Virus record (IMG/VR): IMGVR_UViG_3300028299_000132
Span: 34,092-98,091 of that record
Source of the DNA: a virus
Reading direction: 5' to 3' (one strand)
DNA length: 64,000 nt
Positions 1-64,000 of this stretch are shown here, one piece after another. The position numbers and the translations under genes were made by a program. The notes under the pieces are model-generated. The model saw only the letters and a list, made by a program, of their open reading frames with translations, had not been told where the DNA came from and did not search any database. Positions within the stretch are counted from its first letter, which is position 1. Each line of letters begins with the position of its first letter.

Positions 1-1
1 G

Positions 2-259
2 AGATTTAACACCCCAGAAATTCGCTCTGAAATCAAATACAGAGCAGATCAGATTTGTAAAGAATTGAGAGAATCTGACGCGTTGTATGCTTACAGAAAT
101 GTATGTGATAAGACAAACAATACAGATTATATAATTGGCTTACAAATGGGGATACTTGACACGTACTGCGAAGTAATCAAGGGTATGGGTATTATTGTAA
201 ATCAAATTACCATTCTCAAGAAAGGTACTATAGAATCTTCGGGGTTCTTAACACCATAA
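2..259 (+). CDS. Tail sheath protein, C-terminal fragment (T4 gp18-like), runs off the window start
   Basis: Open frame from nt 2: RFNTPEIRSEIK...YRNVCDKTNNTDYII...LDTYCEVIKGMGIIV, resembling the sheath C-terminal FN..TR / VCDETNNT motif. Confidence 0.8.
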   Translation, partial: RFNTPEIRSEIKYRADQICKELRESDALYAYRNVCDKTNNTDYIIGLQMGILDTYCEVIKGMGIIVNQITILKKGTIESSGFLTP

Positions 260-278
260 CCTATCTAATTAATTTTAC

Positions 279-310
279 TAAAAAAGGGAACAGAAATGTT
301 CCCTTTTTTT
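279..310 (+). terminator. Rho-independent terminator
   Basis: aaaaaagggaac-agaaat-gttccc-ttttttt hairpin after the sheath gene. Confidence 0.85.
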
Positions 311-358
311 ATTTTTAGACCTGTTCATTTTTATATATAGGAGTAAAAGATACTCCAT

Positions 359-2179
359 ATGAATGCTATAGAATTAATAAAAGAAAAGAATAATCGTGGT
401 GGAATAATGTACAATGAAAGATATCTTATGAAAAATTATCTAGATATCTATGAGTTAATAATAAGTTTTTGTAATAAAAATAATTTAGATGATATTTCAT
501 TTAATAGAAAAGTTTATCATTTTGTTAATGACATAAAAGAGAAAAATATAAAGTGTTCTAATCCTTTTTGTGATAATTATGTAGAATTTAAAAATTCTAA
601 TATTGGTTACAGACGATATTGTTCAAATAAATGCGTTGGTAGTGATCCAAAAATTATAAAAATAAAAGAGAAAAAATCTTTAGAAAAATTTGGAACTCGC
701 ACACCAGCTGAATCAGATATAATTAAGGAAAAAATTATAAAAACTAATTTGGAAAAATATGGAAGGAAAGTTCCGATACCAATAAATGAAATAAATAAAA
801 AGTTACAAGAAAAATATAATGTTGAAAATATCTCACAAATAGATTATATAAAAAATAAAGTAAAAGAAACAAAATTATTAAAATATGGTGATTCTGGATA
901 TAATAATTATGAACAAATAAAAAAGACCAATAAAGAAAGATATGGATATGAGTGTTCTTTTCAGAATGAATTAGTTAAAGAAAAAATAAAGAAAAAATTT
1001 CTTATAAAGTATGGTTATGAACATCCTTCTAAGAATGATATAATAAAACAAAAAACGAAGGAGACAATGTTGAAATTATATAATTGTGAAAATCCTTCAC
1101 AATCAGATTATATTCAAAAAATAAAAAGGATTAATAAAATAAATAAAACTTTAAAAAGATATGATTATTTAAATATCATTGATGTTGATTATGATAATAA
1201 AATATTTAAATTTGAATGTGTTAAAGGACATAAATATGAAATTTCTTTTGAATTGTTTCAAAATAGAAAAAGAATAGATACGGAATTATGTATTAAATGT
1301 AATCCAATAAAGTCAAATAGTGGGCAAGAAATTCAGTTACAAGATTATATAAAGTCTAATTATGATGGAAAAATAAGTTTAAATGATAGAAATATTGTTG
1401 GTAAAGAATTAGATATTTACATTCCTGGACTTAAACTAGCGTTTGAATTTAATGGTATTTATTGGCATAATGAATTATATAAATCCCCTAATTATCATTT
1501 AAAAAAGACAGATCTGTGTGAAGAAAAAGGAATACAACTAATACATATATATCAAGATGATTGGATTTATAAAAACGATATTGTTAAATCAATGATATTA
1601 AATAAGTTAGGAAAAACCGAAAATAAAATTTATGCCCGTAAAACAGAAATTCGTGAAATAACTGATAATAAATTAATCAGAGAGTTTTTAGAAAAAAATC
1701 ATATTCAAGGATTTATTGGAAGTAAAATAAAATTAGGATTATTTTATAATGAAGAATTAGTTAGTTTAATGATTTTTGGTAATTTAAGAAAAAATTTAGG
1801 AACAATTAAAAATGAGAACCATTATGAATTATTGAGATTTTGTTCCAAATTAAATACAAATGTTGTTGGTGGGGCTAATAAATTATTTAAGTATTTTATT
1901 AATGAATATAAACCAGAATCTGTAATAAGTTACGCGAATCGTTCATGGACTAAAACTGATGATAATCTATATCTAAATTTAGGATTTAATTTTGTTCATA
2001 AAACACAATCAAATTATCATTATGTAGTTGATGGAGTCAGAAGAAACAGATTTTTATATAGAAAGGATGTTTTGATTAAAGAAGGATATTCTCCAGATAA
2101 AACAGAAAGAGATATTATGTTTGAGAGAGAAATTTATAGAATTTATGATAGTGGGTGTTTGAAATTTGAATTTATTTAA
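359..2179 (+). CDS. Putative homing endonuclease-like protein (KYG repeat region, PD-(D/E)xK nuclease, C-terminal GNAT-like region)
   Basis: Repeated T.LEKYG..N motifs, ELDIYIP..KLAFEFNGIYWH nuclease motif, FLEKNHIQG/SYANRSW/IYDSG C-terminus; directly follows the sheath gene. Confidence 0.7.
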   Translation: MNAIELIKEKNNRGGIMYNERYLMKNYLDIYELIISFCNKNNLDDISFNRKVYHFVNDIKEKNIKCSNPFCDNYVEFKNSNIGYRRYCSNKCVGSDPKIIKIKEKKSLEKFGTRTPAESDIIKEKIIKTNLEKYGRKVPIPINEINKKLQEKYNVENISQIDYIKNKVKETKLLKYGDSGYNNYEQIKKTNKERYGYECSFQNELVKEKIKKKFLIKYGYEHPSKNDIIKQKTKETMLKLYNCENPSQSDYIQKIKRINKINKTLKRYDYLNIIDVDYDNKIFKFECVKGHKYEISFELFQNRKRIDTELCIKCNPIKSNSGQEIQLQDYIKSNYDGKISLNDRNIVGKELDIYIPGLKLAFEFNGIYWHNELYKSPNYHLKKTDLCEEKGIQLIHIYQDDWIYKNDIVKSMILNKLGKTENKIYARKTEIREITDNKLIREFLEKNHIQGFIGSKIKLGLFYNEELVSLMIFGNLRKNLGTIKNENHYELLRFCSKLNTNVVGGANKLFKYFINEYKPESVISYANRSWTKTDDNLYLNLGFNFVHKTQSNYHYVVDGVRRNRFLYRKDVLIKEGYSPDKTERDIMFEREIYRIYDSGCLKFEFI

Positions 2180-3275
2180 TTATTTCATTTTTAAACTCAT
2201 TTTTTAATTTCAAAAATATTTTAAATATTTTTATTTCCGAATCATTTAATTTTGTGTCTGTCCAATATCCAGGGTGTTTTTGAATTGTTGAATCATCTAG
2301 TTTCTTTTTGAAATCTATAAGCGTATGTACATTATTTTCACCAGTATTTCGGTCACTAGTCAAAATTATATCATTATAATCAATCATAAGAAATGTATAC
2401 CCATCTTGTATTTGTTTAAATTCAGCTATATATGAATTATTTTTTATTTTTTTATTTAAAATAACAACCCAGAAATACCCATCTATGATATGTTGGTTGT
2501 ATATTTTCTCAGATATAGTACACCAGTATGGGTATTTTATTATATTCATTGATTCATAAGTGAATGGTTGATAAATCAACCATTCATCATCTTCATAATA
2601 TATTTTTATATCATTTGATTTTTTTAATTTTGATATATTATCTGCACTTATTAATGATTCAGTGCCTCTAACATATTTTATCCATTCTTTAGGAGTCTCA
2701 AACATAGATATTTTACCTCTCAATAGACCAATATCTATATTATCAATAAATCTTTTTTTATCAAATCGTCCAGGATTAAATAGAACATTTCTAAGATTAA
2801 AAAAATTATCTTTCTTCCTATCCTTTAATTCTTTTTTTAAAAATCCAGGAGCCCATTTATCTATAAATTTATTTGTATCTATATCTTTTTTAATGTTGTT
2901 TATATCTATTATAAGAGAAGAATGATAATTATCTATCTGTTTAATATATTTATCTATGTCTATTTTAATATTGTGATTAACAATTAAATCAATACACCTC
3001 ATTATGTTATCTAATATAGATTTCTTATCTCTTCCATTACGATTATATAATTCTAGATATAATAATCTAGTGAACAAATATAAATATCCAAGTTTACCTA
3101 AAGATTTTAAATTATTTTTTATTATTGAGTATATTTCTAAAAAATTCTTCCATTCCTCATCTGTTTGTAAATACCTACCCTCCATCCCACCGTGTTTTGA
3201 TGTCCCTTTAGGTCTATTATTTACAAATTTTTCAGCTTGCTGTAAATTTTCAAATATTTTATAATCTTTTATCAT
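2172..3275 (-). CDS. Hypothetical protein with CTS-like N-terminus (MIKDYKIFEN)
   Basis: 367-aa ORF; N-terminal tag; YPYWCTI motif. Confidence 0.7.
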   Translation of the reverse strand: MIKDYKIFENLQQAEKFVNNRPKGTSKHGGMEGRYLQTDEEWKNFLEIYSIIKNNLKSLGKLGYLYLFTRLLYLELYNRNGRDKKSILDNIMRCIDLIVNHNIKIDIDKYIKQIDNYHSSLIIDINNIKKDIDTNKFIDKWAPGFLKKELKDRKKDNFFNLRNVLFNPGRFDKKRFIDNIDIGLLRGKISMFETPKEWIKYVRGTESLISADNISKLKKSNDIKIYYEDDEWLIYQPFTYESMNIIKYPYWCTISEKIYNQHIIDGYFWVVILNKKIKNNSYIAEFKQIQDGYTFLMIDYNDIILTSDRNTGENNVHTLIDFKKKLDDSTIQKHPGYWTDTKLNDSEIKIFKIFLKLKNEFKNEIIK

Positions 3276-4504
3276 AGATATTTAGACATTAATTTTAATA
3301 GTTCTCCTCTATTTATTGGTTTTGATATGTACTCATTACATCCTAATTTCATCATACGGTCTTTATCATCCATGTACGCGAACGCGGATTGAACTATGAT
3401 TGGTATATTATTTTTATTACCCCTTATTATTTCTATGATTTTATCACCATCAATATCTGGTAATCTTATATCTAACAATAATAAATCATATTTTTTATTT
3501 TTTACCATTTCTAAACATTCCTTTCCTGTTTTAGCCCAATCTAAATTACATAATGTTGAATGTAATATTTCTCGTATTAGATTAAAATTATCTTTTATAT
3601 CCTCAGTAATAAGTATTTCTTTATGGATAAAATCATAATCAATTAACTTTTCAGATTTTTCTATTTTTTCCTCACTTACTTCAACTGGTAAAATAAAATA
3701 AAATTCTGTTCCTTTATTTAGTTCTGATTTTACATAAATTTTTCCACCAAGTAATTCTATTATTCCTTTTGATATTGATAATCCAAGTCCAGTTCCTTTT
3801 AAATATTCTTTTCTATTAACTTGGTAAAATCTATTAAAAATTTCTTCTTGATCTTCTTCACTTATACCAATCCCAGTGTCTTTAACATAGAATTTTATAT
3901 TATTATTTTCTACAATTTCACATCCATATTCAATAAATCCTTTATCCGTGAATTTTATTGAATTACTTATTAGATTATCAATCACTTGTTTTAATCTAGT
4001 TCTATCTGAAATAATATTACAATCATCTAAATCTTCTGGTAAATAATATAATAATTTTATTTTTTTATTTAGTAATTTTTGATTTATTGAAAACGATTCA
4101 TATATTTCTTCAATTAAATTATATAAAGAAAATGATATTTTTTCTAATCTTAACTCACCGACTTCTATTTTAGAAAAATCAATTATATCATTTATTAATG
4201 ACATTAATTGACTCCCATTTTTATTTATAACATCTAGATATTTTTTTATTTGTTGTTCATTGAATCCATTTGTTGTTAATAATTCAGAAAATCCTATTAT
4301 ACTATTCATAGGAGTTCTTATTTCATGACTCATATTCGCTAAGAACATTGATTTGAGTCTATCGGATTTTTCAGCTTTTTCTTTTTCTTCTTTTAATCTT
4401 TCGTTTTTCTCTGTTAACTCCTTAATAATTTCTCTTAACTCTAATTCTAATTCTCTAATCTCATTTTCTTTCTTATGTTCAAGAAATTCTTTACCATTAG
4501 CCAT
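3272..4504 (-). CDS. Hybrid histidine kinase/response regulator without a sensor domain
   Basis: FLANMSHEIRTPMN (HisKA), NLISNSIKFT, DTGIG, GTGLGLSI (HATPase), C-terminal receiver ILITED/LLDIRLP/ISKP. Confidence 0.95.
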   Translation of the reverse strand: MANGKEFLEHKKENEIRELELELREIIKELTEKNERLKEEKEKAEKSDRLKSMFLANMSHEIRTPMNSIIGFSELLTTNGFNEQQIKKYLDVINKNGSQLMSLINDIIDFSKIEVGELRLEKISFSLYNLIEEIYESFSINQKLLNKKIKLLYYLPEDLDDCNIISDRTRLKQVIDNLISNSIKFTDKGFIEYGCEIVENNNIKFYVKDTGIGISEEDQEEIFNRFYQVNRKEYLKGTGLGLSISKGIIELLGGKIYVKSELNKGTEFYFILPVEVSEEKIEKSEKLIDYDFIHKEILITEDIKDNFNLIREILHSTLCNLDWAKTGKECLEMVKNKKYDLLLLDIRLPDIDGDKIIEIIRGNKNNIPIIVQSAFAYMDDKDRMMKLGCNEYISKPINRGELLKLMSKYL

Positions 4505-4518
4505 TTTAATAATTTTTT

Positions 4519-4773
4519 TTATCTAATATTCCAATTTTGAGGTAATATTTCTAATTTTCCCATTTCTTTAGCTCTTTTTACAATCCATCTTTTAGTTTTG
4601 TCTGGATCTTTCGCTCTACCCCAAGATTTAATCGCGTTTTTCAAATCTTGGACTGTTACAATAGGAAAACTTCCATCTTTCATCGCTTTTCCTTTATCAG
4701 CTAAGTCTCCACGTTTTTCTGATGAGAATTTTCTTTCCAATAAATATTCTCCAAATAATTTTAAATGATTCAT
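4519..4773 (-). CDS. Small phage protein with GKAMKDGSFPI..DLKNAI motif, CTS-like N-terminus
   Basis: Motif typical of phage capsid-maturation-associated small domains; MNHLKLFGEYLLE start. Confidence 0.6.
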   Translation of the reverse strand: MNHLKLFGEYLLERKFSSEKRGDLADKGKAMKDGSFPIVTVQDLKNAIKSWGRAKDPDKTKRWIVKRAKEMGKLEILPQNWNIR

Positions 4774-4782
4774 TTTAATTTA

Positions 4783-4950
4783 TTATTTTTTAATAAATTC
4801 AACAGATATATTACCTGTATCGTAATCAATGTCAGTTATAACCGCGTCTAGGAGAGTATCACCTTCCTTATATTTTATTTCTTGATCAATTTCGTAATCA
4901 TCCACGACATAATCATCTGGATCTAGAATTTTTACATTCATATATTTCAT
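4783..4950 (-). CDS. Small hypothetical protein (55 aa, not in ORF track)
   Basis: MKYMNVKILDPDDYVV...NISVEFIKK; ATG overlaps the TAA of the upstream gene and fills the gap. Confidence 0.7.
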   Translation of the reverse strand: MKYMNVKILDPDDYVVDDYEIDQEIKYKEGDTLLDAVITDIDYDTGNISVEFIKK

Positions 4951-5303
4951 TAACCTCTAATGTTTTTTAATAATCCATTCATTGAACTTCCAAAAAACGC
5001 TGCTGGATCAACTTGTTCAATTGGTTCATTTGTAGCTCTAACTGGTTTATGAGAGTTCATAGAATAAGGACTTGTTTTGAAATCTCCATAATAATCATAT
5101 TTACTAGTTTTTTGACCATTTCTCATTATTTCAATATTATGAGAAAAATGTTGTTCCATCAAACTTGTATCATCCTGTATAACAGTTGGTTGTGTTGGTT
5201 CAACATTTTGAAAACTATTTACCTGATTATCAAAATATTGACTTAACGCTTCGTGTTCACTATTTCGTCTAGTTATCTTAAAATTTCCCATTATTCTCTC
5301 CAT
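4950..5303 (-). CDS. Hypothetical protein
   Basis: 117-aa ORF in a tightly packed minus-strand run. Confidence 0.7.
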   Translation of the reverse strand: MERIMGNFKITRRNSEHEALSQYFDNQVNSFQNVEPTQPTVIQDDTSLMEQHFSHNIEIMRNGQKTSKYDYYGDFKTSPYSMNSHKPVRATNEPIEQVDPAAFFGSSMNGLLKNIRG

Positions 5304-5304
5304 A

Positions 5305-5781
5305 TTATCCTCTTGTATTTTGTATAATAAGTTTTATCATATCTAGTCTAATATCATCTGTACACCAGTATCCTAACTCTTCATTATAGTCCAATTCTAT
5401 AAAGTATGAGGTAATCATATCATATTCCTGAAATGTGATTTTTATTATCTCTCCACTAGGAATAAACAACAAATCTATAAAATCATCATTTTTCATTTTC
5501 TTTTTCATATTTTTACCATTACGATAAATTGACTCAAATATACTATTATTTTCCCTATATTTCAATTCTTTTGTGAATATTTCTATGAGATTTTTCCCAC
5601 GATTCTTACCATATACTTTAATATGTTTTTGAACATACGGAATGAGATTATTTAACTGACTATTTGTTATATTTTTTAATTTTATTCTTCTACCTTCTTT
5701 GGTTGACCAAACAAAATCATTTCTCAATTTAAGGAATTTATCATCAAAATCTATATCTTCAAATAATTTTAAATATTTCAT
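5305..5781 (-). CDS. Tagged protein with C-terminal PSGE-family domain
   Basis: MKYLKLFEDIDFDD start; DLLFIPSGEIIKIT. Confidence 0.75.
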   Translation of the reverse strand: MKYLKLFEDIDFDDKFLKLRNDFVWSTKEGRRIKLKNITNSQLNNLIPYVQKHIKVYGKNRGKNLIEIFTKELKYRENNSIFESIYRNGKNMKKKMKNDDFIDLLFIPSGEIIKITFQEYDMITSYFIELDYNEELGYWCTDDIRLDMIKLIIQNTRG

Positions 5782-5785
5782 ATTC

Positions 5786-6751
5786 TTATTTTACAATTTT
5801 TAAAAATAGATCAAATTTTATTTCCTTTCTACCATCTTTAGTATAACTTCCCGAACTTGGTGAATAGTATCCACCAATAGTATAATTATAATTAATATCC
5901 CAATTCCCCCATTTTATTGATTGTAATACCCTCTTATTTTTTTCTGTTACTTTAATACACCAATTTTGTGGTACTTTTGGTTTTGGTTCTTCTTCTTCAT
6001 ATTCCCAATCATTTTCATCAAAATCTATACTTTCCTTTATATTACCAATTACTGTAATTCTATCATCTCCTATTAATGATATATTATCCCCACTATTGAC
6101 AACTTTACAGAATTCTATTCTAGGATAATCGTAGTTATTGTATTCTGGTACTAATGATGGCACCTTAAATTCTTTGACAGAAATCTTTCTCCATGATTTA
6201 TATATCTTCTCCTCTTTTTTATATTCATATACATGTATTTTTTTACCACTTATATTATCATTTAACCAGTTTATAAATTTGTGAATATCTTTACCTACGT
6301 GTTCATATAATTCATATAATATAAATTCCTCTTTATCAAATGGTTCCTCATCTTCATAATCCCAATCATCAAAGTCAATTGATTCAGTTATTACTTTTTG
6401 AAAATAATCATCCATTTTTTCATCATCTTCAACAAAAAATTTCCATCCAGAGTGAGGTAGTTCTATTTTTCCCCTAAAAAAATACACTGTAACCTTCTGA
6501 TGTGGATGATTCTTCCTAGTTCTATTAGAAGTATAGGCATCAGTATAGACACCAGTTTTATCTTTTCTTATTCTTTCAATCTTTAATTCTTCACCAACAT
6601 CAAATTCTGACGCGAATCTAAATACGGGGTGTTCATAAGACTTTATACATCTGACTATATCACCAGCTTTAAACTTATCTCCAATTGTTTCTGGTTCATT
6701 TTCCCAATCAAAATCAAAATCTATTTCTTCGTATAATTTAATATATTTCAT
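5786..6751 (-). CDS. Tagged modular protein (3 acidic-tag units)
   Basis: MKYIKLYEEIDFDFDWENEP; internal ITESIDFDDWDYEDEEP and IKESIDFDENDWEYEEEEP. Confidence 0.8.
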   Translation of the reverse strand: MKYIKLYEEIDFDFDWENEPETIGDKFKAGDIVRCIKSYEHPVFRFASEFDVGEELKIERIRKDKTGVYTDAYTSNRTRKNHPHQKVTVYFFRGKIELPHSGWKFFVEDDEKMDDYFQKVITESIDFDDWDYEDEEPFDKEEFILYELYEHVGKDIHKFINWLNDNISGKKIHVYEYKKEEKIYKSWRKISVKEFKVPSLVPEYNNYDYPRIEFCKVVNSGDNISLIGDDRITVIGNIKESIDFDENDWEYEEEEPKPKVPQNWCIKVTEKNKRVLQSIKWGNWDINYNYTIGGYYSPSSGSYTKDGRKEIKFDLFLKIVK

Positions 6752-6816
6752 AGTACAGTTATATATTTAATTTTAATCTCCGTTTTTTAATATATATCAA
6801 AAAACAATATGTATTT

Positions 6817-7437
6817 ATGAATGACGATGAATTAAAGAAAATTAAACTAACAACAAATATTGAAAATCTAAAACAGACAATTAAAGACTTAAAGGATGAG
6901 AGTTCAATGAATATTAATGATTTGATACCAAATAACATATTACCTGGATTAAATATAGAGATATATGATTATGATAAAGATATTGAGTTAATAAAAGAGG
7001 AGTCAGAGGAGACTTTAGAATGTATATCTAGTTTATATTTAAATGATGAAACAATGATGAATAAGAATATAAATCGACTGATAAAAAATGATGCAGATGA
7101 AATAGGTGATATAAAATTTTCATTGTCTTGTGCGAAACGAGGTTTAATAAATTGTATGACACAACTAGACTCTGGTTCGAATGACCCTGAAATGCATAAC
7201 GCTGTTAATTCATACCAAAAAGAAATCAGAGAGTCAAATAAAACAATTCATGATTTATTAAATAAAATGAAGATATTTTATAAAGATTTAAGGGATGAAT
7301 TAAAAACCGATAATAATATAAATGTTGGTAAAGAACTTTTGGATTATGATGGTGATGATTTAAAAATTGTTGATAAATCAGAGATGAATAGATTAATAGA
7401 ACAATATAAAAAAGATCCAACTCTACTTAAAGAATAA
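6817..7437 (+). CDS. Hypothetical helical/coiled-coil protein
   Basis: 206-aa ORF preceded by TAATATATA motif. Confidence 0.7.
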   Translation: MNDDELKKIKLTTNIENLKQTIKDLKDESSMNINDLIPNNILPGLNIEIYDYDKDIELIKEESEETLECISSLYLNDETMMNKNINRLIKNDADEIGDIKFSLSCAKRGLINCMTQLDSGSNDPEMHNAVNSYQKEIRESNKTIHDLLNKMKIFYKDLRDELKTDNNINVGKELLDYDGDDLKIVDKSEMNRLIEQYKKDPTLLKE

Positions 7438-7653
7438 TTCCGTTAATATATTCATTATTTTTTCTCTGTCTTTATCTTCATAAAAATATGAATATATTGG
7501 AATATATTTAATATTCATATAATCTTCCGAGAACGCTACAAAATAAACTAATTTTTCTTGTTTTAGATTATATAATTCAAAATCAGTGATTTCTAATATT
7601 TCTCCACTAGGATATCCAACTAAATCTAATATTTTTTTATTTGATTTCTTCAT
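7423..7653 (-). CDS. PSGE-family paralog
   Basis: LDLVGYPSGEILEIT. Confidence 0.75.
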   Translation of the reverse strand: MKKSNKKILDLVGYPSGEILEITDFELYNLKQEKLVYFVAFSEDYMNIKYIPIYSYFYEDKDREKIMNILTELFFK

Positions 7654-8059
7654 TTACATCCCTAACCTTTTCTATATCATCTTTTATATATACACCATCA
7701 GTACCTCTGAATTTAACCATATATAATATATCACTAGGACTATATATCTTACTTAAATTTCTTCCATTAATTAACTGTCCATCATATTCAATAATATCAA
7801 CTACCTCTCCAACTTTTCCTATTTTCTTGATTCTTACAACAGTACCTTTTTTAATTTCATATAATATTTCTATTATTTCATCATAATCTTCATCATTAAA
7901 TTCCCAATATTCCCCCTCCATACCTACATCGTAATTGATGTTAATATATGGTAATAATATATAAGCTTCATCATTTGTTATTGTTATTATTTGACCACTT
8001 GGTAGTCCAACCAAGATATCATCTTCAAATCTATCATATCTATTTGGATCATAATGCAT
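7637..8059 (-). CDS. PSGE-family paralog with C-terminal SH3/KOW-like region
   Basis: DILVGLPSGQIITIT; IKKGTVVRIKKIGKVGEV. Confidence 0.75.
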   Translation of the reverse strand: MHYDPNRYDRFEDDILVGLPSGQIITITNDEAYILLPYININYDVGMEGEYWEFNDEDYDEIIEILYEIKKGTVVRIKKIGKVGEVVDIIEYDGQLINGRNLSKIYSPSDILYMVKFRGTDGVYIKDDIEKVRDVNEEIK

Positions 8060-8453
8060 CTTGCACTAAAAATATTTTTTGATTATTTAAGTTCCCTTTC
8101 AATAGATTTTCTAGATTGACATAAATCTGTAATTCGAATTCTATACGATTATCACCAAATGTTACAGCGTAACCATCTTTTCCTAACGAACTCGCTATCA
8201 CTCCAGTTATTCTACCATATCCATGTAATTGATGAAAGATTTTATCTCCTATTTTAATATTGTAAAAAATCATACTCTTTATATCCTCCCTCAAATCATC
8301 TCTAAATACATAAGAATCTATTTTTACACCATTAAAATATTCTAAATATTTAACAAATTTTACAAGTACTAAATCATATAAAGACGATTCTCTACATTTC
8401 AAAACCTCTCCACTAGGAATTCCAACGATATCAGTAATTGGCCCTCTTTTCAT
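8049..8453 (-). CDS. PSGE-family paralog with C-terminal SH3-like region
   Basis: DIVGIPSGEVLK; IKIGDKIFHQLHGYGRI. Confidence 0.75.
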   Translation of the reverse strand: MKRGPITDIVGIPSGEVLKCRESSLYDLVLVKFVKYLEYFNGVKIDSYVFRDDLREDIKSMIFYNIKIGDKIFHQLHGYGRITGVIASSLGKDGYAVTFGDNRIEFELQIYVNLENLLKGNLNNQKIFLVQDAL

Positions 8454-8611
8454 AAACTAACTTGTCGTATTATATTTTTATTTGTGTCTTTATAAATAAA
8501 ACATTCAAATTCAAAACTCCAATATACTAATTTTCTTTTTAATAAAAAATCTGCACTAGCTTTTTCTTTTTTCATAACCTCACCACTTGGGTATCCATAT
8601 ATTTCAATCAT
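8450..8611 (-). CDS. PSGE-family paralog (53 aa, not in ORF track)
   Basis: MIEIYGYPSGEVMKKEK...RQVSL; ATGA overlaps at both ends. Confidence 0.8.
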   Translation of the reverse strand: MIEIYGYPSGEVMKKEKASADFLLKRKLVYWSFEFECFIYKDTNKNIIRQVSL

Positions 8612-8823
8612 ATTTCATCAATATAAAAAATCTTATACTTATATTCATCTTTTGATATGTACCCGTGAACATCTTTCATATCACCATCAATATCAACAAA
8701 TCTTTTGTATGTTATAAATTTAGTACTAATTAATTTATTTAAATTTCTTCTATTAACTGTAATAACCTCACCACTAGGTAATAATAAAATTTCAAATGTT
8801 TTTTCATCAAATCTTAAAACCAT
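8608..8823 (-). CDS. PSGE-family paralog
   Basis: FEILLLPSGEVITV. Confidence 0.75.
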   Translation of the reverse strand: MVLRFDEKTFEILLLPSGEVITVNRRNLNKLISTKFITYKRFVDIDGDMKDVHGYISKDEYKYKIFYIDEI

Positions 8824-8859
8824 AGTACAAAATTAATGATTTTTTTTTATAAAAAAAAA

Positions 8860-10224
8860 TCAAAGAGTTCTTATTTGATGAACCATCAAAACTTTTTCAT
8901 TCATAACTCTTTGAATTTTTTTTGGTTCTACTGGTCTATCCCACATCATTGATATACGCCATCTGACACCAGATAAATCATCTATTATTTTATTTTTGAA
9001 TAAATCTATCCATTTTAAACCATTTAAATTACCTGATCCTTCAAAAACTCCCATTATATTTGAAAGATTTCCGATACCTGGATGACCACCAACTTTCGTA
9101 AATATTTTTCTGTAATGAAATTCTTGTCTAAAGAAATCTAAAACATGATGTGTATAATCACCAAGATCTTCAACAATATAACCATCTTTCAATCTAGGTA
9201 ATTCTTCTCTTTGGATATTAGCTATCCCATTTGTATCCGCTACTTGTAAAGATGGTCCAAATTGTAACATAATAAAATCAACTCTGTGCCCTCTTAAACC
9301 TTCTGTGTTTCTTAAATCTTGATTAATTATCGCTCTCGCTCTTAACGCATTTGCCCAAGTACCAGCTGGTACATATGCCATTCTACCAATTATTTGATAT
9401 CCATCTTTTTTAATAACTCCACCACCCCACCATTTATCGTAAAATTCTTTTTGATCATTATATACAACTTTTTGTTCCTTTCCTCTAGTTCTTTCTGACA
9501 TTATTCTAATTCTTTCTCTACCATCTGTTATAAAATCTTTTTCTACACCTCTTCTGTCAACATTATTCTCAGGATATAACATTTTGAAATTAAGGAATAT
9601 ATTTATTATAGATAATGATGCGTTGTGAGCTACCTCTATTAGAGTTCTATAATCACCTCTTTTTATTAATTGATTAAACGCGCCCGCGAAAAATAGTTTT
9701 GGTTTATCAAATTGTCTTATATCATTTAAATTAAAATTCAAAATAGTTTCTATATCAACATCATACATTTGATATTTCGCACCATCTACCATATCAATAA
9801 CATCCAATATTACAGAATCAGTTGGTAATCCTAATTGTAAACATATTCCTTCGTACGCACTGCTTGTTTTTGTTTTTATTGAATTTAGACTCTGTTTTTC
9901 TATATCTCCACCCTTTTCAACAAAAGACCCATGATGGTCAATATAAACATCAACTTCATCATTATCTTCTGCATAATCAAGAGCTATGTTTATATAACGA
10001 TCATCTAATTGTATGTTACGCCACCCTTCCTGGTAATTTACCACACCATATCCAACAATTTCGAATCCATGATTTCGTAGATAATCTCTCATAACAATTG
10101 CACTCATAATTCCATCTAGGTCATCGTGCATGAATATCATACATTGTTTCCCTACTTTACCTTTTTCTATCCAATATTCTTCTGAATTTGTTATTGTAGG
10201 AGCTCCTTCAAATAGTTTTCTCAT
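8860..10224 (-). CDS. DHH-family phosphoesterase-like protein
   Basis: HDDLDG, ALDYA, IDHHG and GGHPGIG motifs; MRKLFE start. Confidence 0.75.
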   Translation of the reverse strand: MRKLFEGAPTITNSEEYWIEKGKVGKQCMIFMHDDLDGIMSAIVMRDYLRNHGFEIVGYGVVNYQEGWRNIQLDDRYINIALDYAEDNDEVDVYIDHHGSFVEKGGDIEKQSLNSIKTKTSSAYEGICLQLGLPTDSVILDVIDMVDGAKYQMYDVDIETILNFNLNDIRQFDKPKLFFAGAFNQLIKRGDYRTLIEVAHNASLSIINIFLNFKMLYPENNVDRRGVEKDFITDGRERIRIMSERTRGKEQKVVYNDQKEFYDKWWGGGVIKKDGYQIIGRMAYVPAGTWANALRARAIINQDLRNTEGLRGHRVDFIMLQFGPSLQVADTNGIANIQREELPRLKDGYIVEDLGDYTHHVLDFFRQEFHYRKIFTKVGGHPGIGNLSNIMGVFEGSGNLNGLKWIDLFKNKIIDDLSGVRWRISMMWDRPVEPKKIQRVMNEKVLMVHQIRTL

Positions 10225-11038
10225 TTATATTTATTTTATTTTTTAATTCATTTTCAAAATATTTATCATCTTTTATATATTTACTACAATTTAAATGTCT
10301 TCTCGTGATACATAAATTATTAATGTTTCCAATTGTTATAACGTCTATATTATCCATATATCCTTGATATATGGATGTTTTATGATCTATAGTTGGATAA
10401 TTTTTATCAAATTTGGTATTATTTTTAATATATTTGTTGTCATAATAATCAAACCCATCCCATTTTTCAAATAATTCTTTTTTGTTTTTTCTTGTTTCTC
10501 TATTTACAAGTCTTTTATATATTTCAAATTCTTTTAATTCATCATCTGGTATTTGATTTCCATTTTTTATTCTACTTATTCTTGATTTTTCTACTATTCT
10601 CTCAGATTTTCTAGGGTATTCAACCCCATGATTTTTGATCATTGTTTTTTTACACATATCTTTTATTTTTTCGGATTGGAATACATTCTCAACCCCCCAG
10701 TTTTTAATATTAGTTTTTATTTTTTTATCCTTTACATATTCTAACTGAGATATGTTCTCAACACCAAATTCTTTAATAAGTTTTTTCTTCATGTATTTTT
10801 TAGTACATATCGGACACAAGTATCCATCAATAATTCTTTGATTATAGTGGTCATATCTAATAAATCGTGTATAGTCACATTTATCACATTTTACCTTTAT
10901 ATCAATATGTGAACCTTTTGTTAAATGATCAATTGGGATTTTAATGATATCATTATATTTGATGTTATATCCCAATTCTCTATAATGATTAATATTATGA
11001 TTTATTATTTTAGCATATACTTCCTTTGTAATTATCAT
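10208..11038 (-). CDS. Putative HNH-type homing endonuclease with zinc finger
   Basis: KVKCDKC/CPIC, KEFGVENISQ repeats, PTIDHK...NLCITRRHLNCSK. Confidence 0.65.
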   Translation of the reverse strand: MIITKEVYAKIINHNINHYRELGYNIKYNDIIKIPIDHLTKGSHIDIKVKCDKCDYTRFIRYDHYNQRIIDGYLCPICTKKYMKKKLIKEFGVENISQLEYVKDKKIKTNIKNWGVENVFQSEKIKDMCKKTMIKNHGVEYPRKSERIVEKSRISRIKNGNQIPDDELKEFEIYKRLVNRETRKNKKELFEKWDGFDYYDNKYIKNNTKFDKNYPTIDHKTSIYQGYMDNIDVITIGNINNLCITRRHLNCSKYIKDDKYFENELKNKININEKTI

Positions 11039-11092
11039 TCTTTAATTTTCCTATTTATCTTATATATTAAAAAAATTAAATAAGAAAATTAA

Positions 11093-11695
11093 TCATTTAA
11101 GAATATTTTTCAATGCTAATTTTATTAAACTTTTAAATTTAATTGGTGGGTTGGATATAATAACAAAACTACTATTTCCTTTAACTTTCATATTTGATAT
11201 GTTTTCAGATATCATTTTTTTCTTTATGAAATGATTTATAAGATTTTCAACAAATGGTTTCATATCAAATCCATCTTTAATCTTAACTATATGAAGTTCA
11301 TTATTTTTTTCAACAATAAAATATTTAGATTCCTTATAATGTGGTAGTATGGAGTTTATATCCTTTTGTTTCATTTCATCTGGAAAGAAAACAACTGATT
11401 TGTTTTTATTACCATAATTAGGATCTTTTCTAAAATCTGAATAAATAGATGGTGTTATAATTTTATCTTCATCTATTTTTAAGTTATTTTGTAATTTTAC
11501 ATTCACTGGGTAATGTTCTAATATCTGATCAAATAGATACGCTTTTGTTTTTGAAGAACTACCAATAACAGTATTTACAATATAATTTTCATTATAAATA
11601 TTAACAATAGAGCCTTTGATTTCAAAACCATCATTTTCAACAACAACAGTGTCACCTATTTTTATACCATTTAATTCTGTAATATTCTTACCCAT
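11093..11695 (-). CDS. Hypothetical protein
   Basis: 200-aa ORF; TATATA motif upstream. Confidence 0.7.
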   Translation of the reverse strand: MGKNITELNGIKIGDTVVVENDGFEIKGSIVNIYNENYIVNTVIGSSSKTKAYLFDQILEHYPVNVKLQNNLKIDEDKIITPSIYSDFRKDPNYGNKNKSVVFFPDEMKQKDINSILPHYKESKYFIVEKNNELHIVKIKDGFDMKPFVENLINHFIKKKMISENISNMKVKGNSSFVIISNPPIKFKSLIKLALKNILK

Positions 11696-11782
11696 TATTT
11701 ATGTTAATTTGTATTATATATAAAAAGAAGAAAGTCAATTTTTGTAAATTGCCTCTCTTCTTTTTATAAATATGAATTATAA

Positions 11783-12376
11783 TTATATTTGTTCTCTTGG
11801 TTGAATTTGTTGTGCTGTTCTTTGTGTTTGTGATTGTTGGCTAAATTGTGGTTTTTGTCCTTGACCTTGTAATCTTTGTGGTTTTTGACCCTGTAGTTGT
11901 GGTTGTCCCTGTAGTTGACCCAATTGTCCTTGTAGTTGTGGTTGTCCTTGTAGTTGTGGTTGTCCCTGTAGTTGACCCAATTGTCCTTGACCTAAATCAA
12001 AATCTTCATCACCTAAATCTAAATCTTGGATTTGTTGGCCACCTAATTGAACTTGTCCTTGACCTTGTACTCCACCTTGTATTAACCCTTGTTTTTCTGG
12101 CATCAATACATCACCTGGAATATTTTCAATATTCAAATATGATGTTGATACATATTTTGCGATTTCTTCCGCGATTTCCATATCTGAATATAATCTCTTA
12201 ATATCCTGTCCACTTTCATCTTTAATTTTTTTAACATACGAGCTAACCAATGAAAAAGGTATGTCAATATTTACTCTTACCTTATAATGGTCATCAAATG
12301 CTATAACTGTTTCGTTTAGCTTGCCACCACGCTTTTTGCCTTGAAATTCACCAAATCTAAATACGCTCTTATTCAT
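11783..12376 (-). CDS. Hypothetical protein with Q/G-rich low-complexity tail
   Basis: GQPQLQ tandem repeats; VFRFGEF..KLNE start. Confidence 0.75.
   Translation of the reverse strand: MNKSVFRFGEFQGKKRGGKLNETVIAFDDHYKVRVNIDIPFSLVSSYVKKIKDESGQDIKRLYSDMEIAEEIAKYVSTSYLNIENIPGDVLMPEKQGLIQGGVQGQGQVQLGGQQIQDLDLGDEDFDLGQGQLGQLQGQPQLQGQPQLQGQLGQLQGQPQLQGQKPQRLQGQGQKPQFSQQSQTQRTAQQIQPREQI
11840..11995. repeat. Coding tandem repeats (18-nt GQPQLQ and GQLGQLQ units)
   Basis: tgtagttgtggttgtcc repeated; gttgacccaattgtccttg twice. Confidence 0.85.
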
Positions 12377-12462
12377 AATATTCTTTTATTTTTTAATTAT
12401 ATATAAAAATATAATTATCATTTTTTTCAATAGTATATAGTAATATTTTTATTCAATTTTTT

Positions 12463-13284
12463 TTATTTTTTACCCCATCTCCAACTCCATATGTTATAAT
12501 GAACAGATACACCCATACTCCATCCAAATCTTGGATTGGCTAAATTATAATCTGTGTTTAATCCAAATCCAACATAAGGGCCAAATGAGAAATTCTTAGG
12601 TTTCAATGGTGTTTTCTCTGGAGCTTTATCTAATATAAATACACCATCCAAATTATTTATTTGGATTTTTGGTGATGGTGATATCGCGTAAACCTCATAT
12701 TTATCATTCAAATTTCTAAATCCATATGTTATATTTATTTTTGTTAGATTTGTTTCAAAAATGGTTGTATCTGGTTTTAATACCCATTTTTTATTTATAA
12801 AATCTGGATAAGCATAAAATCTACTAAAACCAGTTAAATATTGCTCAAATCCTTTATCTTTAAATTTACTTTCAAATTTTAAAGCGTAATTATTTGTATT
12901 ACTATCAATTATAACCAATTCATTGCCAGCGGTTAATCCACCTAAATCACCAGATACTTTTGTATCAATCGCCGCTATCACATCACCTTTTAGATTTTTT
13001 AGTTGATTATATAAATCTTGATTGTATTTTTTTAAATCTTTGATTTCATTTATAACATAATTATCTTTTGATGTTATAAAAGCGTTAAGCTTTCTATTAA
13101 ATTCTTCAAAAAGACTATCTTTTGAAGCGTTCCAATTTTGAGTGTTTTGTTTTTGTTGAAATTCCCATTGTGCTCTCTCTGTTTTTAATGTAGAACATGT
13201 CTGAAATAAAAATACAGACACTATTACTAATGCTATAAAAAATATTATAGGATAGTATTTTTTTATGATAGTTAAAAAGTTCAT
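12463..13284 (-). CDS. Membrane-anchored coiled-coil protein with C-terminal beta-strands (possible spanin-like lysis protein)
   Basis: N-terminal TM ending FQTC, coiled coil, FSFGPYVGFG...GVSVHYNIW end. Confidence 0.45.
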   Translation of the reverse strand: MNFLTIIKKYYPIIFFIALVIVSVFLFQTCSTLKTERAQWEFQQKQNTQNWNASKDSLFEEFNRKLNAFITSKDNYVINEIKDLKKYNQDLYNQLKNLKGDVIAAIDTKVSGDLGGLTAGNELVIIDSNTNNYALKFESKFKDKGFEQYLTGFSRFYAYPDFINKKWVLKPDTTIFETNLTKINITYGFRNLNDKYEVYAISPSPKIQINNLDGVFILDKAPEKTPLKPKNFSFGPYVGFGLNTDYNLANPRFGWSMGVSVHYNIWSWRWGKK

Positions 13285-13327
13285 AATATTTTTTTTTATT
13301 TATATATAATGAATTAATGGTTCATTT

Positions 13328-15340
13328 TTATTTGTTTGTTGGGGGATTATATGGAAACCATTGTTTATTTTTACCACCACTAGGTGGTGTTCCATTCTTA
13401 TACCAATTCGCTGGTGGTGATATAAAATTTCCAGATACCCAATCACCATCAAAGAAATCACCATAAAAATTTCCATTGTAGAAAGTTCCCCCACTCCATC
13501 CACCATACGCTGTATAATTTCCACCAACTGTTGTTCCAGAGTTAAAGAATGATCCATTATAAAACTTACCATCTAACCAATTCATATATAATTTAGCTGT
13601 AGAATTTTTTATTTTTTCCAATGGTGTACCAAATGACCCATTATTCCAAGTACCACCACTCCAATTTACAATAAATGATGTGGTTATTGTTGAATTGTAT
13701 CTTGGCCCCATATGAATTCCATTAAATACACCGTTCATCCATTTAACCTTTCTAATTATAGAATTATTAACAATTCCATTATTAAATGTTCCATTTTCCC
13801 AATAATTATTATTAAGATATCCACCATTAAATGTACCATTCTCCCATTTATATAGTGCATTCGTGGTATAATATGTCAAACCAGATAATCTATTGTCAAA
13901 TATACCATCATTAAATGTTCCATTTTTCCAATATATTTCAGACAAATATCCACCATTAATTGTGCCACACCACCATGTTGATTTATTTATGGAACCATTA
14001 TAAATAGTCATGCCACTAAGATCACATCCAGTAAAATCACCATTGTTAATTGTTCCACTATAAAAAATTGTATCAAATGTTGGTACAAGTGATACAAACA
14101 CAGAACTCGTTATTGATCTACCAACAACTTTTCCATTATTAAATATACCATTGTACCAGGTAGACGATAAAAAATCTCCATTATTAAATATTCCAGTATA
14201 CCATGTGGAATTTTGAAACATTCCACCATTAAATGTTCCACCACTCCATTCACCATTAAATGTTCCGTCATTGAATGTTCCACCACTCCAATATGATCTT
14301 ATGAAATTTCCATTATTAAATATTCCATTTTCCCATGTTGATCCAGAAAAAGTTCCATTATTAAATATTCCAGTATACCAATACTTATTTATAAATGATC
14401 CAGAATTCCATATTCCATTATTCCAAGATGGTAATCCAAAAAACCCATCATCCCATATCCCATAAATCCATATTACTGAATTATTTATAGAAGATCCACT
14501 GAAATATCCATTATTTATTGTTCCACCAGTAAATATACAATCTGTGAATAGTCCACCATTTATTGTACACGCGGATAACACGCAATCTGTAAAATATCCA
14601 TTGTCTATAGTAGATCCAGATATAAGTTGATTTTTTACATATGTATAACCATATTCATTATTGTTAAAACTGTAATAAAGAGAATAGGATGAATCATTTT
14701 TTGTATTTATAGTTCTATAAAAAGAATCATATTTGTCTGATATATTTATCATTTTAGTTGTTCCACTCAATATAATTGCTTGATAAATGGTTATATCATC
14801 CGCGGTAGATCCAGTTTGTTCATTTAATAGAACATGTTTAAAAACAGCACAATCAATATCACCTTTCAAAAATTCTTGATTATTAACATATATTTTTGTA
14901 ACATAGTGATTATAAATTGATTTATTTCTAAATTTTTCATCAAAATTTCTATTAATTACAAATTGATTTTTATTATTGTTTATATCAATTACTTTATATC
15001 CCTTTACATATGGATGATAATACCAATTTGTACACCCACTTACTTCTATGAGGTTATCTAAAACATATGTTAAATCAGTATAATTCACATTTGTATCACC
15101 CGAAACAGCACAAAAATAAACAATATCACCTATTATTAAATTTGAGTTTACTCTTGTTGTTAATCTCATTTTACCATTATCTTCACCTATAAATGGTAAC
15201 AATTCAACCGCGTTAGCACTTAATAGATATTCAGTTTTTCTATTTTTATTTAATTGAGTATCTATTCTTGATGTTTTATTATTGACACTTTCAGTTGAAG
15301 TGGAATAAGACCCAAAACTTTCTGCGGATGATATAGTCAT
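13328..15340 (-). CDS. Large beta-helix repeat protein (W-x-x-G-x-F-N-N-G repeats), possibly virion-associated
   Basis: Dozens of 5/10-aa repeats such as WENGTFNGG, WYTGIFNNG. Confidence 0.7.
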   Translation of the reverse strand: MTISSAESFGSYSTSTESVNNKTSRIDTQLNKNRKTEYLLSANAVELLPFIGEDNGKMRLTTRVNSNLIIGDIVYFCAVSGDTNVNYTDLTYVLDNLIEVSGCTNWYYHPYVKGYKVIDINNNKNQFVINRNFDEKFRNKSIYNHYVTKIYVNNQEFLKGDIDCAVFKHVLLNEQTGSTADDITIYQAIILSGTTKMINISDKYDSFYRTINTKNDSSYSLYYSFNNNEYGYTYVKNQLISGSTIDNGYFTDCVLSACTINGGLFTDCIFTGGTINNGYFSGSSINNSVIWIYGIWDDGFFGLPSWNNGIWNSGSFINKYWYTGIFNNGTFSGSTWENGIFNNGNFIRSYWSGGTFNDGTFNGEWSGGTFNGGMFQNSTWYTGIFNNGDFLSSTWYNGIFNNGKVVGRSITSSVFVSLVPTFDTIFYSGTINNGDFTGCDLSGMTIYNGSINKSTWWCGTINGGYLSEIYWKNGTFNDGIFDNRLSGLTYYTTNALYKWENGTFNGGYLNNNYWENGTFNNGIVNNSIIRKVKWMNGVFNGIHMGPRYNSTITTSFIVNWSGGTWNNGSFGTPLEKIKNSTAKLYMNWLDGKFYNGSFFNSGTTVGGNYTAYGGWSGGTFYNGNFYGDFFDGDWVSGNFISPPANWYKNGTPPSGGKNKQWFPYNPPTNK

Positions 15341-15415
15341 TAAACTTTTATTTTTTTAGTATATATAAAAACAAAAACATCTATATATGATATATTAAAA
15401 AAATAAAAGATAATA

Positions 15416-15736
15416 ATGAACGATAAGAAGAAACAAGTTATGGAATTATTAAATTTAGCGTTTGTTGACAACTATGAATTTTTTAGAGATACAATTGATA
15501 AGATAAATCTTTTGTTTAAAAAATATAAAATAGATTACAAATATGATTATAATTCTTTTTGTAGAGAATATATTCAAAAATGTATGATTGTTATTGATGA
15601 GAATCCAGATATAGATATATCTGATAATAAATATTTTTTAGTATATGGTGCGATTGCCGCGAGTATGGTCTATGATAAAGAACAGGAAGACAAAGAAAAA
15701 AATAATAAAAAGAATGAATCTACTGATACCGAGTGA
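15416..15736 (+). CDS. Hypothetical protein
   Basis: 106-aa ORF. Confidence 0.65.
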   Translation: MNDKKKQVMELLNLAFVDNYEFFRDTIDKINLLFKKYKIDYKYDYNSFCREYIQKCMIVIDENPDIDISDNKYFLVYGAIAASMVYDKEQEDKEKNNKKNESTDTE

Positions 15737-16841
15737 AAAAGTTAATGAAATTTTAGAAAAACTAATGAATTTCTATTCTAAAGTTCCAACTATACAAGAC
15801 TATTTTCTAGAGAGAAAAAGAGAAAAAGTAAAAGATATTGATTATGAGAAATTTACAGTTGATTTCTTTAATGATAATACGATTCGACCAAAAGATATGG
15901 ATATATCAGTTGATTTAATTAATTCTACTATATTTAATAATTCTGTTCAAATAATAACATCTCTTCCACTAGAATCACAAATAGGTAGACAGATGACGAT
16001 AGGTGTTAAAGAAAACAACACAAATAAATATCTTGGTTTTATAAGATTATCATCACCTGTTCTGACAGTTAAACCTAGAAATGAATTTTTCGGCCAGACT
16101 GTTACACCAAAAATGGTTAATCGTTATATGATAAACGGAGCGGTTATTGTACCTGTACAACCTTTTGGTTATAATTATCTTGGTGGAAAATTGTTAGCGT
16201 TGGTATGTTGTTCTCGTGATATTATTAATATGTTTAATAAAAAATATGATATGGATCTATGTTTTATGGAAACAACATCATTATATGGTGATATCAAGGG
16301 AGTCTCTCAATATGATGGATTAAAACCATATATAAGATATCATGGTATGACAGAATCTAAATTATTTTTATTTCCAAATGAGGATGTTTATTATGAAATA
16401 AGAGATTATATGAGAAAATTATATGGTGAAGAAAAATGGAATGGTAGTCTAGTGGATCCAAAACCATCTGGTCCTAAAATGAGAGAATATACTAAAGTTA
16501 TTCAAATATTAAAATTTCATTTGAAAGAATATAATAAAGATAAATTGGATGAGTTTAATAAGTTTATAGAAAATTCAATGAGATCAAAAACCAAAAAACG
16601 ATATTATTATTCAATGTTTGGATATGATAATGTTAAAGAATACGTTCTATCTGATGGAAAAATAGATTTAATAAAAAGAGAAAATTTTGATAATTATGAG
16701 TTAGATAATTTAATAAAATGGTGGAAAAATAAATCTCAAAATAGATGGGAAAAATTAAATGAAGAAGGAAAAATCAAAAATGAATTAGAAATATATACTA
16801 CTGAAAATATTGATACAAAAAATCATAATATAATAAGATGA
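15714..16841 (+). CDS. DUF4338/DruA-like protein (GNAT-related fold, common in T4-like phages)
   Basis: VPVQPFGYNYLGGKLLAL, ETTSLYG, SQYDGLKPY motifs; start moved to MNLLIP. Confidence 0.7.
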   Translation: MNLLIPSEKVNEILEKLMNFYSKVPTIQDYFLERKREKVKDIDYEKFTVDFFNDNTIRPKDMDISVDLINSTIFNNSVQIITSLPLESQIGRQMTIGVKENNTNKYLGFIRLSSPVLTVKPRNEFFGQTVTPKMVNRYMINGAVIVPVQPFGYNYLGGKLLALVCCSRDIINMFNKKYDMDLCFMETTSLYGDIKGVSQYDGLKPYIRYHGMTESKLFLFPNEDVYYEIRDYMRKLYGEEKWNGSLVDPKPSGPKMREYTKVIQILKFHLKEYNKDKLDEFNKFIENSMRSKTKKRYYYSMFGYDNVKEYVLSDGKIDLIKRENFDNYELDNLIKWWKNKSQNRWEKLNEEGKIKNELEIYTTENIDTKNHNIIR

Positions 16842-17170
16842 GATGTCTAATAGACGAGATGGATCAACACTTTGTTGAAGAATATGAAGATATCATAAAA
16901 TATAAATTTAATATAGAGAAAATATTGGATCAAATGGGATTTGATTCGTTCATCTCATACAATGATTTCTGTATAAGAATAAGAAAAAATATTATAGAAA
17001 AAATAGATAAGGAAAATATAAATAAACTAGACAGTACGATTTTTTCTGGAGTTTTAAACAAAGTTTTAAGAGATAAAATGAGGGAAGATAAAGAATATGA
17101 GAAAAAACTTGTATCATATTTTAATGATTTTGACCTAATAAATACTATAAATAACATAGATAAGAGTTAG
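16838..17170 (+). CDS. Hypothetical protein (ends in TAG, context AGT TAG)
   Basis: 110-aa ORF overlapping the upstream stop. Confidence 0.65.
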   Translation: MRCLIDEMDQHFVEEYEDIIKYKFNIEKILDQMGFDSFISYNDFCIRIRKNIIEKIDKENINKLDSTIFSGVLNKVLRDKMREDKEYEKKLVSYFNDFDLINTINNIDKS

Positions 17171-17306
17171 AAAAATTACTATATATTTTTGTGATTATTT
17201 TAAAACTTTTTTATTTTTTAATAATACAATAACAAGTCAATTCTAAGCTTAAATAGATTTGAATTAATGAAAGCTTACCTTTCATCAAAAAACAATTAAA
17301 GTCCTT

Positions 17307-18272
17307 ATGGAAAAAAATTATTTAGACGACAGCTTTTTGTTTGAAACAACAGAAGAGTCACAACAACAAGAACTTTCTTTTTTAGATAAAGAAAGAAGAA
17401 ATCAAGATGGTATTTATCGTCCAACGTTAGATCAAGCGAAAGACGCTAAAGAGGGTTACAAATCCACAATCAGATTTATCAGAAACATCTCAAGAGATGG
17501 TAGAATCGGCCCAGCGGCTATTGAAAAACATATTCATTATGTTGATCTTCCAAATCACGCTGATGTTAGAGGTTACTATGAATGTGGTAAAAATTTATCA
17601 CCAAAATGTGATCTTTGCACATTTTACTGGAAGCTCGCGAAATCTAACAACCAAGCGGATGTTGAAAAAGCAGATCTTATTGGCAGAACAACCAAATATT
17701 ACAGTTATGTAATGATTTTAGAAGACGAACAACAACTAGAATTAGTTGGAAAAATTATGATTTTTTCTTATGGATATCAAATCAAAGAAAAAATTGAAGC
17801 GGAAAGAAAAGGTGAAGTAGAAGAAAAATGTAACATTTTTGATTTTGTCACTGGTAAAGATTTCAGACTTATTATTAAAGAAAAGACAAGAAGAAATAAT
17901 AAGGCTGTACCAACTTACGAATTTAGTCAATTTAGATCAGAATCACCTATTAAAATCTACAACGAAAAAACACAGAAATTTGTTGAAGCGAAAGTAGATG
18001 ACGAAGGTAAAATTTCTGATGTTAAATGGCAACAAAAAATCAAGGAAACTATTCTTGGTAGAGACGAAAACGTTAATATTGAAGATCATGAACCACAACC
18101 TTGGGATGATGAAACTCAAAATAAAGTAGAAAAAGTTATTTCTATTTTATCGGGTGAAGATATTGACTTCGCGGAAGAATCTATCCGTGTAGCTGAAAAA
18201 TCACCATCCACATTTGATGAAGATAGTGGTGACGATACAGTTGATGATTTCTTTGATTTTGATGATAATTAA
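17307..18272 (+). CDS. Single-stranded DNA-binding protein (T4 gp32-like)
   Basis: STIRFI, Zn motif H..C..CDLC, YYSYVMILED, GKIMIFSYGYQIKEKI, GKDFRLIIK, acidic tail DDFFDFDDN. Confidence 0.85.
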   Translation: MEKNYLDDSFLFETTEESQQQELSFLDKERRNQDGIYRPTLDQAKDAKEGYKSTIRFIRNISRDGRIGPAAIEKHIHYVDLPNHADVRGYYECGKNLSPKCDLCTFYWKLAKSNNQADVEKADLIGRTTKYYSYVMILEDEQQLELVGKIMIFSYGYQIKEKIEAERKGEVEEKCNIFDFVTGKDFRLIIKEKTRRNNKAVPTYEFSQFRSESPIKIYNEKTQKFVEAKVDDEGKISDVKWQQKIKETILGRDENVNIEDHEPQPWDDETQNKVEKVISILSGEDIDFAEESIRVAEKSPSTFDEDSGDDTVDDFFDFDDN

Positions 18273-18325
18273 TTGATATTCAATAGATTATCAAATGTTT
18301 CATAATCTTTGTTAATGATAAACAA

Positions 18326-18363
18326 AAAGAAAAATCCACTAGAAATGGTGGATTTTTCTTTTA
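18326..18363. terminator. Bidirectional intrinsic terminator
   Basis: aaagaaaaatccac-tagaaatg-gtggatttttcttt between convergent genes. Confidence 0.8.
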
Positions 18364-18377
18364 TTAGATTTAAAATA

Positions 18378-19205
18378 TTAACTCTTATTTCTTTTCAGAT
18401 AATCTATTTCTCGTTTTGTTAAGGATTTCATTCCAGAATCATTTATTTTGTCTAGAATATCATCCATTGATAATGGTTTTTCAATTTTAACACCATTTCT
18501 ATGGTGTGTTTGTTTTACAACTTTTTTCTTCCTTTTAATAAACCCAGCAAAGAAATCAACTATTTTATCCATAAATGAATTGATATAAACTCCTTTTCTG
18601 TAGTATAATCCAAAGATTAATCCATATAAAATACCACACAAATGACATATCGCTGATCCATCAAGTGTTAAAATTTGAATTAAAATAAAAAATAGTACAA
18701 TCCATTTTAATTTTATTGGTATAAAGAAATATAAACGAATTTCCATATTTGGTTTAATAATACCGATAGCGGTTAAAAGAGCGAATATAACCGCTGACGC
18801 ACCGACACCATACAATCCCATTGGGAAAATGTTCATAAATATGACAATTAAAATACCAGCGAATATAGAACTAGTTAGATAAAATGATAGTAATTTTCTA
18901 TCATCCTCAATTATGTTACAAAACATCATACTAGTAAAAAAGAAGAATATCATATTCATTATGAAGTGCATAAATCCAGCGTGTAGAAAACTATAGGTTA
19001 TTAAACTCCATGGTGTTATTAACATCATCATTATATCTCTTTTTAGATAGAATAAATCTTTGAATATATTTGTTGATTCAATGACATTACAACTAGATGA
19101 CGCGGTTCCAATAATCGCCATTACAATAGCGGTTATAACAAATCCAATAAGATTAGTTATTAGAATACCATTTAAGTACTTATTATTAAGCATATTGTTA
19201 AACAT
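18378..19205 (-). CDS. Rhomboid-family intramembrane serine protease (Bacteroidetes-type)
   Basis: PWSLITYSFLHAGFMHFIMNM, GASA catalytic Ser, ICHLCG catalytic His, C-terminal DDILDKINDSGMKSLT. Confidence 0.9.
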   Translation of the reverse strand: MFNNMLNNKYLNGILITNLIGFVITAIVMAIIGTASSSCNVIESTNIFKDLFYLKRDIMMMLITPWSLITYSFLHAGFMHFIMNMIFFFFTSMMFCNIIEDDRKLLSFYLTSSIFAGILIVIFMNIFPMGLYGVGASAVIFALLTAIGIIKPNMEIRLYFFIPIKLKWIVLFFILIQILTLDGSAICHLCGILYGLIFGLYYRKGVYINSFMDKIVDFFAGFIKRKKKVVKQTHHRNGVKIEKPLSMDDILDKINDSGMKSLTKREIDYLKRNKS

Positions 19206-19328
19206 TTCTTGTTGTTTTTTATGATGATATTAAATAAATCTTTTTATTTATTAATTTCGTTTTCTCAAATATAAGAATAAAAACAAAAACTAAAAAATAA
19301 AAATGGAATTTTTCATTACATTTATTAT

Positions 19329-20651
19329 ATGAACTACTACAACACTAAAGATGTTGTAGTTTCTAGAACTTAAACAAGTTCCTTCTCTTTCAACGCTTCA
19401 ACGCCTGTGCCATCAAATGATGGTCTTATTTTGGCTCTGCGTTTGTAATCGGATGTTCCACCCGATATATTTTTTCTACATCCTTCATTGAGAATGTTGA
19501 TTGCTGCATTTATATCTCTATCAAGAATTTCGCCACACTCTTTACAAGTCCAAGTTCTATCTTTTAATGTTAAAGAACTATTGATATAACCACATTTAGA
19601 ACAGGTTTTACTTGAAGGAAAAAACCTATCTATATGTACGATTTCTTTATCATTCCATTCTGCTTTGTATGTTAAAATATCAATGAATTTACCCCAACTA
19701 ACATCACCAATGGATTTTGCTAATTTATGGTTTTTCATCATTCCTTTTACATTCAAATCTTCAAGATAGATTTTATCAAATTGATTTACAAGGTTTAATG
19801 TAGTTTTATGAATTAAATCCATTCTTGAATTGGTTATTTTTTCGTGGATTTTTGATACTTTAACTCTTTTCTTTTCATAATGGTTACTACCTTTTATTTT
19901 TCTTGATAGATGTTTTTGATTTTTGGATAAAAGTCTTTCATAGTGTTTAAGAAATCTATGGTTCTTGATTTTCGTTCCATTAGATAACACTAAAAAATCT
20001 TTTATTCCTAAATCTATTCCTACTGAATTTCCAGTTTTAACTGATGGAGTATATTCCTTTTCAGTTAGAATTGAAACAAAATACTTTCCAGTAGGGGTTT
20101 TACTTAATGTTGCTTTTTTTATTTTTCCTTTAATCTCTCGTTCCATTATCATTTTTATTCCATCATTAAATTTAGGAAAGTATATTTTATTTTCCTCATT
20201 TTTAACATGTTGTGGTACGGTAAATGAATTTCTTGATTTTTTTGACTTAAAACGAGGAAATTGAGTTCTTTTATTAAAGAAATTTTGATATGACATTTCC
20301 AAACATTTTAATGAATACTGGAGTGTTTGTGAATTAATTTCTTTCAACCATTCAGTTTTTTCATTCTTTTTTAATTTAGTTAAATAACCTGATTGTTTAT
20401 TATAAGTAATTGATTTTTTGTTATTTAAGTATTCTTCTTTTCTTTGGTTAAGGAAGTAATTATACACATATCTAACTGAACCAAAATGTTTATTTAAAAG
20501 AACTTCTTGTTCTTTTGTTGGGTTCAATCTAAATTTGTATGTATATTTAATTTCTTTCATATAATTATTCAAAACTAATTTCTTTTGTATAACTATATAT
20601 AATTAAAAAATAATGAATTTTTTCCATCGTGGTTTTATTGGTGTGGTCTTT
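19329..20651 (-). mobile_element. IS200/IS605-family (IS1341-type, tnpB only) element
   Basis: Right-end hairpin gaaactacaacatctttagtgttgtagtagttcat; partial left-end catcgtggtttt; flanked by TTTAT; removing it restores a TATATA promoter region. Confidence 0.85.
19370..20572 (-). CDS. tnpB: RNA-guided endonuclease TnpB
   Basis: HTH start YKFRLNPTKEQ, RuvC GIDLG / LEDLNV / DRDINAAINI, Zn finger CSKC..CKEC. Confidence 0.95.
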   Translation of the reverse strand: MNNYMKEIKYTYKFRLNPTKEQEVLLNKHFGSVRYVYNYFLNQRKEEYLNNKKSITYNKQSGYLTKLKKNEKTEWLKEINSQTLQYSLKCLEMSYQNFFNKRTQFPRFKSKKSRNSFTVPQHVKNEENKIYFPKFNDGIKMIMEREIKGKIKKATLSKTPTGKYFVSILTEKEYTPSVKTGNSVGIDLGIKDFLVLSNGTKIKNHRFLKHYERLLSKNQKHLSRKIKGSNHYEKKRVKVSKIHEKITNSRMDLIHKTTLNLVNQFDKIYLEDLNVKGMMKNHKLAKSIGDVSWGKFIDILTYKAEWNDKEIVHIDRFFPSSKTCSKCGYINSSLTLKDRTWTCKECGEILDRDINAAINILNEGCRKNISGGTSDYKRRAKIRPSFDGTGVEALKEKELV

Positions 20652-20671
20652 ATAAAAAAAATTAAATAAAA

Positions 20672-20881
20672 ATGATAACACTTTCATCGGGATATAGACC
20701 ATTATTTAGAGACTAGATAAATACTTTTTGTTCTAATAATGATATCATAATTACATATAAAAGTAATCTTGGTAATGGTAGATATGATGATTTTTATAAT
20801 TTTTATGGTGATGTACATAATATTGACAAATTGGAAAAATATGTTAATCAACTTGAAGAGAAAAGAAAAAAACAAAAATGA
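20672..20881 (+). CDS. Hypothetical protein with in-frame TAG at 20714-20716
   Basis: MITLSSGYRPLFRD*INTFCSNND...EEKRKKQK; A-rich leader; TGA overlaps next ATG. Confidence 0.7.
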
Positions 20882-21168
20882 ATTTAACACCCTTTGACAC
20901 CGAAAACGAAACAGTATCTTTTAGTGATTATAATGTAAAAAAACTGAAAGATAAACTAACAAAAGAATTATCAAGTTATCCATTTGAAACAGAAAAATCT
21001 ATAAAATCAATAATATCAGATATATGTTATGATTTTGTTGAAAGTAGGAGAATATACGATTACAGAATTTGTACAAATAGTGGTGATGGAATATTAACGA
21101 CTGATGTTTATGTAAGAGAGAAAAAAACTTCTGAGGTATTAGATATAAAAATAAATATAAAAGAATGA
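20878..21168 (+). CDS. Hypothetical protein
   Basis: 96-aa ORF in a coupled operon. Confidence 0.7.
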   Translation: MNLTPFDTENETVSFSDYNVKKLKDKLTKELSSYPFETEKSIKSIISDICYDFVESRRIYDYRICTNSGDGILTTDVYVREKKTSEVLDIKINIKE

Positions 21169-21440
21169 AACACATAACAAGAGAAGAAGCTAAAAATAAT
21201 GTAAAAACAGTTTTGGGTATAAAAGATAAAAGTAGAACCGAAACATATGATAGAATAATGGATGAAATATATGAGTTGATAGAAAAATCATCACTGAGAG
21301 GTTTAGATTTTTGTAGATATTATTTTGATAATGATGAGGAGAAGGAGATTATTGATGATATTATTTTGACTCTAAAAGATGATGGGTTTGGTTATGGAAT
21401 TGATTATAATCTGAAAAAATTAGATGTACGCTGGAAATAA
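21165..21440 (+). CDS. Hypothetical protein
   Basis: 91-aa ORF in a coupled operon. Confidence 0.7.
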   Translation: MKHITREEAKNNVKTVLGIKDKSRTETYDRIMDEIYELIEKSSLRGLDFCRYYFDNDEEKEIIDDIILTLKDDGFGYGIDYNLKKLDVRWK

Positions 21441-21823
21441 TGGATTTTAAAGATATAGTAAATAGTATTTTTATAAATAGGAGTAGATATTCTAAGATTT
21501 CTGATGAAGATAAAGAAAAGAATTTTTTTATTATAAACAGAAAATTTTCAAGAAATTATCCAAAAGTAGCACAATTTTTTAACAATAAATCAATCAATAA
21601 GTGTGACGCGGTGGATCGTTGGTTTATGTTATTTGAAAATGAAAGAAGAATACCTCAATGGTATTGGGGAAATAGAAATAAAAAACAAAAGTCTAATAAT
21701 TTATCAAACAATCAGATATTATTAATGATGGAAAAATTGGAATTACCAGAAAATGATGTTCTATTCTTGAATAAGTACTATAAAGAAGATTTAGATAAAG
21801 AGATAAAAAGATACAAAAATTAA
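21440..21823 (+). CDS. Possible clamp-loader small subunit (T4 gp62-like)
   Basis: EKNFFIINRKFSRNYP..AQFFN resembles the gp62 PFMVNRALS..ANEMN pattern. Confidence 0.45.
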   Translation: MDFKDIVNSIFINRSRYSKISDEDKEKNFFIINRKFSRNYPKVAQFFNNKSINKCDAVDRWFMLFENERRIPQWYWGNRNKKQKSNNLSNNQILLMMEKLELPENDVLFLNKYYKEDLDKEIKRYKN

Positions 21824-22161
21824 TTTATATTTCTTCTAAGTTTTTTAATTTTTTCTGTTGCCCCTAGATTGATTAAATCAATCATTTTTTCTTCTTTTTC
21901 TTTTTTGATATTCATCTCTTCTTCCCATTCTTCATCATCCAATCTAGGTCTTAATAATTTATAATATTTTTCTTTTGGAATTGGTTTAACTTTATTTGAA
22001 CCACAATATTTACAATGGTGTGTTTCTTCATTAAACAGATTATATAACGCGTTACAATCTGGACAATGATAATAGGTTGTTAACACATCTGATGTTGTCA
22101 TTGGTAGATATTCAGTTCCTTTTGGTTGTTCCGCGTATTCGTTAAATCTTTTTAATTTCAT
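21820..22161 (-). CDS. Tagged zinc-ribbon protein
   Basis: MKLKRFNE; CPDC...CKYC. Confidence 0.7.
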   Translation of the reverse strand: MKLKRFNEYAEQPKGTEYLPMTTSDVLTTYYHCPDCNALYNLFNEETHHCKYCGSNKVKPIPKEKYYKLLRPRLDDEEWEEEMNIKKEKEEKMIDLINLGATEKIKKLRRNIN

Positions 22162-22175
22162 ATTTCTTTATTTTT

Positions 22176-23174
22176 TTAATACACATCATCCAACGCCGCC
22201 CAAACTTTGGTTAATTTCTTTTTCAATACTTTTCCAGCGTGTCTTATGTAGTTTTGATATTTTATCATTTCAAATTCTAATTCTTTATCCGATAATAATT
22301 CAAATTCCTTTTGTTTATTTTTATTAACCATTTTTTTAATAAATCCGAATTTTCTTAGTAGTGGTTCATTTTCTGTTATTTCTTTATTGGTTCTTTGTTT
22401 TGTTATAAATTTTAGATATTTAAATAAATAACTAAGAAATTCTTTATCTTCCTGTGTCATATCTAGAAATAATTTATGCATATCAAAATCTTCCATCATG
22501 ATTGCAATATTATAAATATTCCTAGTTCTAAGAGTTTTAACAAAATAATCTCTTTTCCATTTATCTATTAATCTTTTTTGTTCGTCTGTAAATTCACCTT
22601 TTATATTATTCTTTTTTCTGAAGTCATTTATATATTTTTCCATTAATCCTTTTATCTGACCATAAAACTGAACAACATTTGAATTTACCTCAGTATCAGA
22701 CGCTCTATAAAGAAGATATTGAAACATTTGTATATTTCCTTTTTTGAATTCGGTATCGCTATTTAATAGTCTTTCTGATGATCCAGTTATAACATTTCCT
22801 TTCATATCCATTCTTTTACCCAATTTTGTAAACTGTAACGCGTGATTAAGTTCGTGATATATTACACTTTTTTTAAGAGTTCCTAACAATAAATATATTT
22901 CAGAGTTTCCAGATTTGAATTTTTTACTTTTACCCGTATGAAGAGCCGCAAGATTTACTCTACCTTCATCCGCTAATTTTTCATCAACATCTACTGGATC
23001 ATAAACAATAGTTATTTTATTTATATTTAAGTTTCCTGGTATTACATCTCTATGAAATTCATATGTACCTTTACCTTTACCTTGTTTATGTATCATATCT
23101 GATATAAAATCTGATATATCAACAACATCCTGATTTACACCAACTCTTTCATTTAGATAATATAAATATTTCAT
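22176..23174 (-). CDS. Tagged protein with HExxH metalloprotease-like motif
   Basis: Start MKYLYYLNE; IYHELNHA plus downstream TEVNS. Confidence 0.65.
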   Translation of the reverse strand: MKYLYYLNERVGVNQDVVDISDFISDMIHKQGKGKGTYEFHRDVIPGNLNINKITIVYDPVDVDEKLADEGRVNLAALHTGKSKKFKSGNSEIYLLLGTLKKSVIYHELNHALQFTKLGKRMDMKGNVITGSSERLLNSDTEFKKGNIQMFQYLLYRASDTEVNSNVVQFYGQIKGLMEKYINDFRKKNNIKGEFTDEQKRLIDKWKRDYFVKTLRTRNIYNIAIMMEDFDMHKLFLDMTQEDKEFLSYLFKYLKFITKQRTNKEITENEPLLRKFGFIKKMVNKNKQKEFELLSDKELEFEMIKYQNYIRHAGKVLKKKLTKVWAALDDVY

Positions 23175-23292
23175 AACTCTATATATAAAAAAATCATATA
23201 TGATTTTTTTTATTCTAGTTGGAATAAAATCCCCCATTTTTTTAAAACATTATGAATAAATATTCATATAAAAAATAAAAAAATTATACAAA

Positions 23293-23529
23293 ATGGAAAT
23301 ATTAAGACCTCTAGATGTAGAAAAAGTAATACCCGAGAATATTGAAAAGAAAAAGAAATCGGATGAAAAATCAAAAATTGAAACTATTAAACTTATAGAA
23401 ATTAGATTATCCGAATCTATAAAAAAGAAAATTAAGATACCACTATCTAATATAAATAGGAATGTTGTTAGAAATATTGTTAAAGTGTATAGAAAAAATG
23501 GATGGTCTGTAAAATATAGTGATGAATGA
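23293..23529 (+). CDS. Hypothetical protein (C-terminus possibly truncated)
   Basis: 78-aa ORF; frame stays open 18 codons past the TGA. Confidence 0.6.
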   Translation: MEILRPLDVEKVIPENIEKKKKSDEKSKIETIKLIEIRLSESIKKKIKIPLSNINRNVVRNIVKVYRKNGWSVKYSDE

Positions 23530-23601
23530 TCATTTAGATGGATGCTTACATTTAGAACAAAAAGAGGAATATTTAATATTTTTTAAAAAATAAAAAAATA
23601 A

Positions 23602-23725
23602 AATGGGACAATCAATAAAAAAAAGACAATCAAAAAGATATAGTAAAAATCGTTCTAATAAAGTAAAAAATAGAAAATTAATTGAAAATAATATAGAAGT
23701 ATTAAAAAAATTAGAAATAAAATGA
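23602..23725 (+). CDS. Small basic protein (about 40 aa, not in ORF track)
   Basis: MGQSIKKRQSKRYSKNRSNK...LEIK; TGA overlaps next ATG; start approximate. Confidence 0.5.
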
Positions 23726-24696
23726 TTAAATGTGAATTGAGTTTTGATATTACGGATGAAATTGAAATAAATATAAAATGTTTTGATGAATCTGATGTGG
23801 AAAAATTATTTATATTGGAAATATTTGATCTAGATACTAATCTTCGCGTCTTTAATAAGGAGTATTCTATTAAAAAATTTATACATATATGGTGTACATT
23901 AGGCCATGGGATTAAACATTATTATCCATCCTTTCGTGAATTTATTAATGGATACAGAATAAAATTAACCAATTTAGCAACAAATGAAATAGAATTTGAT
24001 GATGTATTATTAACAAAACAATATAGTAGGACGAAGTTTATAGATAAGAACAATTTATTATCCAATAAAGAAGTACAAATGATATATCAAAATTTTATAA
24101 ATTTTTTTAAATTATTAAAAAATAACTGTTTAAATATTAAAGATGATGATATTATTGTTGATCTTGGTAGTTCTATTGGATTATTTACAGCGTACGCATT
24201 GGAACAGAGTCCAAATATAAAATCAATAAATGTTGAAATGAATTCAATATTTCATAATATTTGTTCTGATACATTCAAGGATAATAAAAATATAATTCCA
24301 ATTAATAAAGCGATTTATAAGAATTCAAATGAAACTATTGATATGTATTCGGATGTAGAGAATTTTTCTAGTTTCTCATCTAATATAGTTAATAATAGCA
24401 CATTTGTAAAAAAGATACCAACTATATCTCTAGAAGATATAATAAATAAATACAATTTGGATAGAATATCTTTATTAAAAGTTGATATAGAGGGATATGA
24501 ATATGAATTATTTGAAAATTTAGATGATAACATTTTATCAAAAATAGATAAGATACATCTAGAGTTTCATAAAACAAAAGATAATAATGATAGATTAATT
24601 TTAATAAATAGATTATTAAAATATGGATTTAAGATAAATAATTCTATTGAATCGGATACACTAGATGATAATAATATGTGGAATTTTAATAGGTAA
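23722..24696 (+). CDS. FkbM-family SAM-dependent methyltransferase
   Basis: IVDLGSSIGLFT, INKAI, LLKVDIEGYEYE, IHLEFH. Confidence 0.85.
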   Translation: MIKCELSFDITDEIEINIKCFDESDVEKLFILEIFDLDTNLRVFNKEYSIKKFIHIWCTLGHGIKHYYPSFREFINGYRIKLTNLATNEIEFDDVLLTKQYSRTKFIDKNNLLSNKEVQMIYQNFINFFKLLKNNCLNIKDDDIIVDLGSSIGLFTAYALEQSPNIKSINVEMNSIFHNICSDTFKDNKNIIPINKAIYKNSNETIDMYSDVENFSSFSSNIVNNSTFVKKIPTISLEDIINKYNLDRISLLKVDIEGYEYELFENLDDNILSKIDKIHLEFHKTKDNNDRLILINRLLKYGFKINNSIESDTLDDNNMWNFNR

Positions 24697-24738
24697 TATG
24701 TTCACATTATTTTTTGTAAATAAAAAAAATTAAAAAAA

Positions 24739-25683
24739 ATGAATAAAAATAGCATAATATATGTCGCTGGACATAAGGGAATGGTTGGTAATGAAATATA
24801 TCAAACACTTGTTAATCAAGGATATACAAATATTGTAACAAAATCATTTGAAGAATTGGATTTACGAAAACAAGATTATGTTGAACATTTTTTTATAAAG
24901 GAAAGACTAGAATATGTATTTATCGCGGCGGCGAAAGTTGGTGGTATAATCGCTAATTCAACATATCCCGCAGAATTTTTGTATGATAATATAATGATTC
25001 AGACAAATATAATACATTGTGCGTATAAATATGGGGTTAAAAAGTTGGTTTTCCTTGGATCTAGTTGCATTTACCCAAAGATGTGTCCACAACCAATTAA
25101 AGAAGAATATCTGTTATCAGGATATTTAGAACCAACCAACGACGCGTACGCGATAGCGAAAATTTCTGGTATAATGATGTGTAATAAATATAATAAACAA
25201 TATGGAACAAAATTTATCTCATTAATGCCTACTAATCTATATGGTAGTATTAATGATAATTATGATTTGGAAAAATCTCATGTTCTTCCAGCGATGATTC
25301 GTAAATTTCACGAAGCTAAAAAACAAGATAAACCATTTATGGAATTGTGGGGAACAGGAAGTCCAATGAGAGAGTTTCTTCATGTTCGTGATATGGCGGA
25401 ATCCGCGGTATATTGTATGTTGAATTATGAAGATTACTCTGAACATGTTAATATCGGAACAGGTGTTGATGTAACAATAAAACAAGTCGCTGGAATAGTT
25501 AAAGATATAGTTGGATATGAAGGTGAAATAAGATGGGACACAACAAAACCAGATGGTACACCTAGAAAACTATTAGATGTTTCAAAAATAAATAATATGG
25601 GATGGAAACATACAATAGATATAGAAGATGGTATTAAAATGACTTATAAGGAATTGTTGGAAAAACATAAATTATTTAATTAA
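24739..25683 (+). CDS. fcl: GDP-L-fucose synthase
   Basis: YVAGHKGMVG, AAAKVGGI.AN, FLGSSCIYPK, YAIAKI, PTNLYG, WGTGSPMREFLHV, KPDGTPRKLLDVS. Confidence 0.95.
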   Translation: MNKNSIIYVAGHKGMVGNEIYQTLVNQGYTNIVTKSFEELDLRKQDYVEHFFIKERLEYVFIAAAKVGGIIANSTYPAEFLYDNIMIQTNIIHCAYKYGVKKLVFLGSSCIYPKMCPQPIKEEYLLSGYLEPTNDAYAIAKISGIMMCNKYNKQYGTKFISLMPTNLYGSINDNYDLEKSHVLPAMIRKFHEAKKQDKPFMELWGTGSPMREFLHVRDMAESAVYCMLNYEDYSEHVNIGTGVDVTIKQVAGIVKDIVGYEGEIRWDTTKPDGTPRKLLDVSKINNMGWKHTIDIEDGIKMTYKELLEKHKLFN

Positions 25684-25740
25684 TAATATTCTATTTTTTC
25701 TTTTTTATCAAGAAGATAAAATTTGTTATTTACTTTGAGT

Positions 25741-26796
25741 TCAAAGTTTTATATTTTTTAGTTGTGGATCATATTCATAACTAAAATTATTATCTGCTTC
25801 ATATTTTCTAATCATTCTAATCAATTTTTCTATTTTTGGATAGTTTTTGTATATTATTAAAACTTTATTAAGGTCTTTAGTCTTATTGGGATCAAATCTA
25901 CCTCCTGTGGTTATTTCAGAACTATCCATAGTACTTTTTCTATGGAAGTCTATTATGTAATAGAAATCTGGATCTTTTAATATTTTTCTTATAACTTTTC
26001 TTCCATCATATGTAGATTCCTCATCTACTATTAAATATCCACAATGTTTTATAAACGATTTAAATACTTTATATCCAAATCCAATATTTTTTATCATACT
26101 TGAAAGATGTATAAATCCTTGCATATGTGCAGTAAATCTAATATGACCAAAATGTGACTTTTCATCTCTTTTACTCAAAAAGAAAAACCATTTATTTTTC
26201 TCATTTTCAACTCCAACAGACGAGATTAATCCCAATCTTTCTATTTTATTCTCTAGATTTTTATTTTTCAATTTGAGAAAATATCTTTTATCTCCTGGAT
26301 ACCGCGTCCCTTTTCTTTCTATAAAATAAATATCCTCATCTGATATATTTTTCAGTTTATTAATAACATTATTTATTTCAAATCTTTTTATAAAATTAGG
26401 TTTATGGGTTGATCTTTTAAATATAGCACGATCTTTTATGTTACTTAAGAAAAAATTTGGATTGTCTTTGTACCACTCTTCTGTTATATTTTCTTTAATA
26501 TATTGTATTTTTTCTCTTTCATCTAATAGATAGAATCTATTATCAACTTTTAATTCAAATTCTCCAATTTTATTCTTTTTAACATCTTGTAATATACCCT
26601 CAACATATTTTGACCACCAATCTACTTTAAACCTAACTTGTTTACCTATTAGTTGTTTAAGATTCAGATAGTTTTCTTCATGTTTTAATGACGAATTTGT
26701 AAAAGGATTATCATATTCTAATGTTGTGTATGGTTCATATTCTTCCCAGTCCATATCATCAAAATCAATATCTTCAAATAATTTTATATATCTCAT
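25741..26796 (-). CDS. Tagged protein with C-terminal GNAT-like domain
   Basis: MRYIKLFEDIDFDDMDWEEYEP; KNIGFGYKVFKSFIK..DPDFYY shared with 38362-39072. Confidence 0.7.
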   Translation of the reverse strand: MRYIKLFEDIDFDDMDWEEYEPYTTLEYDNPFTNSSLKHEENYLNLKQLIGKQVRFKVDWWSKYVEGILQDVKKNKIGEFELKVDNRFYLLDEREKIQYIKENITEEWYKDNPNFFLSNIKDRAIFKRSTHKPNFIKRFEINNVINKLKNISDEDIYFIERKGTRYPGDKRYFLKLKNKNLENKIERLGLISSVGVENEKNKWFFFLSKRDEKSHFGHIRFTAHMQGFIHLSSMIKNIGFGYKVFKSFIKHCGYLIVDEESTYDGRKVIRKILKDPDFYYIIDFHRKSTMDSSEITTGGRFDPNKTKDLNKVLIIYKNYPKIEKLIRMIRKYEADNNFSYEYDPQLKNIKL

Positions 26797-26807
26797 AGAG
26801 ATATATA

Positions 26808-27320
26808 TTAAAAATACATTATGTATTTTTCATCAAAATGTGTTTTATTCTCGTCTAGAACTTTATAGAAATTAGTTGGATTATTTTCTTGTGAATTTTT
26901 AATCATCATTTCTAATGATTCTTTACTAACATCAATATCACATTTAATTGATTCAAATATATCTTTTATAACATCTATTTTTTCAACAATATTCTCAATT
27001 GAATGATTATTACCTATATTTATTATGTATTCTGTACTAAAATAATCTTCATATTCATAATAATCATATTTTTCAAGTAAATAATTATATTCATATGGAA
27101 CTAGATTTTCATCTTTGGAAAATATTTCTATTATATCACCATTTCTTTTTCCTCTATAGACATAAATACTGTTTAATTCAACTATGTTATCAATATTTTT
27201 GTGTTCCCATTTATTCCCCCACACTTCTGTTAATCTTTTTTTTAATAATTCAGGAAATTCTCTACTGCTTATAGTATCCGTTTCTGGATAAACACTAATT
27301 ATTAAATAATAACTCTCCAT
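26808..27320 (-). CDS. Hypothetical protein
   Basis: 170-aa ORF. Confidence 0.65.
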   Translation of the reverse strand: MESYYLIISVYPETDTISSREFPELLKKRLTEVWGNKWEHKNIDNIVELNSIYVYRGKRNGDIIEIFSKDENLVPYEYNYLLEKYDYYEYEDYFSTEYIINIGNNHSIENIVEKIDVIKDIFESIKCDIDVSKESLEMMIKNSQENNPTNFYKVLDENKTHFDEKYIMYF

Positions 27321-27325
27321 TTTAT

Positions 27326-28072
27326 TTAATTAATTTTTGATTTGATATATTCAAATATTTTATTTTTTATATTATCTCGTTTTTCTCCTTCTAGTAACAA
27401 GTCAAATAATTGATTAAAATATTTATTATCAATTATTTGTTTAAACATAAATTGTGAATTAAAATCAAATGCCCATGATAACATTAATAATGTTAAGTCA
27501 GTATCAGATTTTATTTCACTATAATTTTTTGTTTGTTCATTCATTATTAATTTATAAAAACCATCATCTATTTCTGTTATTTTGTTGTTGTCAATGTAAT
27601 ATTTTATATGTACTCTATAAATATCCAATTTATCAAAATCTCTGATTAATTTACAATAATGTAATGTTTCATCATCACAATCGTTAGTTAAAGAGAATTT
27701 GTTATGATTAAATATAGACGATGATATAATATTTCTTTCTTTTTCAGAAAAATCTTCTAATAAATTTTCATTATTTATAACTTTACACCCTAGATATCCA
27801 TGATCAACAGATTTAAAATCATCAAATGTCTGATATATATCTAATTGTGAGAATCTTCCAATATCATGAAATAATGAAATGAATTTTAAAACTTTTTCAT
27901 TTTCTTTTAATTTACTTTCTTTTAAGTATTTTATTGAATTTCCATAAACATAAAATGAGTGTTCCTTTTTTACATCTATATGTTTTTGTCTGTCTTTATC
28001 ATCATATATGAACTTATCTGTGTAGTTCTTAAAAAATTTAATATATTCCTTCATTTTTATATATCTTTTCAA
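27326..28072 (-). CDS. HD-domain phosphohydrolase
   Basis: KEHS, LFHDIGRFSQ, SVDHG, IFNHN, IRDFDKLDI. Confidence 0.9.
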   Translation of the reverse strand: MKRYIKMKEYIKFFKNYTDKFIYDDKDRQKHIDVKKEHSFYVYGNSIKYLKESKLKENEKVLKFISLFHDIGRFSQLDIYQTFDDFKSVDHGYLGCKVINNENLLEDFSEKERNIISSSIFNHNKFSLTNDCDDETLHYCKLIRDFDKLDIYRVHIKYYIDNNKITEIDDGFYKLIMNEQTKNYSEIKSDTDLTLLMLSWAFDFNSQFMFKQIIDNKYFNQLFDLLLEGEKRDNIKNKIFEYIKSKIN

Positions 28073-28135
28073 AAATTATATTCCAAAAACATTAAAATGT
28101 TTCCTTATATTTTAATATATAAAATAAAAACAAAT

Positions 28136-29131
28136 ATGAGAAACTTTTTTTATCAAATCAGATTTTATTTTTATTTGATTTTCACAAATAGATTTAAAAA
28201 AGAAACAATAAATTCAATCAGTAAAGATGGGTGGATATTAATATTCAATGATGAGTTTGAAGGAACCGAGTTAGATAAAACTAAATGGGCAACCGAAGAA
28301 CCTTGGATAGTTAAAAATGGAACAGCGTGGATTGATAGTCAAGTATTAGTTAAAGATGGTGAGTGTTTGTTAACATCAGATAATTATTGTGGGACTCTTC
28401 CAATTATTGATTGTAATGGTGAACATTATGATGTTAAAACATGTAGTGGTCAAATATTTACATACCCATCGTTATATAAAAAATATGGGTATTATGAAAC
28501 TAGAACCAAGGTTCTTCCAGGTGGTATAAGATATTGGCCCGCGTTTTGGTTCGCATCTCGTGAATCTTGGCCACCAGAAATTGACCAATACGAATATATG
28601 GCGGCTGGTGACACTCGTAGAATGACAATGACATATCATTGGTTATCTGATAAAGAGAATTGGGATGAGATTTGGAGTTTGATAAATGAATGTCACAAAA
28701 AAGGTTTTCTTCCGACTGTTTTATCAACTATAAACGAAAATATCAAATATATGCAGAATCCTAACGAACCACCACCTTGGAGTTCAGAAAAACAAACATA
28801 TATAGATAAATTAAATTCTTTAAGAATTCATAAAATGCATGTCACTGGGTTGAATAATATGGATTTTGATAAACATTATCATACATATGGAATGAAATGG
28901 GAAGAAGGTAAGAATGGTGAAAAAGATAGAATAACTTGGTATTTTGATAATTTAGCTGTTAAAACATTAAGAGATGGTCAATGGGTGAATTTTGGTAAAT
29001 ATGTACAATTACCTGAACATCCAATGTATACTATTATTGGTAATGGATCGACTCCAGGTTATGAATTTTTACCAGGACAACATCCCGCGAGTGTTCGTGT
29101 AAGTTATTTTAGGTGTTATATAGAAAAATGA
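28136..29131 (+). CDS. Glycoside hydrolase family 16
   Basis: LIFNDEFEG, KYGYYETR, WPAFW, EIDQYE catalytic ExDxxE, YHTYGMKW. Confidence 0.85.
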   Translation: MRNFFYQIRFYFYLIFTNRFKKETINSISKDGWILIFNDEFEGTELDKTKWATEEPWIVKNGTAWIDSQVLVKDGECLLTSDNYCGTLPIIDCNGEHYDVKTCSGQIFTYPSLYKKYGYYETRTKVLPGGIRYWPAFWFASRESWPPEIDQYEYMAAGDTRRMTMTYHWLSDKENWDEIWSLINECHKKGFLPTVLSTINENIKYMQNPNEPPPWSSEKQTYIDKLNSLRIHKMHVTGLNNMDFDKHYHTYGMKWEEGKNGEKDRITWYFDNLAVKTLRDGQWVNFGKYVQLPEHPMYTIIGNGSTPGYEFLPGQHPASVRVSYFRCYIEK

Positions 29132-29144
29132 TTATATTTAAATT

Positions 29145-29486
29145 ATGGATATAAATATTAATTGGTTCAAAGATGAATCTTTTACGGAAATGATGCTGAT
29201 ATTAAGTAGAATTCTTAATAAGTTTATGATAAGAAGAGATAGATTTAAAATAGATAAATATCCTGATTTATTTATGAATTTATTGGAATTTGAATTAAAA
29301 CAATTAGATGATATTTATGATTGTTCTTATGATAGTCGTACAGGAATTATATCATTTTTCTGTAGAACTTACGAAATAACATATTGTGCTGATATAGAGC
29401 TATATACATCTAGTTTTGATGTTATGAAGGAATATATTGTTGATTCAACAACTGGTGAAATTATAGAAGAGTTTAATTCTTATTAA
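29145..29486 (+). CDS. Hypothetical protein
   Basis: 113-aa ORF. Confidence 0.6.
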   Translation: MDININWFKDESFTEMMLILSRILNKFMIRRDRFKIDKYPDLFMNLLEFELKQLDDIYDCSYDSRTGIISFFCRTYEITYCADIELYTSSFDVMKEYIVDSTTGEIIEEFNSY

Positions 29487-29821
29487 AGAATTGTTCTTTT
29501 CATCATTCTATTTTTGATTATTTCTTCAGAATGACTGTCCCATTCAATAAAAAATTCATTCTTTTCAAATTCTTTTACATTTTTAATGAAATTTTCATCT
29601 TCATAAAACATTACAAATGAATTAGTTACAGAATTATCTTTTATTTTTTCATATTCATTTAAAATTTTTTTGTACTTTCTAATGGATTCGTTGTATCTAT
29701 CCAATATGGTATCATAATCATCATATGATGATGGTGAGTTAAAATCAACCATTTTAACTACTGATGGCTTTGGTGGTGGAACCACTGTTAATCTTTTGTA
29801 ATATAATACACACTGAAACAT
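29483..29821 (-). CDS. Hypothetical protein
   Basis: 112-aa ORF downstream of a Bacteroidota-type promoter. Confidence 0.6.
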   Translation of the reverse strand: MFQCVLYYKRLTVVPPPKPSVVKMVDFNSPSSYDDYDTILDRYNESIRKYKKILNEYEKIKDNSVTNSFVMFYEDENFIKNVKEFEKNEFFIEWDSHSEEIIKNRMMKRTIL

Positions 29822-29856
29822 ATATATATATATTAATTATTTAATTTCTTCTATTA

Positions 29857-29888
29857 CAAAGATACAAAAAATTTAATTATTATACAAA
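29857..29888 (-). promoter_or_regulatory. Bacteroidota sigmaA-type promoter
   Basis: TTTG-N20-TATCTTTG on the minus strand. Confidence 0.75.
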
Positions 29889-29892
29889 AATG

Positions 29893-30174
29893 TTATGGGT
29901 TTCTAGAATAACATCTATTTTTCGATTCTTCCATTGATTCTATTCCAAAATTATAATAACATTCTCTATTTGATATTGCTTTTATACGACCACCTATCAT
30001 CCAACCACAACTCTTATTACTAACTATAGCGTTTTTACTTTCATTAATCCAAAATATTTGTGGTGATTCATCAAGAAATTTATCAATATTATCATATTGA
30101 TGTTTTTCAACATATTCTTTACTGAATATTGATTGAAACATCCATTTTGGTTTATCAAATAATAACTCTTCCAT
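29893..30174 (-). CDS. Hypothetical protein
   Basis: 93-aa ORF. Confidence 0.6.
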   Translation of the reverse strand: MEELLFDKPKWMFQSIFSKEYVEKHQYDNIDKFLDESPQIFWINESKNAIVSNKSCGWMIGGRIKAISNRECYYNFGIESMEESKNRCYSRNP

Positions 30175-30191
30175 ATTTTAATTTAAATTTT

Positions 30192-30503
30192 TTAATCATA
30201 TTTGTCAATTAGTGGTTTTATTAATAAATATACAACATAACAAACAAAACTACCTATGAATCCATATAATATGTAATATATATCAGACAAATAAAATATA
30301 AATCCATTTCTTTCATTTAATAATATAATAAATTGAAAAATTATAGCAACATAGAATCCCACACACTGACTGCAACTAATTAATTTTCCTAGGTGATTAT
30401 TAATATTACAAGCTTTTTCTCTTATTGGTTTAAAGATATATGATTGTGTTATTATTAATGTTGCTCCTATTGTGGATAATATTAATATTAAAAATGTTAA
30501 CAT
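30192..30503 (-). CDS. DUF1360-like membrane protein with CxxC
   Basis: IFKPIRE...KLISCSQCVGFYV, three hydrophobic segments. Confidence 0.65.
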   Translation of the reverse strand: MLTFLILILSTIGATLIITQSYIFKPIREKACNINNHLGKLISCSQCVGFYVAIIFQFIILLNERNGFIFYLSDIYYILYGFIGSFVCYVVYLLIKPLIDKYD

Positions 30504-30544
30504 TTAGAGTTTTTCAATTTTTGGGGGACTTTTAATCCCCCTCC

Positions 30545-30598
30545 CTAACAGCCATTTGAACAATGAGCTACTGGTCTTAACATAAATCTTTTTATCAT
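30545..30598 (-). CDS. 17-aa Cys-containing leader peptide ending in TAG
   Basis: MIKRFMLRPVAHCSNGC*, after a TAATATATA motif and followed by a GGGGGA/TCCCCC hairpin. Confidence 0.5.
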   Translation of the reverse strand: MIKRFMLRPVAHCSNGC

Positions 30599-30626
30599 AT
30601 GTTTTTTATTTTATATATTAAAAAAG

Positions 30627-31325
30627 TTAAAGTTGAATTATTTTCCATTTCCCATCCATCGTTTCACATAACGCGGTATAATGTTCTTTACAATCACCAC
30701 TATTCATATATTTTAGGTCTTCACGAATCTCTGGATAATGAATATGACCACAAATAATATAATCAACAGAATGTTTTTTTAATATATTTTTGATTCGTAA
30801 TTTATAAAAACTTATAATTTTTAATCCATTTTTGAAAAACAATTTTGAGTTTTCTGTAAGTGATTCAAATTCATCATCTTTGATAATTTTTATCTTTTTC
30901 TTAAATACTATACCACTATGGTGTTTTTTTATTTTTGATAGAATTCTAATAGTATAATTAAATAATCCAAGTAGTAATTTACTATCAGTTATTGGATTTT
31001 TGAATACTCCATTATGACCGTGATGTATGAAATATTTTTTGCCAAAACTTTCATATATGAAATAATCATAATTTTTAAATTTTGGATTTTTATCGTGATT
31101 ACCATTTATATAAATAACATCATAATTATCTATAAGGTTTTTTAGATATCTTATTATTTTTTCATCTAGCTGTAACCATTGTCTTTCTAAGTATAGATAA
31201 TCAATTATATCTCCGCATAGGAATAATTTTTCAAAAGAGTTTTTATTTATAAATTTTATAACTCTCTTATAATCAGATGATGGTGAACATAGATGTAAAT
31301 CTGATAATATTATGGTTTTAAACAT
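30627..31325 (-). CDS. Calcineurin-like metallophosphoesterase (LpxH/YbbF-like)
   Basis: SDLHL, GDIID, GNHD, HHGH, CGHIHYP, YMNSGD. Confidence 0.85.
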   Translation of the reverse strand: MFKTIILSDLHLCSPSSDYKRVIKFINKNSFEKLFLCGDIIDYLYLERQWLQLDEKIIRYLKNLIDNYDVIYINGNHDKNPKFKNYDYFIYESFGKKYFIHHGHNGVFKNPITDSKLLLGLFNYTIRILSKIKKHHSGIVFKKKIKIIKDDEFESLTENSKLFFKNGLKIISFYKLRIKNILKKHSVDYIICGHIHYPEIREDLKYMNSGDCKEHYTALCETMDGKWKIIQL

Positions 31326-31585
31326 TTTATATTCCCCTTCTCATCATTTATTTTAATAGTATCTGAATCTTTATATCCGTAAAAACTTGAATCTGTTCTT
31401 ACCCATATATCATATCCATCTGGAGTTTCTAACATCAGCCAACAACTGTTGTCAGTACATTCGTGGTCTATGATAACATAATTATTATAAATTTCATTAA
31501 AATTTTTACCTCTATCAAAATCAATAATGAATAATAGACTAACGAATATAACGATAAATGTTAATATAACTATAATCTTTCTCAT
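31310..31585 (-). CDS. Small membrane-anchored protein
   Basis: N-terminal TM. Confidence 0.6.
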   Translation of the reverse strand: MRKIIVILTFIVIFVSLLFIIDFDRGKNFNEIYNNYVIIDHECTDNSCWLMLETPDGYDIWVRTDSSFYGYKDSDTIKINDEKGNIKCLKP

Positions 31586-31635
31586 AATGTAAAAATATTT
31601 TTTAATATATATAAATACAAATGTAATATATTTTT

Positions 31636-32484
31636 ATGAAGAAACAAATTGAAGTTTTAAGATTTGATGAATTTGTTAACGAAGAATTTAAATTTAGTGG
31701 TCTAAGAAATTGGACTATAATATTTCTAGCACTTTTTTATAATTTCAAAGGAGATGTTCCAAGAAAATTTAATGAACCAAAATTTGTTGAAAATTATGTT
31801 AAAAATTTACCAAAATTAAATAATAATCAAAGAGTTAGAGATATTATAAGTGAAGTAAAAAATAGAGTATTAAAAGATACAAAAATATCAAATAAACAAG
31901 AAATTTTAAAAAAGATAGATGAGACTTTAATTGTTATTAGACGAGAAGATGAGTTTATGAAAATAATTACAGATATTGGTAATAAAGAAGCTAGTGGTAG
32001 ATTAATTACTTTTAAAATTAATGATAATACACAAACACATTCTATTATTATCTTAGAAAAAGACTTTAATGATGAAACATTAACTCACGAATTAAACCAT
32101 GTTGTAGAGAATAATATAAAACAAGATATGAGTGGAGTGGAAAAGATGTTTAACTTTAATATGAACTTTAAAGAATATAATAATAACTTAAAAATGATGA
32201 CGAATGGTGATTATTATTTACCAAGTTCAGCGACTATTGATAAAGAATATAGAGATTATTTAAAAACTGAATTATATGTCAGATTAAATGGATTTAAGAG
32301 ATTTTTATATAATCATAAATTAATAAACAATTCAAATGATAGTATAAAAGAATATATGATAAACAATATATTATCTGGTAGATTTTACAAGAATTTAAGT
32401 GATGAAGATAAGGAAATATTCTCACACTCAGACTTTTTAGAAATATTTATGTTTTTAGATAGAGAAAAATGGAAAGGATTTTAA
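31636..32484 (+). CDS. Tagged protein with HExxH motif
   Basis: VLRFDEFVNEE; LTHELNHV; ELYVRL. Confidence 0.65.
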   Translation: MKKQIEVLRFDEFVNEEFKFSGLRNWTIIFLALFYNFKGDVPRKFNEPKFVENYVKNLPKLNNNQRVRDIISEVKNRVLKDTKISNKQEILKKIDETLIVIRREDEFMKIITDIGNKEASGRLITFKINDNTQTHSIIILEKDFNDETLTHELNHVVENNIKQDMSGVEKMFNFNMNFKEYNNNLKMMTNGDYYLPSSATIDKEYRDYLKTELYVRLNGFKRFLYNHKLINNSNDSIKEYMINNILSGRFYKNLSDEDKEIFSHSDFLEIFMFLDREKWKGF

Positions 32485-32486
32485 TT

Positions 32487-33236
32487 ATGAAATACTTAAA
32501 ATTATTTGAAGTGATTAAAATTTCTGATTATAGGAAATATCATAGAATGAGGGGTAATGATGATTTTCAAGAGAAAATGAAAGAATATTTTATGAAATTT
32601 CCAGACCATAGTAGAAATTATGATAGAATTTATTTTGATTTTGAAGTAGACCCAGATGACTGGAAAATTAAAATACCAAAAGAAATTTCTGATTTTATGG
32701 GATGGTATCATTATCCAATATTAGACTATAATAAAGGTATATGTAGAGATCACGATGGTAGAGAAATTAGGATTGGTAGATTATTTCAAAAACTAGGAGA
32801 AGATAGATTATTAAAAGTATATAATGATAGTAAACAAAATATGTTAAGGGATATTGGTGATTTACAGATAGTTATATCTAGGCATAAATATGATATAGTA
32901 GGTCAATCAACAGACAGAGGATGGACAACTTGTATAGATTTACACGACAAAAGATATCAAGGTAAACATGTACATAATTTAGATTATCAAATAAGCCGAG
33001 GTACATCATTGGTCGCGTATGTAATACGAAAAGCGGATAGAAATATCAATAATCCTATATCAAGAACGAATATAAATGGATATTGTTCTCGGGAAGCCAT
33101 TCCCTGGGGTCTTAGAACATTTAGATCTAAACCATTATGGACTTTAAATACTACGAATTGTGTATATGGAACTAATGTTCCTGGTTTTATAGAGTTTCTA
33201 ATAAAATGGTGTGATGATTTTAATAAAACAAAATAA
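32487..33236 (+). CDS. Tagged hypothetical protein
   Basis: MKYLKLFE; VISRHKYDIVGQSTDRGWTTC. Confidence 0.75.
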   Translation: MKYLKLFEVIKISDYRKYHRMRGNDDFQEKMKEYFMKFPDHSRNYDRIYFDFEVDPDDWKIKIPKEISDFMGWYHYPILDYNKGICRDHDGREIRIGRLFQKLGEDRLLKVYNDSKQNMLRDIGDLQIVISRHKYDIVGQSTDRGWTTCIDLHDKRYQGKHVHNLDYQISRGTSLVAYVIRKADRNINNPISRTNINGYCSREAIPWGLRTFRSKPLWTLNTTNCVYGTNVPGFIEFLIKWCDDFNKTK

Positions 33237-33274
33237 GATTGAGAATTTAATATATACAAAAAAAATATAAAAAA

Positions 33275-33577
33275 ATGAAATACTTAAAATTATTTGAGGA
33301 ATGTGATTCTAAAAAAATTCAGGAAATTCAAGAATATGAAATCACAGAGGGAGTTAAAAATCCTAACGATAATATTAAAATGAAAATAACTTATAATCCT
33401 GGTCTTTTTAATAGAATAGGTGATAGGGATCAAGCGTTAAAAGCGTTAGCACAGCTCGCGAAAACATGTAAATTGGAAGATTGGAAATTTCAGGTTTCTG
33501 GTAGAGAATTTATATTAAATATTACAGGAAAAAGAGCATACTGTGATATATTTTACAAAGCAATTGAAAGATTATAA
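33275..33577 (+). CDS. Tagged hypothetical protein
   Basis: MKYLKLFEE. Confidence 0.75.
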   Translation: MKYLKLFEECDSKKIQEIQEYEITEGVKNPNDNIKMKITYNPGLFNRIGDRDQALKALAQLAKTCKLEDWKFQVSGREFILNITGKRAYCDIFYKAIERL

Positions 33578-33594
33578 AAAAATAAAATAAAAGA

Positions 33595-33972
33595 ATGAAA
33601 CACATTATAGGAATAAATGAGTTTTTAAATGAAGGATTTAGTAATAATTTTATTCAGAAATCAATAAAATTTATTGAAAGACTAAAAGATTTATTTGATG
33701 GTATAGAAATACCAGAAGAAGATTTAGATAAATTGTTAAATTCTCCATCAATTTATTCTAGTGTTTGTAATACAGGATTTTTTAAACAGATTAAAAATGT
33801 TTACAATAATAATAAAGATAGAATTAAACAAGAATATGATTTAGTATTCGGAACAAATGAAGAGTTTATATGTAGTTTATTGATATCAGTCGCTGTTATG
33901 TTCGCGTTTTATTACGCAGCAAAAAAAGGATATTTGGATAAATTAATAGGAAAAATTGATGAAAAAATTTGA
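33595..33972 (+). CDS. Tagged protein with C-terminal TM
   Basis: MKHIIGINEFLNE; TNEE followed by a hydrophobic helix. Confidence 0.7.
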   Translation: MKHIIGINEFLNEGFSNNFIQKSIKFIERLKDLFDGIEIPEEDLDKLLNSPSIYSSVCNTGFFKQIKNVYNNNKDRIKQEYDLVFGTNEEFICSLLISVAVMFAFYYAAKKGYLDKLIGKIDEKI

Positions 33973-33986
33973 AGACTTTAAAAATT

Positions 33987-34013
33987 AAAAACCCAGAAAA
34001 TCTGGGTTTTTTT
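33987..34013. terminator. Bidirectional intrinsic terminator
   Basis: aaaaacccaga-aaa-tctgggtttttt. Confidence 0.8.
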
Positions 34014-34014
34014 G

Positions 34015-34389
34015 TTATTTATCATCAAACATAAAATCAAGATTATCGGGGTCATCCTTAGAAAATCTATTTGGTGAATAACCATACCCTTCTTGATATC
34101 CAATATCTAATTTACTAGTTTTTGTAATACCTCTAATTATGAATTTATCAGCACTATTTAAATATTTGAACGCGTTTTCTGATAATCCACCTCTATTTTT
34201 ATTTATGACGTAGACCTCATCACCAACTTTAAAATCTGTCTCAATTGGTTTATTAACAGCACGACCACCTGGTATATTTCTCTTTTTCTTTTTCCTTCTA
34301 ATTAACCAGTCATTTTCTGGATCTCTGTCTCTTTTTTTCTTTCTTTTTATCCAAGCGTCAAATTCTTCAAATAATTGTAAATGTTTCAT
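34015..34389 (-). CDS. Tagged protein with SH3-like domain
   Basis: MKHLQLFEEF; FKVGDEVYV. Confidence 0.7.
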   Translation of the reverse strand: MKHLQLFEEFDAWIKRKKKRDRDPENDWLIRRKKKKRNIPGGRAVNKPIETDFKVGDEVYVINKNRGGLSENAFKYLNSADKFIIRGITKTSKLDIGYQEGYGYSPNRFSKDDPDNLDFMFDDK

Positions 34390-34399
34390 ATTATTTTTT

Positions 34400-34627
34400 T
34401 TATTTTTTCCAAGTTATATCTTTACCATTTTCATCATACTTTCTAAAAATTAATTCCTCAATTCTTAAATCATTATAATTTTTTACTAATTCTTTTATAT
34501 CTCTTAATAATCTCGTTCTGTTAGCTTTTCCTCTTATGACAACATTCAAATCAATATCATCAACCGAGTCTTTTTGTCTATTGATAAAAGCTGGATGAAG
34601 TTCTTCGTTAAACCTTTTAAGTTTCAT
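34400..34627 (-). CDS. Tagged small protein
   Basis: MKLKRFNEE. Confidence 0.7.
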   Translation of the reverse strand: MKLKRFNEELHPAFINRQKDSVDDIDLNVVIRGKANRTRLLRDIKELVKNYNDLRIEELIFRKYDENGKDITWKK

Positions 34628-34704
34628 AATACCGATTTATTTTCTTTATATATTAAATTTTTTTATTGTTTTTTATCTATTATATTTGTGTAAATACATT
34701 GGAT

Positions 34705-35097
34705 ATGAAAATCATAAAGTATATAAAGAAGAGAAAAGCTATATTGAAAAGATATAGAAGTATAATGAATGCGAGATATAATAGATTAAGGATTGAAAAA
34801 GAAGAAGAAATTAAGACAATATTTGATAATATTAAAAAAGATTTTGACCCATATAGGATTGAAAAACATCAGATAATAAATGGTGAAGGATATACATATG
34901 ATGGTGTAAGTGTTATTTTTTATGGATTATCTGTAGATTCAAATTCTAGTAATCTTTGGCAGGACGATACATATTACTATAAATTCAATTTATTTCTAGA
35001 TGGTAATGAAATAGTTGATGATATTTGGTTTGATAAACATCAAATTTTAGTTCGTGATATCTTTAATTTTCTAGAGAATGAATATAAGAATAAATAA
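34705..35097 (+). CDS. Hypothetical protein
   Basis: ATG at 34705 downstream of TATATTTG. Confidence 0.65.
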   Translation: MKIIKYIKKRKAILKRYRSIMNARYNRLRIEKEEEIKTIFDNIKKDFDPYRIEKHQIINGEGYTYDGVSVIFYGLSVDSNSSNLWQDDTYYYKFNLFLDGNEIVDDIWFDKHQILVRDIFNFLENEYKNK

Positions 35098-35185
35098 TAT
35101 ATCAGAAGATTTTGAGTTTTTTGGAATGACAGTTTCACAATTATTAAAGATTAAAAATTTTACATTTAAATTAATAGTTGTCAGA
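35078..35185 (+). pseudogene. Gene fragment truncated by an IS right end
   Basis: MNIRINNISEDFEFFG...LIVVR runs directly into ATGAAC of the element end. Confidence 0.5.
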
Positions 35186-35430
35186 ATGAACTACAACGAC
35201 ACTAAAGTGTAGTTGTTTCTACGCAGCACGCTTAAACCAATGTTTTACGTTACGCTACGCCTGGGTTGTCCCTAACCCAGTTTAAGTTATATATCAGTGG
35301 TCGTGGCAAAAGCCTAACGACTTGATTGATTAATTCATTGATTAATCCTTATATACTTTTATGATTTTACCTGAACCAAGCTTTTGGTCAGAACCATTTA
35401 CCATTACGTCAAAGAACATATTGGTAAATC
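35186..35430 (-). ncRNA. Stand-alone omegaRNA-like structured element (IS605 right end, no TnpB ORF)
   Basis: Terminal hairpin gaaacaactacactttagtgtcgttgtagttcat like the tnpB ends; further hairpins ctgggtt/aacccag, gtcgt/acgac, tttacca/tggtaaa. Confidence 0.7.
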
Positions 35431-35440
35431 ATTATCTAAC

Positions 35441-36253
35441 TTAATGTGTTTTGTAATTCTCATCATATAATTCCTTATTTATCATTAAAACTTTTGAATC
35501 AGTCCATCCAACATATTTATAATCAATATTTTTAAGACCTTTCAAATCATAAAGTTTAATATCATTCTTTTTTGGGTTAAATAAATCTATAATAGCTTCT
35601 CCAAATGTGCTTTTATCTATATCCATTTTTATTCTTATATAAGATAAATAATTATAGGTCTTATTTTCTCTTACATATTTATCCATTATTTTAAAACATT
35701 CATATATATTATTAATATTAAATTTTTTACCTGTTATATGTTCATATCTACCAATTATCTCACCTAATACCATTGATGGTGAAACGTAATCATATTCAGA
35801 ATATTTATTATCACGAAGTAGTTCTTTAGTGAGATAATTCCAACTAAAACTAAATAATCCTTTCATTATCGCGAATCTAGCTCCGTTAAATGGAATTATA
35901 TAATAACTAGTGCCATATTGATTCATTTCGTAGTTTGAGAAATCTAAACTATCACCTTTTGGTGGATATCCTTCCCATAGATCTGTTTTTGTTAATTCAT
36001 AATGAAATCTTTTAGCCAAAATATGTGATTTATCACCTGGTGTAGCATTTTTTATTTGTCTGAATGTATTATGATACTTTATATTTATATATAGATAATC
36101 ACTATCTTTTTTAATACCTCTTAATAAAAACGGATTATCTAAATCAAATTCATTACAATATTTTTTATATATATCAAAGAATTCATCTTTTGATAATTCT
36201 TTAGTATAATCATCGTAATTAAATGATTCATTATATAATTTTAAATATTTCAT
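35441..36253 (-). CDS. Tagged hypothetical protein
   Basis: MKYLKLYNESF; YGTSYYIIPFNGA. Confidence 0.7.
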   Translation of the reverse strand: MKYLKLYNESFNYDDYTKELSKDEFFDIYKKYCNEFDLDNPFLLRGIKKDSDYLYINIKYHNTFRQIKNATPGDKSHILAKRFHYELTKTDLWEGYPPKGDSLDFSNYEMNQYGTSYYIIPFNGARFAIMKGLFSFSWNYLTKELLRDNKYSEYDYVSPSMVLGEIIGRYEHITGKKFNINNIYECFKIMDKYVRENKTYNYLSYIRIKMDIDKSTFGEAIIDLFNPKKNDIKLYDLKGLKNIDYKYVGWTDSKVLMINKELYDENYKTH

Positions 36254-37095
36254 ACCATTGTTATTAACATTTTTACAACAACTGGTATCATACAACCGAC
36301 AATAACACCAAAGAATTGTTGTGATACTTTTCCTTCACTTCTTACTTTTAATAATTTGTATAATCCCGTCGCGACCGCTCCACCTAGAACAACACCTAAC
36401 GCGTCACTAAATGTATTTCCTATACCCGCAGCTACCTGAGAATCAAATCCTAATCCGAGTATCCAACTCTCTACCGCGTCCATACCAACGAACATTCCTA
36501 GGTTATCTATTAATCCAAATGTCATCATAAAAGTACTACCAATAGCGAATGTTTTTATATTTGTTAATGATCTTCTAACGAAATTCGCGTTAACTTCTCG
36601 TTCTATATTATCCAATTCATTCATAATGGATTTTTTAGTTTCTTCTAGTTTTTTTGACACTTCTATTTTTATCAGCTCCATTATTTTATCTTTGTTTCTA
36701 TCAAAACTACCTTTTATATCATCTTTTGATACTAACTTATTCTCTCTAGCTATGTTTAATGCCGCTTTTACAGATAATCCAAGGTCTTCTTTTTTTAGAT
36801 TTGTCTTTAGTGTATCTACCATTTCAGCTTCAAATCTTTTGAAATATCTATCAAATTTATCTCTTTTTTCTGGTGTTAATCTCTTTAATAATTTACTGAT
36901 AAAAACTGTTATTGTTTGAATAGTTCTTTGTGATATTGTTTTAGCTGTTCTAAAGAAATTATAAATCTTATTTAATATCCTATTCGCCCAATTCATATTC
37001 GCTTCAGTTAACAGGTTAACATTAAAGATGAATCTATTAATCTCCCTTACTAAGTCTTCTTCTCTAAATGAATTATATTCGTTTATATAAATCAT
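36250..37095 (-). CDS. Membrane protein with TMEM65-like C-terminal domain
   Basis: FGLIDNLGMFVGMDAVE, AAGIGNTFSDALG, GVIVGCMI. Confidence 0.7.
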   Translation of the reverse strand: MIYINEYNSFREEDLVREINRFIFNVNLLTEANMNWANRILNKIYNFFRTAKTISQRTIQTITVFISKLLKRLTPEKRDKFDRYFKRFEAEMVDTLKTNLKKEDLGLSVKAALNIARENKLVSKDDIKGSFDRNKDKIMELIKIEVSKKLEETKKSIMNELDNIEREVNANFVRRSLTNIKTFAIGSTFMMTFGLIDNLGMFVGMDAVESWILGLGFDSQVAAGIGNTFSDALGVVLGGAVATGLYKLLKVRSEGKVSQQFFGVIVGCMIPVVVKMLITMV

Positions 37096-37430
37096 TGTTT
37101 TTCTATTATTTTATATACATCATATGGATGAACAAACCACCCGTGTCCATATTTACAACCATGATCACTAGTAGCGTGATTTTTTTCTCTATCTCCCATT
37201 ATATCATCTGGTAATTTTTTATCAAAACATATATAACACCAATCAAATCCTTTTCCACCTTTTAAAACAGTCCCGTTTCCATATTCTTCACTATATATTC
37301 TATCACCTTTTTTTAAACCTTCACCTAATCCAATTCTTTGTTTTTTGAGTTTTTTAATAGGATCTTCCTCTTCCCAATCAAAATCATCAAAGTCAATGTC
37401 TATTTCTTCAAATAATTTTATGTATTTCAT
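37092..37430 (-). CDS. Tagged protein with SH3-like domain
   Basis: MKYIKLFEEIDIDFDDFDWEEEDP; LKKGDRI..YGNGTV..GCKYGHGWFV. Confidence 0.75.
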   Translation of the reverse strand: MKYIKLFEEIDIDFDDFDWEEEDPIKKLKKQRIGLGEGLKKGDRIYSEEYGNGTVLKGGKGFDWCYICFDKKLPDDIMGDREKNHATSDHGCKYGHGWFVHPYDVYKIIEKQ

Positions 37431-37481
37431 ATTTTTATATATTAATTTTTACTATTTAATTTTTTATCTTATATTTGAAGT

Positions 37482-37926
37482 ATGAAAAAATTATTATTAC
37501 TATTACTTTTAGTATTACCATCATTTTTGATGAGTCAGAGTTATATTGGTCAAAAATATGATGATTTCTTTGAAAAAATGGTAAATAAACATCGTAGTGA
37601 AATATTTAATGGACCCGGCAAAAGAATATTATGACCAAGACTTAGGTAATTATCTAATACTAATAGTCTGGAAATCAAATTCATACACAACTTACTCATT
37701 TTCACCAAATAATGTATGTGTATATATTTATCAGTTTACACCAATAGAGGATAATATAATAAGAAAGAAACTATTGGATGAATTAATAGAAATATATGAT
37801 AAAGATTATAAAAAAATTGATAATTATTGGATAGAAGAGTATAATGGTATAAATATTAAACACATAGTACAAGAGAAAATATTAGAAGATAAAATAGGAA
37901 TAACAATAATAATGGAAAAACAATGA
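37482..37926 (+). pseudogene. Signal-peptide protein split by a frameshift near 37612-37625
   Basis: MKKLLLLLLLVLPSFLMSQ signal peptide frame ends at TGA; continues in the 37597-37926 frame. Confidence 0.6.
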
Positions 37927-37995
37927 AAGAAAAACAAAATTTAATAATCGGATTAGTATTGATAACTATAGGTATAGTATTTTTATTTTTGTAAA

Positions 37996-38397
37996 ATGGT
38001 ATTCATATTAATATATTCAATTTCACTACTTTTGACATCACTTTATTTACTCAGTTTTGTAATTGATGAATTGGATGACCCTAGTGAGTATTGTATTATG
38101 CTGATATTCAATATATTTTCTCCCATATTTTTTATACTTATTATCATTCTATTATGTAAAGATAGAACAGAAAGAAACAAATTCTTTTATGGCATTAAAA
38201 AATTAAATCCAATTAGATGGATTAAAAATCTATCATTATTCATTTTACACACAATAAAGATATTACTTTTTAAAAGTGAATGGGAAGAAAATGAAGAAGA
38301 GGAGGATGATAATATTAGAGAAATAGTTAGAAATATTCAATTACTTAGTCTGATTAATAATTCATACTTCGCGAAAAGATTTAGAAAGGTTATTTAA
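37996..38397 (+). CDS. Membrane protein
   Basis: Two N-terminal TM segments. Confidence 0.6.
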   Translation: MVFILIYSISLLLTSLYLLSFVIDELDDPSEYCIMLIFNIFSPIFFILIIILLCKDRTERNKFFYGIKKLNPIRWIKNLSLFILHTIKILLFKSEWEENEEEEDDNIREIVRNIQLLSLINNSYFAKRFRKVI

Positions 38398-39072
38398 ACT
38401 CAAAATATATATTTATTTAGTTCTTTGTCATAAATGTACTCTGTGTTCTCTTTTTTCTCCCTCTCTTTTACTAATTTAAGTAATTGTTTTATATTTTCAT
38501 ATCCCTTGTATATAATTATTATTTTTGAACCTTTATCATATGTGGATGAATCATCCATAGAACCTTTATTTATAATATGATAATAATCAGGATCTTGTAT
38601 TAATTTATGATAAACTTTTTTCGCACTATTACTTACTTGTGTGTTACTAGTTATAAAACCAATCTGTTTTTATAAATGATTTATATACTTTATATCCAAG
38701 CCCAATATTTACCAATGGATATTCTAACCCATTTATCATATGGAAACGATTTCCAATTTTTCCTCCAAATAAACTACTTTCCATTTGACCCTCATTCGTA
38801 AGAGCAAATACTATTCTATGTCCTTTTTGGGATATAGAATATAACTCATCTAATTTCTCATCTTTGAAATATAATTCATAATCTTTTGACTTTTCAGAAT
38901 CTTTTTTAAAATACATATCATCTATTGTAACTCTTAAAAATTTATTCGCGATATCTTTTTGTTTTATATCATCTATATCAAAAAATTCACGATTATTTAC
39001 GTTATTGTTATAGTAAAATATTTTAGCTTTTTTATTCTTTTTTATTTTTATTAATTTTAAAATATTTGACAT
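38362..39072 (-). pseudogene. GNAT-like paralog of 25741-26796, frameshifted in an A-run at about 38668
   Basis: GLGYKVYKSFIK continues in a shifted frame as QIGFITSNTQVSNSAKKVYHKLIQDPDYY. Confidence 0.7.
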
Positions 39073-39077
39073 ATCTT

Positions 39078-40040
39078 TTAAAGTTGTGGAGTTATAACAA
39101 CCCAATCCCGACCATCAGTACTAACCGAGAATATAATAGCGTCACCCCTAACCTGACCAGCTTCGTCTGTATCGGTCATCGTAACATTAAATTTCTCAAC
39201 ACCTTTTCTTACTTGTCTATTAATGAACATTTCAATAATAGATTCCACCGCCCCTCCATTAAATTCACCACGATTATGCATCATTGTATATTTTACTCCT
39301 GGATTTTTAGAATGATACCTATCTATTATTTTAGACATAATATCTTTCACTTTATCACCACTTAATGTACGAGTTGATGATTTTGATATTTGTTTAGTTT
39401 TAGAATCATTCACCTTTATTCGGTATTCTATAGTAACCGTTACTGTACCATCACTATTCTTCTTTTGACTAATTATTTTTGACTCAACAACCGATAAACT
39501 AGCTGTTGACACAGAATTATCACCACCAATTTTACGAATAACATCACGTTTAGCGTTTGACATAGCTAGTTTTTCCGCCATACTGATATCAACTGATGTA
39601 CCATCCGATGTTCCTTTATAAACATTTGATTCTGATGGAACTTGAACCCTATTACCACCCCAACTTCCTCCACCATCTGTAGTATTTGCATTCGCTGAAA
39701 ATGATGGTGTTGAGGTCAATAGTGATAAACTCGCTAACGCACCCGTGACCCAAGTTCTCCATCCCTCATCTATTTTTTCTAATTCCTTGTCTTCAATGGT
39801 CTTATATTCAAATTCAATCTTATATCTTCTTAATATTCTTTTTAATTCTACAAAATCATCAAAATATTTCATTTCTAATGAAAGTGGGTCTTTTGTTGAT
39901 ATGAAATATGTTTTTGTTTTTTTGAATTCACCAGAATAGGTATTGACCGCGTTCGTATTACCATCATCCCACATCATACCGAATAATCCACTATTTTCTA
40001 ATTCTTCTTTAAGAATTATACTAAATTTCTTTATTTTCAT
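39078..40040 (-). CDS. Tagged protein with internal signal-like segment and LPP20-like region
   Basis: KIDE-GWRTWVTGALASLSLLTSTPSFSA; SMAEKLAMSNAKRD. Confidence 0.6.
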   Translation of the reverse strand: MKIKKFSIILKEELENSGLFGMMWDDGNTNAVNTYSGEFKKTKTYFISTKDPLSLEMKYFDDFVELKRILRRYKIEFEYKTIEDKELEKIDEGWRTWVTGALASLSLLTSTPSFSANANTTDGGGSWGGNRVQVPSESNVYKGTSDGTSVDISMAEKLAMSNAKRDVIRKIGGDNSVSTASLSVVESKIISQKKNSDGTVTVTIEYRIKVNDSKTKQISKSSTRTLSGDKVKDIMSKIIDRYHSKNPGVKYTMMHNRGEFNGGAVESIIEMFINRQVRKGVEKFNVTMTDTDEAGQVRGDAIIFSVSTDGRDWVVITPQL

Positions 40041-40064
40041 TTTTATTTTTTATTTTTTTACAAT

Positions 40065-40563
40065 TTGGGTATCCTCGTTAAAATAACGAGGTTAACGCTT
40101 CACAGACAAGGTGCTTCTCTGTTTTAACAACAAAGTCCACAGAGCTCGCCTCCACGTTCAATGCCCGACATCCCATCGGCCAGTTTTTTTTTTGGAAATC
40201 CACCAATTCCTTTAAAGAATCGTTTATATGCGTGATCTAGGTTCAATAATGATCCCTGTAAGGATTGACTGTTTATTTCCTTTAACCAATTTAATTCTTC
40301 TTTCAAATCAACTACCTGTTTCTGTAAATCAAATCTTGATATATTAACTTTGTTTCTGTACGCGTTAATTTTTGTTTCAAGCGCGAGATTATAAATAAAT
40401 CTTGTTGACCCAAAATGCTTATTTAATAATTCTTTCTGATCATCTGTGGGATATAAACGATATTTAAAGGCTTTTAACATATATTTATATATAAAATATT
40501 CAATATGCTTTTTTATCTATAAAAAGGCTGTACCTAACCCCACCTCAAGGGGATGGGGAATTC
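40065..40563 (-). mobile_element. Internally deleted IS605-family tnpB remnant (different end sequences)
   Basis: TnpB N-terminus MLKAFKYRLYPTDDQ...GGFPK fused to a 3' GC-rich omegaRNA-like tract; hairpins cctcgtta/taacgagg and cccca..tgggg. Confidence 0.8.
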
Positions 40564-40580
40564 TTTTTAGATTAAATTTT

Positions 40581-40940
40581 TTAAATTACTTTAACGTTTA
40601 TAATTTTAGTTTTAATTGGCTTTTTTTCCCATCCTCTTTTAAGTGAAAATGTTATTAAACAAGTACCTTCTGATTCACCTTTAATTCTAAATATTTTATA
40701 GGTAGTTTTTTCTTTTCTTCCTGAAGAGATTAACCATTTTGACTCAACACTAACATTATCATTCTCCAATTTTTTATTCCACACATATCCAGTGGATGGT
40801 AATACATCAATTCTATATTCAAATGTTTCACCAACTTTTATAGTGTAGTCTATATTCTCGTCTTCCCATTCAAAATCATCAAAATCAATCTTTTCAAATA
40901 CCTTCGGATTCACATCCGTGAATAATTTAATGTGTTTCAT
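40581..40940 (-). CDS. Tagged chagasin-like (I42) protease inhibitor domain protein
   Basis: VGETFEYRI..PSTGYVW...GTCLITFSLKRGWE matches chagasin NPTTGY-W / RPW loops. Confidence 0.65.
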   Translation of the reverse strand: MKHIKLFTDVNPKVFEKIDFDDFEWEDENIDYTIKVGETFEYRIDVLPSTGYVWNKKLENDNVSVESKWLISSGRKEKTTYKIFRIKGESEGTCLITFSLKRGWEKKPIKTKIINVKVI

Positions 40941-40987
40941 AAGGGTATATATTAAAAATTTAATTCTTACTTTTAATATATAACTCT

Positions 40988-41287
40988 ATGAAATATTTAA
41001 AACTTTTTGAAAATTTTAATGATGACTGGGAAGAACCACAGGATGAGGAAATTGAACACGATGAAAATTTTGTAGATCCAAGAGAAAATACAGAAGGAGA
41101 ACTGATTGATGGAGAGTTAATAGACACATATGGTGGAGATTACACCTGGAGAGATGTTAGATGGGCGTTCTATGATGGGAGATATCATTTCTATGAAACT
41201 CGTTACGGAGCGAAAGATCTTACAGAATTTGAAATTGATAGTCCAGATGAAATATCGGAATATGAACGAATGTTAAAAAAAGAATAA
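40988..41287 (+). CDS. Tagged acidic protein
   Basis: MKYLKLFENFNDDWEEP. Confidence 0.75.
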   Translation: MKYLKLFENFNDDWEEPQDEEIEHDENFVDPRENTEGELIDGELIDTYGGDYTWRDVRWAFYDGRYHFYETRYGAKDLTEFEIDSPDEISEYERMLKKE

Positions 41288-41291
41288 AATT

Positions 41292-41837
41292 TTATCCTAT
41301 TTTATTTATCTTTGTGATAATACCATTGTCAATGTTGACATTTATTCTTTTATTATTAAGTTCCAGGACCGTTCAATCCTTTTTTCAAGCAAGGAGATGG
41401 GCCATTGTTCCATAATAACATTGATTATCTCTTTTATTTACTCGTATAATCCAATCCTTTGGTATTTCTTTTTTAGCTTCTTGTTCTGTCATACCAAGTA
41501 ATTGACTTGGACGAAACGCACCGTGACGATCATTTCTGACATCACCCGTATCTTCCCATTCCATATCATCAAAATCTAAATCTTCATTTTGTTTTTTATA
41601 TGGATAAGCTTTTGATGCTGCTTCTCTAATATCCTTTTCAATTGATTTTCTGTTTATTTTCCACGCTTGATGTCCAAATATACCAGCGGTTAAAGAATTT
41701 TTATTTGGATTTTTATCTAACCAGTTTTTAATCGCGTCAATAGTCTCTAGTATATCCTTTTCAGGAATATCAACTTTTTTTCTTATAGAAAAGTCAACTT
41801 CTTCGTTATATTCTCCAAATGTTTTTAGAGTTTTCAT
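41292..41837 (-). pseudogene. Tagged protein with I78/potato-inhibitor-I-like domain, disrupted by a 39-nt insertion
   Basis: LLGMTEQEA...IRV...YYGTM [insert with two TGA] ELNNKRINVNIDNGIITKINKIG. Confidence 0.7.
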
Positions 41838-41938
41838 CTTATTATTTTATTTTTAGTAGTAAAATTTATTTTTTATTTTAAACTTTTTAGATTATTATTA
41901 TTATTATTAATATTAACAATTTAAAAAAAAAAAATAAA

Positions 41939-42430
41939 ATGAAAACAATTAAAAATTATTCAGTAGAGAGGGATGTTTATGAATCTTTTGATAAATTAAC
42001 AAATTCCTTAAGAATAAACAAAAGTCGTTTCTTTCAAGAAAAGATAGTTGAGTTTATAACAGAAAACGGTGGTGAAATAAAAGATAGTGTCTCTTGGAGA
42101 GAATGTTTCCGTAATCTAGGAAGACCTTGGAGAACGGGTCTTAATGAACTTATGGATTCTTATAATAAAATAGATGAACAATTAAAACCAACTCCAAAAG
42201 TAGATTATGATAAATATAGAATTTTAGAAAAGAGATTTGAGGATAAAGTTGAATTTCATCCACAAAAACTCGCATACGCGAATCTAGCGGGTGAAACCAT
42301 ATGGCGTTCAATTTTAATGGGAACAGATAGATTTGAACACGGACTAAAATCAATGGAAGAAGCGTTAGATTTTATTGAAAGATATAAAAGAGGTAATATA
42401 GTTGAAGAGGTTATTCATGATATTGAATAA
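41939..42430 (+). CDS. Ribbon-helix-helix-like DNA-binding protein
   Basis: KNYSVERDVYESFDKL...INKSRFFQEKI; paralog of 62621. Confidence 0.6.
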   Translation: MKTIKNYSVERDVYESFDKLTNSLRINKSRFFQEKIVEFITENGGEIKDSVSWRECFRNLGRPWRTGLNELMDSYNKIDEQLKPTPKVDYDKYRILEKRFEDKVEFHPQKLAYANLAGETIWRSILMGTDRFEHGLKSMEEALDFIERYKRGNIVEEVIHDIE

Positions 42431-42462
42431 AATTTTTCAGAAAAATTATAAAGTTCAAAATT

Positions 42463-43173
42463 TTATCTATTTCCTTTACTAAGATTTTCCTCCTTCCATA
42501 AAGGTTGGAGATTTTCCAAAGAACAGACCTCTTTGATTGGTGTATCTGGTGAAAACTTTGTGACAGGGCGCATATGATCTATATCCCATTCACCGTGGTT
42601 ATCCCAAGACATACCAGGACGGAATAGAGATTGAAGGTGATCGTGGAGTTCTAGAGCGGAATATCCCAATATATCTATTGTATGTCCCTCTTTTGTTGTT
42701 CCTAATCTTCTTAAGGTTGAGTGTAAGACACTTCTCCAGGCTATTATATGGGGGTTATTTTCCCTGTAGTTTTTTTGTAATTCAGCTAATTTTTCTTTAT
42801 TATTATTCCTCCATTCTTTATTTATTTCTGGATGTTCTTTTCTATATTTTTCTAAATATTCTTTTATGACTTCTTTGTTTTCTGGGTCGTTTCTATACAC
42901 CTCTTTTTGTTTGAGGATTTTTTCACGGTTTTCTTTGTGATATTCTTTTTTTCTTGCTAAAATTTTTTCTTTATTTTTTTCATACATTTTCTTATCGTAT
43001 GCTTTTTGTTTTTCTTTGAACCCTGGATCTTCTTTATATTTTTCTTTATATTTCTTTTGAATGTCTTTTACACATTCCTTACATTCATTTCTGTGACCAT
43101 CTGGAGTGCCTTTCTTTTTATGAAAGTCTTCAACAAATTTCAATTTACCACAAATTCTACACTTCTTTTCCAT
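42463..43173 (-). CDS. HNH homing endonuclease
   Basis: CRICG..CKEC, GMSWDNHGEWDIDHMRP, NLQPLWKEENLSKG; follows the tail tube gene. Confidence 0.85.
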   Translation of the reverse strand: MEKKCRICGKLKFVEDFHKKKGTPDGHRNECKECVKDIQKKYKEKYKEDPGFKEKQKAYDKKMYEKNKEKILARKKEYHKENREKILKQKEVYRNDPENKEVIKEYLEKYRKEHPEINKEWRNNNKEKLAELQKNYRENNPHIIAWRSVLHSTLRRLGTTKEGHTIDILGYSALELHDHLQSLFRPGMSWDNHGEWDIDHMRPVTKFSPDTPIKEVCSLENLQPLWKEENLSKGNR

Positions 43174-43230
43174 ATTCTCTTTATATTTTATATAGTAAAA
43201 AGGTCGTGTCCCAATAGTCAAAAAAAACAA

Positions 43231-43262
43231 AAAAAAGACACAAAATAATTTGTGTCTTTTTT
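43231..43262 (-). terminator. Intrinsic terminator after the tail tube gene
   Basis: aaaaaagacacaaa-ataa-tttgtgtctttttt. Confidence 0.8.
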
Positions 43263-43286
43263 AAGTCGTTGAATATCAAATAGTTA

Positions 43287-43853
43287 TTAATAGTAATAAT
43301 CTTCCCAGTAATCGACAGCGAAGTTCGCTTGGAATGGGCCCATCAAAGTACCTGTGTCATCCCAACTGATTTCTTCAAATCCTGTAAAGGCTCTGCAGAC
43401 CGCGTTGTGATAAATTACCCTTCTTATGATAATACCATCTTTGTCATGAAGGTTTACAATAATGTTACCTATTGTTGCGACTTTATAGTTTAATTCTCCA
43501 GTTTCATTGTTCCATGATAAATCATACCAATCTTTCAACATTCTAAAGATAAAGATCTGATTCTGATTATCTTTCAATAAGTTAAAACTGATTTGGAGAT
43601 CGTCAATAGATGTTGTATCTGGCATCATAACGAACAAACGGGTTGAATATTTAAATCTCTGAGATTGTGTTGGTAGGTTTGGATACACTGGTAACGTGGT
43701 AGAAATCGCGTTCTCCAACAGTAAATTTTTTCTTCCACCATAAATTGTTTCCAACGCTGGAGGAAGTATGAAGTTTACTTCAAATAAATTCTTGTGTACT
43801 GGTTCCCAAATTTTATTGTGGGAATCTATGTTCGTAAAATGTGCTAGTGGCAT
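43287..43853 (-). CDS. Tail tube protein (T4 gp19-like)
   Basis: EPVHKNLFEVNF, LKDWYDL, GNIIVNLHDKDG, FAVDYWED C-terminus. Confidence 0.8.
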   Translation of the reverse strand: MPLAHFTNIDSHNKIWEPVHKNLFEVNFILPPALETIYGGRKNLLLENAISTTLPVYPNLPTQSQRFKYSTRLFVMMPDTTSIDDLQISFNLLKDNQNQIFIFRMLKDWYDLSWNNETGELNYKVATIGNIIVNLHDKDGIIIRRVIYHNAVCRAFTGFEEISWDDTGTLMGPFQANFAVDYWEDYYY

Positions 43854-44069
43854 ATCGTTCTGATTATTTTTTTCTTTTATATATTAATGTAAGTATGTTC
43901 TCTTTTTCCATTTTTTTAGTATATATTAAAATTTTTATCTCTTTTTTTTATTTTTTATTTTATATTCATCCAATAATTCCTGAAAAATCCAATTCCTTTG
44001 GGTCTTCTTCATCATAGTACTTCATCATCAATCTCTTCCCATACATCTAGGTTATCACCTGGTGTCTCA

Positions 44070-44768
44070 TTAATATCCTGAATATCTTTCTTCAAAATCT
44101 ATATAATTATTCTTATCATTTTCTCTTCTTAATCTTTCCATTTCCATATCAAATCTAGTTGGTGGTAGTTTTCTTCTTCTTTCCATCTCTTTTTCAATAT
44201 CATCTAACGCTTTTCTAATTCTTTTTCTTTCTGATTCACGCTCTTTTTTTGATTTCCAGAGCCAATTTTCAAATGTTTTGAAAGACTCATCCATTTCCCA
44301 TTCAAAACCACCATCCTCATTATCTTCCTTTTCTTCTTCTTGGGGTTTTATTTTTTTATTAGCGACGTGTCCTTTTAATTTATTTGTAATTTTCCATTTT
44401 GATCCACCCCTTTTAACTTCTAAACTACCTAAATTATATTCATATAATAATTCATTTATCCCATCAATAACTTCTAACCAATCATCAAAATCTGTATGTC
44501 CTACCATACTTATCGCTTCAGCGAGTTCTGAAATTTTAATCCCCAATTCATCATAATCTCTTTTATTTAATCTATTTATAATTTTAAGACATTTTTTAAT
44601 ACTATCTCTGAAAGAATAATAATTTTTATTAGTCATATTATTCACTACTACAAAGTATTTTTTATTCACATCCTCTAAACACTCATCAAGATATCTAACC
44701 AATCTTTCTGTTGATGCGAATGAAATTCCTTCGTTTAAATTAATATCTTCAAATTTTAGCGCTTTCAT
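44070..44768 (-). CDS. Tagged hypothetical protein (C-terminus probably extends to about 43935 via indels)
   Basis: MKALKFEDINLNE; internal MDESFKTFEN; acidic sequence continues in shifted frames. Confidence 0.65.
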   Translation of the reverse strand: MKALKFEDINLNEGISFASTERLVRYLDECLEDVNKKYFVVVNNMTNKNYYSFRDSIKKCLKIINRLNKRDYDELGIKISELAEAISMVGHTDFDDWLEVIDGINELLYEYNLGSLEVKRGGSKWKITNKLKGHVANKKIKPQEEEKEDNEDGGFEWEMDESFKTFENWLWKSKKERESERKRIRKALDDIEKEMERRRKLPPTRFDMEMERLRRENDKNNYIDFEERYSGY

Positions 44769-44803
44769 ATTAAATTATATATAAATTCTATAAAATCATT
44801 TTT

Positions 44804-46066
44804 TTAAGATGGTAAATTTGGTTTATCAAAACTTATTTTATTTCTAATCTCTTCTGGTAATTCATTTAAATACTTATTTGGTGTGTTTAGTAAATCAATT
44901 TTTGTATTATTATCTAAAATTTGTTTCTTTTCGTCATTATTTAATTGGCGAAATATATCACCATCAGTATACTTATAATCATTATAAAGAATATATCTAT
45001 ATTTTTTCTTTTCTAATTTCTCAACACTCATTATTAAATATATATCACTACCATACCGACCAAGAAAATGTTCATTTGGTTCCTCTTCTTCCCATTCCCA
45101 ATCATCTTCATTGAAATCTATATTTTCAGTTAATTCACTCATTTTTTTCCCACATTTCTTACATTGTTTATAATGTTCTGTCTTACAGTACTTCATCTTT
45201 GGATATGGATAAGACATTTTTGTTTTTTCTACCCAATCATGATCACAAGTTTCTTCCTCATCTTCCCAATCAATATTATCAAAATCTATACTCTCATTGA
45301 ATTCTAACCATTTTTTATTTTTTACTCCTGTATTTTTTGCTCTATTTTTTACAATTTGAATCTTTCTTTTTTCTTTTATAATTTCACTAAACCACATTTC
45401 TTTTGGAAATTTTTTGAAAAATTCTTCCATATTCATACTAGATTTGGTTCTAGAATAATAAAAATCAATATAATTTTTAAAAGATTTAATCCAATCTTCA
45501 TAATAATTATTTGTGGTTAGAAATCTATGAAAATCTTTAGGCATACCTTTTGGTTTCTTACGACTAATTGGTTCCTCTTCTTCAAAATCCCAATCATCAA
45601 AATCTATATCCATTGATTCAACCATCCTATTTTTTGGTATATTCAATTCACCTATATCATATATTTTTATAAAATTATTTACATCAGATTTAAACACCAT
45701 TAAACTTTCTTTACCTCTAGCTCTGAATGAACTTTCAGTTTTTTCTGATACAACAAATAATCTTTTGTCATAAATAAAATAATCACCAACTTCAAGACCA
45801 TTACCATCAACTTTATATCCCTTTACAAATCTATCAGCTTTTACGGTATAACTTTGACTATCATGACTTCCATGTAAAGTAACTACTCCATTTCTTATTC
45901 TAGTAACTACTCCAGTCCATAAATTAGTTGTATGGAGATACTCATTATTACATTTCGCGATCAAGTAATCACCAATATGAATTTCTTTATCAAACGGTTC
46001 ATTCTCTTCCCATTCCCAATCATCATCATTGAAATCTATTTCTTCAAATAATTTTAAATATTTCAT
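44804..46066 (-). CDS. Tagged modular protein (4 acidic-tag units)
   Basis: FEEIDFNDDDWEWEENEP, VESMDIDFDDWDFEEEEP, NESIDFDNIDWEDEEE, TENIDFNEDDWEWEEEEP. Confidence 0.8.
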   Translation of the reverse strand: MKYLKLFEEIDFNDDDWEWEENEPFDKEIHIGDYLIAKCNNEYLHTTNLWTGVVTRIRNGVVTLHGSHDSQSYTVKADRFVKGYKVDGNGLEVGDYFIYDKRLFVVSEKTESSFRARGKESLMVFKSDVNNFIKIYDIGELNIPKNRMVESMDIDFDDWDFEEEEPISRKKPKGMPKDFHRFLTTNNYYEDWIKSFKNYIDFYYSRTKSSMNMEEFFKKFPKEMWFSEIIKEKRKIQIVKNRAKNTGVKNKKWLEFNESIDFDNIDWEDEEETCDHDWVEKTKMSYPYPKMKYCKTEHYKQCKKCGKKMSELTENIDFNEDDWEWEEEEPNEHFLGRYGSDIYLIMSVEKLEKKKYRYILYNDYKYTDGDIFRQLNNDEKKQILDNNTKIDLLNTPNKYLNELPEEIRNKISFDKPNLPS

Positions 46067-46144
46067 ATCTTTATTATATATAAAATATTTAAAATAAAAA
46101 AGGGGGTCATTAGACCCCCAATTAAAAGGAAATGAAAATTTATT

Positions 46145-46351
46145 TTAAATTCTTTTTGTAATTTGACAACTCTTATTGATTAAGAGAATTTTACCACTCT
46201 CCAACATAACCTCAATACTTTCTTTGTCCTTATCTAGCCAGTCAACACGTGCAGCGTCACCCTTGGTGTAATAAGTTTTAATTCTTTGTCCTGATGTATT
46301 GTAAAGTTCTACTTTACCATCTTTAATTGTTAAAAAAGTTTCTTTTGCCAT
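46145..46351 (-). CDS. Small beta-rich hypothetical protein
   Basis: 68-aa ORF followed by a ggggtc/gacccc hairpin. Confidence 0.65.
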   Translation of the reverse strand: MAKETFLTIKDGKVELYNTSGQRIKTYYTKGDAARVDWLDKDKESIEVMLESGKILLINKSCQITKRI

Positions 46352-46355
46352 TTTT

Positions 46356-46640
46356 CTATTTGTTTAAGTCAATTTTAAATTTATCTATATCAAATCTTAA
46401 TTCCCAGTCATTAGTTAACATTAGATTTTCATATTTCAAAAACACTAACATAAGTAATCCAATTGGTCCCATATATCCATATATTGTAGCGATTACAATG
46501 GACGCGATGAATCTTATTGTTTTACCTAATTTAACACTTCCACCATTTTGTTCCATAAAATCAACAATTGATGTACCGTTGTAATAATTTATAAGTGTTA
46601 AATAAAAAGTAATGAGTGCGAAAATAAACCAAATAATCAT
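46356..46640 (-). CDS. Small membrane protein
   Basis: Two hydrophobic segments. Confidence 0.6.
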   Translation of the reverse strand: MIIWFIFALITFYLTLINYYNGTSIVDFMEQNGGSVKLGKTIRFIASIVIATIYGYMGPIGLLMLVFLKYENLMLTNDWELRFDIDKFKIDLNK

Positions 46641-46663
46641 AATTTTCTGTTTTTATGTTATAA

Positions 46664-46695
46664 CAAAGATACGAATAATTTAATTGTTGTACAAA
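46664..46695 (-). promoter_or_regulatory. Bacteroidota sigmaA-type promoter
   Basis: TTTG-N20-TATCTTTG. Confidence 0.75.
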
Positions 46696-46696
46696 T

Positions 46697-47080
46697 TCAT
46701 AGTGTAAAATTTAATGAACCATGAAATGGTTCATTATAGATATAATCCTGGTCTTTTTCCAAAGTACTAGATAAAAGATACTTCTTTCTTTTCCATAGAT
46801 ACTCATAGTTGATCATTCTACAATCTAAATCTATGAAATTCAAATCATTAGAAAATCTATTAATTATAACTTCAAATCTAATATTATTTACAGTCTGGAA
46901 AAACATTAATCTCCCATCTATAAAAACTTTATGGTTTAGTTTCAGTTCTTTAGTTATCTTCCTAATAAATTTACTCATATTCATATTCTTTCTATATCTA
47001 CCATATATGGTTGATCTTATGAATAAATTATAACTATCAAATATGTGTTTTGTTGTCACCATACCATTTTTTGTAATCAT
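46697..47080 (-). CDS. Hypothetical protein
   Basis: 127-aa ORF. Confidence 0.55.
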   Translation of the reverse strand: MITKNGMVTTKHIFDSYNLFIRSTIYGRYRKNMNMSKFIRKITKELKLNHKVFIDGRLMFFQTVNNIRFEVIINRFSNDLNFIDLDCRMINYEYLWKRKKYLLSSTLEKDQDYIYNEPFHGSLNFTL

Positions 47081-47222
47081 CGCCTTTTATAAAACTTTCT
47101 ATTATTGTTCTATTCTCAAGTTCGTAGTTAAGTGGAAGTTTATGTAATCTGATATACCAATTCACAAAATCAATTACTGTATCTTCATTCCATTCAAAAC
47201 TATTAACTTTCTTTTCTTCCAT
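47037..47222 (-). CDS. Small hypothetical protein
   Basis: FEWNEDTVIDFVNWY. Confidence 0.6.
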   Translation of the reverse strand: MEEKKVNSFEWNEDTVIDFVNWYIRLHKLPLNYELENRTIIESFIKGDDYKKWYGDNKTHI

Positions 47223-47279
47223 ATTATTAAATTTTATTTATGATAATTCCAAGACATATCATAATATGGTGATAGTTTA

Positions 47280-47441
47280 TCATTTGTATTCAACAAAATC
47301 TTTTCTTTTAAATATTTTTTTATACCAGGGTAGTGCATTCCATCGGTGTACTTTTGCCTAGTGTTCAGTTAAGTCATTTAATGTTTCTCTAGCTAGTTCA
47401 GCTACTTCTTTTCGCCTTTCAATTTCGTTTATATTTTCCAT
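47280..47441 (-). CDS. Small protein with in-frame TAG at 47358-47360
   Basis: MENINEIERRKEVAELARETLNDLTEH*AKVHRWNALPWYKKIFKRKDFVEYK; fills the operon gap. Confidence 0.7.
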
Positions 47442-47446
47442 ATTTT

Positions 47447-48514
47447 TTAAATTTTAATGTATTTAAATTCGTGTTGGTATTCAATTTTCTTTAAAACTTC
47501 AAAGATTAAATCTTCAGTTTTTTTAATATCTTCAATATCAACAGTTTCCACTGTTGTGTGCATATATTTCAAAGGAAGTGATATCAAACAAGATGGAACT
47601 CCACCTACGGAGTACGCGAAAGAATCAGTGTCGGTTCCTGTTGAACGACTACAAACTTTTCTTTGAAAATCAATCTTTTGTTTTGTTGCGACTCCCTCAA
47701 CCAATTCAAGGAGTTTTTGTTGAATCGGTGCACCATATGTTAAAACTGGTCCTTTACCGCAACGAATATCACCATTTTTCATTTTTTCCATCATTGGTGT
47801 TGTTGTATCGTGTGTTACATCAAGAATTAACGCTGCGTTTGGACGAATTGTTTCCACAATCATTCTAGAACCTCTAAGTCCAACTTCTTCTTGTACCGCG
47901 TTAACAACATATAAACCAAATGGTAATTTCACTCCTTCTTCTCTTAGTCGTTTAACAACCTGTGTTAGAATATAACCACCCATTTTGTTGTCTAATGCAC
48001 GACCAGTATAGAATTTATTATTCATTTTTGTTAATTCATCTGGATATGTGACTAAACACCCAACATAAATTCCTGATGATTCAACATCCTTTTTTGATGT
48101 AAATCCACAGTCAATAAAGATATTATCCGCGGATGCGTGAGTTTCTTTGGTACCAGTACCTCTTGTATGAATCGCTGGCCAGCCAAAGAATCCAGGTATT
48201 AGTCCATTTTTAGTATGGATATTAACTCTTTTAGATGGTGCTATTTGATGATCTGCTCCACCATTTTTTTTCACATAGATATATCCTTTATCTGTTATAT
48301 AACTAACAATAAATGATATTTCATCAACATGTGCTTCAATTACTACTTTAAAATCAGAATCTGGATTAATTATACCAACTGCGGTTCCATAATGGTCGGT
48401 TATAAATTTATCAACATAATCCTTCATATAATTTACCCAAATTTGTTGGGATTCATTTTCATATCCACTTGGGGATAGACTGTTTAGATAAAGTTCTAAA
48501 AATTTTTTACTCAT
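47447..48514 (-). CDS. M42-family aminopeptidase
   Basis: SPSGYE, EAHVDEI, RALDNKMG, VQEEVGLRG, LDVTH, GTDTD, YMHTTVE. Confidence 0.92.
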   Translation of the reverse strand: MSKKFLELYLNSLSPSGYENESQQIWVNYMKDYVDKFITDHYGTAVGIINPDSDFKVVIEAHVDEISFIVSYITDKGYIYVKKNGGADHQIAPSKRVNIHTKNGLIPGFFGWPAIHTRGTGTKETHASADNIFIDCGFTSKKDVESSGIYVGCLVTYPDELTKMNNKFYTGRALDNKMGGYILTQVVKRLREEGVKLPFGLYVVNAVQEEVGLRGSRMIVETIRPNAALILDVTHDTTTPMMEKMKNGDIRCGKGPVLTYGAPIQQKLLELVEGVATKQKIDFQRKVCSRSTGTDTDSFAYSVGGVPSCLISLPLKYMHTTVETVDIEDIKKTEDLIFEVLKKIEYQHEFKYIKI

Positions 48515-48707
48515 AATTACTGTTTATATTAAATAATGTGTTAAAAAAATGCATCATCATAATCATTCCAGATATAATAACCAAGAATAATTGCCATCCA
48601 ACTGGTTCAATACCATATAATGAATAAACCATTGATAGATAAAGACAATATCCAGACCCTAAAAACACCAAGAGATTAAGAAAGAATTGTGAAAATTTCG
48701 CTCTCAT
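48507..48707 (-). CDS. Small membrane protein
   Basis: Two TM segments. Confidence 0.6.
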   Translation of the reverse strand: MRAKFSQFFLNLLVFLGSGYCLYLSMVYSLYGIEPVGWQLFLVIISGMIMMMHFFNTLFNINSNYE

Positions 48708-48925
48708 TGGTCTCTAGATTTTAAAATTTTTAATATTATTCCCATTCCTGTACCACAAGATAACATCATTATTACAGCGAAAGTTTTGATATTGAATTTG
48801 TAGATAGTTAATTCTGGTTGATATGGGATTATATCCAAAAAAGATAAACATGCAAGAAAATAAAATAGGAACAAAAAACCATATCCAATTAAAAATTCAG
48901 AATTAATATCTTTTATGTATCTCAT
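48704..48925 (-). CDS. Small membrane protein
   Basis: Start at MRYIKD, downstream of the tRNA; two TM segments. Confidence 0.6.
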   Translation of the reverse strand: MRYIKDINSEFLIGYGFLFLFYFLACLSFLDIIPYQPELTIYKFNIKTFAVIMMLSCGTGMGIILKILKSRDQ

Positions 48926-48942
48926 TATTATTTGATTATCAG

Positions 48943-49017
48943 TGAGTTGAGTGGGATTTGAACCCACGACAAAGTGTTTTAGGGGCACTTGTTCTAACCA
49001 GACTGAACTATCAACTC
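48943..49017 (-). tRNA. tRNA with CUA anticodon (amber suppressor)
   Basis: GAGTTGA/TCAACTC acceptor, GTTC/GAAC D stem with GG, AGTGC-CCCTAAA-ACACT anticodon arm, GTGGG-TTCAAAT-CCCAC T arm, A73, no encoded CCA. Confidence 0.9.
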
Positions 49018-49028
49018 ATTATTTTATT

Positions 49029-49036
49029 CAAAGATA
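49029..49036 (-). promoter_or_regulatory. Bacteroidota -7 promoter element for the tRNA
   Basis: TATCTTTG ending 11 nt upstream of tRNA G1. Confidence 0.65.
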
Positions 49037-49072
49037 TAAAAAATTTTTAATATAAAAAAATTTTTTATAAAA

Positions 49073-49102
49073 ATAACAGGGGTATTTTTATACCCCTGTT
49101 AT
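49073..49102 (-). terminator. Intrinsic terminator upstream of the tRNA promoter
   Basis: ataacaggggta-tttt-tacccctgttat hairpin followed by T-run on the minus strand. Confidence 0.8.
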
Positions 49103-49110
49103 AGATATTA

Positions 49111-49570
49111 TTATATACTCTTAGATAAGAAATATTTCAAGTCCTTTTCTTTATAAAAATTACCTTTTAATCTTTTGTAAATGTCCAAAGAACTTTCCAT
49201 TTTATCTCTAGATTCCAAAAAGTTTTTCTTCGCTTTCTGAATCAATTCCTCTTGTTGAGATATCTTAATATGAACCCTTTATCGGATTTTAAGATATACT
49301 TATAAAGAATGTGAAAAAACTTATTAAATGATTTCAAAGAACGATTGTGCTCAACATTTAGAATACAGTTTCTTAGTTTTTTTTCTGATTTAGTGATAAA
49401 TTTACTAATTTTTCATAACAATTATCAATTTCTGATAAATCACTTGTTATCCTGTAATCCATTAATTCTGAAACTCTTTTTATTTTTTCAGTGGTTTCTT
49501 TTACTGATTTTTCTAGATTTCTTGTATCTAGACTAAAATTTACTTTATTTAATTTTTCCATTGTTTCCAT
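49111..49570 (-). pseudogene. Hypothetical protein broken by two indels
   Basis: METMEKLNK..LSLNQKK continues as LRNCILNVEHNRSLK.. and VHIKISQQEELIQKAKK.. in other frames. Confidence 0.55.
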
Positions 49571-49754
49571 TTTATTTTTTTTTAATTGTTTATAATTTAA
49601 TTTTTAATTTTTTGGTAAAACAATGGTTCTCATGGGGGTCTAACCTATGGCATATCTTCCTCCTTTCTGATTTTTAATTTAATTATTCCTATTATATCTT
49701 GGGTAAATGGATCATTAAACATTCCTGATACCATAAACTCACCATATTTTTTAT

Positions 49755-51130
49755 AAAAATGTCAAAAGAAAACCACGATGTCTTTAGCATCGTGGATGAA
49801 TTTTGACGAACATCATTCAAATTATTTTTGGAAAAATATGACTTTTTCATTTTAATATATATTTATAATAAAGAAAACGAAAAAAGTTGTATAAAATGAA
49901 AAAGAGTTATTCTATAAGACTATTTCCGATTAAAGAACAGATAAGTCAATTAAATGAATTATCTGAAATAAGGAAAGATATATGGAATAAACTCATTGAT
50001 GTTCAACAAAAAGAATATGAAACAAACAAAACTATATTAAACAAATTCGATTTGAATAATTTACTTCCAGAATTAAAAGAACAATATATAAATTGGAAAA
50101 AATTAAATTCAAAAGCCGTTCAAACTATTGCCACAGAAATATACGGTTCATATCGTTCATTTTTCAATTTAATTAAAAAAGATAAAACGGCAAGACCACC
50201 AAGAAAGATAGATTCTGACTATTATCATACTATCGTTTGGAATCAGTCTGGTTGGATTATTCAGAGTAATATAATAACAATTAATAAGATTCCATTTGAA
50301 TATAAATCAAAAATAGATATATCAACATTAGATATAAAAGAAATCAAAATTAAATTTGTAAGAAATAAATGGTTATGTGATTTGATTGTTGAAGAACCAA
50401 TACAATATGAAGATAATCTAAAAATTAAGACTAAAGTTTTAGCAATCGATTTGGGTTTAGAAAAATTAGCAGTAGGTGTTGATAACAAAGGTAAAATGAT
50501 TGTATTGAAGAATAAATCAAAGAAAATAAATGATTATTATCAAAAAGAAATAGCAAAAATACAAAACAAAAGAAGTAAAACCAATAAAGGTTCAAAAAGA
50601 AATTTAAAATTAAAGAAAGTATTAAATAAATGTTACCATAAAAAGAACGAACAGATAAAACAAACTCTACATATTCAGAGTAAATATTTAGTGAATATGA
50701 ACTACAACACAATTGTAGTCGGTGATTTAAGTGTTAAAAATTTAATGAATAGTGAAGGTGTTAATAAAAACAAAAAAGGTATTAGAAAATCTTTTCACAA
50801 ATCTAATATTAATATGTTTTTACAATTTCTTGGTTATAAATGTCAGTTAAAAAACACAAACCTAACCAAGATAAATGAAAATTGGACTACTCAATTAAAT
50901 TGTTTAACTGGAAAGGTATTCAAAGAAAAAATTGAACTTAAAGATAGACAAGTTCAATTATCAGATACAATCACTATTGATCGTGACTTAAATTCAGCCA
51001 TAAACATTCTTAAACGATGGTTTGATAGTCATATTGCTTCTATGAACGAGCCACTTAATATTTTAAGTGTTCTTGATAGATACAACATCTATAAGGAAAC
51101 TACGACATCTTTAGTGTCGTAGTAGTTCAT
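49755..51130 (+). mobile_element. IS200/IS605-family tnpB-only element
   Basis: Inserted 3' of TTTAT; left-end hairpin ccacgatg-tctttag-catcgtgg; right end actacgacatctttagtgtcgtagtagttcat; no target duplication. Confidence 0.9.
49896..51122 (+). CDS. tnpB: TnpB-family protein with atypical RuvC-II and degenerate Zn finger
   Basis: AIDLG, IVVGDL (no Glu), INENWTTQ, DRDLNSAINI. Confidence 0.85.
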   Translation: MKKSYSIRLFPIKEQISQLNELSEIRKDIWNKLIDVQQKEYETNKTILNKFDLNNLLPELKEQYINWKKLNSKAVQTIATEIYGSYRSFFNLIKKDKTARPPRKIDSDYYHTIVWNQSGWIIQSNIITINKIPFEYKSKIDISTLDIKEIKIKFVRNKWLCDLIVEEPIQYEDNLKIKTKVLAIDLGLEKLAVGVDNKGKMIVLKNKSKKINDYYQKEIAKIQNKRSKTNKGSKRNLKLKKVLNKCYHKKNEQIKQTLHIQSKYLVNMNYNTIVVGDLSVKNLMNSEGVNKNKKGIRKSFHKSNINMFLQFLGYKCQLKNTNLTKINENWTTQLNCLTGKVFKEKIELKDRQVQLSDTITIDRDLNSAINILKRWFDSHIASMNEPLNILSVLDRYNIYKETTTSLVS

Positions 51131-51361
51131 TAGATACGAAATAATAACTTGACTCATTCAAATTATTTTCTAGTGAGAATCCAAATCTATAATCTGGAAA
51201 AATCCATTCTATTAGTAAACTACCATCTTCTAAAGCGTTTATACATAACGGTTTATCACTATTAGCATCAAAATTCTTTTCAAAAAATTGAGTGAAATGA
51301 TTTATAGATTCTCTATACATTTCATTTTCAATGAAATCGTTTATATTTTTAAATGTCCTAT

Positions 51362-51557
51362 TCATAATTTTTCTATTTCTTTAGTTTTTATTTCTCTTAT
51401 CTTTTCTATGATGAATTCCATTTCATCACATACCAAGTCTATTTCTCTAGTTTGTTTGAATCTTTGACCTGATTTGACTTGACATTCAACCAAAAATTTA
51501 AGATTCCATCTATTATCCTCTAACATTTTCTCTAATTGAATTATTCTCTTATTCATA
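51362..51557 (-). CDS. Small hypothetical protein
   Basis: Probable start MNKRIIQL (approximate) in a coupled operon. Confidence 0.5.
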
Positions 51558-51740
51558 ATAATCTTTTTTAAATTCTTCATATAATTCAAATATTTTATCT
51601 GGATCATACGTATTATTTTCTTTGTCTAGTAATCTAACCATCCATTGGGCTGTTGGTATTACTTCATTTTGATGCCCACTATCATAAAATGGGTACATTG
51701 CGATAAAAAATCCGAAATCTATCAATTCTTGTTTATTCAT
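51549..51740 (-). CDS. Small hypothetical protein
   Basis: 63-aa ORF in the operon. Confidence 0.6.
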   Translation of the reverse strand: MNKQELIDFGFFIAMYPFYDSGHQNEVIPTAQWMVRLLDKENNTYDPDKIFELYEEFKKDYYE

Positions 51741-51990
51741 AATTGTTCTCCTTTCTTAATTTATTATTTTCTTGTTTAATTGACCAATATTTACCTTTCC
51801 AAAATTCCATTTCATCACGATATCTATTCAATTTCTTTTTTAATCTTGATTCTCTTTCAGACCATTTGTTTTCTCTTTCTAACCATAATTCATAATACTG
51901 ATGTAATTGTTTTATAGCTTCTTCTTTGTCTATTTTAGAACATCTTGGGCTATGCCCGTGATATGATTCACATTCTTTACATTTTTCCAT
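51733..51990 (-). CDS. Small protein with CxxC/H..C motif and coiled coil
   Basis: CKECESYHGHSPRC. Confidence 0.6.
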   Translation of the reverse strand: MEKCKECESYHGHSPRCSKIDKEEAIKQLHQYYELWLERENKWSERESRLKKKLNRYRDEMEFWKGKYWSIKQENNKLRKENNYE

Positions 51991-51992
51991 AA

Positions 51993-52331
51993 TTATTTCT
52001 CCTTTTCTGTATAATTAAAATATTTTTCATTTCCTTTATATTCTTCTTTAACCGCTCTTCCATAGATAGTTCTAGTCCATCCATTTTGGTATCCGTGATT
52101 GTTAGCGATTAAATATCCTCGTTTGTCACTTTTTTGTGTGATTAAATGGCAATCAATATATCTCCCTCTCACCTTACAGAAGACCATATCTCCTATATCA
52201 TAAGAATCTTGTTTAACGAATGTCATTAATCCACCATTGTTTAGGGTTGGTTTCATTGAGTTACCAAAACATTTCATTTTTCCTTTTTTATTTTCGTCTA
52301 ATTCATTAATTAGTCTTTCGTACTTATTCAT
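51993..52331 (-). CDS. S24/S26 peptidase-like protein
   Basis: GNSMKPTLNNG, IGDMVFCKVRGRYIDCHLI, IYGR. Confidence 0.65.
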   Translation of the reverse strand: MNKYERLINELDENKKGKMKCFGNSMKPTLNNGGLMTFVKQDSYDIGDMVFCKVRGRYIDCHLITQKSDKRGYLIANNHGYQNGWTRTIYGRAVKEEYKGNEKYFNYTEKEK

Positions 52332-52660
52332 TTTGTTAAGTTTAAATTTTTAGTTAATTCTTTACTTTTTTCTCCTGGTTCTATTGTAACAGAAGTATAT
52401 TGGTTTATATCTGGTTCATAAAAAATAGACATACGAATATCATTTTCAATTAGTTTTTTTACAAACATAATGAATTCGTCATAATCCTTTACAGATAAAT
52501 AAATTAAATATTTTGATTTTTCATTCCAATGGTTGGCTATTTCAGGGTGTTCATATTGGAATTGGATAGCGGAATGTGCAGATTGCACCGCTTGATAAGT
52601 TGTTGATTTTAAATCACTTCTAGTGATTACTCTTAATTTGTTGTCTCTAATCTAGGTCAT
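52328..52660 (-). CDS. Peptidyl-tRNA hydrolase (PTH2-like) with TAG at codon 3
   Basis: ATG ACC TAG ATT AGA...KLRVITRSDL...YQAVQSAHSA...LIYLSV...FYEPDI.QYTSVTIEP. Confidence 0.75.
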
Positions 52661-52664
52661 TTTT

Positions 52665-52895
52665 TTATTTCTTTTTTGTTATTGGTTTTAAGTGTGTAAA
52701 ATTCAATTCTTTATTTAAATCAATTCCATACCCTTTCATTTTTCTGAACATCATTTCCGATAATGTTTCATTTCCAAGTTCTAATGAATTAGTATCATAT
52801 AGTTTTAGTGAATCTAAAATTGATAATAAACAATCAAGTAAATCTTGTTCTTTACCTTTATTTTGTTTCTCACCTGTTTCCATTTTATTTTCCAT
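52665..52895 (-). CDS. Hypothetical protein, first gene of the PTH operon
   Basis: 76-aa ORF right after the promoter. Confidence 0.6.
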   Translation of the reverse strand: MENKMETGEKQNKGKEQDLLDCLLSILDSLKLYDTNSLELGNETLSEMMFRKMKGYGIDLNKELNFTHLKPITKKK

Positions 52896-52908
52896 TTTTT
52901 TATTAATA

Positions 52909-52940
52909 CAAATATACGAACATTTTTTTAATTGTACAAA
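52909..52940 (-). promoter_or_regulatory. Bacteroidota sigmaA-type promoter
   Basis: TTTG-N20-TATATTTG. Confidence 0.75.
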
Positions 52941-52959
52941 TTATTTATGATTTTTAGGC

Positions 52960-53036
52960 GTTTTTCATTTTATTATATATGATTCTTCTTCCCGTGGCGT
53001 AGAAACTACTACATCTTCAGTGTAGTAGTAGTTCAT
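52960..53036 (+). mobile_element. Minimal IS605 remnant (promoter-like stub plus right-end hairpin)
   Basis: gaaactactacatcttcagtgtagtagtagttcat; preceded by tttttcattttattatata resembling the leader of the 49896 tnpB. Confidence 0.75.
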
Positions 53037-53266
53037 TTTCTAAACCCTTTTACAATAACTCTGTTTTTTGGTTCATTATTATATTCAGATTCTAAGATAA
53101 TGTTTTTGAATTTTTTATCATCAATTTTTAAATCATTCAATTTGAAATGCTTAATTCTACGACCAAAAAGATAAATACTTTCTTCAAATATAATTCTACC
53201 TGTTGGTTTAAATCCAATTCCACGAACTGGAGTGAATTCTGTTACTTTTTCATAAATATTTTTCAT
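53033..53266 (-). CDS. Hypothetical protein; stop codon supplied by the IS end
   Basis: 77-aa ORF; TGA lies within TCAT; promoter TTTG-N19-TATCTTTG at 53298-53328. Confidence 0.6.
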   Translation of the reverse strand: MKNIYEKVTEFTPVRGIGFKPTGRIIFEESIYLFGRRIKHFKLNDLKIDDKKFKNIILESEYNNEPKNRVIVKGFRK

Positions 53267-53423
53267 AATGGAATAGATTTTAAAGTTATCACTAATACAA
53301 AGATACGAAAAATTTTTATCTTTTCAAAATATTTTGGAAATTTTATATGATTGATAATCAAATGATTATAAGTAATTTTATGTGGTTAAATTTAATAGAT
53401 TTAGACTGAATTAAAATATCACA

Positions 53424-53711
53424 TCATAGTATTTCCCCACCATTTTCCTTATTCTTTCTAATGAAATCTATACCATTACTATTGGTTATTTCGTAGTCAT
53501 CTAGATTAACTTTTTGTCCATCAATAACCCCAGTATTATCTTCAATATCTGTAACCACTTTATAACCAATCATTCTCATTCTTCTAATAGTGTTAGCTTT
53601 TAAATTATCTGGTTCTGTTTTCTCAGAATTTATTATTCTATCAGACCAATTTTTGAATATTTGTTTTTGGTCACTTTCATTTATAAACTTATTAAAATCT
53701 TTCAATTTCAT
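53424..53711 (-). CDS. Tagged hypothetical protein
   Basis: MKLKDFNKFINE. Confidence 0.7.
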   Translation of the reverse strand: MKLKDFNKFINESDQKQIFKNWSDRIINSEKTEPDNLKANTIRRMRMIGYKVVTDIEDNTGVIDGQKVNLDDYEITNSNGIDFIRKNKENGGEIL

Positions 53712-54025
53712 ATTTCTCTTGGTTTTTTAGAAATCCAATTCCCATTTTTATCTATCCTTTTCATAAAGTTATCTCGCATCTCCTTTTCTCTTTTTGATAT
53801 CTCATCTTTATATACTTTAGATAATTTCATATATTTTTCATATTCTTCTGGTGTTTTAGCTTTATTAGCCTAGTATTCGTAATCAGCTACTATTTCTCCC
53901 AAATGTCGTGTTGATACATTTTTTATATCAATTCCTTTAATATCTTCCGCTTTTATCATTTTGTGTTTTAATTTTGGAGATCTAATCTCATTTATAAAGT
54001 TTTTATAATCTTTTAAAGTTTTCAT
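53708..54025 (-). CDS. Tagged protein with in-frame TAG at 53870-53872
   Basis: MKTLKDYKNFINE...VADYEY*ANKAKTPEEYEK...KKPREI; ATGA overlaps on both sides. Confidence 0.75.
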
Positions 54026-54351
54026 CTTTGTAAACTCCTATAATATTTCCAAAATCTTTTTCTATTTTTCGCTAATAAATTCATCACATCTTCCCATATA
54101 TAGTGAACATCATCCTCATCCCCAATATTACCATCTTTAATCTCATCTAACATAGCTTTCGCTCTGTCATAAAAATTGTCAAAGATTTGAATTTTTTCAT
54201 TGTCTGTATATTCACTTAACTGTTTTATAATTTCATTATCATTAGTTTGGTCATTTTCTTCCCAATCAAAAATCTCATCATGAAGATTTTTCTCTGGTTC
54301 ATTATTAAAATTATCATCTATTGTGTATGCTTCAAATTTTCTTAACTTCAT
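54022..54351 (-). CDS. Tagged acidic protein
   Basis: MKLRKFEA. Confidence 0.7.
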   Translation of the reverse strand: MKLRKFEAYTIDDNFNNEPEKNLHDEIFDWEENDQTNDNEIIKQLSEYTDNEKIQIFDNFYDRAKAMLDEIKDGNIGDEDDVHYIWEDVMNLLAKNRKRFWKYYRSLQR

Positions 54352-54380
54352 AACTCTATATAGTAATTTTTATTTATTTT

Positions 54381-54944
54381 TTATAACTTATACTCATATT
54401 TTAATCTAAGTATCATATAATCTGTAATTAAATCAAATGTTTTGAGTTCATCAACATCCCCTAGACTTATTTTAACTATTTGATTTACATCATCTTGTGG
54501 TTTTGGTGATGGCCCTTGACGAAAATCATTATAATTAAGTTCCAATAAACATATATAATATTGACCGAGATTCTTCTCATCCTTAAACAAGTTTTTATCA
54601 ACCGTTATTGGATAATTCGCGTTTAAAACTATACCAGTTTCCTCATGGAGTATTCTTCTTACAGCTTGTAAAGTATTTTCTTCATTAATATCACCCTTTA
54701 TAACAGTAATAAAGTTATTTACATTACGATACCCTTCAACTTCTTTATATTTATATTGAAATGTTGGTATATTTTCATATCTCAATAAGACATATCCCTC
54801 ATCTTTCAAATAAGGAAGAATAACCATCTTATCTTTTCCGTTTATTATATCCCACTCTTTATAATTGATTATCTCAATATCACTACCAACGAATTTTTCA
54901 CTTTCTTCTGGTTGTTGTTTCTCTAGTTTTGTAAATCTCATCAT
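54381..54944 (-). CDS. Nudix-like protein
   Basis: KGDINEENTLQAVRRILHEETGI (degenerate Nudix box). Confidence 0.65.
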   Translation of the reverse strand: MMRFTKLEKQQPEESEKFVGSDIEIINYKEWDIINGKDKMVILPYLKDEGYVLLRYENIPTFQYKYKEVEGYRNVNNFITVIKGDINEENTLQAVRRILHEETGIVLNANYPITVDKNLFKDEKNLGQYYICLLELNYNDFRQGPSPKPQDDVNQIVKISLGDVDELKTFDLITDYMILRLKYEYKL

Positions 54945-55036
54945 TTTTTATATTTATTTTTTGTATATATTAATAATTATCATCCAATTTAATTTCCACT
55001 ATCTTATCTGTTAAATACTAATGCTCTTCGATTTTA

Positions 55037-55267
55037 TTAACTTTCCCATCCCTTTGATAATAATTCTCTATTTACTTTAATTTTCTGTGTATACATTTTA
55101 TTGTTTTTATAATGAGATACAATTTCTAATTCATCCTGACCTTCATCAATATCCATAACAACACCTCTCATAGTAACTTTACCAGATGTGGTACTAATAG
55201 TCCATTGAACAGGGTCACCTATTTCAAATTCTCCTTGTATATCTTCAAATAATTTCAGATATTTCAT
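55037..55267 (-). CDS. Tagged SH3-like small protein
   Basis: MKYLKLFED; FEIGDPVQW. Confidence 0.7.
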   Translation of the reverse strand: MKYLKLFEDIQGEFEIGDPVQWTISTTSGKVTMRGVVMDIDEGQDELEIVSHYKNNKMYTQKIKVNRELLSKGWES

Positions 55268-55293
55268 TTGTATTCTAGTTTTTTTAATCACAA

Positions 55294-55635
55294 TTACACT
55301 ATATCATCCGCCTTTAAATTCCATTTTGTATGCATAAATATTTTGTAATCAATAATATTTTTTGGGATGTCCGAATTGGATGATCTAACCCATTTTTTTG
55401 AAAAATCATCAAATGAAAATTTCTCCCATCCATCCATACCAGTTTTCAATATTTCATCATAATGATATATTCTAAATCCAAGTTCTTTTAATTTTTTTAC
55501 AATTTCTATAGCTTCACTATCATTATTTGGAACTATATAACAATCAGTTAATTCATCTTTATCAAATTTTTCTTCATCAAAATCGTCTTCAATCTCTTCC
55601 CAATCAAAATCTTCAAATAATTTAAGATATTTCAT
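55294..55635 (-). CDS. Tagged hypothetical protein
   Basis: MKYLKLFEDFDWEEIEDDFDEE. Confidence 0.75.
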   Translation of the reverse strand: MKYLKLFEDFDWEEIEDDFDEEKFDKDELTDCYIVPNNDSEAIEIVKKLKELGFRIYHYDEILKTGMDGWEKFSFDDFSKKWVRSSNSDIPKNIIDYKIFMHTKWNLKADDIV

Positions 55636-56396
55636 TTGTATCCTAGTTTTTTTAATACTTCGATATCTTTAATTGATTCTATATAATCTCTTCTATATTT
55701 ATCAAGATTATTACAAAAATATTTTATAAATTTTAAATCATTTTCTTTCCATTTTCCATTCTTATCAACAGTAAAACTGAGACTTTTATTTATTACTAAT
55801 TGTAATAATCCCATTTTATTTCCTTTTGTGAATGTCTTAATATCAGTTATAACAGCTAGCCTCGGAGTATAATTATTAGTAATATCACTCTGGGTGACTA
55901 ATAATATTTTACCTTTATATTTGAATAATGTTTCCAATTCATCTGTTTTATCAAATTCTTCAAATTCCCATGGTTCCTCATCTAATTCCCATTCTTCAAT
56001 TTTTGGTTCCTCTTTTTTTGGTTTTCCCCAATTTAATTCTTCATTTGTCCGTTGTTCAGCTTTTCTTACTGTATTATCTATTTTAAACCATGGATATTTT
56101 CCACTGATAATCATCATATATCCTTCGTAAATATATTTTGGTATGGTTGTATTATATGACGCATCTTTAGTTATTTCTGTACTATATTTTATATCTTTTA
56201 TTTTATGAGATTCAATTGTATCATTTCCAATATATTTTTTAAATACATTAGTATCTCTTCTTGTTTCCCAAAGTTCAGTATCGTTTGATATATATACCCA
56301 ATCACCAACTTTGAGATTCATATCTGGGTCTTCTTCTTCAAATTCCCAATCATCTTCGTTAAAATCAATTTCCTCAAATAGTTTTATTCTCTTCAC
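55632..56396 (-). CDS. Tagged modular protein
   Basis: GTG start; KRIKLFEEIDFNEDDWEFEEEDP; internal TNEELNW..EEWELDEEPWEFEE. Confidence 0.7.
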   Translation of the reverse strand: MKRIKLFEEIDFNEDDWEFEEEDPDMNLKVGDWVYISNDTELWETRRDTNVFKKYIGNDTIESHKIKDIKYSTEITKDASYNTTIPKYIYEGYMMIISGKYPWFKIDNTVRKAEQRTNEELNWGKPKKEEPKIEEWELDEEPWEFEEFDKTDELETLFKYKGKILLVTQSDITNNYTPRLAVITDIKTFTKGNKMGLLQLVINKSLSFTVDKNGKWKENDLKFIKYFCNNLDKYRRDYIESIKDIEVLKKLGYK

Positions 56397-56484
56397 TTTT
56401 GTTAAGAAACATTTTTCTTTATATATAAAAATCAAAAAACAAAAACAATTTTTTTAAATATAATAAAAAATAAAATAAGTTAAA

Positions 56485-56748
56485 ATGGACTTAAAAGAAT
56501 ATATATTTAAAAATGTGGATAAAATAGGATTGAGTGAGAATATCTCATATAGTAGTTTATTAAAACTAGAAGAGTTAATATTAGAATGGGATAAACAAAA
56601 AACAGGTGTTGATGAAAAAGATATTAAAAAACTATTAGATATCTCATTGAAAATGAAAGAGTTATTAGAAAAATGTAGACAACAAAAACTACCTGTTCCA
56701 CTAGCTCAGAAAATTGATGATTTATTAAAAGAAATCAATTATTTGTAA
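56485..56748 (+). CDS. Hypothetical protein
   Basis: 87-aa ORF. Confidence 0.6.
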   Translation: MDLKEYIFKNVDKIGLSENISYSSLLKLEELILEWDKQKTGVDEKDIKKLLDISLKMKELLEKCRQQKLPVPLAQKIDDLLKEINYL

Positions 56749-56749
56749 A

Positions 56750-57328
56750 ATGGCGAAATTATATTTTAGATATTCAACAATGAACGCGGGTAAGACATTA
56801 AATTTACTATCGGTTGTTTATAATTATGAAGAAAATGGTGAGAACCCAATTCTTTTTACTTCTGATAGAGACGATAGATATGAAAAAGGTATGGTCGTTT
56901 CAAGAACTGGATTAAAACGAAAAGCGTTAATAGTTGATAATGAAACAAATATGTACGATGTTGTATCCAATCTTAATGATGTAACTGTAGTACTAGTTGA
57001 CGAATCACAGTTCTTAACAAGAAATCATATTTTTCAACTTGCTGACATCGTTGATAAATTAAACATACCAGTTATATGTTATGGGTTGAGAAGTAGTTTT
57101 GATTTAGAATATTTTGAAGGTTCCGCGTACCTATTAACAATTTCTGATACTATAGAAGAAATAAAAACTATTTGTTCTATATGTAAAAAGAAGAAAGCTA
57201 CTGTTAACGCTAGGTTGATAGATGGTAAAATTACACTAGAAGGCGAACAAATACAGATAGGGGGTAATGAAACATATCAACCAATGTGTAGAAAATGTTT
57301 CAAAGAAAATATAAATAAAATATCATGA
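56750..57328 (+). CDS. tdk: Thymidine kinase
   Basis: YSTMNAGKT, VSRTG, LVDESQFL, VICYGLR, CSIC, IGGNETYQPMCRKC. Confidence 0.95.
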   Translation: MAKLYFRYSTMNAGKTLNLLSVVYNYEENGENPILFTSDRDDRYEKGMVVSRTGLKRKALIVDNETNMYDVVSNLNDVTVVLVDESQFLTRNHIFQLADIVDKLNIPVICYGLRSSFDLEYFEGSAYLLTISDTIEEIKTICSICKKKKATVNARLIDGKITLEGEQIQIGGNETYQPMCRKCFKENINKIS

Positions 57329-57332
57329 TAAA

Positions 57333-57725
57333 ATGTATCCAGTGAATAAATATAATGAAGATATTGATAAAAAGAAACTTTCAGAATCAAATAAAGAACC
57401 TCAATGTTTATCAATTATTCAATATAATTTAGATGGTAAGTTTATAAAAAAATACAAATCAATATTGGATGCATCAGAACAAATGGGAATTAACAAATCT
57501 TCTATAGGTAAGTGTTGTAAAGGTTATTATAAAAAATCTGGTGGTTATAGGTGGGAATATACTAAAGAATCTCAAGAAAAAAGAAAACAGAAAAAAGAAA
57601 CAAATACAAAGTTAAAGGATAATATAATCAAATTATTATCTGAAGGCAAGAAGGTGTGTGAAGTATCCAAAATACTTGGGTGTAATAGAATTATCGTGTC
57701 ATATCATAAAAATAAATGTAAATAA
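57333..57725 (+). CDS. NUMOD1 plus HTH protein (homing endonuclease remnant)
   Basis: IIQYNLDGKFIKKYKSI.DAS...CCKG..KKSGGYRWEY. Confidence 0.75.
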   Translation: MYPVNKYNEDIDKKKLSESNKEPQCLSIIQYNLDGKFIKKYKSILDASEQMGINKSSIGKCCKGYYKKSGGYRWEYTKESQEKRKQKKETNTKLKDNIIKLLSEGKKVCEVSKILGCNRIIVSYHKNKCK

Positions 57726-57726
57726 T

Positions 57727-58170
57727 ATGTTTTATTTCTCTTATGGAAGCAATATGTCGGCCAGAAGACTGATTAAACGGAATATAAAGGTCTTAGGCAG
57801 CCGTTCCGCTACACTGCGGGGTTACCGTATGATTTTAAATAAAAAGTCCTATAAAAACCCTAATATTGGATACTCAAATATCGTTGAAGATAAGGATTCT
57901 GTAGTAGAAGGAGTACTTTATGATATAGATTATAATGACATGAAGAAGTTGGATACTCACGAGGGCTATCCAAAGCACTACAGAAGAGAATTCTTAAAAT
58001 TTGAATCCATTGATGAACCTGTTCTTGTTTATATCGCTAATCCAGAATGGACATCAGAAAAAGAATTAAAAACAACAAAAGAATACAAAAACTTTCTTTT
58101 GGAAGGTAAAGAATTTTTCTCTAAAGAATATTTTGATTATATTTGTGATAGTATTAAAGTAATAGATTAA
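57727..58170 (+). CDS. Gamma-glutamylcyclotransferase (AIG2-like)
   Basis: YFSYGSNM, VEGVLYDI, LDTHEGYP..YRR. Confidence 0.85.
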   Translation: MFYFSYGSNMSARRLIKRNIKVLGSRSATLRGYRMILNKKSYKNPNIGYSNIVEDKDSVVEGVLYDIDYNDMKKLDTHEGYPKHYRREFLKFESIDEPVLVYIANPEWTSEKELKTTKEYKNFLLEGKEFFSKEYFDYICDSIKVID

Positions 58171-58880
58171 TGACAAATATAGAAACCTTACAAGAAGTCG
58201 CTAAGAAACTTGAGGATAATGATATTAAATTTGGTGTGTGTCTCACCCATAAAACAAATACTAATTTTAGAATTGTTATTGAAGATACCACTGATTTTAT
58301 TATTATAAGAAATTTCTTTGAACCAAGTACATATGAAGAAAGAGGAAAGTTTCTAAGATTTAAATATAAAGATATTTTAATAACATTTATTAAAGTTAAT
58401 ATAGAAGATTTTAATATCGCTATTTATTATTATTCATGGGAGACTCTGATGTTAATAATGAAACATATGTTAATGAAAATGGGAATGAGATTAACCGATA
58501 CTGGTCTATACTATAATTACTTTGGTACTAAAATCTATTTGACTAATAATATTAAAAATATATTAAATTTTTTAGACCTCAATGATAGAATATTTAGAGA
58601 TGGGTTTCAAACACCTAAACAACAATTGGATTATATAATGTTGTCTTATTATTTTAATCCAAGTATTTTGAATGAAATTACAGTTGATATTAAAGACTTT
58701 TTTTATAAAGAAAAAACAAGTATTTTAAAACAAATAAAAGAAGACTATGATGATTCATCATTATCATTTGAATTTCATGAATATAGTAATGACTTAGAAT
58801 CATATTGGGAAGTAATTGATTTCTATTTCAAAAATTTATTTTTACCAAATATTCTTAAACTAAAATATAAATATGAGTAA
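58170..58880 (+). CDS. Hypothetical protein (possibly degenerate nucleotidyltransferase-like)
   Basis: YYYSW..L...GMRLTDTGLYY...LTNN pattern. Confidence 0.5.
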   Translation: MTNIETLQEVAKKLEDNDIKFGVCLTHKTNTNFRIVIEDTTDFIIIRNFFEPSTYEERGKFLRFKYKDILITFIKVNIEDFNIAIYYYSWETLMLIMKHMLMKMGMRLTDTGLYYNYFGTKIYLTNNIKNILNFLDLNDRIFRDGFQTPKQQLDYIMLSYYFNPSILNEITVDIKDFFYKEKTSILKQIKEDYDDSSLSFEFHEYSNDLESYWEVIDFYFKNLFLPNILKLKYKYE

Positions 58881-59130
58881 TTCAAAATTAAAATTTATTG
58901 TTTGGACTAGTTTTGTATTATTGTGGTTAACATTCACAATAATATGTACACTTGTACTTGATATAAAAATAAATTTTTGGATTACTGCGATTGTATACTT
59001 TGTTATCTATACATTTACACAAATGATATCATTTAATTGGATTAAAAAAGTTTTTAATAAAATCAGAGTGTATAGGCATAACAAAGAGATAGATGATTGG
59101 ATTAAAAAAGAATCAATGAATATAGACTGA
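58873..59130 (+). CDS. Small membrane protein
   Basis: Two TM segments. Confidence 0.6.
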   Translation: MSNSKLKFIVWTSFVLLWLTFTIICTLVLDIKINFWITAIVYFVIYTFTQMISFNWIKKVFNKIRVYRHNKEIDDWIKKESMNID

Positions 59131-59394
59131 TTATTTCTTCTTATTTTCTCCTTTAAGTAGTTCAGCTGCTTTCAATAATTTGGCTTTTACCGCTGGTTTA
59201 ATACTTTTTAAGATATAATCAAGATTATCAATGAATTGTTTATCGTTTAGTACCGCGATAATCGCAGCGACGGATTCAACATTTTCATTTAGAATATCTT
59301 TTCCAAGTTCTGTTCTTTTTGTCTTTTTTTGTTCAGTTGGTTTCCAAGTTTTATCAAAATCATTGAAACTCAATAGGTTATTTAATTTATCCAT
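59131..59394 (-). CDS. Hypothetical protein
   Basis: LLSFNDF..ILNE. Confidence 0.65.
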   Translation of the reverse strand: MDKLNNLLSFNDFDKTWKPTEQKKTKRTELGKDILNENVESVAAIIAVLNDKQFIDNLDYILKSIKPAVKAKLLKAAELLKGENKKK

Positions 59395-59622
59395 TTATTT
59401 ATTTAATTTTTTTAGTTCATCCATTCTATATATTAATTTTATTTGTAGAGAATGTGCTACTTTTCCATCTATTTCATTTTTATCACTCAATTCGTATATA
59501 GTATTTTCCAAATCCTTTAAAAATTTTATTTCTTGTTCAATAACAGATAGTTCAGTATTTTCTCCTTGTTTTATCATATTTGGAATAACTGACTGTATTT
59601 CATTAAATTTTTTAATTTTCAT
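59395..59622 (-). CDS. Tagged small protein
   Basis: MKIKKFNE; EQEIKFL.DL.N shared with the neighbour's C-terminus. Confidence 0.7.
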   Translation of the reverse strand: MKIKKFNEIQSVIPNMIKQGENTELSVIEQEIKFLKDLENTIYELSDKNEIDGKVAHSLQIKLIYRMDELKKLNK

Positions 59623-60178
59623 TGTTTAATAATTTTTTTAATTCATTAGTTCTATTTACAATATCACTACAATATTCATAAATCTCTTTTGCTAGATTTC
59701 GCCTATCTTGTGGGTTTCTCCAACTATCTAATGATTGATTAATATTATTATTTAAATCAGTTAAAAAATATATTTCTTGTTCAAACTCTTTTTTTAGTTT
59801 ATCCAATTCAATTTCTGTTAATCTTTTTTGAATTATACCTAATCTTTGTTTTTTCTCAGGTTGTGTTAAATCAAGTTCCTCGTTAATACCATCATTGAAA
59901 TATTTTTTATATTTTAAATCTTTTTTAAGTTCGTTTATAACAAAACTATCATTTATATCTAATAATATATGAATAACCGAATTTTTTAATTCTGATAGAT
60001 AATTGTTATTTTTACCATAAATTACATCATCCATATGATCAACATTTTCTAAATCATTCAATGTATTAGCATCTAGTATTTTTTTAGTTAATTCTAATAA
60101 TTCCTTACCTTTTTTACCATAAAATACATCATCTAAATTATAGTATACAAATTCTTCGTTAAATCTTTTAATTTTCAT
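59612..60178 (-). CDS. Tagged two-module protein
   Basis: MKIKRFNEE; internal GINEE; EQEIYFLTDLNN. Confidence 0.7.
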   Translation of the reverse strand: MKIKRFNEEFVYYNLDDVFYGKKGKELLELTKKILDANTLNDLENVDHMDDVIYGKNNNYLSELKNSVIHILLDINDSFVINELKKDLKYKKYFNDGINEELDLTQPEKKQRLGIIQKRLTEIELDKLKKEFEQEIYFLTDLNNNINQSLDSWRNPQDRRNLAKEIYEYCSDIVNRTNELKKLLNNEN

Positions 60179-60193
60179 TTTTCTTTTTATTTT

Positions 60194-60697
60194 TTATATA
60201 TATGATGTATGTTTATCACCATTTTCATCATATCCAATTAACCAAATATCACCTAGATAACATTTAAATTGATAATCAGCTTGTGGGTCATTTGGAACAC
60301 CTTCAATTAATTCTTCTATATCATCATCAATTTTTACATCATCTTTTCTATATGACCTAATGACATATCTATTAATCTTTCTATCGTAGTGAAGATCACC
60401 CGTATAATTTAAAACTTTTTGTAATCTTTTATATTTATCAACTATTTCTGTTATCTCATCAATATGTTCATCAATTTCTGAATATTTTATTCCCAAATTA
60501 ATTGTCTCTGGGTGTGTCGTGTCCGCGTCACCACCCTCGTACAGAAGATACAGATATACTTCATCTCGTTGAGCTTTATTTGAAAGTCTGAAATTTAATT
60601 TAATTCTTGGTTTTGTTTTTGGTTCCTCTTCTTCAAATTCCCAATCATCTTCAAAATCAATCTCTTCAAATAATTTTATGTATTTTTTAATTTTCAC
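60194..60697 (-). CDS. Tagged hypothetical protein
   Basis: KYIKLFEEIDFEDDWEFEEEEP; YEGGDADT. Confidence 0.75.
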   Translation of the reverse strand: MKIKKYIKLFEEIDFEDDWEFEEEEPKTKPRIKLNFRLSNKAQRDEVYLYLLYEGGDADTTHPETINLGIKYSEIDEHIDEITEIVDKYKRLQKVLNYTGDLHYDRKINRYVIRSYRKDDVKIDDDIEELIEGVPNDPQADYQFKCYLGDIWLIGYDENGDKHTSYI

Positions 60698-61214
60698 TTA
60701 TTAAATCTTTTATTTTATCACTCAAATATTCACCACTTTTGATAACAACATGTTTACAACCTTTTTGTTTTTCACAATCTCCTATAAATTTATCCCAATT
60801 ATCAGTTAATAATTTCACAAACGCTTCATTACTACCTCTTTGTATATATCTACCAATATATTCTTCTTTTATGTCCCTAGATGGATATACTAAAACAAAT
60901 GGAATATTGTTTTTAACTAACGCGTCTCTAACAATATCGTGTGATGATACCGGATAAACTCGGTGGATTAATATAATATCAACCTTACCAATGTTTTCTT
61001 TAATGTGTTTGATGTAATTATTTGGAAAATCTGGATGTCTAACTCCCTTTTCTATCCATGAAAATAGACTAGAATCAGAATCCAATACTTTTTTACCACT
61101 ATCTTCCATCATTCTAAAAAAATGACTTTTTCCTATACCTGGAAAACCAGATACAATAACGGTTTTCTTTTCTTTTTCATTTTTAAATTGTTCAAATGTT
61201 TTTATAGTATCCAA
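60687..61214 (-). CDS. P-loop nucleotide kinase-like protein
   Basis: VSGFPGIGKS, LDSDSS.FSW, DFPNNYI. Confidence 0.7.
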   Translation of the reverse strand: MDTIKTFEQFKNEKEKKTVIVSGFPGIGKSHFFRMMEDSGKKVLDSDSSLFSWIEKGVRHPDFPNNYIKHIKENIGKVDIILIHRVYPVSSHDIVRDALVKNNIPFVLVYPSRDIKEEYIGRYIQRGSNEAFVKLLTDNWDKFIGDCEKQKGCKHVVIKSGEYLSDKIKDLISEN

Positions 61215-61308
61215 CTAGATATTTTTCTTTTATATATTAAAAATCAAAATTAAAAATAAATAAACATTATCAGTATATTAGATTATATATTAAAAAATAA
61301 CTAAAATT

Positions 61309-62283
61309 ATGAAATTAAACCTTTGTATAGATGCAAATTACATAATGCAAAAATCCGTCTTTATGCTATATAAACTTAGATATTTATATACAGACTTACC
61401 AGTTATATTGGAAAAGGATTATAATACATTGACAAAATTATTTCCTTTTAGTAAAGTATATTTTATATCTGATAGTAGAGGTAATTGGAGAAAGAAATTT
61501 TTAGAGGACTATAAAGGAACTAGAAAAAAGAATGAGAATATTGACTGGAATAGTGTTTACGATATTTTTAATAAATTCAAATATGAAGTAAATAAAAAAG
61601 GTAATTGTGAATCTTATCAAATAGATGAATTAGAAGGTGATGATATAATCTCTTATATTGTAAAGAAAACCAATGAAATGGGGCATTCAAACATGATTAT
61701 CTCAAATGATAGTGATTTGTATCAATTATTGGAGTCTGATACAGTAAATGGATATATGAATTTTATGTATAATTTTAAATTTAGTGACGAAACATTATTT
61801 TTACCAAAAGTTTATCAATTGTTTTTAGATAGTCTAGAAGTGAATAGAAATTTTGATGATTTATTTAATGATAGTAATGATGATAATAATGTTGAATTTC
61901 TAGAATTTATTGGTGGTATGATAAAAAATAAGAAAGTTACTGAAATAGATAGTGAAAAAGAATTATTTGTAAAAATAATAGGCCATAACAAAGATAGTAT
62001 AAGGTCTATATATATGAAAGGTAATAGGGGCATTGGAAAAGAGGGATGTGCTAAAATTTATGATTTTTATAAAGAAACTTATCCAGAGATTATAAATTTC
62101 AATTCTGATGAATTTAAGGATAGATTAATTGAAATTGTAAAATATTATAAAAGAGTGAAAACCAATGAAATGGATGAAAATATTAGAGAAAGATTGGAAT
62201 TAAACTTAAAAATAGTAAAACTAGATAAAAAATCTCTTCCAAATAATTTATATGAAAAATTAGAAGATATTATTGAGATATGA
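61309..62283 (+). CDS. RNase H / 5'-3' flap exonuclease (T4 rnh-like)
   Basis: CIDAN, SDSRGNWRK..YKGTR, LEGDDII, SNDSDLYQL, RGIG. Confidence 0.85.
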   Translation: MKLNLCIDANYIMQKSVFMLYKLRYLYTDLPVILEKDYNTLTKLFPFSKVYFISDSRGNWRKKFLEDYKGTRKKNENIDWNSVYDIFNKFKYEVNKKGNCESYQIDELEGDDIISYIVKKTNEMGHSNMIISNDSDLYQLLESDTVNGYMNFMYNFKFSDETLFLPKVYQLFLDSLEVNRNFDDLFNDSNDDNNVEFLEFIGGMIKNKKVTEIDSEKELFVKIIGHNKDSIRSIYMKGNRGIGKEGCAKIYDFYKETYPEIINFNSDEFKDRLIEIVKYYKRVKTNEMDENIRERLELNLKIVKLDKKSLPNNLYEKLEDIIEI

Positions 62284-62564
62284 AAGATTTATTTAATGAA
62301 ATGGGACAATTTTCAATTGAAGTATTCTCAGAAGCTAAATCAATTCATCATATTATGAAATTAAAACATGAAGCGGACGAAGTTCTAGAAAACCCAAATG
62401 ATATAAACGAATATGTTGATTGTCTTCTCGCTCTTTACGCAGCGATGTATAAGTCTGGGTTTATTTACGAAGATATTTTAAGTTCTGCGAGGGATAAATT
62501 TGAGGTATTAAAATCTAGAGATTGGGTAGTAACTGATGGAATTTATCAACATATTAGGAAATGA
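62280..62564 (+). CDS. dATP/dGTP pyrophosphohydrolase-like (DUF550, MazG-like)
   Basis: KLKHEADEV...EYVDCLL...KFEVLKSRDW. Confidence 0.75.
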   Translation: MKDLFNEMGQFSIEVFSEAKSIHHIMKLKHEADEVLENPNDINEYVDCLLALYAAMYKSGFIYEDILSSARDKFEVLKSRDWVVTDGIYQHIRK

Positions 62565-62620
62565 TAAAAAATGACATTTTTTGATATTTTTTAAATACTA
62601 TATAGAAATAAAAAAATATT

Positions 62621-63148
62621 ATGAATATAACAAAAACAACAAAAACTTATTCAATTGACAAAAATACCTACGAATCTTTTGATAGATTATGTAGAAGAAC
62701 TGGAATGAATAAAAGCCAATTCATTGAAAAATCCATAAGAGATTATCTAAATGATACAATCGGATTATCAAGAATTACACCTGGAAAGACTGTACTTACA
62801 TGGGGTTATGATGATGATTCTTTATATAGATTGAAATCAGATCATAATGTAGTCGTATCCATCATAGATGGTGATGACATTTTTTTTAATTTAAGTAATG
62901 GTGAAAGAATTTCACGAATTCTTCTTTATCATAATTATGAAAAGATGCCAAAAATTAATCCAAATGAATTCTTTGGTAGTGGATTAAAAACAATTGTAAA
63001 TATTGTTAAAGAAACAAAAGAAGAGAAGGATTCAATTGTTGATAAAATAAGAAATATTGTCAATGAGAAAAATATAGATAGTAGTGAAACATTAGAAAAT
63101 ATTTGTAATATGTTAAAAGGACCAAAGAATACTGAAGAATTAGTTTAA
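62621..63148 (+). CDS. Ribbon-helix-helix-like DNA-binding protein
   Basis: KTYSIDKNTYESFDRL...MNKSQFIEKSI. Confidence 0.6.
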   Translation: MNITKTTKTYSIDKNTYESFDRLCRRTGMNKSQFIEKSIRDYLNDTIGLSRITPGKTVLTWGYDDDSLYRLKSDHNVVVSIIDGDDIFFNLSNGERISRILLYHNYEKMPKINPNEFFGSGLKTIVNIVKETKEEKDSIVDKIRNIVNEKNIDSSETLENICNMLKGPKNTEELV

Positions 63149-63622
63149 TTGTTTCGGACTTTCCTCATCTTCACCAGCTGTTCTATCTATTGTTATTATT
63201 AAAACATCTTTTAAACTGAGTTCTTTATCCATTTTAACACCATATTTGGTTTTGAAATAATTTTGAGCTTTATTGGTTAATTCATAAACGAACTCATTAT
63301 AATCATCCAATCGTTTTATAAAGATGTAATCTTTTAATTGGAGTTTTAATAATTCATTTTTTAGAATAACGGTTCCGAAAATTTGATTTATTTCATTTTC
63401 ATCTAATTTTTCGCAACCTAACGATTTTTCTTTCATTTGAGAAAGTGTCATCAATTCCTCTAAAAATTGATATATACCTATATTATTATACAAAAAGAAT
63501 TCTGATAGAGTTTCAGTATTTTCAACTCTTTTAACCATATTTTTACCATACTTTATAACATTCTTAGAATATTTATAACCCTTGTTTTTAATATATCGTT
63601 TGAGTTCTCCTTTATAGTCCAT
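63140..63622 (-). CDS. Hypothetical protein
   Basis: 160-aa ORF. Confidence 0.65.
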   Translation of the reverse strand: MDYKGELKRYIKNKGYKYSKNVIKYGKNMVKRVENTETLSEFFLYNNIGIYQFLEELMTLSQMKEKSLGCEKLDENEINQIFGTVILKNELLKLQLKDYIFIKRLDDYNEFVYELTNKAQNYFKTKYGVKMDKELSLKDVLIITIDRTAGEDEESPKQLN

Positions 63623-63699
63623 TTAGGATATCGTTTAATTTTATATATAATTTTTTCAAAGTCTTAAATTAATATATACAAAAAATAAAATATCAATAA

Positions 63700-63816
63700 G
63701 TGCGTATAATAAGATTGAATGAATGGTTAGAAAATTATTGGGAATTTGATGATGATGATTTTGAATTTGATGAAGATGAAGAAGATGATATGGATGAACA
63801 CGAAAAAGTGTTTCGT
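63700..63816 (+). pseudogene. Tagged acidic gene truncated by an IS right end
   Basis: GTG start; RIIRLNEWLENYWEFDDDDFEFDEDEE...VFR then ATGAAC of the element. Confidence 0.6.
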
Positions 63817-64000
63817 ATGAACTACCACTAAACTAAAGATTTAGTAGTTTCACGTTTCATAGACTTCTCTATTGAGAACGCCTCACCGTGTTTTTGTTTT
63901 AAGTCCGACCACGTTCCTGCATCCCAGACTCAGTACATATTTTTATAATTTATACTTAACACTTTATTGATTTTACCTACAACTCAAGATTTTATTGTAG
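63817..64000 (-). ncRNA. omegaRNA-like IS605 right-end element (runs off the window)
   Basis: gaaactactaaatctttagtttagtggtagttcat end; upstream hairpin plus GTAAAATCA motif shared with 35186-35430; no TnpB C-terminal motif visible. Confidence 0.7.

What the first reader, a model, noticed from the sequence alone, without database searches (positions are those of the whole stretch)
20672..54025. Sparse amber read-through system: four clean genes each with a single in-frame TAG, plus a CUA suppressor tRNA
Seen: four unannotated gaps become well-fitting genes if one TAG is read as sense: 20672-20881 (+, GAC TAG ATA), 47280-47441 (-, CAC TAG GCA), 52328-52660 (-, ACC TAG ATT) and 53708-54025 (-, TAC TAG GCT). 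Several have ATGA overlaps with their neighbours. Almost all other genes I checked end in TAA/TGA, and a tRNA-CUA lies at 48943-49017. Known: Lak and some crAss-like phages recode TAG to Gln (code 15), but there TAG is common in genes. Inference: this phage shows incipient or conditional amber suppression that gates a few genes. Gln is compatible with all four positions but unproven.
Basis: partly seen in the sequence, partly recalled or inferred. Interest (0 to 1): 0.88.

Follow-up and report, generated by a model that had tools for sequence, protein, structure and literature searches.

The report
Suppressor tRNA with amber-gated phage genes
A fragment of a giant phage that otherwise uses the normal genetic code carries its own UAG-reading tRNA and two to four small genes that need UAG read-through to be made in full. 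One of them, a peptidyl-tRNA-hydrolase-like gene, keeps that early UAG in all 52 diverged phage relatives I checked, nearly always beside such a tRNA.

Summary

The contig uses the standard code (coding density 0.930 under code 11, 0.935 under code 15). TAG is a rare but real stop.

Support for the four genes differs:
- **PTH2-like gene (52328-52660-, TAG at codon 3):** real. In 52 of 52 IMG/VR relatives (39 distinct proteins, 35-95% identical) the gene reads ATG, 1-6 codons, then TAG. It is never TAA, TGA or CAR. A same-strand tRNA(CUA) lies within 1.6 kb in 47 of 52.
- **53708-54025(-):** real. A 65%-identical homologue runs unbroken across the TAG site, with Arg there.
- **20672-20881 and 47280-47441:** supported only by ORF shape and coding bias.

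The module also occurs in a complete 405-kb standard-code phage and in the cultured Tenacibaculum phage pT24. The TAG in the PTH2-like gene is therefore old and conserved, not incipient.

Gln is unproven. The Q seen in database homologues is probably a code-15 translation of TAG.

No experiment bears on any of this. Raw reads could not be checked. This scan has already found the same module on other DNA, in at least 186 genomes. I found no paper describing it.

The parts
48943..49017 (-). tRNA with anticodon CUA (amber suppressor). It has C33 instead of U33, a C31-A39 mismatch, A73 and a short variable loop. No CCA is encoded.
   Evidence: ARAGORN; Rfam RF00005, 61.1 bits, full length; sequence read. 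The C33 variant recurs in 3 other of the 39 distinct tRNA(CUA) genes listed (from loci L050, L053, L058).
49073..49102 (-). Terminator-like 13-bp hairpin just upstream of the tRNA. A TATCTTTG element lies at 49029-49036(-), between the hairpin and the tRNA.
   Evidence: These are consensus matches only. TANNTTTG is not enriched in the window (122 found, 119 expected).
52328..52660 (-). c3: PTH2-like (peptidyl-tRNA hydrolase 2 fold) gene, ATG ACC TAG ATT..., with TAG at 52652-52654 (codon 3).
   Evidence: Pfam PF01981, 27.4 bits against a cut-off of 23, aligned from residue 8. AlphaFold pLDDT 93.9. Foldseek top hits are all PTH2, with 3erj at TM 0.83. A profile search of the PDB gives 2zv3 at E=1e-9. 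52 of 52 relatives keep ATG, 1-6 codons, then TAG.
53708..54025 (-). c4: 105-codon gene of unknown function with TAG at 53870-53872 (codon 52). It has ATGA overlaps with both neighbours.
   Evidence: Coding LLR is 0.53 upstream and 0.62 downstream of the TAG. It was the only convincing TAG hit in the two-sided coding scan; the other, at 44204, was marginal and not followed up. The homologue in L004 is 65% identical over 101 aa (E=6e-46), runs unbroken across the site with Arg there, and has no Met at the window's downstream ATG.
20672..20881 (+). c1: candidate 69-codon gene with TAG at 20714-20716 (codon 15). It ends in an ATGA overlap with the gene at 20878. It lies beside the 5' end of a TnpB gene.
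   Evidence: The 54 codons downstream of the TAG have coding LLR 0.48 and no canonical start until 39 codons after the TAG. The 14 upstream codons score 0.21, which is ambiguous. No homologues were found.
47280..47441 (-). c2: candidate 53-codon gene with TAG at 47358-47360 (codon 28). It ends TGA TAA.
   Evidence: Coding LLR is 0.66 upstream and 0.28 downstream, the latter borderline. The opposite strand is also open with one TAG. No homologues were found. The single metagenome hit is a chance 8-mer in an unrelated high-GC protein.

Best explanation
This is a standard-code giant-phage fragment with a gene-specific amber read-through system. The phage makes its own UAG-decoding tRNA. A small set of phage genes carries one in-frame UAG each, so their full-length products are made only when that tRNA outcompetes host release factor 1.

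The conserved core is a two-part module: the tRNA(CUA) plus a PTH2-like gene whose second to seventh codon after the ATG is UAG (codon 3 here). The amount of PTH2-like protein would therefore report how well UAG is being suppressed. c4 is a second client. c1 and c2 are possible further clients.

Shown by sequence:
- The tRNA gene.
- The in-frame TAGs.
- Homology across the TAG in c3 and c4.
- The invariance of TAG in c3 and its linkage to tRNA(CUA) across phages.
- Standard-code status of this contig and of a complete relative.

Inferred:
- That the tRNA is expressed and charged.
- Which amino acid it inserts.
- That read-through happens.
- What the PTH2-like protein does.
For: 1. The tRNA(CUA) is real.
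2. For c3, the first beta-strand of the PTH2 fold (residues 9-14, high pLDDT) lies upstream of the first canonical start after the TAG. That start is the GTG used by code-11 gene calls, which give an 86-aa product.
3. In 52 of 52 IMG/VR loci the homologue reads ATG, 1-6 sense codons, then TAG. The codon before the TAG varies (14 different codons). Only 1 of 52 has a canonical start between the TAG and the first strand.
4. A tRNA(CUA) lies in the flank of 47 of 52 loci and on the same strand in 46 of 47. It sits 40-192 nt upstream or 19-1537 nt downstream.
5. The same layout occurs in the cultured Tenacibaculum phage pT24 (ATG AAA TAG ATA). One of its four tRNAs is CUA, about 2.5 kb upstream.
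6. c4 has a continuous homologue and coding bias on both sides of the TAG. The 51-aa code-11 fragment ending at this TAG is on 4 contigs from JGI, ENA and Logan, so different assemblers agree.
7. Random nonsense mutations would give TAG only 21-24% of the time with this codon usage. Four of four would be about 0.002-0.003.
8. The contig is standard code. The complete 405-kb relative G001 is too: density 0.934 against 0.941, 38 TAG stops, and a tail-sheath homologue with no internal stops.
Against: - Nothing is experimental. Expression, charging and read-through are all untested.
- The tRNA here is atypical (C33, and a C-A mismatch closing the anticodon stem).
- Here it lies 3.3 kb from the PTH2-like gene, with a TnpB gene in between. 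Relatives have it within 1.6 kb.
- TAG still ends about 6 genes here and about 38 in G001, so an efficient suppressor would extend those proteins. The extensions here are 0-10 codons.
- In mycobacteriophages Catera and Myrna the codon after the TAG is GTG with a well-spaced Shine-Dalgarno sequence, so no read-through is needed there.
- c1 and c2 have no comparative support, and ORF geometry alone does not separate TAG from TGA or TAA controls.
- Raw reads could not be inspected.
Confidence: 0.65

Rival explanations
1. Start-stop leader. ATG-x-TAG is a tiny upstream ORF. The PTH2-like protein is initiated independently, or by re-initiation, at the codon right after the TAG (ATT here). No suppression is involved and the neighbouring tRNA(CUA) is unrelated. 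This applies to c3 and perhaps c1.
For: ATT, a known weak bacterial start, follows the TAG in 25 of 39 distinct homologues. In Catera and Myrna the next codon is GTG with a Shine-Dalgarno sequence 7 nt upstream, and GenBank annotates that start.
Against: A leader ORF could end in any stop, yet TAG is used in 52 of 52 while TAA is about 74% of stops in these genomes. The codon after the TAG is not a plausible start (GTT, GTA, ACT, ACA, ACG, AAC, CTT) in 13 of 39. The tRNA(CUA) is linked in 47 of 52 loci. It does not explain c4, where the TAG is mid-gene and the homologue is continuous.
Confidence: 0.15
2. Early-region view of a fully recoded (code 15) phage. The contig is about 12% of a giant genome whose unseen late genes are densely TAG-recoded. 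The four genes would then be the fringe of ordinary TAG-to-Gln recoding.
For: CheckV completeness is 12%. Recoded phages keep replication genes in the standard code (bioRxiv 10.1101/2021.08.26.457843). The 735-kb phage LR756501 has two in-frame stops in its PTH2-like gene and two tRNA(CUA) genes.
Against: The complete 405-kb relative G001 carries the module and is standard code throughout, with 38 TAG stops. The tail-sheath-like gene on this contig (1268 aa, a late gene) has no TAG. In a recoded phage a conserved Gln would drift among CAA, CAG and TAG, but the site is TAG in 52 of 52.
Confidence: 0.1
3. Broken genes or artefacts. The TAGs are recent nonsense mutations, sequencing errors or, for c1 and c2, chance ORFs in non-coding gaps. 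The tRNA(CUA) serves another purpose, for example as a decoy against host anticodon nucleases.
For: c1 and c2 have no homologues. c2's downstream half has borderline coding bias and its antisense frame is equally open. Reads could not be checked.
Against: c3's TAG is conserved across phages. c4's TAG-terminated fragment is on 4 contigs from 3 sources. No comparable mid-gene TAA or TGA break without a nearby restart was found in coding sequence. Four of four TAG is unlikely under a mutational spectrum.
Confidence: 0.1

Closest known systems
Stop-codon-recoded phages with suppressor tRNAs (TAG read as Gln, code 15: crAss-like, Lak, Garnet, Topaz; bioRxiv 10.1101/2021.08.26.457843; PMC9523058)
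   Same: A phage-encoded tRNA(CUA) in a low-GC phage of a standard-code host. TAG is depleted as a stop. The idea that read-through times or gates gene expression is shared.
   Different: In those phages 26-71% of genes carry in-frame stops and code-11 gene calls are fragmented. Here at most 4 of about 145 ORFs do, and code 15 adds 0.5% coding density. The gated gene is a translation-related PTH2-like gene at a fixed early codon, not structural or lysis genes. That preprint does not mention a hydrolase (0 occurrences).
Jumbo phage XacN1 and its orphan amber suppressor tRNAs (PMC5852040)
   Same: A standard-code jumbo phage with tRNA(CUA) genes and a peptidyl-tRNA hydrolase gene. A partial match between this window's tRNA and an XacN1 tRNA-Sup was seen.
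   Different: The authors read through the 18 annotated TAG stops, found nothing and reported no target genes. Here the targets are proposed to be genes with internal, mostly early, TAGs. I did not inspect XacN1's own PTH2-like gene.
prfB (RF2) autoregulation through an in-frame UGA (established knowledge, not tested here)
   Same: A translation-factor gene carries an early in-frame stop, so its own expression senses how efficiently that stop is decoded.
   Different: prfB is rescued by +1 frameshifting and senses RF2. Here rescue would be by a suppressor tRNA in the same frame, and a feedback role for the product is only a hypothesis.
Peptidyl-tRNA hydrolase 2 (PF01981; PDB 3erj, 2zv3, 1xty, 1q7s)
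   Same: Same fold (TM 0.74-0.83) and significant sequence-profile matches.
   Different: This is a phage clade that lives in tRNA islands. The Lys of the PTH2 GK motif is not conserved in the alignment, so the substrate and activity are open.

Membership tests
Peptidyl-tRNA hydrolase 2 (PF01981) | Sequence match above the curated Pfam cut-off | tested here: met
   27.4 bits against 23, covering profile positions 2-114 of 115. A profile of 15 homologues hits PDB PTH2 chains at E=1e-9 to 1e-4.
Peptidyl-tRNA hydrolase 2 (PF01981) | PTH2 alpha/beta fold | tested here: met
   AlphaFold model pLDDT 93.9, pTM 0.87. Foldseek ranks 1-13 are all PTH2 or Bit1.
Peptidyl-tRNA hydrolase 2 (PF01981) | Catalytic residues (Lys of the G-K motif, then Asp and Thr; residue roles recalled from the literature, not checked here) | tested here: inconclusive
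   In the HMMER alignment to 2zv3 the GK Lys aligns to a variable column (Tyr in the window protein). An acidic E-P-D motif and a Thr are nearly invariant. No activity data exist.
Code-15 (TAG to Gln) recoded phage | Phage-encoded suppressor tRNA(CUA) | tested here: met
Code-15 (TAG to Gln) recoded phage | A large share of genes with in-frame TAG, and code-11 gene calls fragmented | tested here: not met
   Coding density is 0.930 under code 11 and 0.935 under code 15, with 145 ORFs in both. At most 4 ORFs have an internal TAG.
Code-15 (TAG to Gln) recoded phage | In-frame TAG aligns with Gln in homologues | tested here: inconclusive
   Q aligns with the TAG of c3 in 9 of 14 database homologues. 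But full-length Q forms occur only on short contigs, including for L045 and L060 whose DNA has TAG, so they are probably code-15 translations. c4's homologue has Arg.
Canonical elongator tRNA | Cloverleaf with a 7-nt anticodon loop, U33 and a 5-bp anticodon stem | tested here: not met
   The cloverleaf scores 61 bits, but position 33 is C and the 31-39 pair is C-A. Most related tRNA(CUA) genes have the usual CUCUAAA loop.
Amber-gated PTH2-like gene plus tRNA(CUA) module (seen earlier in this scan; not found in the literature searched) | PTH2-like gene with an in-frame TAG within the first 8 codons and no canonical start before the first strand | tested here: met
   The same holds in 52 of 52 relatives.
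Amber-gated PTH2-like gene plus tRNA(CUA) module (seen earlier in this scan; not found in the literature searched) | Same-strand tRNA(CUA) close by (within 1.6 kb in relatives) | tested here: inconclusive
   Same strand, but 3.3 kb downstream. A TnpB gene (49887-51122) flanked by a 16-nt direct repeat lies between them. pT24 has a similar spacing of about 2.5 kb.

The most novel reading that the evidence does not exclude
The early UAG is the sensor of a self-regulating circuit. The PTH2-like enzyme is made in proportion to suppression by the phage tRNA(CUA). It then acts on that same process, for example by recycling peptidyl-tRNA that drops off at UAG or by hydrolysing the suppressor's own acyl- or peptidyl-tRNA. 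This would let a standard-code giant phage hold amber read-through at a tolerable level and use it as a timer for a few client genes such as c4. It would be a tRNA-based analogue of RF2 autoregulation, and would explain why standard-code jumbo phages carry 'orphan' suppressor tRNAs.
Probability: 0.2. Interest if true: 0.85.

Novelty: new variant of a known kind. Interest (0 to 1): 0.72.

Why it matters
Suppressor tRNAs in standard-code jumbo phages have had no known targets; the XacN1 paper says so explicitly (PMC5852040). This window and its relatives point to a concrete, conserved target: a PTH2-like gene locked by an early UAG, next to the tRNA that can unlock it.

If read-through is confirmed, it would show that phages use stop-codon suppression as a narrow, gene-specific switch and not only as genome-wide recoding. 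It would give a plausible intermediate on the path to code 15.

It would also correct gene calls. The gene is truncated at its 5' end in code-11 gene calls on long metagenome contigs, and its annotated start in pT24 lies inside the domain. The module is testable in pT24 with Tenacibaculum.

Tried and rejected
- **CAG alleles.** I first took the exact Q forms of c1 and c3 in the protein collection as evidence for CAG alleles. I rejected this. Read-through forms of true TAG-terminated genes are absent. But Q forms of L045 and L060, whose DNA has TAG, exist only on contigs of 4.6 kb or less, while long contigs carry truncated calls. That fits code-15 gene calling on short contigs.
- **Homologue searches.** c4, c1 and c2 returned nothing, or only c1's own Q form, in the protein database. 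Scans of viral contigs for c1 and c2 found nothing. The metagenome scan for c2 gave one chance 8-mer hit. An exact-pattern metagenome scan for c3 found nothing.
- **IS ends beside c1.** The two TnpB proteins are only 26% identical, so the element's ends could not be mapped.
- **tRNA identity.** BLAST against phage and E. coli collections gave only weak hits to tRNA-Ile and tRNA-Sup. A resemblance of related tRNA(CUA) genes to tRNA-Trp is from memory only and is not used.
- **Release factor.** No RF-1 domain is present on the contig. Aminoacyl-tRNA synthetases were not searched.
- **Crude read-through scan.** It is noisy in the 405-kb relative.
- **Host-type promoter motif.** TANNTTTG is not enriched.
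- **Close relatives.** Megablast of 12 kb against GenBank phages found none.

Full report
**What the window is.** The window is bases 34092-98091 of a single 98,091-bp IMG/VR virus contig with 26% GC. The contig is linear and CheckV rates it about 12% complete. Its genes include a split family-B DNA polymerase, homing endonucleases, an SSB, a tail-sheath-like protein and two TnpB genes. The relatives found through an M42 peptidase are 119-289-kb phage contigs. It is therefore a fragment of a giant phage.

**Checking the observation.** All four frames contain exactly one in-frame TAG at the stated places. A tRNA with anticodon CUA lies at 48943-49017(-). It scores 61 bits against Rfam tRNA and is the only tRNA on the contig. 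It has C33 and a C31-A39 mismatch. A strong hairpin terminator sits just upstream.

The genome is not recoded. Greedy ORF sets cover 0.930 of the contig under code 11 and 0.935 under code 15, with 145 ORFs each. TAG ends 6 of 128 confident ORFs, against 33 for TGA and 89 for TAA. Read-through of those TAG stops would add 0-10 codons.

As a control I asked how often a single TGA or TAA, read as sense, also yields a gap-filling ORF. It does so about as often as TAG.

**c4 (53708-54025-).** Codon-usage log-likelihood is clearly coding on both sides of the TAG (0.53 and 0.62). Wrong-frame open segments reach 0.23 at their 95th percentile. It was the only convincing TAG hit in a two-sided scan; the only other TAG hit, at 44204, was marginal and was not followed up. 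It bridges two ATGA overlaps.

An IMG/VR contig (L004) encodes a homologue that is 65% identical over 101 residues (E=6e-46). That homologue is continuous across the site, has Arg at the TAG position, and lacks a Met where the window has a downstream ATG. The 51-aa fragment ending at this TAG is on four contigs from JGI, ENA and Logan, so independent assemblers agree on the TAG.

**c3 (52328-52660-).** This is a PTH2-like protein by three lines of evidence:
- Pfam: 27.4 bits against a cut-off of 23.
- A PDB profile search: 2zv3 at E=1e-9.
- AlphaFold pLDDT 93.9, with Foldseek top hits all PTH2 and TM up to 0.83.

The first strand (residues 9-14) lies upstream of the first canonical start after the TAG. 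Code-11 gene calls use that start and give a truncated 86-aa product. A full HMMER search found 652 homologues. Many begin M-x-Q-I-N...K-L-x-V-x-T-R, with Q opposite the TAG.

The decisive result came from DNA. A scan of IMG/VR returned 53 loci. In all 52 with a recognisable first strand the gene reads ATG, 1-6 sense codons, then TAG. The stop is never TAA or TGA and never a Gln codon. These are 39 distinct proteins, 35-95% identical (median 51%). The codon before the TAG takes 14 different forms. Only one locus has a canonical start between the TAG and the strand.

A tRNA(CUA) lies in the flank of 47 of the 52 loci, on the same strand in 46 of 47. It sits 40-192 nt upstream or 19-1537 nt downstream. 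Three of the five loci without one end close to the gene.

**Are these phages simply recoded?** I fetched 400 kb of one complete carrier, G001 (405 kb, with terminal repeats). Coding density is 0.934 under code 11 and 0.941 under code 15. TAG ends 38 ORFs. It has 39 tRNAs and a tmRNA. Its tail-sheath homologue has no internal stop. The module therefore lives in standard-code giant phages.

The same layout is present in other records:
- The cultured Tenacibaculum phage pT24 reads ATG AAA TAG ATA. One of its four tRNAs is CUA, about 2.5 kb upstream.
- The 735-kb phage LR756501 has two tRNA(CUA) genes downstream of its PTH2-like gene.
- Mycobacteriophages Catera and Myrna read ATG TAG GTG and GTG TAG GTG. 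There the GTG after the TAG has a well-spaced Shine-Dalgarno sequence and is the annotated start.

**c1 and c2.** c1's 54 codons after the TAG look coding (0.48). They lack a canonical start until 39 codons in and end in an ATGA overlap. The 14 upstream codons are ambiguous. c2 has a coding-like first half (0.66) and a borderline second half (0.28), and its antisense frame is equally open. Neither has a homologue. I rate c1 about 0.6 and c2 about 0.45 as real read-through genes.

**Which amino acid?** This is unknown. I first took the exact Q forms of c1 and c3 in the protein collection as evidence for CAG alleles. However, Q forms of L045 and L060, whose DNA has TAG, also exist. They occur only on short contigs, while long contigs carry truncated calls. 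The Q is therefore most likely a code-15 translation. The tRNA(CUA) genes do not resemble the phage tRNA-Gln(UUG) genes in the same loci. c4's homologue has Arg.

**Mechanism.** Best reading (0.65): the phage tRNA decodes UAG in a few phage genes. The early UAG makes PTH2-like expression depend on suppression. What the enzyme then does is inference.

The main rival is a start-stop leader with initiation at the next codon. It fits the mycobacteriophages and the frequent ATT. It fails on three counts:
- the exclusive use of TAG,
- non-start codons after the TAG in 13 of 39 homologues,
- the linkage to tRNA(CUA).

Random nonsense mutation would yield TAG only 21-24% of the time, so pseudogenes are unlikely for all four.

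**Known or new?** Code-15 phages with suppressor tRNAs are well described (PMC9523058), but they recode 26-71% of genes, and that preprint never mentions a hydrolase. The XacN1 paper reports CUA suppressor tRNAs with no identifiable targets. Four full-text searches found no description of an amber-gated PTH2-like gene. This scan has noted the same module before on other DNA, in at least 186 genomes. I reached it independently before reading those notes, and they agree.

**Limits.** There is no experimental evidence. The contig is a small part of its genome.

Noticed in passing
window 49813-51169: The TnpB gene 49887-51122(+) ends TAG TAG. It is bracketed by an exact 16-nt direct repeat (TCATTCAAATTATTTT at 49813-49828 and 51154-51169). 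It sits between the tRNA(CUA) and the PTH2-like gene and may be an insertion that pushed the two apart, possibly splitting a minus-strand gene (49692-49850 and 51111-51365).
   Followed up: partly
L005 and L006, 5977-6667: In two giant phages (230 and 461 kb) a 40%-identical PTH2-like gene has no early stop (MMQSQPTMKMYVLV). It is followed 290 nt later by a tRNA with anticodon UUA (ochre), with a tmRNA 5 kb upstream. L056 also has a tRNA(UUA), but its PTH2-like gene has TAG.
   Followed up: partly
L084 (Catera) 2471-2479 and 3102-3175; L085 (Myrna) 2471-2479 and 2963-3034: Cluster C mycobacteriophages have ATG TAG GTG or GTG TAG GTG at the start of their annotated peptidyl-tRNA hydrolase gene. 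An odd tRNA-like gene lies 130-250 nt downstream. ARAGORN reads it as CUA but GenBank labels it Arg or Ser. Neither reaches the Rfam tRNA threshold, and the anticodon-loop register is ambiguous.
   Followed up: partly
L086 (LR756501.1, 735 kb) 3001-3327 and 5436-5589: The largest published phage genome has two in-frame stops in its PTH2-like gene (MS*IYKL... and ...EFP*IYEQW). Two tandem tRNA(CUA) genes lie 2.1 kb downstream.
   Followed up: no
L081 3342-3665(-) (G001 343342-343665): The complete 405-kb relative has a second early-TAG frame: a radical-SAM-like ORF (Pfam 34 bits, profile position 1 at residue 9) with TAG at codon 4, before its CxxxCxxC motif. At 108 aa it is short for the domain and may be a fragment.
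   Followed up: partly
L087 (pT24, NC_049383.1) 2447-3400: GenBank starts CDS gp293 at locus position 2582, inside the PTH2 domain. The frame from ATG 2447 through the TAG adds about 45 residues that include the first strand. In pT24 the PTH2-like domain is the N-terminus of a protein of about 300 aa.
   Followed up: partly
window 48975-48981 (anticodon loop); L050, L053, L058: The C33 variant of the anticodon loop (CCCUAAA instead of CUCUAAA) recurs in 4 of the 39 distinct tRNA(CUA) sequences, this window's tRNA included. It is a recurring variant, not a defect of this copy.
   Followed up: partly
L004 5048-5647: In the relative, the c4 homologue is the C-terminal half of a 199-aa ORF. The N-terminal half weakly resembles a gene from the first 34 kb of this contig, not c4's upstream neighbour, so gene order and fusion state differ between the two phages.
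   Followed up: no
window 38647-38652 and 51120-51125: Two of the few TAG-terminated genes have an immediate second stop (TAG TAA and TAG TAG). That would limit read-through if the suppressor is active, but the numbers are too small to test.
   Followed up: no

Follow-up and report, generated by a model that had tools for sequence, protein, structure and literature searches.

At positions 44804–46066 of the window, the 64,000-nucleotide stretch analysed here (bases 34092–98091 of a linear virus contig from IMG/VR that measures 98,091 bp and has 26% G+C), the minus strand carries a 420-aa ORF that ends at a TAA stop and is built from four units, each consisting of a short acidic/aromatic tag and a module. 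The tags follow the pattern h-x-E-x-IDF-(0–2 aa)-DDW-[DE]-[WFY]-EEEEP (h, hydrophobic), and all four are matched by a tag profile (A1) that was built from 19 copies. The first unit opens with the leader MKYLKLFE, which runs into tag 1 (EIDFNDDDWEWEENEP; aa 1–24, 45995–46066, E = 4.5e-16) and is followed by module A (45626–45994), which is strand-rich and contains two 'GDY'-type repeats. Module A has a homologue that is encoded by itself, the 151-aa protein P0003 (38% identity, E = 1e-8), which stops where the first internal tag of the 420-aa protein starts. That tag (tag 2; MVE followed by SMDIDFDDWDFEEEEP; 45569–45625, E = 6.4e-14) leads into module B (45302–45568), a module predicted to be helical, with a net charge of +13, that belongs to a recurrent F-x-x-F-L-x-x-N family. 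Tag 3 (FNE followed by SIDFDNIDWEDEEE; 45245–45301, E = 1.5e-11) precedes module C (45134–45244), which comprises ~37 aa, reads as Cys/His-rich (C-x-H...C-x6-C-x2-C) and is possibly a zinc ribbon. Tag 4 (LTE followed by NIDFNEDDWEWEEEEP; 45077–45133, E = 4.5e-15) precedes module D (44807–45076, 89 aa), which falls into one BLAST-linked cluster with P0032, a standalone protein, and with the first modules of P0015 and P0006, direct homology among these being judged by eye alone.

Further tagged genes lie on the same strand of the window. A 321-aa ORF at 5786–6751 has three units, with an N-terminal tag at 6680–6751 and internal tags at 6335–6391 (ITE followed by SIDFDDWDYEDEEP) and 5984–6040 (IKE followed by SIDFDENDWEYEEEEP); module B of this ORF has a relative in module 1 of P0002, and in both proteins the module is tag-flanked while its neighbours differ. 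The ORF at 41385–41837 contains a degenerate internal tag, KQNE followed by DLDFDDMEWED (41538–41594, E = 9.4e-5). N-terminal leaders and tags are found in the single-unit gene 37092–37430 (37359–37430, E = 4.2e-16), in the 351-aa ORF 25741–26796, where the tag is a variant (IDFDDMDWEEYEP; 26725–26796, E = 7.5e-9), and in two ORFs that begin with GTG, 55632–56396 (leader and tag at 56325–56396) and 60194–60697 (60617–60697); the former (P0026) has a second, degenerate acidic/aromatic segment (EEWELDEEPWEFEEF) in the middle of the protein. In ORF 40581–40940 the leader MKHIKLF is separated from the tag by a 9-aa spacer ending in VFE (40845–40940), so that the tag begins 16 aa in; the cargo of this gene is a chagasin-family peptidase inhibitor (PF09394), the one cargo with an identifiable fold family. 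One more N-terminal copy lies beyond the window, at 12124–12492 of the genome. Tag copies in the 98-kb genome have profile E-values of about 1e-10 to 4e-16 each, well past chance. All copies listed in a preliminary description of this DNA are present, namely the three internal tags in 44804–46066, the two in 5786–6751, the one in the gene starting at 41837 and the N-terminal copies in the genes starting at 26796, 37430, 40940, 56396 and 60697. The tagged ORFs stop at TAA or TGA, which rules out amber read-through as a means of making or lengthening them.

Source and distribution of the tagged genes

The contig is estimated to be ~12% complete (CheckV). Its tail sheath protein (1,268 aa) shares 54% identity with that of LR756501, a 735-kb uncultured phage, and 47% with that of LR756502, the sheaths of Lak phages, Flavobacterium phage MaF61 and Tenacibaculum phage PTm1 being further off. 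The sheath search and the completeness estimate identify the contig, by sequence, as a piece of a very large myovirus-type megaphage that is kin to LR756501; its host is probably a member of the Bacteroidota.

Neither the 420-aa nor the 321-aa protein matched a family in Pfam or PHROGs, tblastn with the 420-aa sequence as query had 0 matches among 50,697 phage records, and a related-locus search in IMG/VR found no relative. The tag profile recovered 65 cluster representatives (E ≤ 1e-3) among 1.84 billion proteins, of which 31 carry 2–7 copies; the ten multi-copy representatives that were looked up are all metagenomic, unnamed proteins present on 1–6 contigs each. Tag-bearing DNA was found on two IMG/VR contigs from one metagenome (L003–L005) and on other metagenome contigs, and the profile had no match in LR756501, LR756502 or PTm1. 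Judged by these searches, the tag family is small and lineage-restricted. LR756502 has four copies of the bare leader, written as M[KR][YH]xKL[FY]E. A tubulin-tyrosine-ligase-like enzyme of the contig's phage was considered as a modifier of the tag and is unsupported in that role, a 49%-identical homologue being present in LR756501, which is tag-less.

Conservation of the tag peptide

The tag was compared over 120 copies, 65 N-terminal and 55 internal. N-terminal copies share the consensus M-K-Y-[IL]-K-L-[FY]-E followed by E-I-D-F, and internal copies share [I/L/V/T/M]-N-E followed by S-I-D-F-D-E-[DN]-D-[WF]-[DE]-[WFY]-E-E-E-[ED]-P. The resulting boundary peptide spans roughly 19–25 aa. It opens with an aliphatic residue, any residue, Glu and any residue; I/F-D-F comes next, then a few acidic residues lead to D-[W/F]-[D/E]-[W/F/Y], and Glu predominates in the closing run, whose last residue is often Pro. 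From the Glu onward, 17 residues have a net charge whose median is −10 and include two or three conserved aromatics, set against modules that are neutral on average. In the 8-aa leader, of which 12 strict copies occur in 98 kb, residues 3 and 7 are aromatic and the last three residues are L-F-E.

The preliminary description had reported that the tag is preceded by a hydrophobic residue, any residue and Glu, or by QNE, and the larger set bears this out: of 114 distinct I/F-D-F cores, located without requiring the Glu, 112 have Glu at the second position upstream and none has Asp there; both exceptions are indel variants. At the other acidic columns of the tag, D and E interchange freely. If the Glu is numbered as P1 of a cleavage site, it is present in 65/65 N-terminal tags, where P3 is L or I in 51 (L in 48), and P3 of the internal tags is I, L, V, M or T in 48/55 and polar or charged in ~7/55, with Asn at P2 in 31/55. 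Where the tag has moved away from the leader it is still adjoined by the same h-x-E signature, as in ORF 40581–40940 (KVFE before K) and P0005 (LLKE before D).

The DNA of the tags is also similar, and the preliminary description had proposed that this repeated DNA may allow modules to shuffle. The similarity is real; a special role for it is not borne out, since aligned identical tag residues use the same codon in 71% of cases against 70% expected from the codon usage of the genome. These values rule out both gene conversion and a signal carried by the DNA of the tags. The likeness of tag DNA is no more than codon bias produces, and selection therefore acts on the peptide; on the same codon evidence, recombination at the tag follows from its conservation and is not the cause of it.

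One reading of a conserved acidic peptide places its effect in translation. Acidic runs with a closing Pro, placed early in the nascent chain, are known from work in E. coli to destabilise or stall the ribosome, and the tag, with its D/E-rich runs followed by Pro, has a composition that would suit destabilisation or stalling, either as regulation or as internal abortion that yields N-terminal fragments. Such an effect would need neither the conserved bulky aromatics nor the I-D-F core, and internal abortion would waste the downstream modules, yet these are conserved and intact; a translational role is accordingly given very little credence. Three known motifs with some resemblance to the tag were also rejected. 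An EF-hand calcium loop, with its fixed length of 12 residues (D-x-[DN]-x-[DN]-G-x-[ILV]-x-x-x-E), would have Gly at loop position 6, which is missing here, and would not accommodate the length variation of 0–2 residues between I-D-F and D-W. Viral 2A (StopGo) peptides, D-[VI]-E-x-N-P-G-P, are known from viruses of eukaryotes; the tag has no N-P-G-P and ends in E-E-E-[ED]-P, after which the residues vary. A reading of the tag as an N-x-S sequon was rejected on sequence grounds.

Modules and recombination breakpoints

Module length, measured between tags, has a median of 85 aa (interquartile range 77–96), and the modules inside one protein are unrelated to each other. Clustering by BLAST places the same module families first, in the middle, last or alone in different proteins. 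The tag peptide itself is predicted to be disordered. AlphaFold2 (AF2) run on the single 420-aa sequence gave an unusable model (pLDDT 37); with a shallow alignment of eight sequences, module B was modelled as a helical bundle (pLDDT ~70) between tags that form low-confidence coil (pLDDT ~40 on the N-terminal side and ~50–60 on the C-terminal side). The module B model gave nothing significant in Foldseek against the PDB, in a PDB profile search or in the ESM Atlas.

Pairs of related proteins change partners within the tag. P0009 and P0013 are 100% identical over aa 1–117, to ...SINFDEDDWDYMED inside tag 2, and unrelated thereafter; P0023 and P0036 are likewise 100% identical over 117 aa and become unrelated from inside tag 2. 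In P0005 and P0022 it is the last module that is (nearly) identical, with identity starting within the tag and upstream modules that differ. The arrangement in P0013 was assembled from two samples with 99.98% identity over 5.8 kb, and a chimeric assembly is therefore unlikely there; the other breakpoint arrangements may include assembly chimeras. At the level of sequence, tags are thus shown to mark domain boundaries and to be sites of module recombination, as the preliminary description had proposed: the unrelated ~85-aa modules, the standalone P0003 and the folded module B flanked by coil speak for domain boundaries, the AF2 model answering its call for structure prediction of independent domains, and the three protein pairs speak for breakpoints. 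Its idea of a polyprotein is in part supported by both, without the special role that it gave to the DNA of the tag.

Breakpoints of this kind would also be expected if the tag were a generic acidic spacer or solubility 'bristle', spread by duplication and illegitimate recombination and kept as an in-frame joint that has neither partner nor processing. The gene arrangement in two loci (L015 and L018) fits that explanation too, with unit genes in dense tandem arrays whose neighbours often overlap by ATGA, as does the distribution of charge, the modules being uncharged on average and the net negative charge coming from the tag. A plain spacer, however, would drift in sequence and length, whereas the I-D-F, the aromatics and the Glu are conserved position by position over 120 copies that stand beside unrelated modules; with no excess conservation of the DNA, it is the peptide itself that is under selection. 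A generic spacer is for these reasons held to be improbable.

Possible cleavage and docking of the tagged units

The closest known parallel is found in the head of phage T4, where the internal proteins IPI–III and Alt carry a capsid-targeting sequence (CTS) that is removed by the prohead protease gp21 (PMC3012670, PMC5694885, PMC9026906). In the internal proteins the CTS comprises 10 residues, of which residues 4 and 7 target the protein and residues 8 and 10 direct its processing; Asp at position 10 stops processing and leaves targeting intact (PMC9026906). Proteases of T4, phiKZ and SPN3US all cleave after Glu (PMC9026906). The leader described here resembles the T4 CTS in being a short N-terminal segment with two aromatics (8 aa, compared with 10 aa in T4) that ends in aliphatic-x-Glu, and in standing on small, fast-evolving proteins that are otherwise unrelated; relatives of the tag phage, moreover, have T4-type head modules with an S77 protease.

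The best explanation, and the one that we tentatively favour, is that the tag combines a cut site with a docking tag on capsid cargo, as a variant of the T4 CTS/gp21 system. The unit would be the boundary peptide plus a domain of ~85 aa, present once in a gene, with the h-x-E coming from MKYLKLFE, or two to seven times. Unit proteins would enter a T4-type head-assembly pathway as cargo, the leader working like the T4 CTS, and a Glu-specific prohead protease would cleave after the invariant Glu, both N-terminally and at every internal tag. One gene would in this way yield several small proteins that all begin with the same acidic/aromatic peptide, and this peptide would serve as a docking signal to a common partner, for which a scaffold or prohead core protein is one candidate. 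The mature products would be the same whether a gene encodes one unit or several, so that fusion, splitting and swapping of units would be cheap and shuffling would follow. A role of the Glu as P1 of a prohead-protease site fits because its register is kept, because it is never replaced by Asp and because S77 proteases occur in relatives.

Evidence for the protease comes from those relatives. PTm1 has an S77 prohead-protease domain (45.7 bits) in a gene that is annotated 'prohead core scaffolding protein and protease' and lies between the portal and capsid genes, and LR756501 and LR756502 give weaker S77 matches (23–24 bits, under the cut-off). Peptidase_S77 (gp21-like) had no match in the 98-kb fragment, which represents ~12% of the genome, nor in G001 or G002; capsid genes were likewise absent from all three, and the fragment has no head genes. 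The lack of a prohead protease or capsid gene on the fragment counts against the cleavage-and-docking explanation. The head module of the tag lineage was also sought by way of the protease-scaffold ORF of LR756501, which led to 29 IMG/VR loci; 0 of these carry tags, which leaves no locus that could be attributed to the lineage with the tag.

Differences from T4 bear on the same explanation. T4 lacks a conserved acidic/aromatic segment past the cut site, has no internal repeats of the signal that join unrelated domains and has no multi-unit genes. Provided that the cargo reading is right, what is new in comparison with T4 is this second, acidic/aromatic part and the repetition of the signal between unrelated domains. 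Three further points weigh against cleavage and docking: a cut site needs 3–4 residues, which leaves 16 conserved residues after the Glu that have no role in the T4 model; Asn at internal P2 and the polar or charged residues at P3 correspond to no T4 rule; and 12 strict leader copies in 98 kb are very many for virion cargo.

Giant phages offer a second comparison. The proteases of phiKZ (gp175), SPN3US (gp245) and 201phi2-1 process head, inner-body and ejection proteins at multiple sites (PMC10052503, PMC9026906). These phages, too, are giants; Glu is the residue after which many of their head proteins are cut, some of them several times, and paralogs have conserved N-termini in common. Their multiple cuts, in contrast, mostly destroy long propeptides instead of releasing different folded domains, and they lack a repeated 17-aa acidic tag. 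The phiKZ and SPN3US motif, S/A/G-x-Glu, is moreover different from the tags, in which P3 is aliphatic (I/L/V/M/T in 48/55 internal copies and L in 48/65 N-terminal copies). No published description of phage polyproteins with capsid-targeting signals was found in the literature searched.

The main rival to cleavage and docking is a docking motif that is not cleaved, in which the tagged domains would stay joined like beads on a string, a disordered short linear motif would dock them to a common phage or host hub, multi-unit proteins would be multivalent and the Glu would be a contact residue. This is a real, if doubtful, possibility, and several properties of the tag suit it: some 17 aa with a net charge of −10 and two or three aromatics, predicted as coil and placed before unrelated domains; two to seven copies per protein; and conservation that stretches far past what a cut site needs. 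In one relative, in addition, 17 small proteins carry at the C-terminus an acidic/aromatic tag of another kind (EIEWEDITDEFEL), which suggests docking by a peptide whose position does not matter and therefore suits a general docking-peptide system that works without cleavage. Uncleaved docking, however, leaves two regularities unexplained, the constant h-x-Glu, never Asp, beside acidic positions that swap freely, and the fixed N-terminal distance behind an 8-aa CTS-like leader. A random order of modules would also be harder to tolerate in a permanent fusion.

The C-terminal acidic tip of bacterial SSB and the acidic tails of phage ssDNA-binding proteins are docking handles for many partners. 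They resemble the tag in being short, disordered and acidic with aromatic anchors; they differ in being C-terminal and in needing a free carboxyl, whereas the tag is N-terminal or internal and has the core I-D-F...D-W-E-W.

Should cleavage and packaging hold, a tailed dsDNA phage would be using polyproteins, and capsid targeting as known from T4, where it serves a few internal proteins, would be extended to a large repertoire that shuffles. Virion cargo could then be predicted by a sequence rule among the many unknown genes of huge phages, and foreign proteins could be loaded into phage heads by means of a compact natural tag. A broader reading, which we regard as rather unlikely in its full form, is that an uncultured megaphage clade uses a portable address and cut site of ~25 aa to turn any small domain into capsid cargo, with polyproteins of up to seven units and the tag as recombination joint; injected small proteins would then be combinatorial, would evolve quickly and would share a common acidic/aromatic handle. 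Should the tag stay uncut, its 17 aa, conserved before more than 100 domains that are unrelated, would still point to a hub protein that is new to megaphage biology, and the tag is a clean natural case of domain shuffling at a defined joint.

Late expression alongside head genes would be expected of capsid cargo, a point on which the upstream sequences of 20 leader genes give weak evidence. The host-type element TAnnTTTG precedes 0/20. The sequence TWATATATA precedes 8/20, as it does the tail-sheath and tube-like genes, an enrichment that is not significant (p = 0.16).

Tagged genes, their neighbors and a C-terminal tag family

The chagasin-family cysteine-peptidase inhibitor encoded at window 40581-40940 on the minus strand (PF09394, E = 8e-10) is the sole tagged module with a Pfam or PHROGs family match in the searches run here; its ORF carries the leader (the MKYLKLFE-type N-terminus), a 9-aa spacer, and then the acidic tag. 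Five tandem small paralogs of 53-140 aa (7423-8823, minus strand) have the motif [GL]-x-P-S-G-[EQ]-[VI] in common at their N-termini, as in GYPSGEILEI, GLPSGQIITI, and GIPSGEVLKC; the leader-bearing ORF at 5305-5781 has this motif too, within its C-terminal half.

A family of 17 small ORFs (about 50-140 aa), located on the minus strand at L018:2300-12900 and L012:1392-1544 (metagenome contig Ga0268276_1001013), carries a conserved acidic/aromatic tag at the C-terminus, FEEIIEEEIEWEDITDEFE[LMI], often immediately before the stop codon. Many of these ORFs start with MKKCKCIK, and they are interspersed with the N-terminally tagged unit genes, which lie on the opposite strand; no member of the family was found on the window's own contig.

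A homologue of M42-family glutamyl aminopeptidases (47447-48514, minus strand; Pfam, 243 bits) is encoded 1.4 kb away from the 420-aa gene of four tag-plus-module units, and enzymes of that family could remove acidic residues from N-termini. A tubulin-tyrosine-ligase-like gene lies on the plus strand at whole-contig ("genome") coordinates 22502-23905 (L002:4502-5902). Its specificity to tag-bearing phages was ruled out because the related, tag-less phage LR756501 (735 kb) encodes a 49%-identical homologue.

Upstream sequence elements

Across the whole 98-kb contig, T[AT]ATATATA occurs 10-60 nt upstream of 36 of the 142 ORFs, including the tail sheath gene, a tail-tube-like gene, and 8 of the 20 leader genes; example sites lie upstream of window positions 259 (for the sheath, whose start is at genome 30544), 43853, 46066, 37430, and 40940. 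TAnnTTTG, the Bacteroidota host-type element, precedes 15 ORFs, all different from those in the T[AT]ATATATA set, and was found upstream of none of the 20 leader genes of the contig. These distributions suggest that the contig has two promoter classes.

Candidate mobile-element genes and a sensor kinase

Three ORFs, two of them full-length and one short, at 19370-20560 (minus strand), 49896-51122 (plus strand), and 40124-40480 (minus strand), have TnpB/IS200-605 OrfB-like N-termini (starting MKEIKYTYKFRLNPT..., MKKSYSIRLFPI..., and MLKAFKYRLYPT...), an assignment made from N-terminal sequence alone. A large HNH/homing-endonuclease family (phrog_3339, E as low as 1e-130) is represented by three copies, at window 359-2179 (plus strand) and genome 12504-14090 and 29457-30401 (both minus strand); one of these copies immediately follows the tail-sheath gene. 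The phage also encodes a hybrid sensor kinase of 410 aa (window 3272-4504, minus strand), which unites HisKA, HATPase_c, and receiver domains in a single protein (Pfam, E = 1e-20 to 1e-27).

Follow-up and report, generated by a model that had tools for sequence, protein, structure and literature searches.

TAG is read as glutamine ('code 15') in recoded crAss-like, Lak and other phages that possess suppressor tRNAs (bioRxiv 10.1101/2021.08.26.457843, PMC7886860, PMC9523058). Suppressor tRNAs are also present in standard-code relatives of the recoded phages, and according to a current model low-GC phages lose TAG and TGA stops, then gain suppressor tRNAs and then recode their late genes (bioRxiv 10.1101/2021.08.26.457843). 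The Xanthomonas jumbo phage XacN1 contains two tRNAs with the anticodon CUA; targets of amber read-through were sought in this phage and none was found (PMC5852040). Most of the known phage suppressor tRNAs come from fully recoded genomes, and what they act on in standard-code jumbo phages has been a puzzle.

The subject of this work is a stretch of 64,000 nucleotides (below, the window) that corresponds to bases 34092–98091 of a 98,091-bp IMG/VR virus record (GC 25.8%). An earlier note, made from the sequence alone, had drawn attention to an atypical amber suppressor tRNA in it. The window and 80 loci analyzed here point to a conserved client of such tRNAs, a Pth2-like gene whose single very early stop codon corresponds to the anticodon of the neighboring tRNA.

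Genetic Code of the Contig

The contig is a fragment of a low-GC giant phage. Its CheckV completeness is 12%, about 88% of the genome lying outside the 98 kb, and the relatives found through its M42 peptidase are three jumbo phages of 119–289 kb. It uses the standard code: the share of the contig covered by ORFs of 100 aa or more is 0.88 with translation table 11 and 0.90 with TAG taken as sense, the gain with TGA taken as sense is equal to this, and the longest ORFs stay unchanged. Whole-genome recoding of TAG (code 15) was rejected, as neither the ORF coverage nor the longest ORFs improve. Stop codons of the 148 predicted ORFs are TAA (102), TGA (38) and TAG (8). Neither synthetase domains of the Gln/Glu type (PF00749) and of the Lys/Asp/Asn type (PF00152) nor the RF-1 domain of release factors (PF00472) were found in the 98 kb of this 12%-complete contig; a phage synthetase, one of the possibilities named in the earlier note, gained no support from it.

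The CUA tRNA Gene

The sole tRNA gene of the 98 kb is the following:

48943–49017, minus strand: tRNA gene with anticodon CUA, 49017 being G1 and 48943 being A73 (ARAGORN, Rfam and folding).

ARAGORN called one tRNA in the window (48942–49017, minus strand, anticodon cta), and the Rfam model RF00005 (gathering score 29) matched 48943–49017 of this strand over the full model (1–71) with 61.1 bits and E = 8.8e-11. The acceptor stem GAGUUGA/UCAACUC begins with the G1-C72 pair and is followed by the discriminator A73. U8 and A9 precede the D arm GUUC-AGUCUGGUUA-GAAC, whose 10-nt loop contains G18 G19. The anticodon arm AGUGC-CCCUAAA-ACACU comprises C31 opposite A39, C32, C33, the anticodon C34-U35-A36, A37 and A38; the variable loop is UUGUC (5 nt) and the T arm is GUGGG-UUCAAAU-CCCAC. 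The 3' flank reads CUGA, and CCA is therefore not encoded. The only non-standard pair flagged by Infernal is C31 opposite A39 in the anticodon stem, and RNAfold gave a cloverleaf with an anticodon loop of 9 nt; the tRNA lacks both U33 and a Watson-Crick 31-39 pair that would close a 7-nt loop. All bases involved in the tertiary fold are canonical (U8, A14, G18 G19, G15/C48, G53-C61, U54 U55 C56 and A58). The cloverleaf with its CUA anticodon, C33, C31-A39, G1-C72/A73 and missing CCA had all been described in the earlier note, and ARAGORN, Rfam and the sequence confirmed each of them. The ARAGORN run proposed there returned the tRNA with its cta anticodon, and the pseudo-tRNA outcome that it had considered was not borne out, the score being 61.1 bits and the fold bases canonical.

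The locus is a genuine, structurally intact tRNA. The U11-A24 pair and an anticodon stem without three consecutive G-C pairs make it elongator-type and not initiator-like. An initiator tRNA that uses UAG as a start codon was rejected on these features, on G1-C72 and on the in-frame ATG found upstream of the stop at 74 of the 75 TAG-gated loci described below. ARAGORN prints the label tRNA-Pyl for any cta anticodon. True tRNA-Pyl has a 6-bp anticodon stem, a 3-nt variable loop, a small D loop without G18 G19 and one base between the acceptor and D stems. This class was rejected on structure, as the window tRNA has a mismatched anticodon stem of five positions, a 5-nt variable loop, a 10-nt D loop with GG, and U8 A9. 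A shifted reading of the anticodon loop, with U35 in the place of U33 and AAA as the anticodon, was rejected too, since no stem forms. With its CUA anticodon and A37, amber suppressor is the right class for this tRNA, as far as class can be read from sequence.

The PTH2-Like Gene

The strand of the tRNA also carries a gene with a TAG codon close to its start (hereafter, the gate); the two are 3.3 kb apart, the tRNA being downstream:

52328–52660, minus strand: PTH2-like gene, beginning ATG (52660–52658) ACC TAG (52654–52652) ATT.
52909–52940, minus strand: promoter-like site TTTG-N20-TATATTTG, heading an operon of a 76-aa ORF (52895–52665) and the gated PTH2-like gene.

PTH2 is known as a gene of jumbo phages (PMC7824862). 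The Pfam profile PTH2 (PF01981, cut-off 23 bits) matched the window gene with 27.4 bits at residues 8–108, corresponding to profile positions 2–114 out of 115. Since the domain runs from residue 8 and the first canonical start past the TAG comes 22 codons on, within the conserved domain, the gene needs an upstream start. The ORF after the TAG (107 codons) has a coding score of 0.33 bits per codon. A profile built from 10 phage members matched the Pth2 chains 2zv3, 1rzw, 1wn2 and 1q7s in the PDB with E from 3e-9 to 2e-4; 2zv3 was the best (3e-9), and archaeal and human chains were matched over the full length. The window ORF retains all 22 residues that are invariant in the family. A conserved Y-Q takes the place of the archaeal lysine segment GKGK in the phage proteins, and their invariant E-P-D and a Thr fall, in the alignment, where archaeal Pth2 has its presumed Asp/Thr site. 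As the GKGK lysine is absent, we regard the product as a putative peptidyl-tRNA hydrolase.

Distribution of the Early Stop in Related Phages

A homologue from a related 119-kb phage (35% identity) begins ATG ACT TAG ATT, and 78 codons pass without a canonical start; in a first scan an early TAG was revealed in 13 out of 13 PTH2-like homologues. A profile scan of viral contigs then yielded 80 PTH2-like loci with 34–54% identity and a GC content of 21–43%. Going upstream from the PTH2 domain, the first stop codon in frame is TAG at 75 of these loci, and at 74 of the 75 the TAG is preceded by ATG and 0–7 codons. The codon context was counted in 62 non-redundant gated genes. The base after the TAG is a purine in all 62 (A in 46, G in 16), and the next codon specifies Ile or Val in 59 (ATT 42, GTA 13, GTT 3, ATA 1); ACG and AGA also occur at this place, and GTA and GTT, present in 16 of the 62 genes, are not start codons.

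A CUA tRNA on the same strand was found within 4 kb at 67 of the 75 TAG-gated loci, and four of the eight loci without a detected one have truncated flanks. ARAGORN alone gave a cta tRNA at 51 of the 75 loci, and 53 of its 54 calls were on the strand of the gene. A looser test of stem, T loop and acceptor added 15 loci, with CUA tRNAs that have enlarged D loops and are missed by ARAGORN and Rfam; one further gated locus contains a CUA tRNA with the 8-nt loop AUUCUAAC. CUA is the commonest of the 234 anticodons recorded in the PTH2-like loci (54 times). In most relatives the tRNA is located tens to hundreds of bases upstream of the gate; it is downstream, as in the window, in relatives such as L102, L105, L122 and L127, and two CUA tRNAs lie near the gate in L104, L115 and L116.

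Some loci have another stop codon. Locus L151 begins ATG ACT TAA ATT and has a UUA tRNA 0.8 kb upstream. In L145 the leader ATG and the PTH2 ORF differ in frame by one base, and the two frames meet exactly at UGAA. The 8-nt loop of the tRNA directly upstream, CUUUCAAU, contains UUCA, which is complementary to UGAA, and the acceptor stem of this tRNA resembles that of the CUA tRNA of L065. The codon TTG stands directly after UGAA in this locus. Loci L157 and L132 have ordinary ungated starts and are without a suppressor tRNA. At the level of sequence, the stop codon of the gate and the anticodon of the neighboring tRNA co-vary (TAG/CUA, TAA/UUA and UGA(A)/UUCA).

Two cultured phages also have the gate. 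In Tenacibaculum phage pT24, ATG AAA TAG ATA stands behind a TATATTTG element, and the CUA tRNA of this phage (191520–191593) is located on the same strand 2.6 kb upstream of the gate. In Mycobacterium phage Myrna a TAG stands directly before gp84 and a CUA tRNA lies just downstream; the codon after this TAG is GTG, at which the annotated start of gp84 is placed. A literature search found no published description of the gate.

Unusual Bases of the Anticodon Arm

The suppressor tRNAs of this family were compared as a set of 46 unique sequences, the window tRNA included. All 46 have A37, 44 have A38 and 40 have C32. Positions 31/39 form U-A in 28 tRNAs and a non-Watson-Crick combination in 12 (C/A in seven, A/C in four, C/C in one), and such a mismatch is present in the non-canonical, loosely detected members too. 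This recurrence means that the C31/A39 mismatch is a family trait, not a defect. The situation with position 33 is different: all 45 relatives have U33, and C33 was found only in the window tRNA and in none of the loosely detected ones, so this copy may be impaired. A near-identical tRNA that could serve as a cross-check of C33 was found neither in viral contigs (exact and degenerate patterns) nor in metagenome contigs (two patterns), named phages (blastn, megablast) or the genome collection.

The window tRNA resembles that of locus L060 in its T arm, in its A73-CU tail and at the TAG junction, but the L060 tRNA has U31-A39 and U33; the PTH2-like protein of L060 is 47–48% identical to that of the window, and the L060 contig, with 28% GC, is about as AT-rich. 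Two U-to-C changes in an anticodon arm of the L060 type would yield the arm of the window tRNA.

The natural C33 of Saccharomyces cerevisiae tRNA-Leu(GAG) functions about as well as the U33 version (PMC13492127), and C33 is typical of many eukaryotic initiator tRNAs (PMC5041475). In the window tRNA, C33 is a change private to this phage among those compared, and it probably lowers decoding without abolishing it. The earlier note had proposed a weak or context-dependent suppressor. The unusual bases do not bear out the weakness: the 31/39 mismatch recurs in 12 of the 46 tRNAs, and C33 is tolerated in the yeast tRNA (PMC13492127). The context dependence gains indirect support from the purine that follows the gate UAG in 62 of 62 genes. 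The editing of C33 that the note had thought possible gained no support.

Aminoacylation

The identity of Escherichia coli tRNA-Gln resides in a weak 1-72 pair (U1-A72), G73, G2-C71, G3-C70 and U35. The window tRNA has U35 and misfits these rules at G1-C72, A2-U71 and A73; that it is not of the classic bacterial tRNA-Gln identity, as noted earlier, can be read directly from its sequence. The pattern of its acceptor stem with A73 was found in 27 cellular tRNAs, a set selected by that very stem: 15 are tRNA-Lys(UUU/CUU) from several phyla and 12 are tRNA-Val(GAC) of Bacteroidota with a GAG-type acceptor, and the best global match of the window tRNA within this set is a tRNA-Lys(UUU). In E. coli amber suppressors C34 together with U35 favors charging by LysRS or GlnRS. 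Given these two bases, LysRS or GlnRS would be the likeliest charging enzyme of the window tRNA, and charging by GlnRS through C34 and U35 is possible. Acceptor stems are very diverse across the suppressor tRNA family, which fits a gate codon located in a non-conserved leader, where any residue would suffice.

Transcription Signals and Gene Neighborhood

The surroundings of the tRNA contain the following elements:

49029–49036, minus strand: TATCTTTG, candidate Bacteroidota-type -7 element, 12 nt before G1 (from the sequence).
49073–49102, minus strand: intrinsic-terminator-like hairpin of 13 bp with a GGGG/CCCC core and a T run (promoter/terminator scan).
48507–48707, minus strand: ORF of a 66-aa membrane protein, 3' of the tRNA, with no terminator predicted between them.
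47447–48514, minus strand: M42 peptidase gene (Pfam, 243 bits); the interval from the tRNA to this gene is free of predicted terminators.
49887–51122, plus strand: TnpB (IS200/IS605 OrfB) gene (Pfam OrfB_IS605, Cas12f1-like_TNB and HTH_OrfB_IS605).

The hairpin at 49102–49073 ends the upstream minus-strand unit just ahead of the tRNA promoter, and the insulating terminator suggested previously is thus present as a 13-bp hairpin with a T run; terminator-like sites in the region number seven against 1.1 expected. The count of the TATCTTTG octamer in the genome is at chance level (7 vs 6.2 expected). Their placement, in contrast, is not random: five of the seven copies are intergenic, the intergenic share of the genome being 7.4%, and four sit 8–80 nt ahead of a start on the same strand. 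Sigma-A promoters of Bacteroidota have a -33 TTTG about 19–21 nt upstream of a -7 TAnnTTTG. The pattern TTTG-N17-21-TAnnTTTG was found at six other sites, and the tRNA copy is not among them; copies of the octamer with TTTG 17–21 nt upstream are located at 46695–46664, 52940–52909, 53328–53298 and 29888–29857. The octamer of the tRNA is a -7 half only, behind a stretch that is all A/T and has no -33 TTTG. Hence the claim that the tRNA has its own promoter element stands for the -7 octamer, in whose favor the intergenic position of five of the seven copies speaks. By its promoter motif, the tRNA may be transcribed early.

The tRNA had also been placed at the head of a run including the M42 gene and a TAG-containing gene at 47441. 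The common strand is in agreement with this; the scan listed one weak terminator-like hairpin (47606–47591) inside the M42 gene. No CUA tRNA was found beside M42 in the three jumbo-phage relatives examined for M42 synteny. The stretch from the PTH2 operon to the tRNA contains the TnpB gene, with which an end-like hairpin (49773–49795) is associated, as well as several small ORFs; the TnpB element has probably separated the tRNA from the PTH2-like gene.

Other ORFs With In-Frame TAG Codons

Further candidate clients were picked by a codon-usage score trained on long ORFs. Three gap-filling ORFs were revealed, each with a single in-frame TAG, no nearby restart and a purine after the TAG; the TGA control gave one or two comparable chance candidates.

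47280–47441, minus strand: candidate client of 53 codons, TAG at 47360–47358 (CAC TAG GCA), 6 nt after the M42 stop.
20672–20881, plus strand: candidate client of 69 codons, TAG at codon 15, 20714–20716 (GAC TAG ATA).
53708–54025, minus strand: candidate client of 105 codons, TAG at codon 52, 53872–53870 (TAC TAG GCT).

The ORF at 47280–47441 has coding scores of 0.66 before and 0.28 after the TAG and no restart codon; it has no Pfam match, and no homologue of it was found. The ORF at 20672–20881 has a score of 0.48 over the 54 codons after its TAG, the next start being 39 codons on, and the search of five relatives gave no convincing homologue and one weak match of 28%. The ORF at 53708–54025 is open for 53 codons past the TAG, with no homologue in eight related phage records or in a set of 5.8 billion proteins. 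Comparative data point to the PTH2-like gene, with its conserved early TAG, as the client, and not to the gene at 47441 named in the earlier note, which has a modest coding score and no homologues. The ORF at 48507–48851, just 3' of the tRNA, was rejected as a client on account of a negative coding score before its TAG and an ATG three codons past it.

Discussion

The tRNA with its odd bases, the conserved early-stop leader, the linkage of tRNA and gate and the co-variation of stop and anticodon are matters of observation. Our main reading of them, to which we assign a probability of roughly 0.6, is that the tRNA works as an amber suppressor, perhaps an attenuated one, whose conserved function would be to let ribosomes pass the early UAG of the PTH2-like gene at 52328–52660. 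As the pairing of tRNA and early stop recurs in dozens of distant phages, synthesis of the enzyme would probably depend on suppression of the stop by the tRNA.

Expression, charging, read-through and enzyme activity are what we infer for this scheme. The host polymerase would transcribe the tRNA from the Bacteroidota-type -7 promoter; RNase P and a 3' nuclease would trim the transcript, and a host enzyme would add CCA. A host synthetase would then charge it, with the acceptor stem, A73 and U35 pointing to Lys or Gln; the leader that contains the UAG is not conserved, and the inserted residue should therefore be irrelevant to the PTH2-like client. Ribosomes on the PTH2-like mRNA would meet AUG, ACC and then UAG at codon 3, with a purine next. 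Without the tRNA, RF1 would release a dipeptide; with it, translation would continue through Ile into the hydrolase domain, so that synthesis of the enzyme would require the suppressor to be there in its charged form.

A bolder extension, which we put forward tentatively and regard as rather doubtful, is that the early-UAG PTH2-like gene, together with the CUA tRNA, makes up a translational sensor that is complete in itself and occurs across giant phages. The level of the enzyme would track UAG read-through against termination, and the enzyme would in turn influence the tRNA pool or stalled ribosomes; gate codon and anticodon would co-evolve, possibly up to a four-base UGAA in L145 that a tRNA with an 8-nt loop would read, and the private C33 would be a selected lowering of the gain.

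The same C33, unique among the 46 family tRNAs and the loosely detected ones, may also be seen as a sign of decay. The U33-to-C change, perhaps together with C31, would then have largely disabled the tRNA, and either a further CUA tRNA, encoded in the 88% of the genome that the contig does not cover, would serve the gate or the PTH2-like gene would be newly silenced. The contig represents about 12% of the genome, so such a second tRNA may exist; two CUA tRNAs do lie near the gate in L104, L115 and L116, and the TnpB element has probably displaced the window tRNA from its gate. We nevertheless hold decay to be unlikely, because all other structural and tertiary positions of the tRNA are intact (61 bits), its gene has retained the promoter element and the terminator insulation, the PTH2-like ORF has kept all 22 family-invariant residues, and C33 is of little effect in yeast tRNA-Leu(GAG) (PMC13492127). 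Broader use of the tRNA, as a general suppressor on the way to a code change or to host manipulation, would mean that UAG is read widely in sparse phage genes or at host stops and that the PTH2-like gate is one client or a sensor. The three additional ORFs with a single in-frame TAG and a following purine, the depletion of TAG stops (8 of 148 ORFs) and the published recoding model for low-GC phages (bioRxiv 10.1101/2021.08.26.457843) agree with such a role. We judge it quite unlikely nonetheless: hardly any long ORF grows when TAG is taken as sense (coverage 0.88 to 0.90, like TGA), the additional ORFs are without homologues and TGA yields one or two similar chance candidates, and the sole client with comparative support is the PTH2-like gene.

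It is very unlikely, in our estimation, that ATG-NNN-TAG is a two-codon upstream ORF followed by a restart at ATT, ATA or GTG, with the tRNA being unrelated (one of a clustered set of tRNAs, for example, or a decoy against an anticodon nuclease). ATT, a possible weak start, does follow the TAG in 42 of 62 genes, ATA can serve likewise, the annotated start of Myrna gp84 is at the GTG after the TAG, and L145 has TTG right after UGAA; in some lineages a restart may take place. But GTA or GTT stands there in 16 of the 62 genes, with ACG and AGA in others, and the conserved feature is an Ile/Val residue rather than a start-like codon. The joint change of stop type and anticodon (TAA/UUA, UGA(A)/UUCA) also speaks against a mini-ORF, as does CUA being the most frequent anticodon and lying on the strand of the gene in 53 of 54 ARAGORN calls.

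If the main reading, a suppressor tRNA that opens the gate of the PTH2-like gene, is true, the locus would be a minimal natural stop-codon switch on an enzyme of translation quality control. For annotation, it would imply that gated genes are mis-started or missed under table 11; for evolution, it would bear on how code change begins in phages; and for engineering, it would offer natural pairs of an orthogonal-looking tRNA and a leader.

Comparison With Known Systems

The window phage has much in common with the code-15 phages: a CUA tRNA in a phage of a standard-code host, low GC, few TAG stops and, as predicted here, an in-frame TAG that ties the expression of a phage gene to the tRNA. Unlike theirs, its genome is not recoded, and its long ORFs are intact under table 11. 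There is one conserved client with a single UAG at codon 2–9, whereas the recoded phages have many TAGs in late or lysis genes, and the body of the window tRNA (G1-C72, A73) is not Gln-like and may be Lys/Val-like. XacN1 is likewise a standard-code jumbo phage with a CUA tRNA and a peptidyl-tRNA hydrolase gene. However, its PTH2-like domain lies within a longer ORF without a stop in the 40 codons preceding the domain, and XacN1 was rejected on this ground as a published example of the gate.

In having C in place of the near-universal U33 within an otherwise normal tRNA, the window tRNA is similar to yeast tRNA-Leu(GAG) and to eukaryotic initiators. The natural C33 tRNAs are eukaryotic and read sense codons or initiate, whereas that of the window is an amber suppressor of a bacterial virus and is private among at least 45 relatives; it represents a natural test of the weight of U33 in bacterial amber suppression.

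The gene for release factor RF2, prfB, is also a translation-factor-like gene with an early in-frame stop, whose synthesis reports the decoding of that stop. In prfB a +1 frameshift occurs when RF2 is scarce, while here read-through by a dedicated neighboring tRNA is presumed. Finally, minigenes of the lambda bar type consist of a start, one sense codon and a stop, and they cause peptidyl-tRNA drop-off that is cleared by Pth. The same start-sense-stop arrangement occurs in the window ahead of a Pth-like gene. The bar minigenes are toxic and stand alone, whereas the mini-ORF of the window is in frame with the enzyme and is paired with a matching suppressor tRNA.

tRNA genes around the gated PTH2-like genes

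Across the 80 loci with PTH2-like genes (L059-L071 and L102-L168), 234 tRNAs were found near the gate, that is, the early in-frame stop codon (usually TAG) after a short ATG leader. Anticodon CUA ranked first among them (54 tRNAs), followed by CAU (46) and GCA (23), the latter two counts representing an enrichment of Met/Ile2-type and Cys tRNAs. Six further tRNA-like genes with anticodon CUA were revealed:

L061, 2956-3035
L062, 1620-1700
L063, 3855-3935
L065, 3515-3591
L066, 2915-2996
L067, 484-563

Their acceptor, anticodon and T arms are clear, while the D regions are enlarged or irregular. None of the six was called by ARAGORN or matched by Rfam at E values up to 0.05; therefore, standard tools under-count suppressor tRNAs.

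Two tRNAs, L025:1501-1576 (G001:97313-97387 in a 288-kb relative) and L059:3520-3605, carry an 8-nt anticodon loop, AUUCUAAC, reported by ARAGORN as 'tcta'. G001 possesses one tRNA with this loop, yet a PTH2-like gene was not detectable in it.

In L060, from a related phage whose contig is AT-rich (28% GC) like that of the window, a tmRNA gene (positions 1185-1532; Rfam RF00023, 71.6 bits) lies upstream of both the CUA tRNA and the gated PTH2-like gene, at a distance of 2.3 kb, which suggests that translation-rescue functions are clustered. Another relative, of 26% GC (L105), encodes at positions 4924-5124, directly after its CUA tRNA, a match to the 61-aa ORF at 47037-47222 of the window. The match covers the C-terminal 36 residues with 64% identity, has no start codon and looks like a remnant of a common gene order downstream of the tRNA.

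Loci with an out-of-frame leader

At two PTH2-like loci (L145:3858-4060 and L135:3870-4060), the leader ATG is offset by one base from the frame of the enzyme ORF. The two frames of L145 meet at UGAA, and the tRNA immediately upstream has an 8-nt anticodon loop, CUUUCAAU, whose UUCA pairs with UGAA. This arrangement could represent natural four-base decoding; alternatively, a mini-ORF could be followed directly by a TTG start. The leader of L135 ends with ATC TAA C, and no matching tRNA was found.

Other elements of the window

The following features were also detected in the window:

43966-44070, minus strand, short frame with a leader-TAG-A opening (ACC TAG ATG)
53268-53354, plus strand, short frame with a leader-TAG-A opening (ATG GAA TAG ATT)
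49887-51122, plus strand, TnpB (IS200/IS605 OrfB) gene, within the stretch 49750-51300
40124-40480, minus strand, second TnpB, a truncated N-terminal fragment

Both short frames probably arose by chance, because they are small and lie within or beside promoter regions. The TnpB gene at 49887-51122 terminates in TAG TAG and is accompanied by a hairpin at 49773-49795 but by no TnpA.

The 98-kb contig contains 34 copies of the motif TAATATATA. Intergenic DNA accounts for 23 copies, and 27 of the 34 are located 8-80 nt upstream of a start on the same strand. It is a candidate phage-specific promoter, separate from the TAnnTTTG class.

Unusual tRNA genes of Tenacibaculum phage pT24

Two pT24 genes are designated 'tRNA-Undet':

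192032-192110 (L171:396-474)
192399-192477 (L171:763-841)

Both have a normal tRNA body, combined with an anticodon arm consisting of a stem of approximately 8 bp and the loop UAUAUUA, with A at position 33.

What the first reader, a model, noticed from the sequence alone, without database searches (positions are those of the whole stretch)
52328..52660. Peptidyl-tRNA hydrolase gene that begins as a start-sense-stop minigene (ATG ACC TAG)
Seen: the PTH2-like N-terminal strand KLRVITRSDL..YQAVQSAH lies upstream of the ORF-track start and is reachable only from ATG 52660 by reading through TAG at codon 3. Known: two-codon minigenes (lambda bar) cause peptidyl-tRNA drop-off that Pth must recycle, and RF2 autoregulates through an internal stop. 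Inference: a feedback switch that makes Pth only when amber termination (RF1) is weak or the suppressor is present, i.e. a sensor of termination status.
Basis: partly seen in the sequence, partly recalled or inferred. Interest (0 to 1): 0.85.

Follow-up and report, generated by a model that had tools for sequence, protein, structure and literature searches.

The report
Amber-gated phage Pth2-like hydrolase gene
A 98-kb phage that otherwise uses the normal genetic code puts a UAG stop as the third codon of a small tRNA-hydrolase-like gene and carries one UAG-reading tRNA; dozens of distant phages share this pairing, so the enzyme is probably made only when that tRNA overrides the stop.

Summary
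On the minus strand the gene reads ATG(52660) ACC TAG ATT. The Pth2 fold begins at residue 9, which is 16 codons before the first canonical start after the TAG (GTG 52588).

The early stop is not an accident. 36 distinct homologous loci, down to about 35% identity, keep an in-frame TAG a few codons after the start. It is codon 3 in 28 of them. One is the cultured Tenacibaculum phage pT24.

- Where hosts use Shine-Dalgarno sites, the site serves the ATG before the TAG.
- 38 of 63 loci have a stop-reading tRNA within 3-4 kb, and all but one are on the gene's strand.
- One lineage has a TGA gate and a UCA tRNA.
- A neighbouring HD-like gene in other phages carries the same M-x-TAG-I leader.
- This phage is not recoded, and its only tRNA has a CUA anticodon (48942-49017).

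Best reading: translation of the gene is gated by the suppressor tRNA. The enzyme's substrate is unknown, because the catalytic Lys of Pth2 is replaced by Tyr.

I found no published description. This scan has reported the same module on other genomes.

The parts
52328..52660 (-). Pth2-like gene, 110 codons with TAG as codon 3. The stop TGA overlaps the ATG of the next gene.
   Evidence: sequence and frame. PF01981, 27.4 bits (cut-off 23), residues 8-108; phrog_1866, E 4e-11; pLDDT 92.4, Pth2 fold with TM 0.75-0.80.
52658..52660 (-). Start codon ATG, 4 nt after the TAA of the upstream ORF, in an A-rich leader without a Shine-Dalgarno site.
   Evidence: genes of this phage lack SD sites (8 of 103, background 6.7%) and have 60-70% A at positions -17 to -10; an ATG two codons before the TAG is conserved in 28 loci.
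52652..52654 (-). In-frame amber codon (the gate), followed by ATT.
   Evidence: Conserved in 36 distinct loci. The base after the TAG is a purine in all 36.
52619..52636 (-). Codons 9-14 (KLRVIT), strand beta-1 of the fold, ending in the invariant Arg14. This lies upstream of GTG 52588.
   Evidence: secondary structure E9-14. R14 and D16 are invariant in 17 sequences.
48942..49017 (-). The only tRNA gene in the 98-kb genome. Its anticodon is CUA. It has C33 and a C31-A39 mismatch, and no encoded CCA. It lies on the same strand, 3.3 kb downstream of the gated gene.
   Evidence: ARAGORN. Rfam tRNA, 61.1 bits, E 1e-11; anticodon loop CCCUAAA, where most other suppressors read U33.
49887..51122 (+). 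TnpB-like ORF on the opposite strand, between the gated gene and the tRNA. It probably explains the wider spacing than in relative L003 (1.4 kb).
   Evidence: translation. L003 layout. TnpB identity is read from the sequence only and was not searched.
51993..52331 (-). S24-like peptidase gene whose start overlaps the stop of the Pth2-like gene (ATGA). It is syntenic in L003.
   Evidence: PF00717, 24.3 bits (cut-off 23.3); homolog at L003 1271-1588; the same N-terminus follows the gene in L005.

Best explanation
The gene encodes a Pth2-fold enzyme that probably acts on tRNA 3' ends. Its translation is locked by an amber codon placed two codons after the start.

Ribosomes initiate at ATG 52660. 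Without a UAG-reading tRNA they release or drop a dipeptide, which is the cheapest possible abortive product. When the phage's own tRNA(CUA) is expressed and charged, it reads the UAG, which sits in a suppression-friendly context with a purine after the stop, and the full 110-residue protein is made. Enzyme synthesis is thereby tied to the activity of the suppressor.

Shown by comparison:
- the gate is conserved;
- it is anchored to the start codon;
- ribosome-binding sites serve the ATG before the gate;
- suppressor tRNAs are linked to the gene;
- in one lineage the gate codon matches the tRNA anticodon.

Inferred: that read-through happens in vivo, which amino acid is inserted, and what the enzyme does. 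My best guess is that it clears or recycles acylated or peptidyl tRNAs that build up while suppressor and RF1 compete. Alternatively it may act on the suppressor tRNA itself.
For: 1. Conservation. 36 distinct loci keep an early in-frame TAG. It is codon 3 from the nearest ATG in 28 of them. The distance from ATG to TAG is nearly fixed, while the distance from TAG to the R-x-D motif varies from 9 to 17 codons. Flanking codons vary (ACC, ACT, ACA, ACG, AAA, AAG, AAT and others).
2. Phylogeny. In the tree of 55 rows, 28 of 31 rows of one deep clade carry the TAG. It also occurs in the other major clade, so at least 4 changes are needed.
3. Ribosome-binding sites. AAGGAG-type sites lie 6-9 nt before the ATG that precedes the TAG in L010, L019, L020, L022, L023, L103 and L108.
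4. The codon after the TAG often cannot initiate (AAC, GGC, GGA, ACA, GTA).
5. tRNA linkage. 38 of 63 loci have a tRNA with anticodon CUA, UUA or UCA within 3-4 kb. All but one are on the gene's strand. In 22 of the 31 such loci tallied it is the only kind of tRNA ARAGORN found in the locus.
6. Anticodon match. L105 has an in-frame TGA at codon 11 and a tRNA(UCA) 1 kb upstream.
7. Second gene family. A stand-alone HD-like gene next to the Pth2-like gene begins M-x-TAG-(I or L) in 7 loci.
8. This genome is not recoded. Its ORF stops are 96 TAA, 34 TGA and 6 TAG, and dropping TAG as a stop adds only 1% to ORF length.
9. A start at GTG 52588 would remove beta-1, R14 and D16.
10. Link to tRNA ends. 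The HD-like partner domain is fused to the Pth2-like domain in either order. Its closest solved structures are class II tRNA nucleotidyltransferases (3wfo, 3wfr; E 5e-4).
Against: Nothing here is experimental. Expression and charging of the tRNA, the inserted residue and the read-through itself are all unobserved.

This phage's tRNA has C33 instead of the near-universal U33, plus a 31-39 mismatch. It may therefore be a weak decoder.

Many loci of one subgroup show no recognisable suppressor within 4 kb. In one complete 373-kb genome, ARAGORN found no CUA tRNA in the parts I sampled, only odd tRNA-like genes upstream of the gene.

22 homologs have no early stop, so the gate is not obligatory for the family.

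ATT or ATA follows the TAG in most loci, which is also compatible with reinitiation.

The catalytic Lys of Pth2 is replaced by Tyr or Gln, so the biochemical role is open.
Confidence: 0.75

Rival explanations
1. ATG-ACC-TAG works as a two-codon minigene whose dropped-off peptidyl-tRNA is the enzyme's own substrate. The gene is then a feedback sensor of RF1 and termination status, comparable to RF2 autoregulation.
For: The gate is anchored to the start and sits at codon 3 in 28 of 36 loci, which is the shortest possible minigene. The product has the Pth2 fold. From my own knowledge, lambda bar minigenes and drop-off of short peptidyl-tRNAs are established in E. coli.
Against: The gate also occurs at codons 4, 5, 6, 9 and 11, and some members have further in-frame TAGs deep in the gene. 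Codon 2 is not conserved. An HD-like gene that is not a Pth carries the same leader. The stop is always the one matching a linked suppressor tRNA and never TAA, which points to the tRNA rather than RF1 as the input. This phage has no SD site to drive strong minigene expression. The catalytic Lys is missing.
Confidence: 0.1
2. The TAG ends a minimal upstream ORF. The real protein starts by reinitiation at the adjacent near-cognate codon ATT (52651), so no read-through is needed.
For: ATT or ATA follows the TAG in 27 of 36 loci. In the mycobacteriophages Grungle and Myrna, a TAG lies in the spacer between the SD site and a well-placed GTG start.
Against: 9 of the 36 loci have a codon after the TAG that cannot initiate: GTA (5), AAC (2), GGC, GGA. 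A further one has ACA. Reinitiation does not explain why the stop is always TAG in genomes where TAG is the rarest stop (6 of 136 ORFs here). It does not explain the linked CUA tRNAs, and it does not explain the TGA gate with a UCA tRNA.
Confidence: 0.08
3. The phage is generally TAG-recoded (code 15), and this TAG is just one ordinary sense codon among many.
For: A CUA tRNA is present. TAG is rare as a stop. A few other frames in the window become longer if TAG is read as sense (note e1-6021516).
Against: Reading TAG as sense adds only 1% to total ORF length over the 98 kb. Most 'TAG-extended' ORFs are spurious upstream extensions of genes with normal ATG starts. Several genes end in TAG. The other candidate TAG genes have no homologs with which to test them.
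Confidence: 0.03
4. It is a decaying pseudogene, or the TAG is an assembly error.
Against: The same TAG is present in independent assemblies from dozens of samples and in cultured phage pT24. The rest of the frame is intact. The model is confident, and the invariant residues are kept.
Confidence: 0.02

Closest known systems
Stop-codon-recoded phages with their own suppressor tRNAs (TAG or TGA read as sense; Borges et al., bioRxiv 10.1101/2021.08.26.457843)
   Same: A phage-encoded suppressor tRNA lets in-frame stops be read. The authors propose that in-frame stops delay expression of certain genes until the tRNA is made. They also note standard-code relatives that carry a suppressor tRNA and use the matching stop rarely.
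   Different: Here the genome as a whole keeps the standard code. The stop sits at one conserved position, a few codons after the start, of one or two specific tRNA-related genes, and this holds across many lineages. That preprint never mentions a hydrolase.
prfB (RF2) autoregulation through an early in-frame UGA
   Same: An in-frame stop early in a translation-factor gene makes synthesis depend on how that stop is decoded.
   Different: RF2 uses a +1 frameshift, and its product terminates at that very stop. Here no frameshift site is evident, a tRNA is the likely input, and it is unknown whether the product feeds back on UAG decoding.
Lambda bar minigenes (AUG, one sense codon, stop) and peptidyl-tRNA drop-off
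   Same: The first three codons form the same start-sense-stop unit. The downstream product has the fold of a peptidyl-tRNA hydrolase.
   Different: Bar minigenes are free-standing and have no ORF behind them. They act by tying up a tRNA as peptidyl-tRNA in Pth-deficient cells (my own knowledge). Here the unit is the leader of a conserved ORF, and its stop matches a linked suppressor tRNA.
PTH2 genes already noted in jumbo phages and in the tRNA arrays of cluster C mycobacteriophages (PMC7824862, PMC5966550)
   Same: It is the same protein family and has the same association with tRNA genes.
   Different: Those papers do not mention an in-frame stop or a specific link to suppressor tRNAs. In the mycobacteriophages I checked, the TAG lies in the SD spacer and a GTG start follows it.

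Membership tests
Peptidyl-tRNA hydrolase PTH2 (PF01981; archaeal and eukaryotic Pth2) | Sequence match above the Pfam gathering score | tested here: met
   27.4 bits against 23, residues 8-108; homologs score 25-32 bits.
Peptidyl-tRNA hydrolase PTH2 (PF01981; archaeal and eukaryotic Pth2) | Pth2 alpha/beta fold | tested here: met
   pLDDT 92.4; 2zv3, 1q7s, 1xty and 3erj at TM 0.75-0.80, E as low as 3e-8.
Peptidyl-tRNA hydrolase PTH2 (PF01981; archaeal and eukaryotic Pth2) | Catalytic Lys of the G-K motif (K18 of the S. solfataricus enzyme; its role is from my own knowledge) | tested here: not met
   that position is Tyr22 here, and Tyr or Gln across the phage family. The loop is two residues shorter.
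Peptidyl-tRNA hydrolase PTH2 (PF01981; archaeal and eukaryotic Pth2) | Conserved Asp and Thr of the C-terminal D-A-G-x-T region | tested here: inconclusive
   D84 and T89 are invariant in an E-P-D-x(4)-T motif; the profile alignments to solved Pth2 run through this region and put EPD opposite DAG (24bt, 2zv3). The residue-by-residue match was not checked on structures.
Peptidyl-tRNA hydrolase PTH2 (PF01981; archaeal and eukaryotic Pth2) | NCBIfam equivalog score for Pth2 | tested here: not met
   24.3 bits against a cut-off of 126, and 22.3 against 82.
Peptidyl-tRNA hydrolase PTH2 (PF01981; archaeal and eukaryotic Pth2) | Hydrolysis of peptidyl- or N-acyl-aminoacyl-tRNA | not testable with these tools
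   Needs an enzyme assay.
Alternatively coded (TAG-recoded) phage | A large fraction of genes carry in-frame TAG, and coding density is low under code 11 | tested here: not met
   reading TAG as sense adds 1% to ORF length. At most about 5 candidate genes among roughly 136.
Alternatively coded (TAG-recoded) phage | A phage-encoded suppressor tRNA for the reassigned stop | tested here: met
Suppressor-gated Pth2-like module (the recurrent layout seen here) | An in-frame stop within about 10 codons of the start, with no canonical start before strand beta-1 | tested here: met
Suppressor-gated Pth2-like module (the recurrent layout seen here) | A matching suppressor tRNA on the same strand nearby | tested here: met
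   CUA tRNA 3.3 kb downstream on the same strand.
Suppressor-gated Pth2-like module (the recurrent layout seen here) | A gated HD-like partner gene | tested here: not met
   no HD-like homolog in the 98-kb genome (best tblastn E 0.07).
Lambda bar-type minigene | AUG, one sense codon and a stop, preceded by a ribosome-binding site | tested here: inconclusive
   The three codons are present. There is no SD site, but the phage as a whole uses none.
Lambda bar-type minigene | Causes peptidyl-tRNA accumulation or toxicity when Pth is limiting | not testable with these tools
   Needs genetics in a pth(ts) host.

The most novel reading that the evidence does not exclude
The gate closes a feedback loop. 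The Pth2-like enzyme acts on the suppressor tRNA itself, either deacylating or recycling it, or, together with the HD-like partner, maturing or repairing its 3' end. Its own UAG-dependent synthesis would then set the level of stop-codon read-through. Negative feedback would give a homeostat and positive feedback a commitment switch. Either way it would be a tRNA-operated counterpart of RF2 autoregulation, and it would explain 'orphan' suppressor tRNAs in standard-code phages.
Probability: 0.2. Interest if true: 0.9.

Novelty: new variant of a known kind. Interest (0 to 1): 0.75.

Why it matters
Phage suppressor tRNAs in genomes that keep the standard code have had no known target. This module supplies one: a specific, conserved gene that cannot be read without such a tRNA. 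In other phages there are two such genes.

It would be a natural translational switch operated by a tRNA. It is compact, needing about four codons plus one tRNA gene. It is widespread among large phages, and it is open to experiment because a cultured phage, Tenacibaculum phage pT24, carries it.

There are practical consequences too. Gene callers and GenBank records truncate these genes: the pT24 CDS starts 81 nt too late, and this window's ORF starts 24 codons too late. The module may also represent the first step on the path to full stop-codon reassignment.

Tried and rejected
- Global TAG recoding is rejected. Most 'TAG-extended' ORFs are spurious upstream extensions.
- A start at GTG 52588 is rejected on the fold.
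- ATT as the start is kept only as a weak rival.
- Other candidate TAG genes of this window (53708-54025, 20672-20881, 47280-47441, 48507-48851) have no homologs in related loci or in the protein database. They could not be assessed.
- The HD-like partner is absent from this genome.
- I considered a -1 frameshift at A_AAA_AAC for the Lak-A2 homolog. I dropped it after Lak-like contigs L112 and L117 showed an ordinary in-frame ATG and a difference in poly-A length.
- In mycobacteriophages the 'start, TAG, GTG' arrangement is better read as a TAG in the SD spacer.
- Whole-contig tRNA checks of five contigs without a local suppressor found no CUA tRNA in the sampled arrays, only odd tRNA-like genes upstream of the gene in L028. 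This is unresolved.

Tools that gave nothing:
- Three alignments were too diverse to scan with.
- Scans with P0016 and P0034 found nothing, so I could not check at DNA level whether the many database proteins starting M-x-Q-I carry TAG or CAA/CAG there.
- The genome-contig scan gave one MAG contig only.

Full report
**The observation**

The window is the right-hand 64 kb of a single 98,091-bp phage contig with 26% G+C.

On the minus strand the sequence reads ATG (52660) ACC TAG ATT AGA GAC AAC AAA TTA AGA GTA ATC ACT AGA. The frame then stays open to TGA at 52328, which overlaps the ATG of the next gene. The first ATG, GTG or TTG after the TAG is GTG 52588, which is codon 25.

- Pfam PTH2 matches residues 8-108 to nearly the whole profile, at 27.4 bits against a cut-off of 23.
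- PHROG 1866 matches at E 4e-11.
- An AlphaFold model built on 17 homologs has pLDDT 92.4 and places strand beta-1 at residues 9-14.
- Foldseek returns archaeal Pth2 and human Bit1 at TM 0.75-0.80.

A protein starting at GTG 52588 would lack beta-1 and the family-invariant residues R14 and D16.

**This phage is not recoded**

Over the 98 kb, long ORFs end in TAA 96 times, TGA 34 times and TAG 6 times. Ignoring TAG as a stop adds only 1% to total ORF length. Most ORFs that seem to gain from reading TAG are spurious upstream extensions of genes with ordinary ATG starts.

The genome's only tRNA gene has anticodon CUA (48942-49017, minus strand; Rfam 61 bits). It lies 3.3 kb downstream of the gated gene on the same strand, with a TnpB-like ORF inserted between them.

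Only two frames in the genome fit 'ATG, up to 3 codons, TAG, at least 70 open codons'. Only this one is left without a canonical start before its conserved domain. The other matches nothing I recognised and was not examined further.

**The early stop is conserved**

I fetched DNA for homologs from metagenomes, IMG/VR and GenBank phages.

36 distinct loci have an in-frame TAG shortly after the start. Their protein identity to the window ranges from 72% down to about 35%.

| Position of the TAG | Loci |
|---|---|
| Codon 3 from the nearest ATG | 28 |
| Codons 4, 5, 6 or 9 | the others |

Examples are ATG ACT TAG ATT, ATG AAA TAG ATT, ATG TTG TAG AAC and ATG CAT TAG GGC.

- The ATG-to-TAG distance is almost constant. 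The distance from the TAG to the R-x-D motif varies from 9 to 17 codons, so the stop is anchored to the start codon and not to the domain.
- Codon 2 varies, including synonymously.
- The base after the TAG is a purine in all 36. From my own knowledge, that context favours amber suppression in E. coli.
- In a tree of 55 sequences, 28 of 31 rows of one deep clade carry the stop. It also occurs in the other major clade, so at least 4 changes are needed.
- 22 homologs have no early stop.
- The family is large: 4,520 cluster representatives at E up to 1e-3. Many database proteins begin M-x-Q-I with an invariant Q-I. These are probably code-15 gene calls of the same TAG, but I could not confirm that at DNA level.

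**Translation starts before the stop**

This phage uses no Shine-Dalgarno sites (8 of 103 genes, against a background of 6.7%). ATG 52660 sits in the usual A-rich leader.

In homologs from hosts that do use SD sites, an AAGGAG-type site lies 6-9 nt before the ATG that precedes the TAG. This is seen in L010, L019, L020, L022, L023, L103 and L108. The codon after the TAG is often one that cannot initiate (AAC, GGC, GGA, ACA, GTA).

The cultured Tenacibaculum phage pT24 has ATG AAA TAG ATA. Its GenBank CDS (BPT24_235) is annotated 81 nt too short.

The mycobacteriophages are different. In Grungle and Myrna, the TAG lies in the 7-nt spacer between the SD site and an annotated GTG start.

**Link to suppressor tRNAs**

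38 of 63 distinct loci have a tRNA with a stop-reading anticodon within the 3-4 kb fetched. Most are CUA, Lak-type phages have UUA, and two loci have UCA. All but one are on the gene's strand, and some lie within 12-60 nt of the gene. In 22 of the 31 such loci tallied, it is the only kind of tRNA ARAGORN found in the locus.

The tRNAs themselves are very diverse in sequence.

One lineage (L105) has an in-frame TGA at codon 11, after an SD site and ATG, and a tRNA(UCA) 1 kb upstream. There the gate codon follows the anticodon. This is a single case.

**A second gated gene in other phages**

In 7 loci, a stand-alone gene next to the Pth2-like gene begins M-x-TAG-I, or TAG-L in one case.

Its domain is fused to the Pth2-like domain in pT24, L006 and several database proteins. 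In Xanthomonas phage XacN1 it is fused in the opposite order.

The domain has an H..HD..H..D pattern and weak HDIG and CCA-transferase hits. Its closest solved structures are class II tRNA nucleotidyltransferases (3wfo, 3wfr; E 5e-4).

This supports two points: the enzymes act on tRNA ends, and the leader is a regulatory device not tied to a single protein. This window's phage lacks that partner.

**What the enzyme is**

The fold and the Pfam score place it in the PTH2 superfamily. It scores far below the NCBIfam Pth2 equivalog cut-offs (24 against 126).

The Lys of the G-K motif is Tyr22 here, and Tyr or Gln across the family. From my own knowledge, that Lys is catalytic in the S. solfataricus enzyme. 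R14, D16, Q26, H29 and the E-P-D-x4-T motif are invariant.

I therefore call it Pth2-like. Its substrate is unknown.

**Interpretation**

The best-supported mechanism is a lock and key. Ribosomes start at ATG 52660, and the full protein is made only when the phage tRNA(CUA) reads codon 3. Otherwise only a dipeptide results. I put this at 0.75.

That idea is minigene drop-off feeding the enzyme, with the gene sensing RF1. Four things argue for the tRNA as the input:
- the gate position varies;
- codon 2 varies;
- the HD-like gene has the same leader;
- the stop is always the one matching a linked tRNA.

The strict preference for codon 3 is the one feature that keeps the minigene idea alive.

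Caveats:
- Nothing here is experimental.
- This phage's tRNA has C33 and a 31-39 mismatch.
- Several gated loci show no suppressor within the DNA I could see.

**Literature and earlier notes**

- Borges et al. (bioRxiv 10.1101/2021.08.26.457843) describe recoded phages and standard-code relatives with suppressor tRNAs, but do not mention a hydrolase.
- Iyer et al. (PMC7824862) and Morgado and Vicente (PMC5966550) note PTH2 in jumbo phages and in mycobacteriophage tRNA arrays, without any in-frame stop or suppressor link.
- Other searches found nothing closer.

This scan has already reported the same module many times on other genomes, including the HD-like partner. My results were obtained independently and agree with those reports.

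This window adds a minimal form of the module: a 98-kb standard-code phage with a single, atypical CUA tRNA, the Pth2-like gene alone, and a transposon-like insertion between the two.

Noticed in passing
window 53708-54025 (-); also 20672-20881 (+), 47280-47441 (-), 48507-48851 (-): Other small frames that become continuous if one TAG is read as sense. An example is MKTLKDY...ADYEY-TAG-ANKAKTPEEYEKY. No homologs turned up in related loci or in the protein database, so it is unknown whether they are real further targets of the suppressor.
   Followed up: partly
window 48942-49017 (-): The CUA tRNA has C33 (anticodon loop CCCUAAA), a C31-A39 mismatch and no encoded CCA. Most of the 34 suppressor tRNAs collected from other loci have U33. 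The closest relative's tRNA (L003) is unrelated in its acceptor stem, so the tRNA changes faster than the gate does.
   Followed up: partly
L105 2968-3327, tRNA at 1983-2056: A Pth2-like gene with an in-frame TGA at codon 11, after an SD site and ATG, together with a tRNA(UCA) upstream. The gate codon matches the suppressor's anticodon. Only one lineage of this kind was found.
   Followed up: partly
L007 4422-5009, L015 3341-3925, L026 5030-5614, L028 4759-5346, L035 5081-5689, L036 4839-5444, L044 4320-4916: A stand-alone HD-like gene next to the Pth2-like gene also begins M-x-TAG-I (TAG-L in L044). The same domain is fused to the Pth2-like domain in pT24, L006 and XacN1. Its closest solved structures are class II tRNA nucleotidyltransferases.
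   Followed up: partly
L066 (Tenacibaculum phage pT24, LC168164, BPT24_235): The GenBank CDS starts 81 nt downstream of the likely start ATG AAA TAG ATA. The record's tRNA-Sup (CUA) lies 2.6 kb upstream.
   Followed up: yes
L028 2990-3119, 3265-3351, 3473-3538: Three odd tRNA-like genes lie just upstream of a gated Pth2-like gene in a complete 373-kb phage. They share acceptor and T arms, have large insertions in or near the anticodon arm, and one is only 66 nt long. ARAGORN misses them, and their anticodons are unclear.
   Followed up: partly
L063 around 4340; database protein P0096: A third small domain (IVFHFNKKH...) begins M-TAG-I as a separate gene in L063. In P0096 it is fused to the C-terminus of a Pth2-like protein.
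   Followed up: no
L100 (Prevotella phage Lak-A2), about 2940-3000: The Pth2-like frame has no start codon. Compared with Lak-like contigs L112 and L117, a poly-A run differs in length, which puts the upstream ATG out of frame. This could be slippage or an assembly error. A tRNA(UUA) lies 0.7 kb upstream in all Lak-type loci.
   Followed up: partly
window 51993-52331 (-): An S24-like peptidase gene (GNSMxP motif) overlaps the stop of the Pth2-like gene through ATGA. It keeps this position in relatives L003 and L005.
   Followed up: partly
window 49887-51122 (+) and 40124-40543 (-): A TnpB-like ORF ending in TAG TAG, and a second truncated TnpB-like N-terminus elsewhere. The first lies between the gated gene and the tRNA.
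   Followed up: no
window 3272-4504 (-) and 47447-48514 (-): The phage encodes a hybrid histidine kinase with a receiver domain (read from the translation only). It also encodes an M42-family aminopeptidase (Pfam E 5e-72) just downstream of the tRNA.
   Followed up: partly
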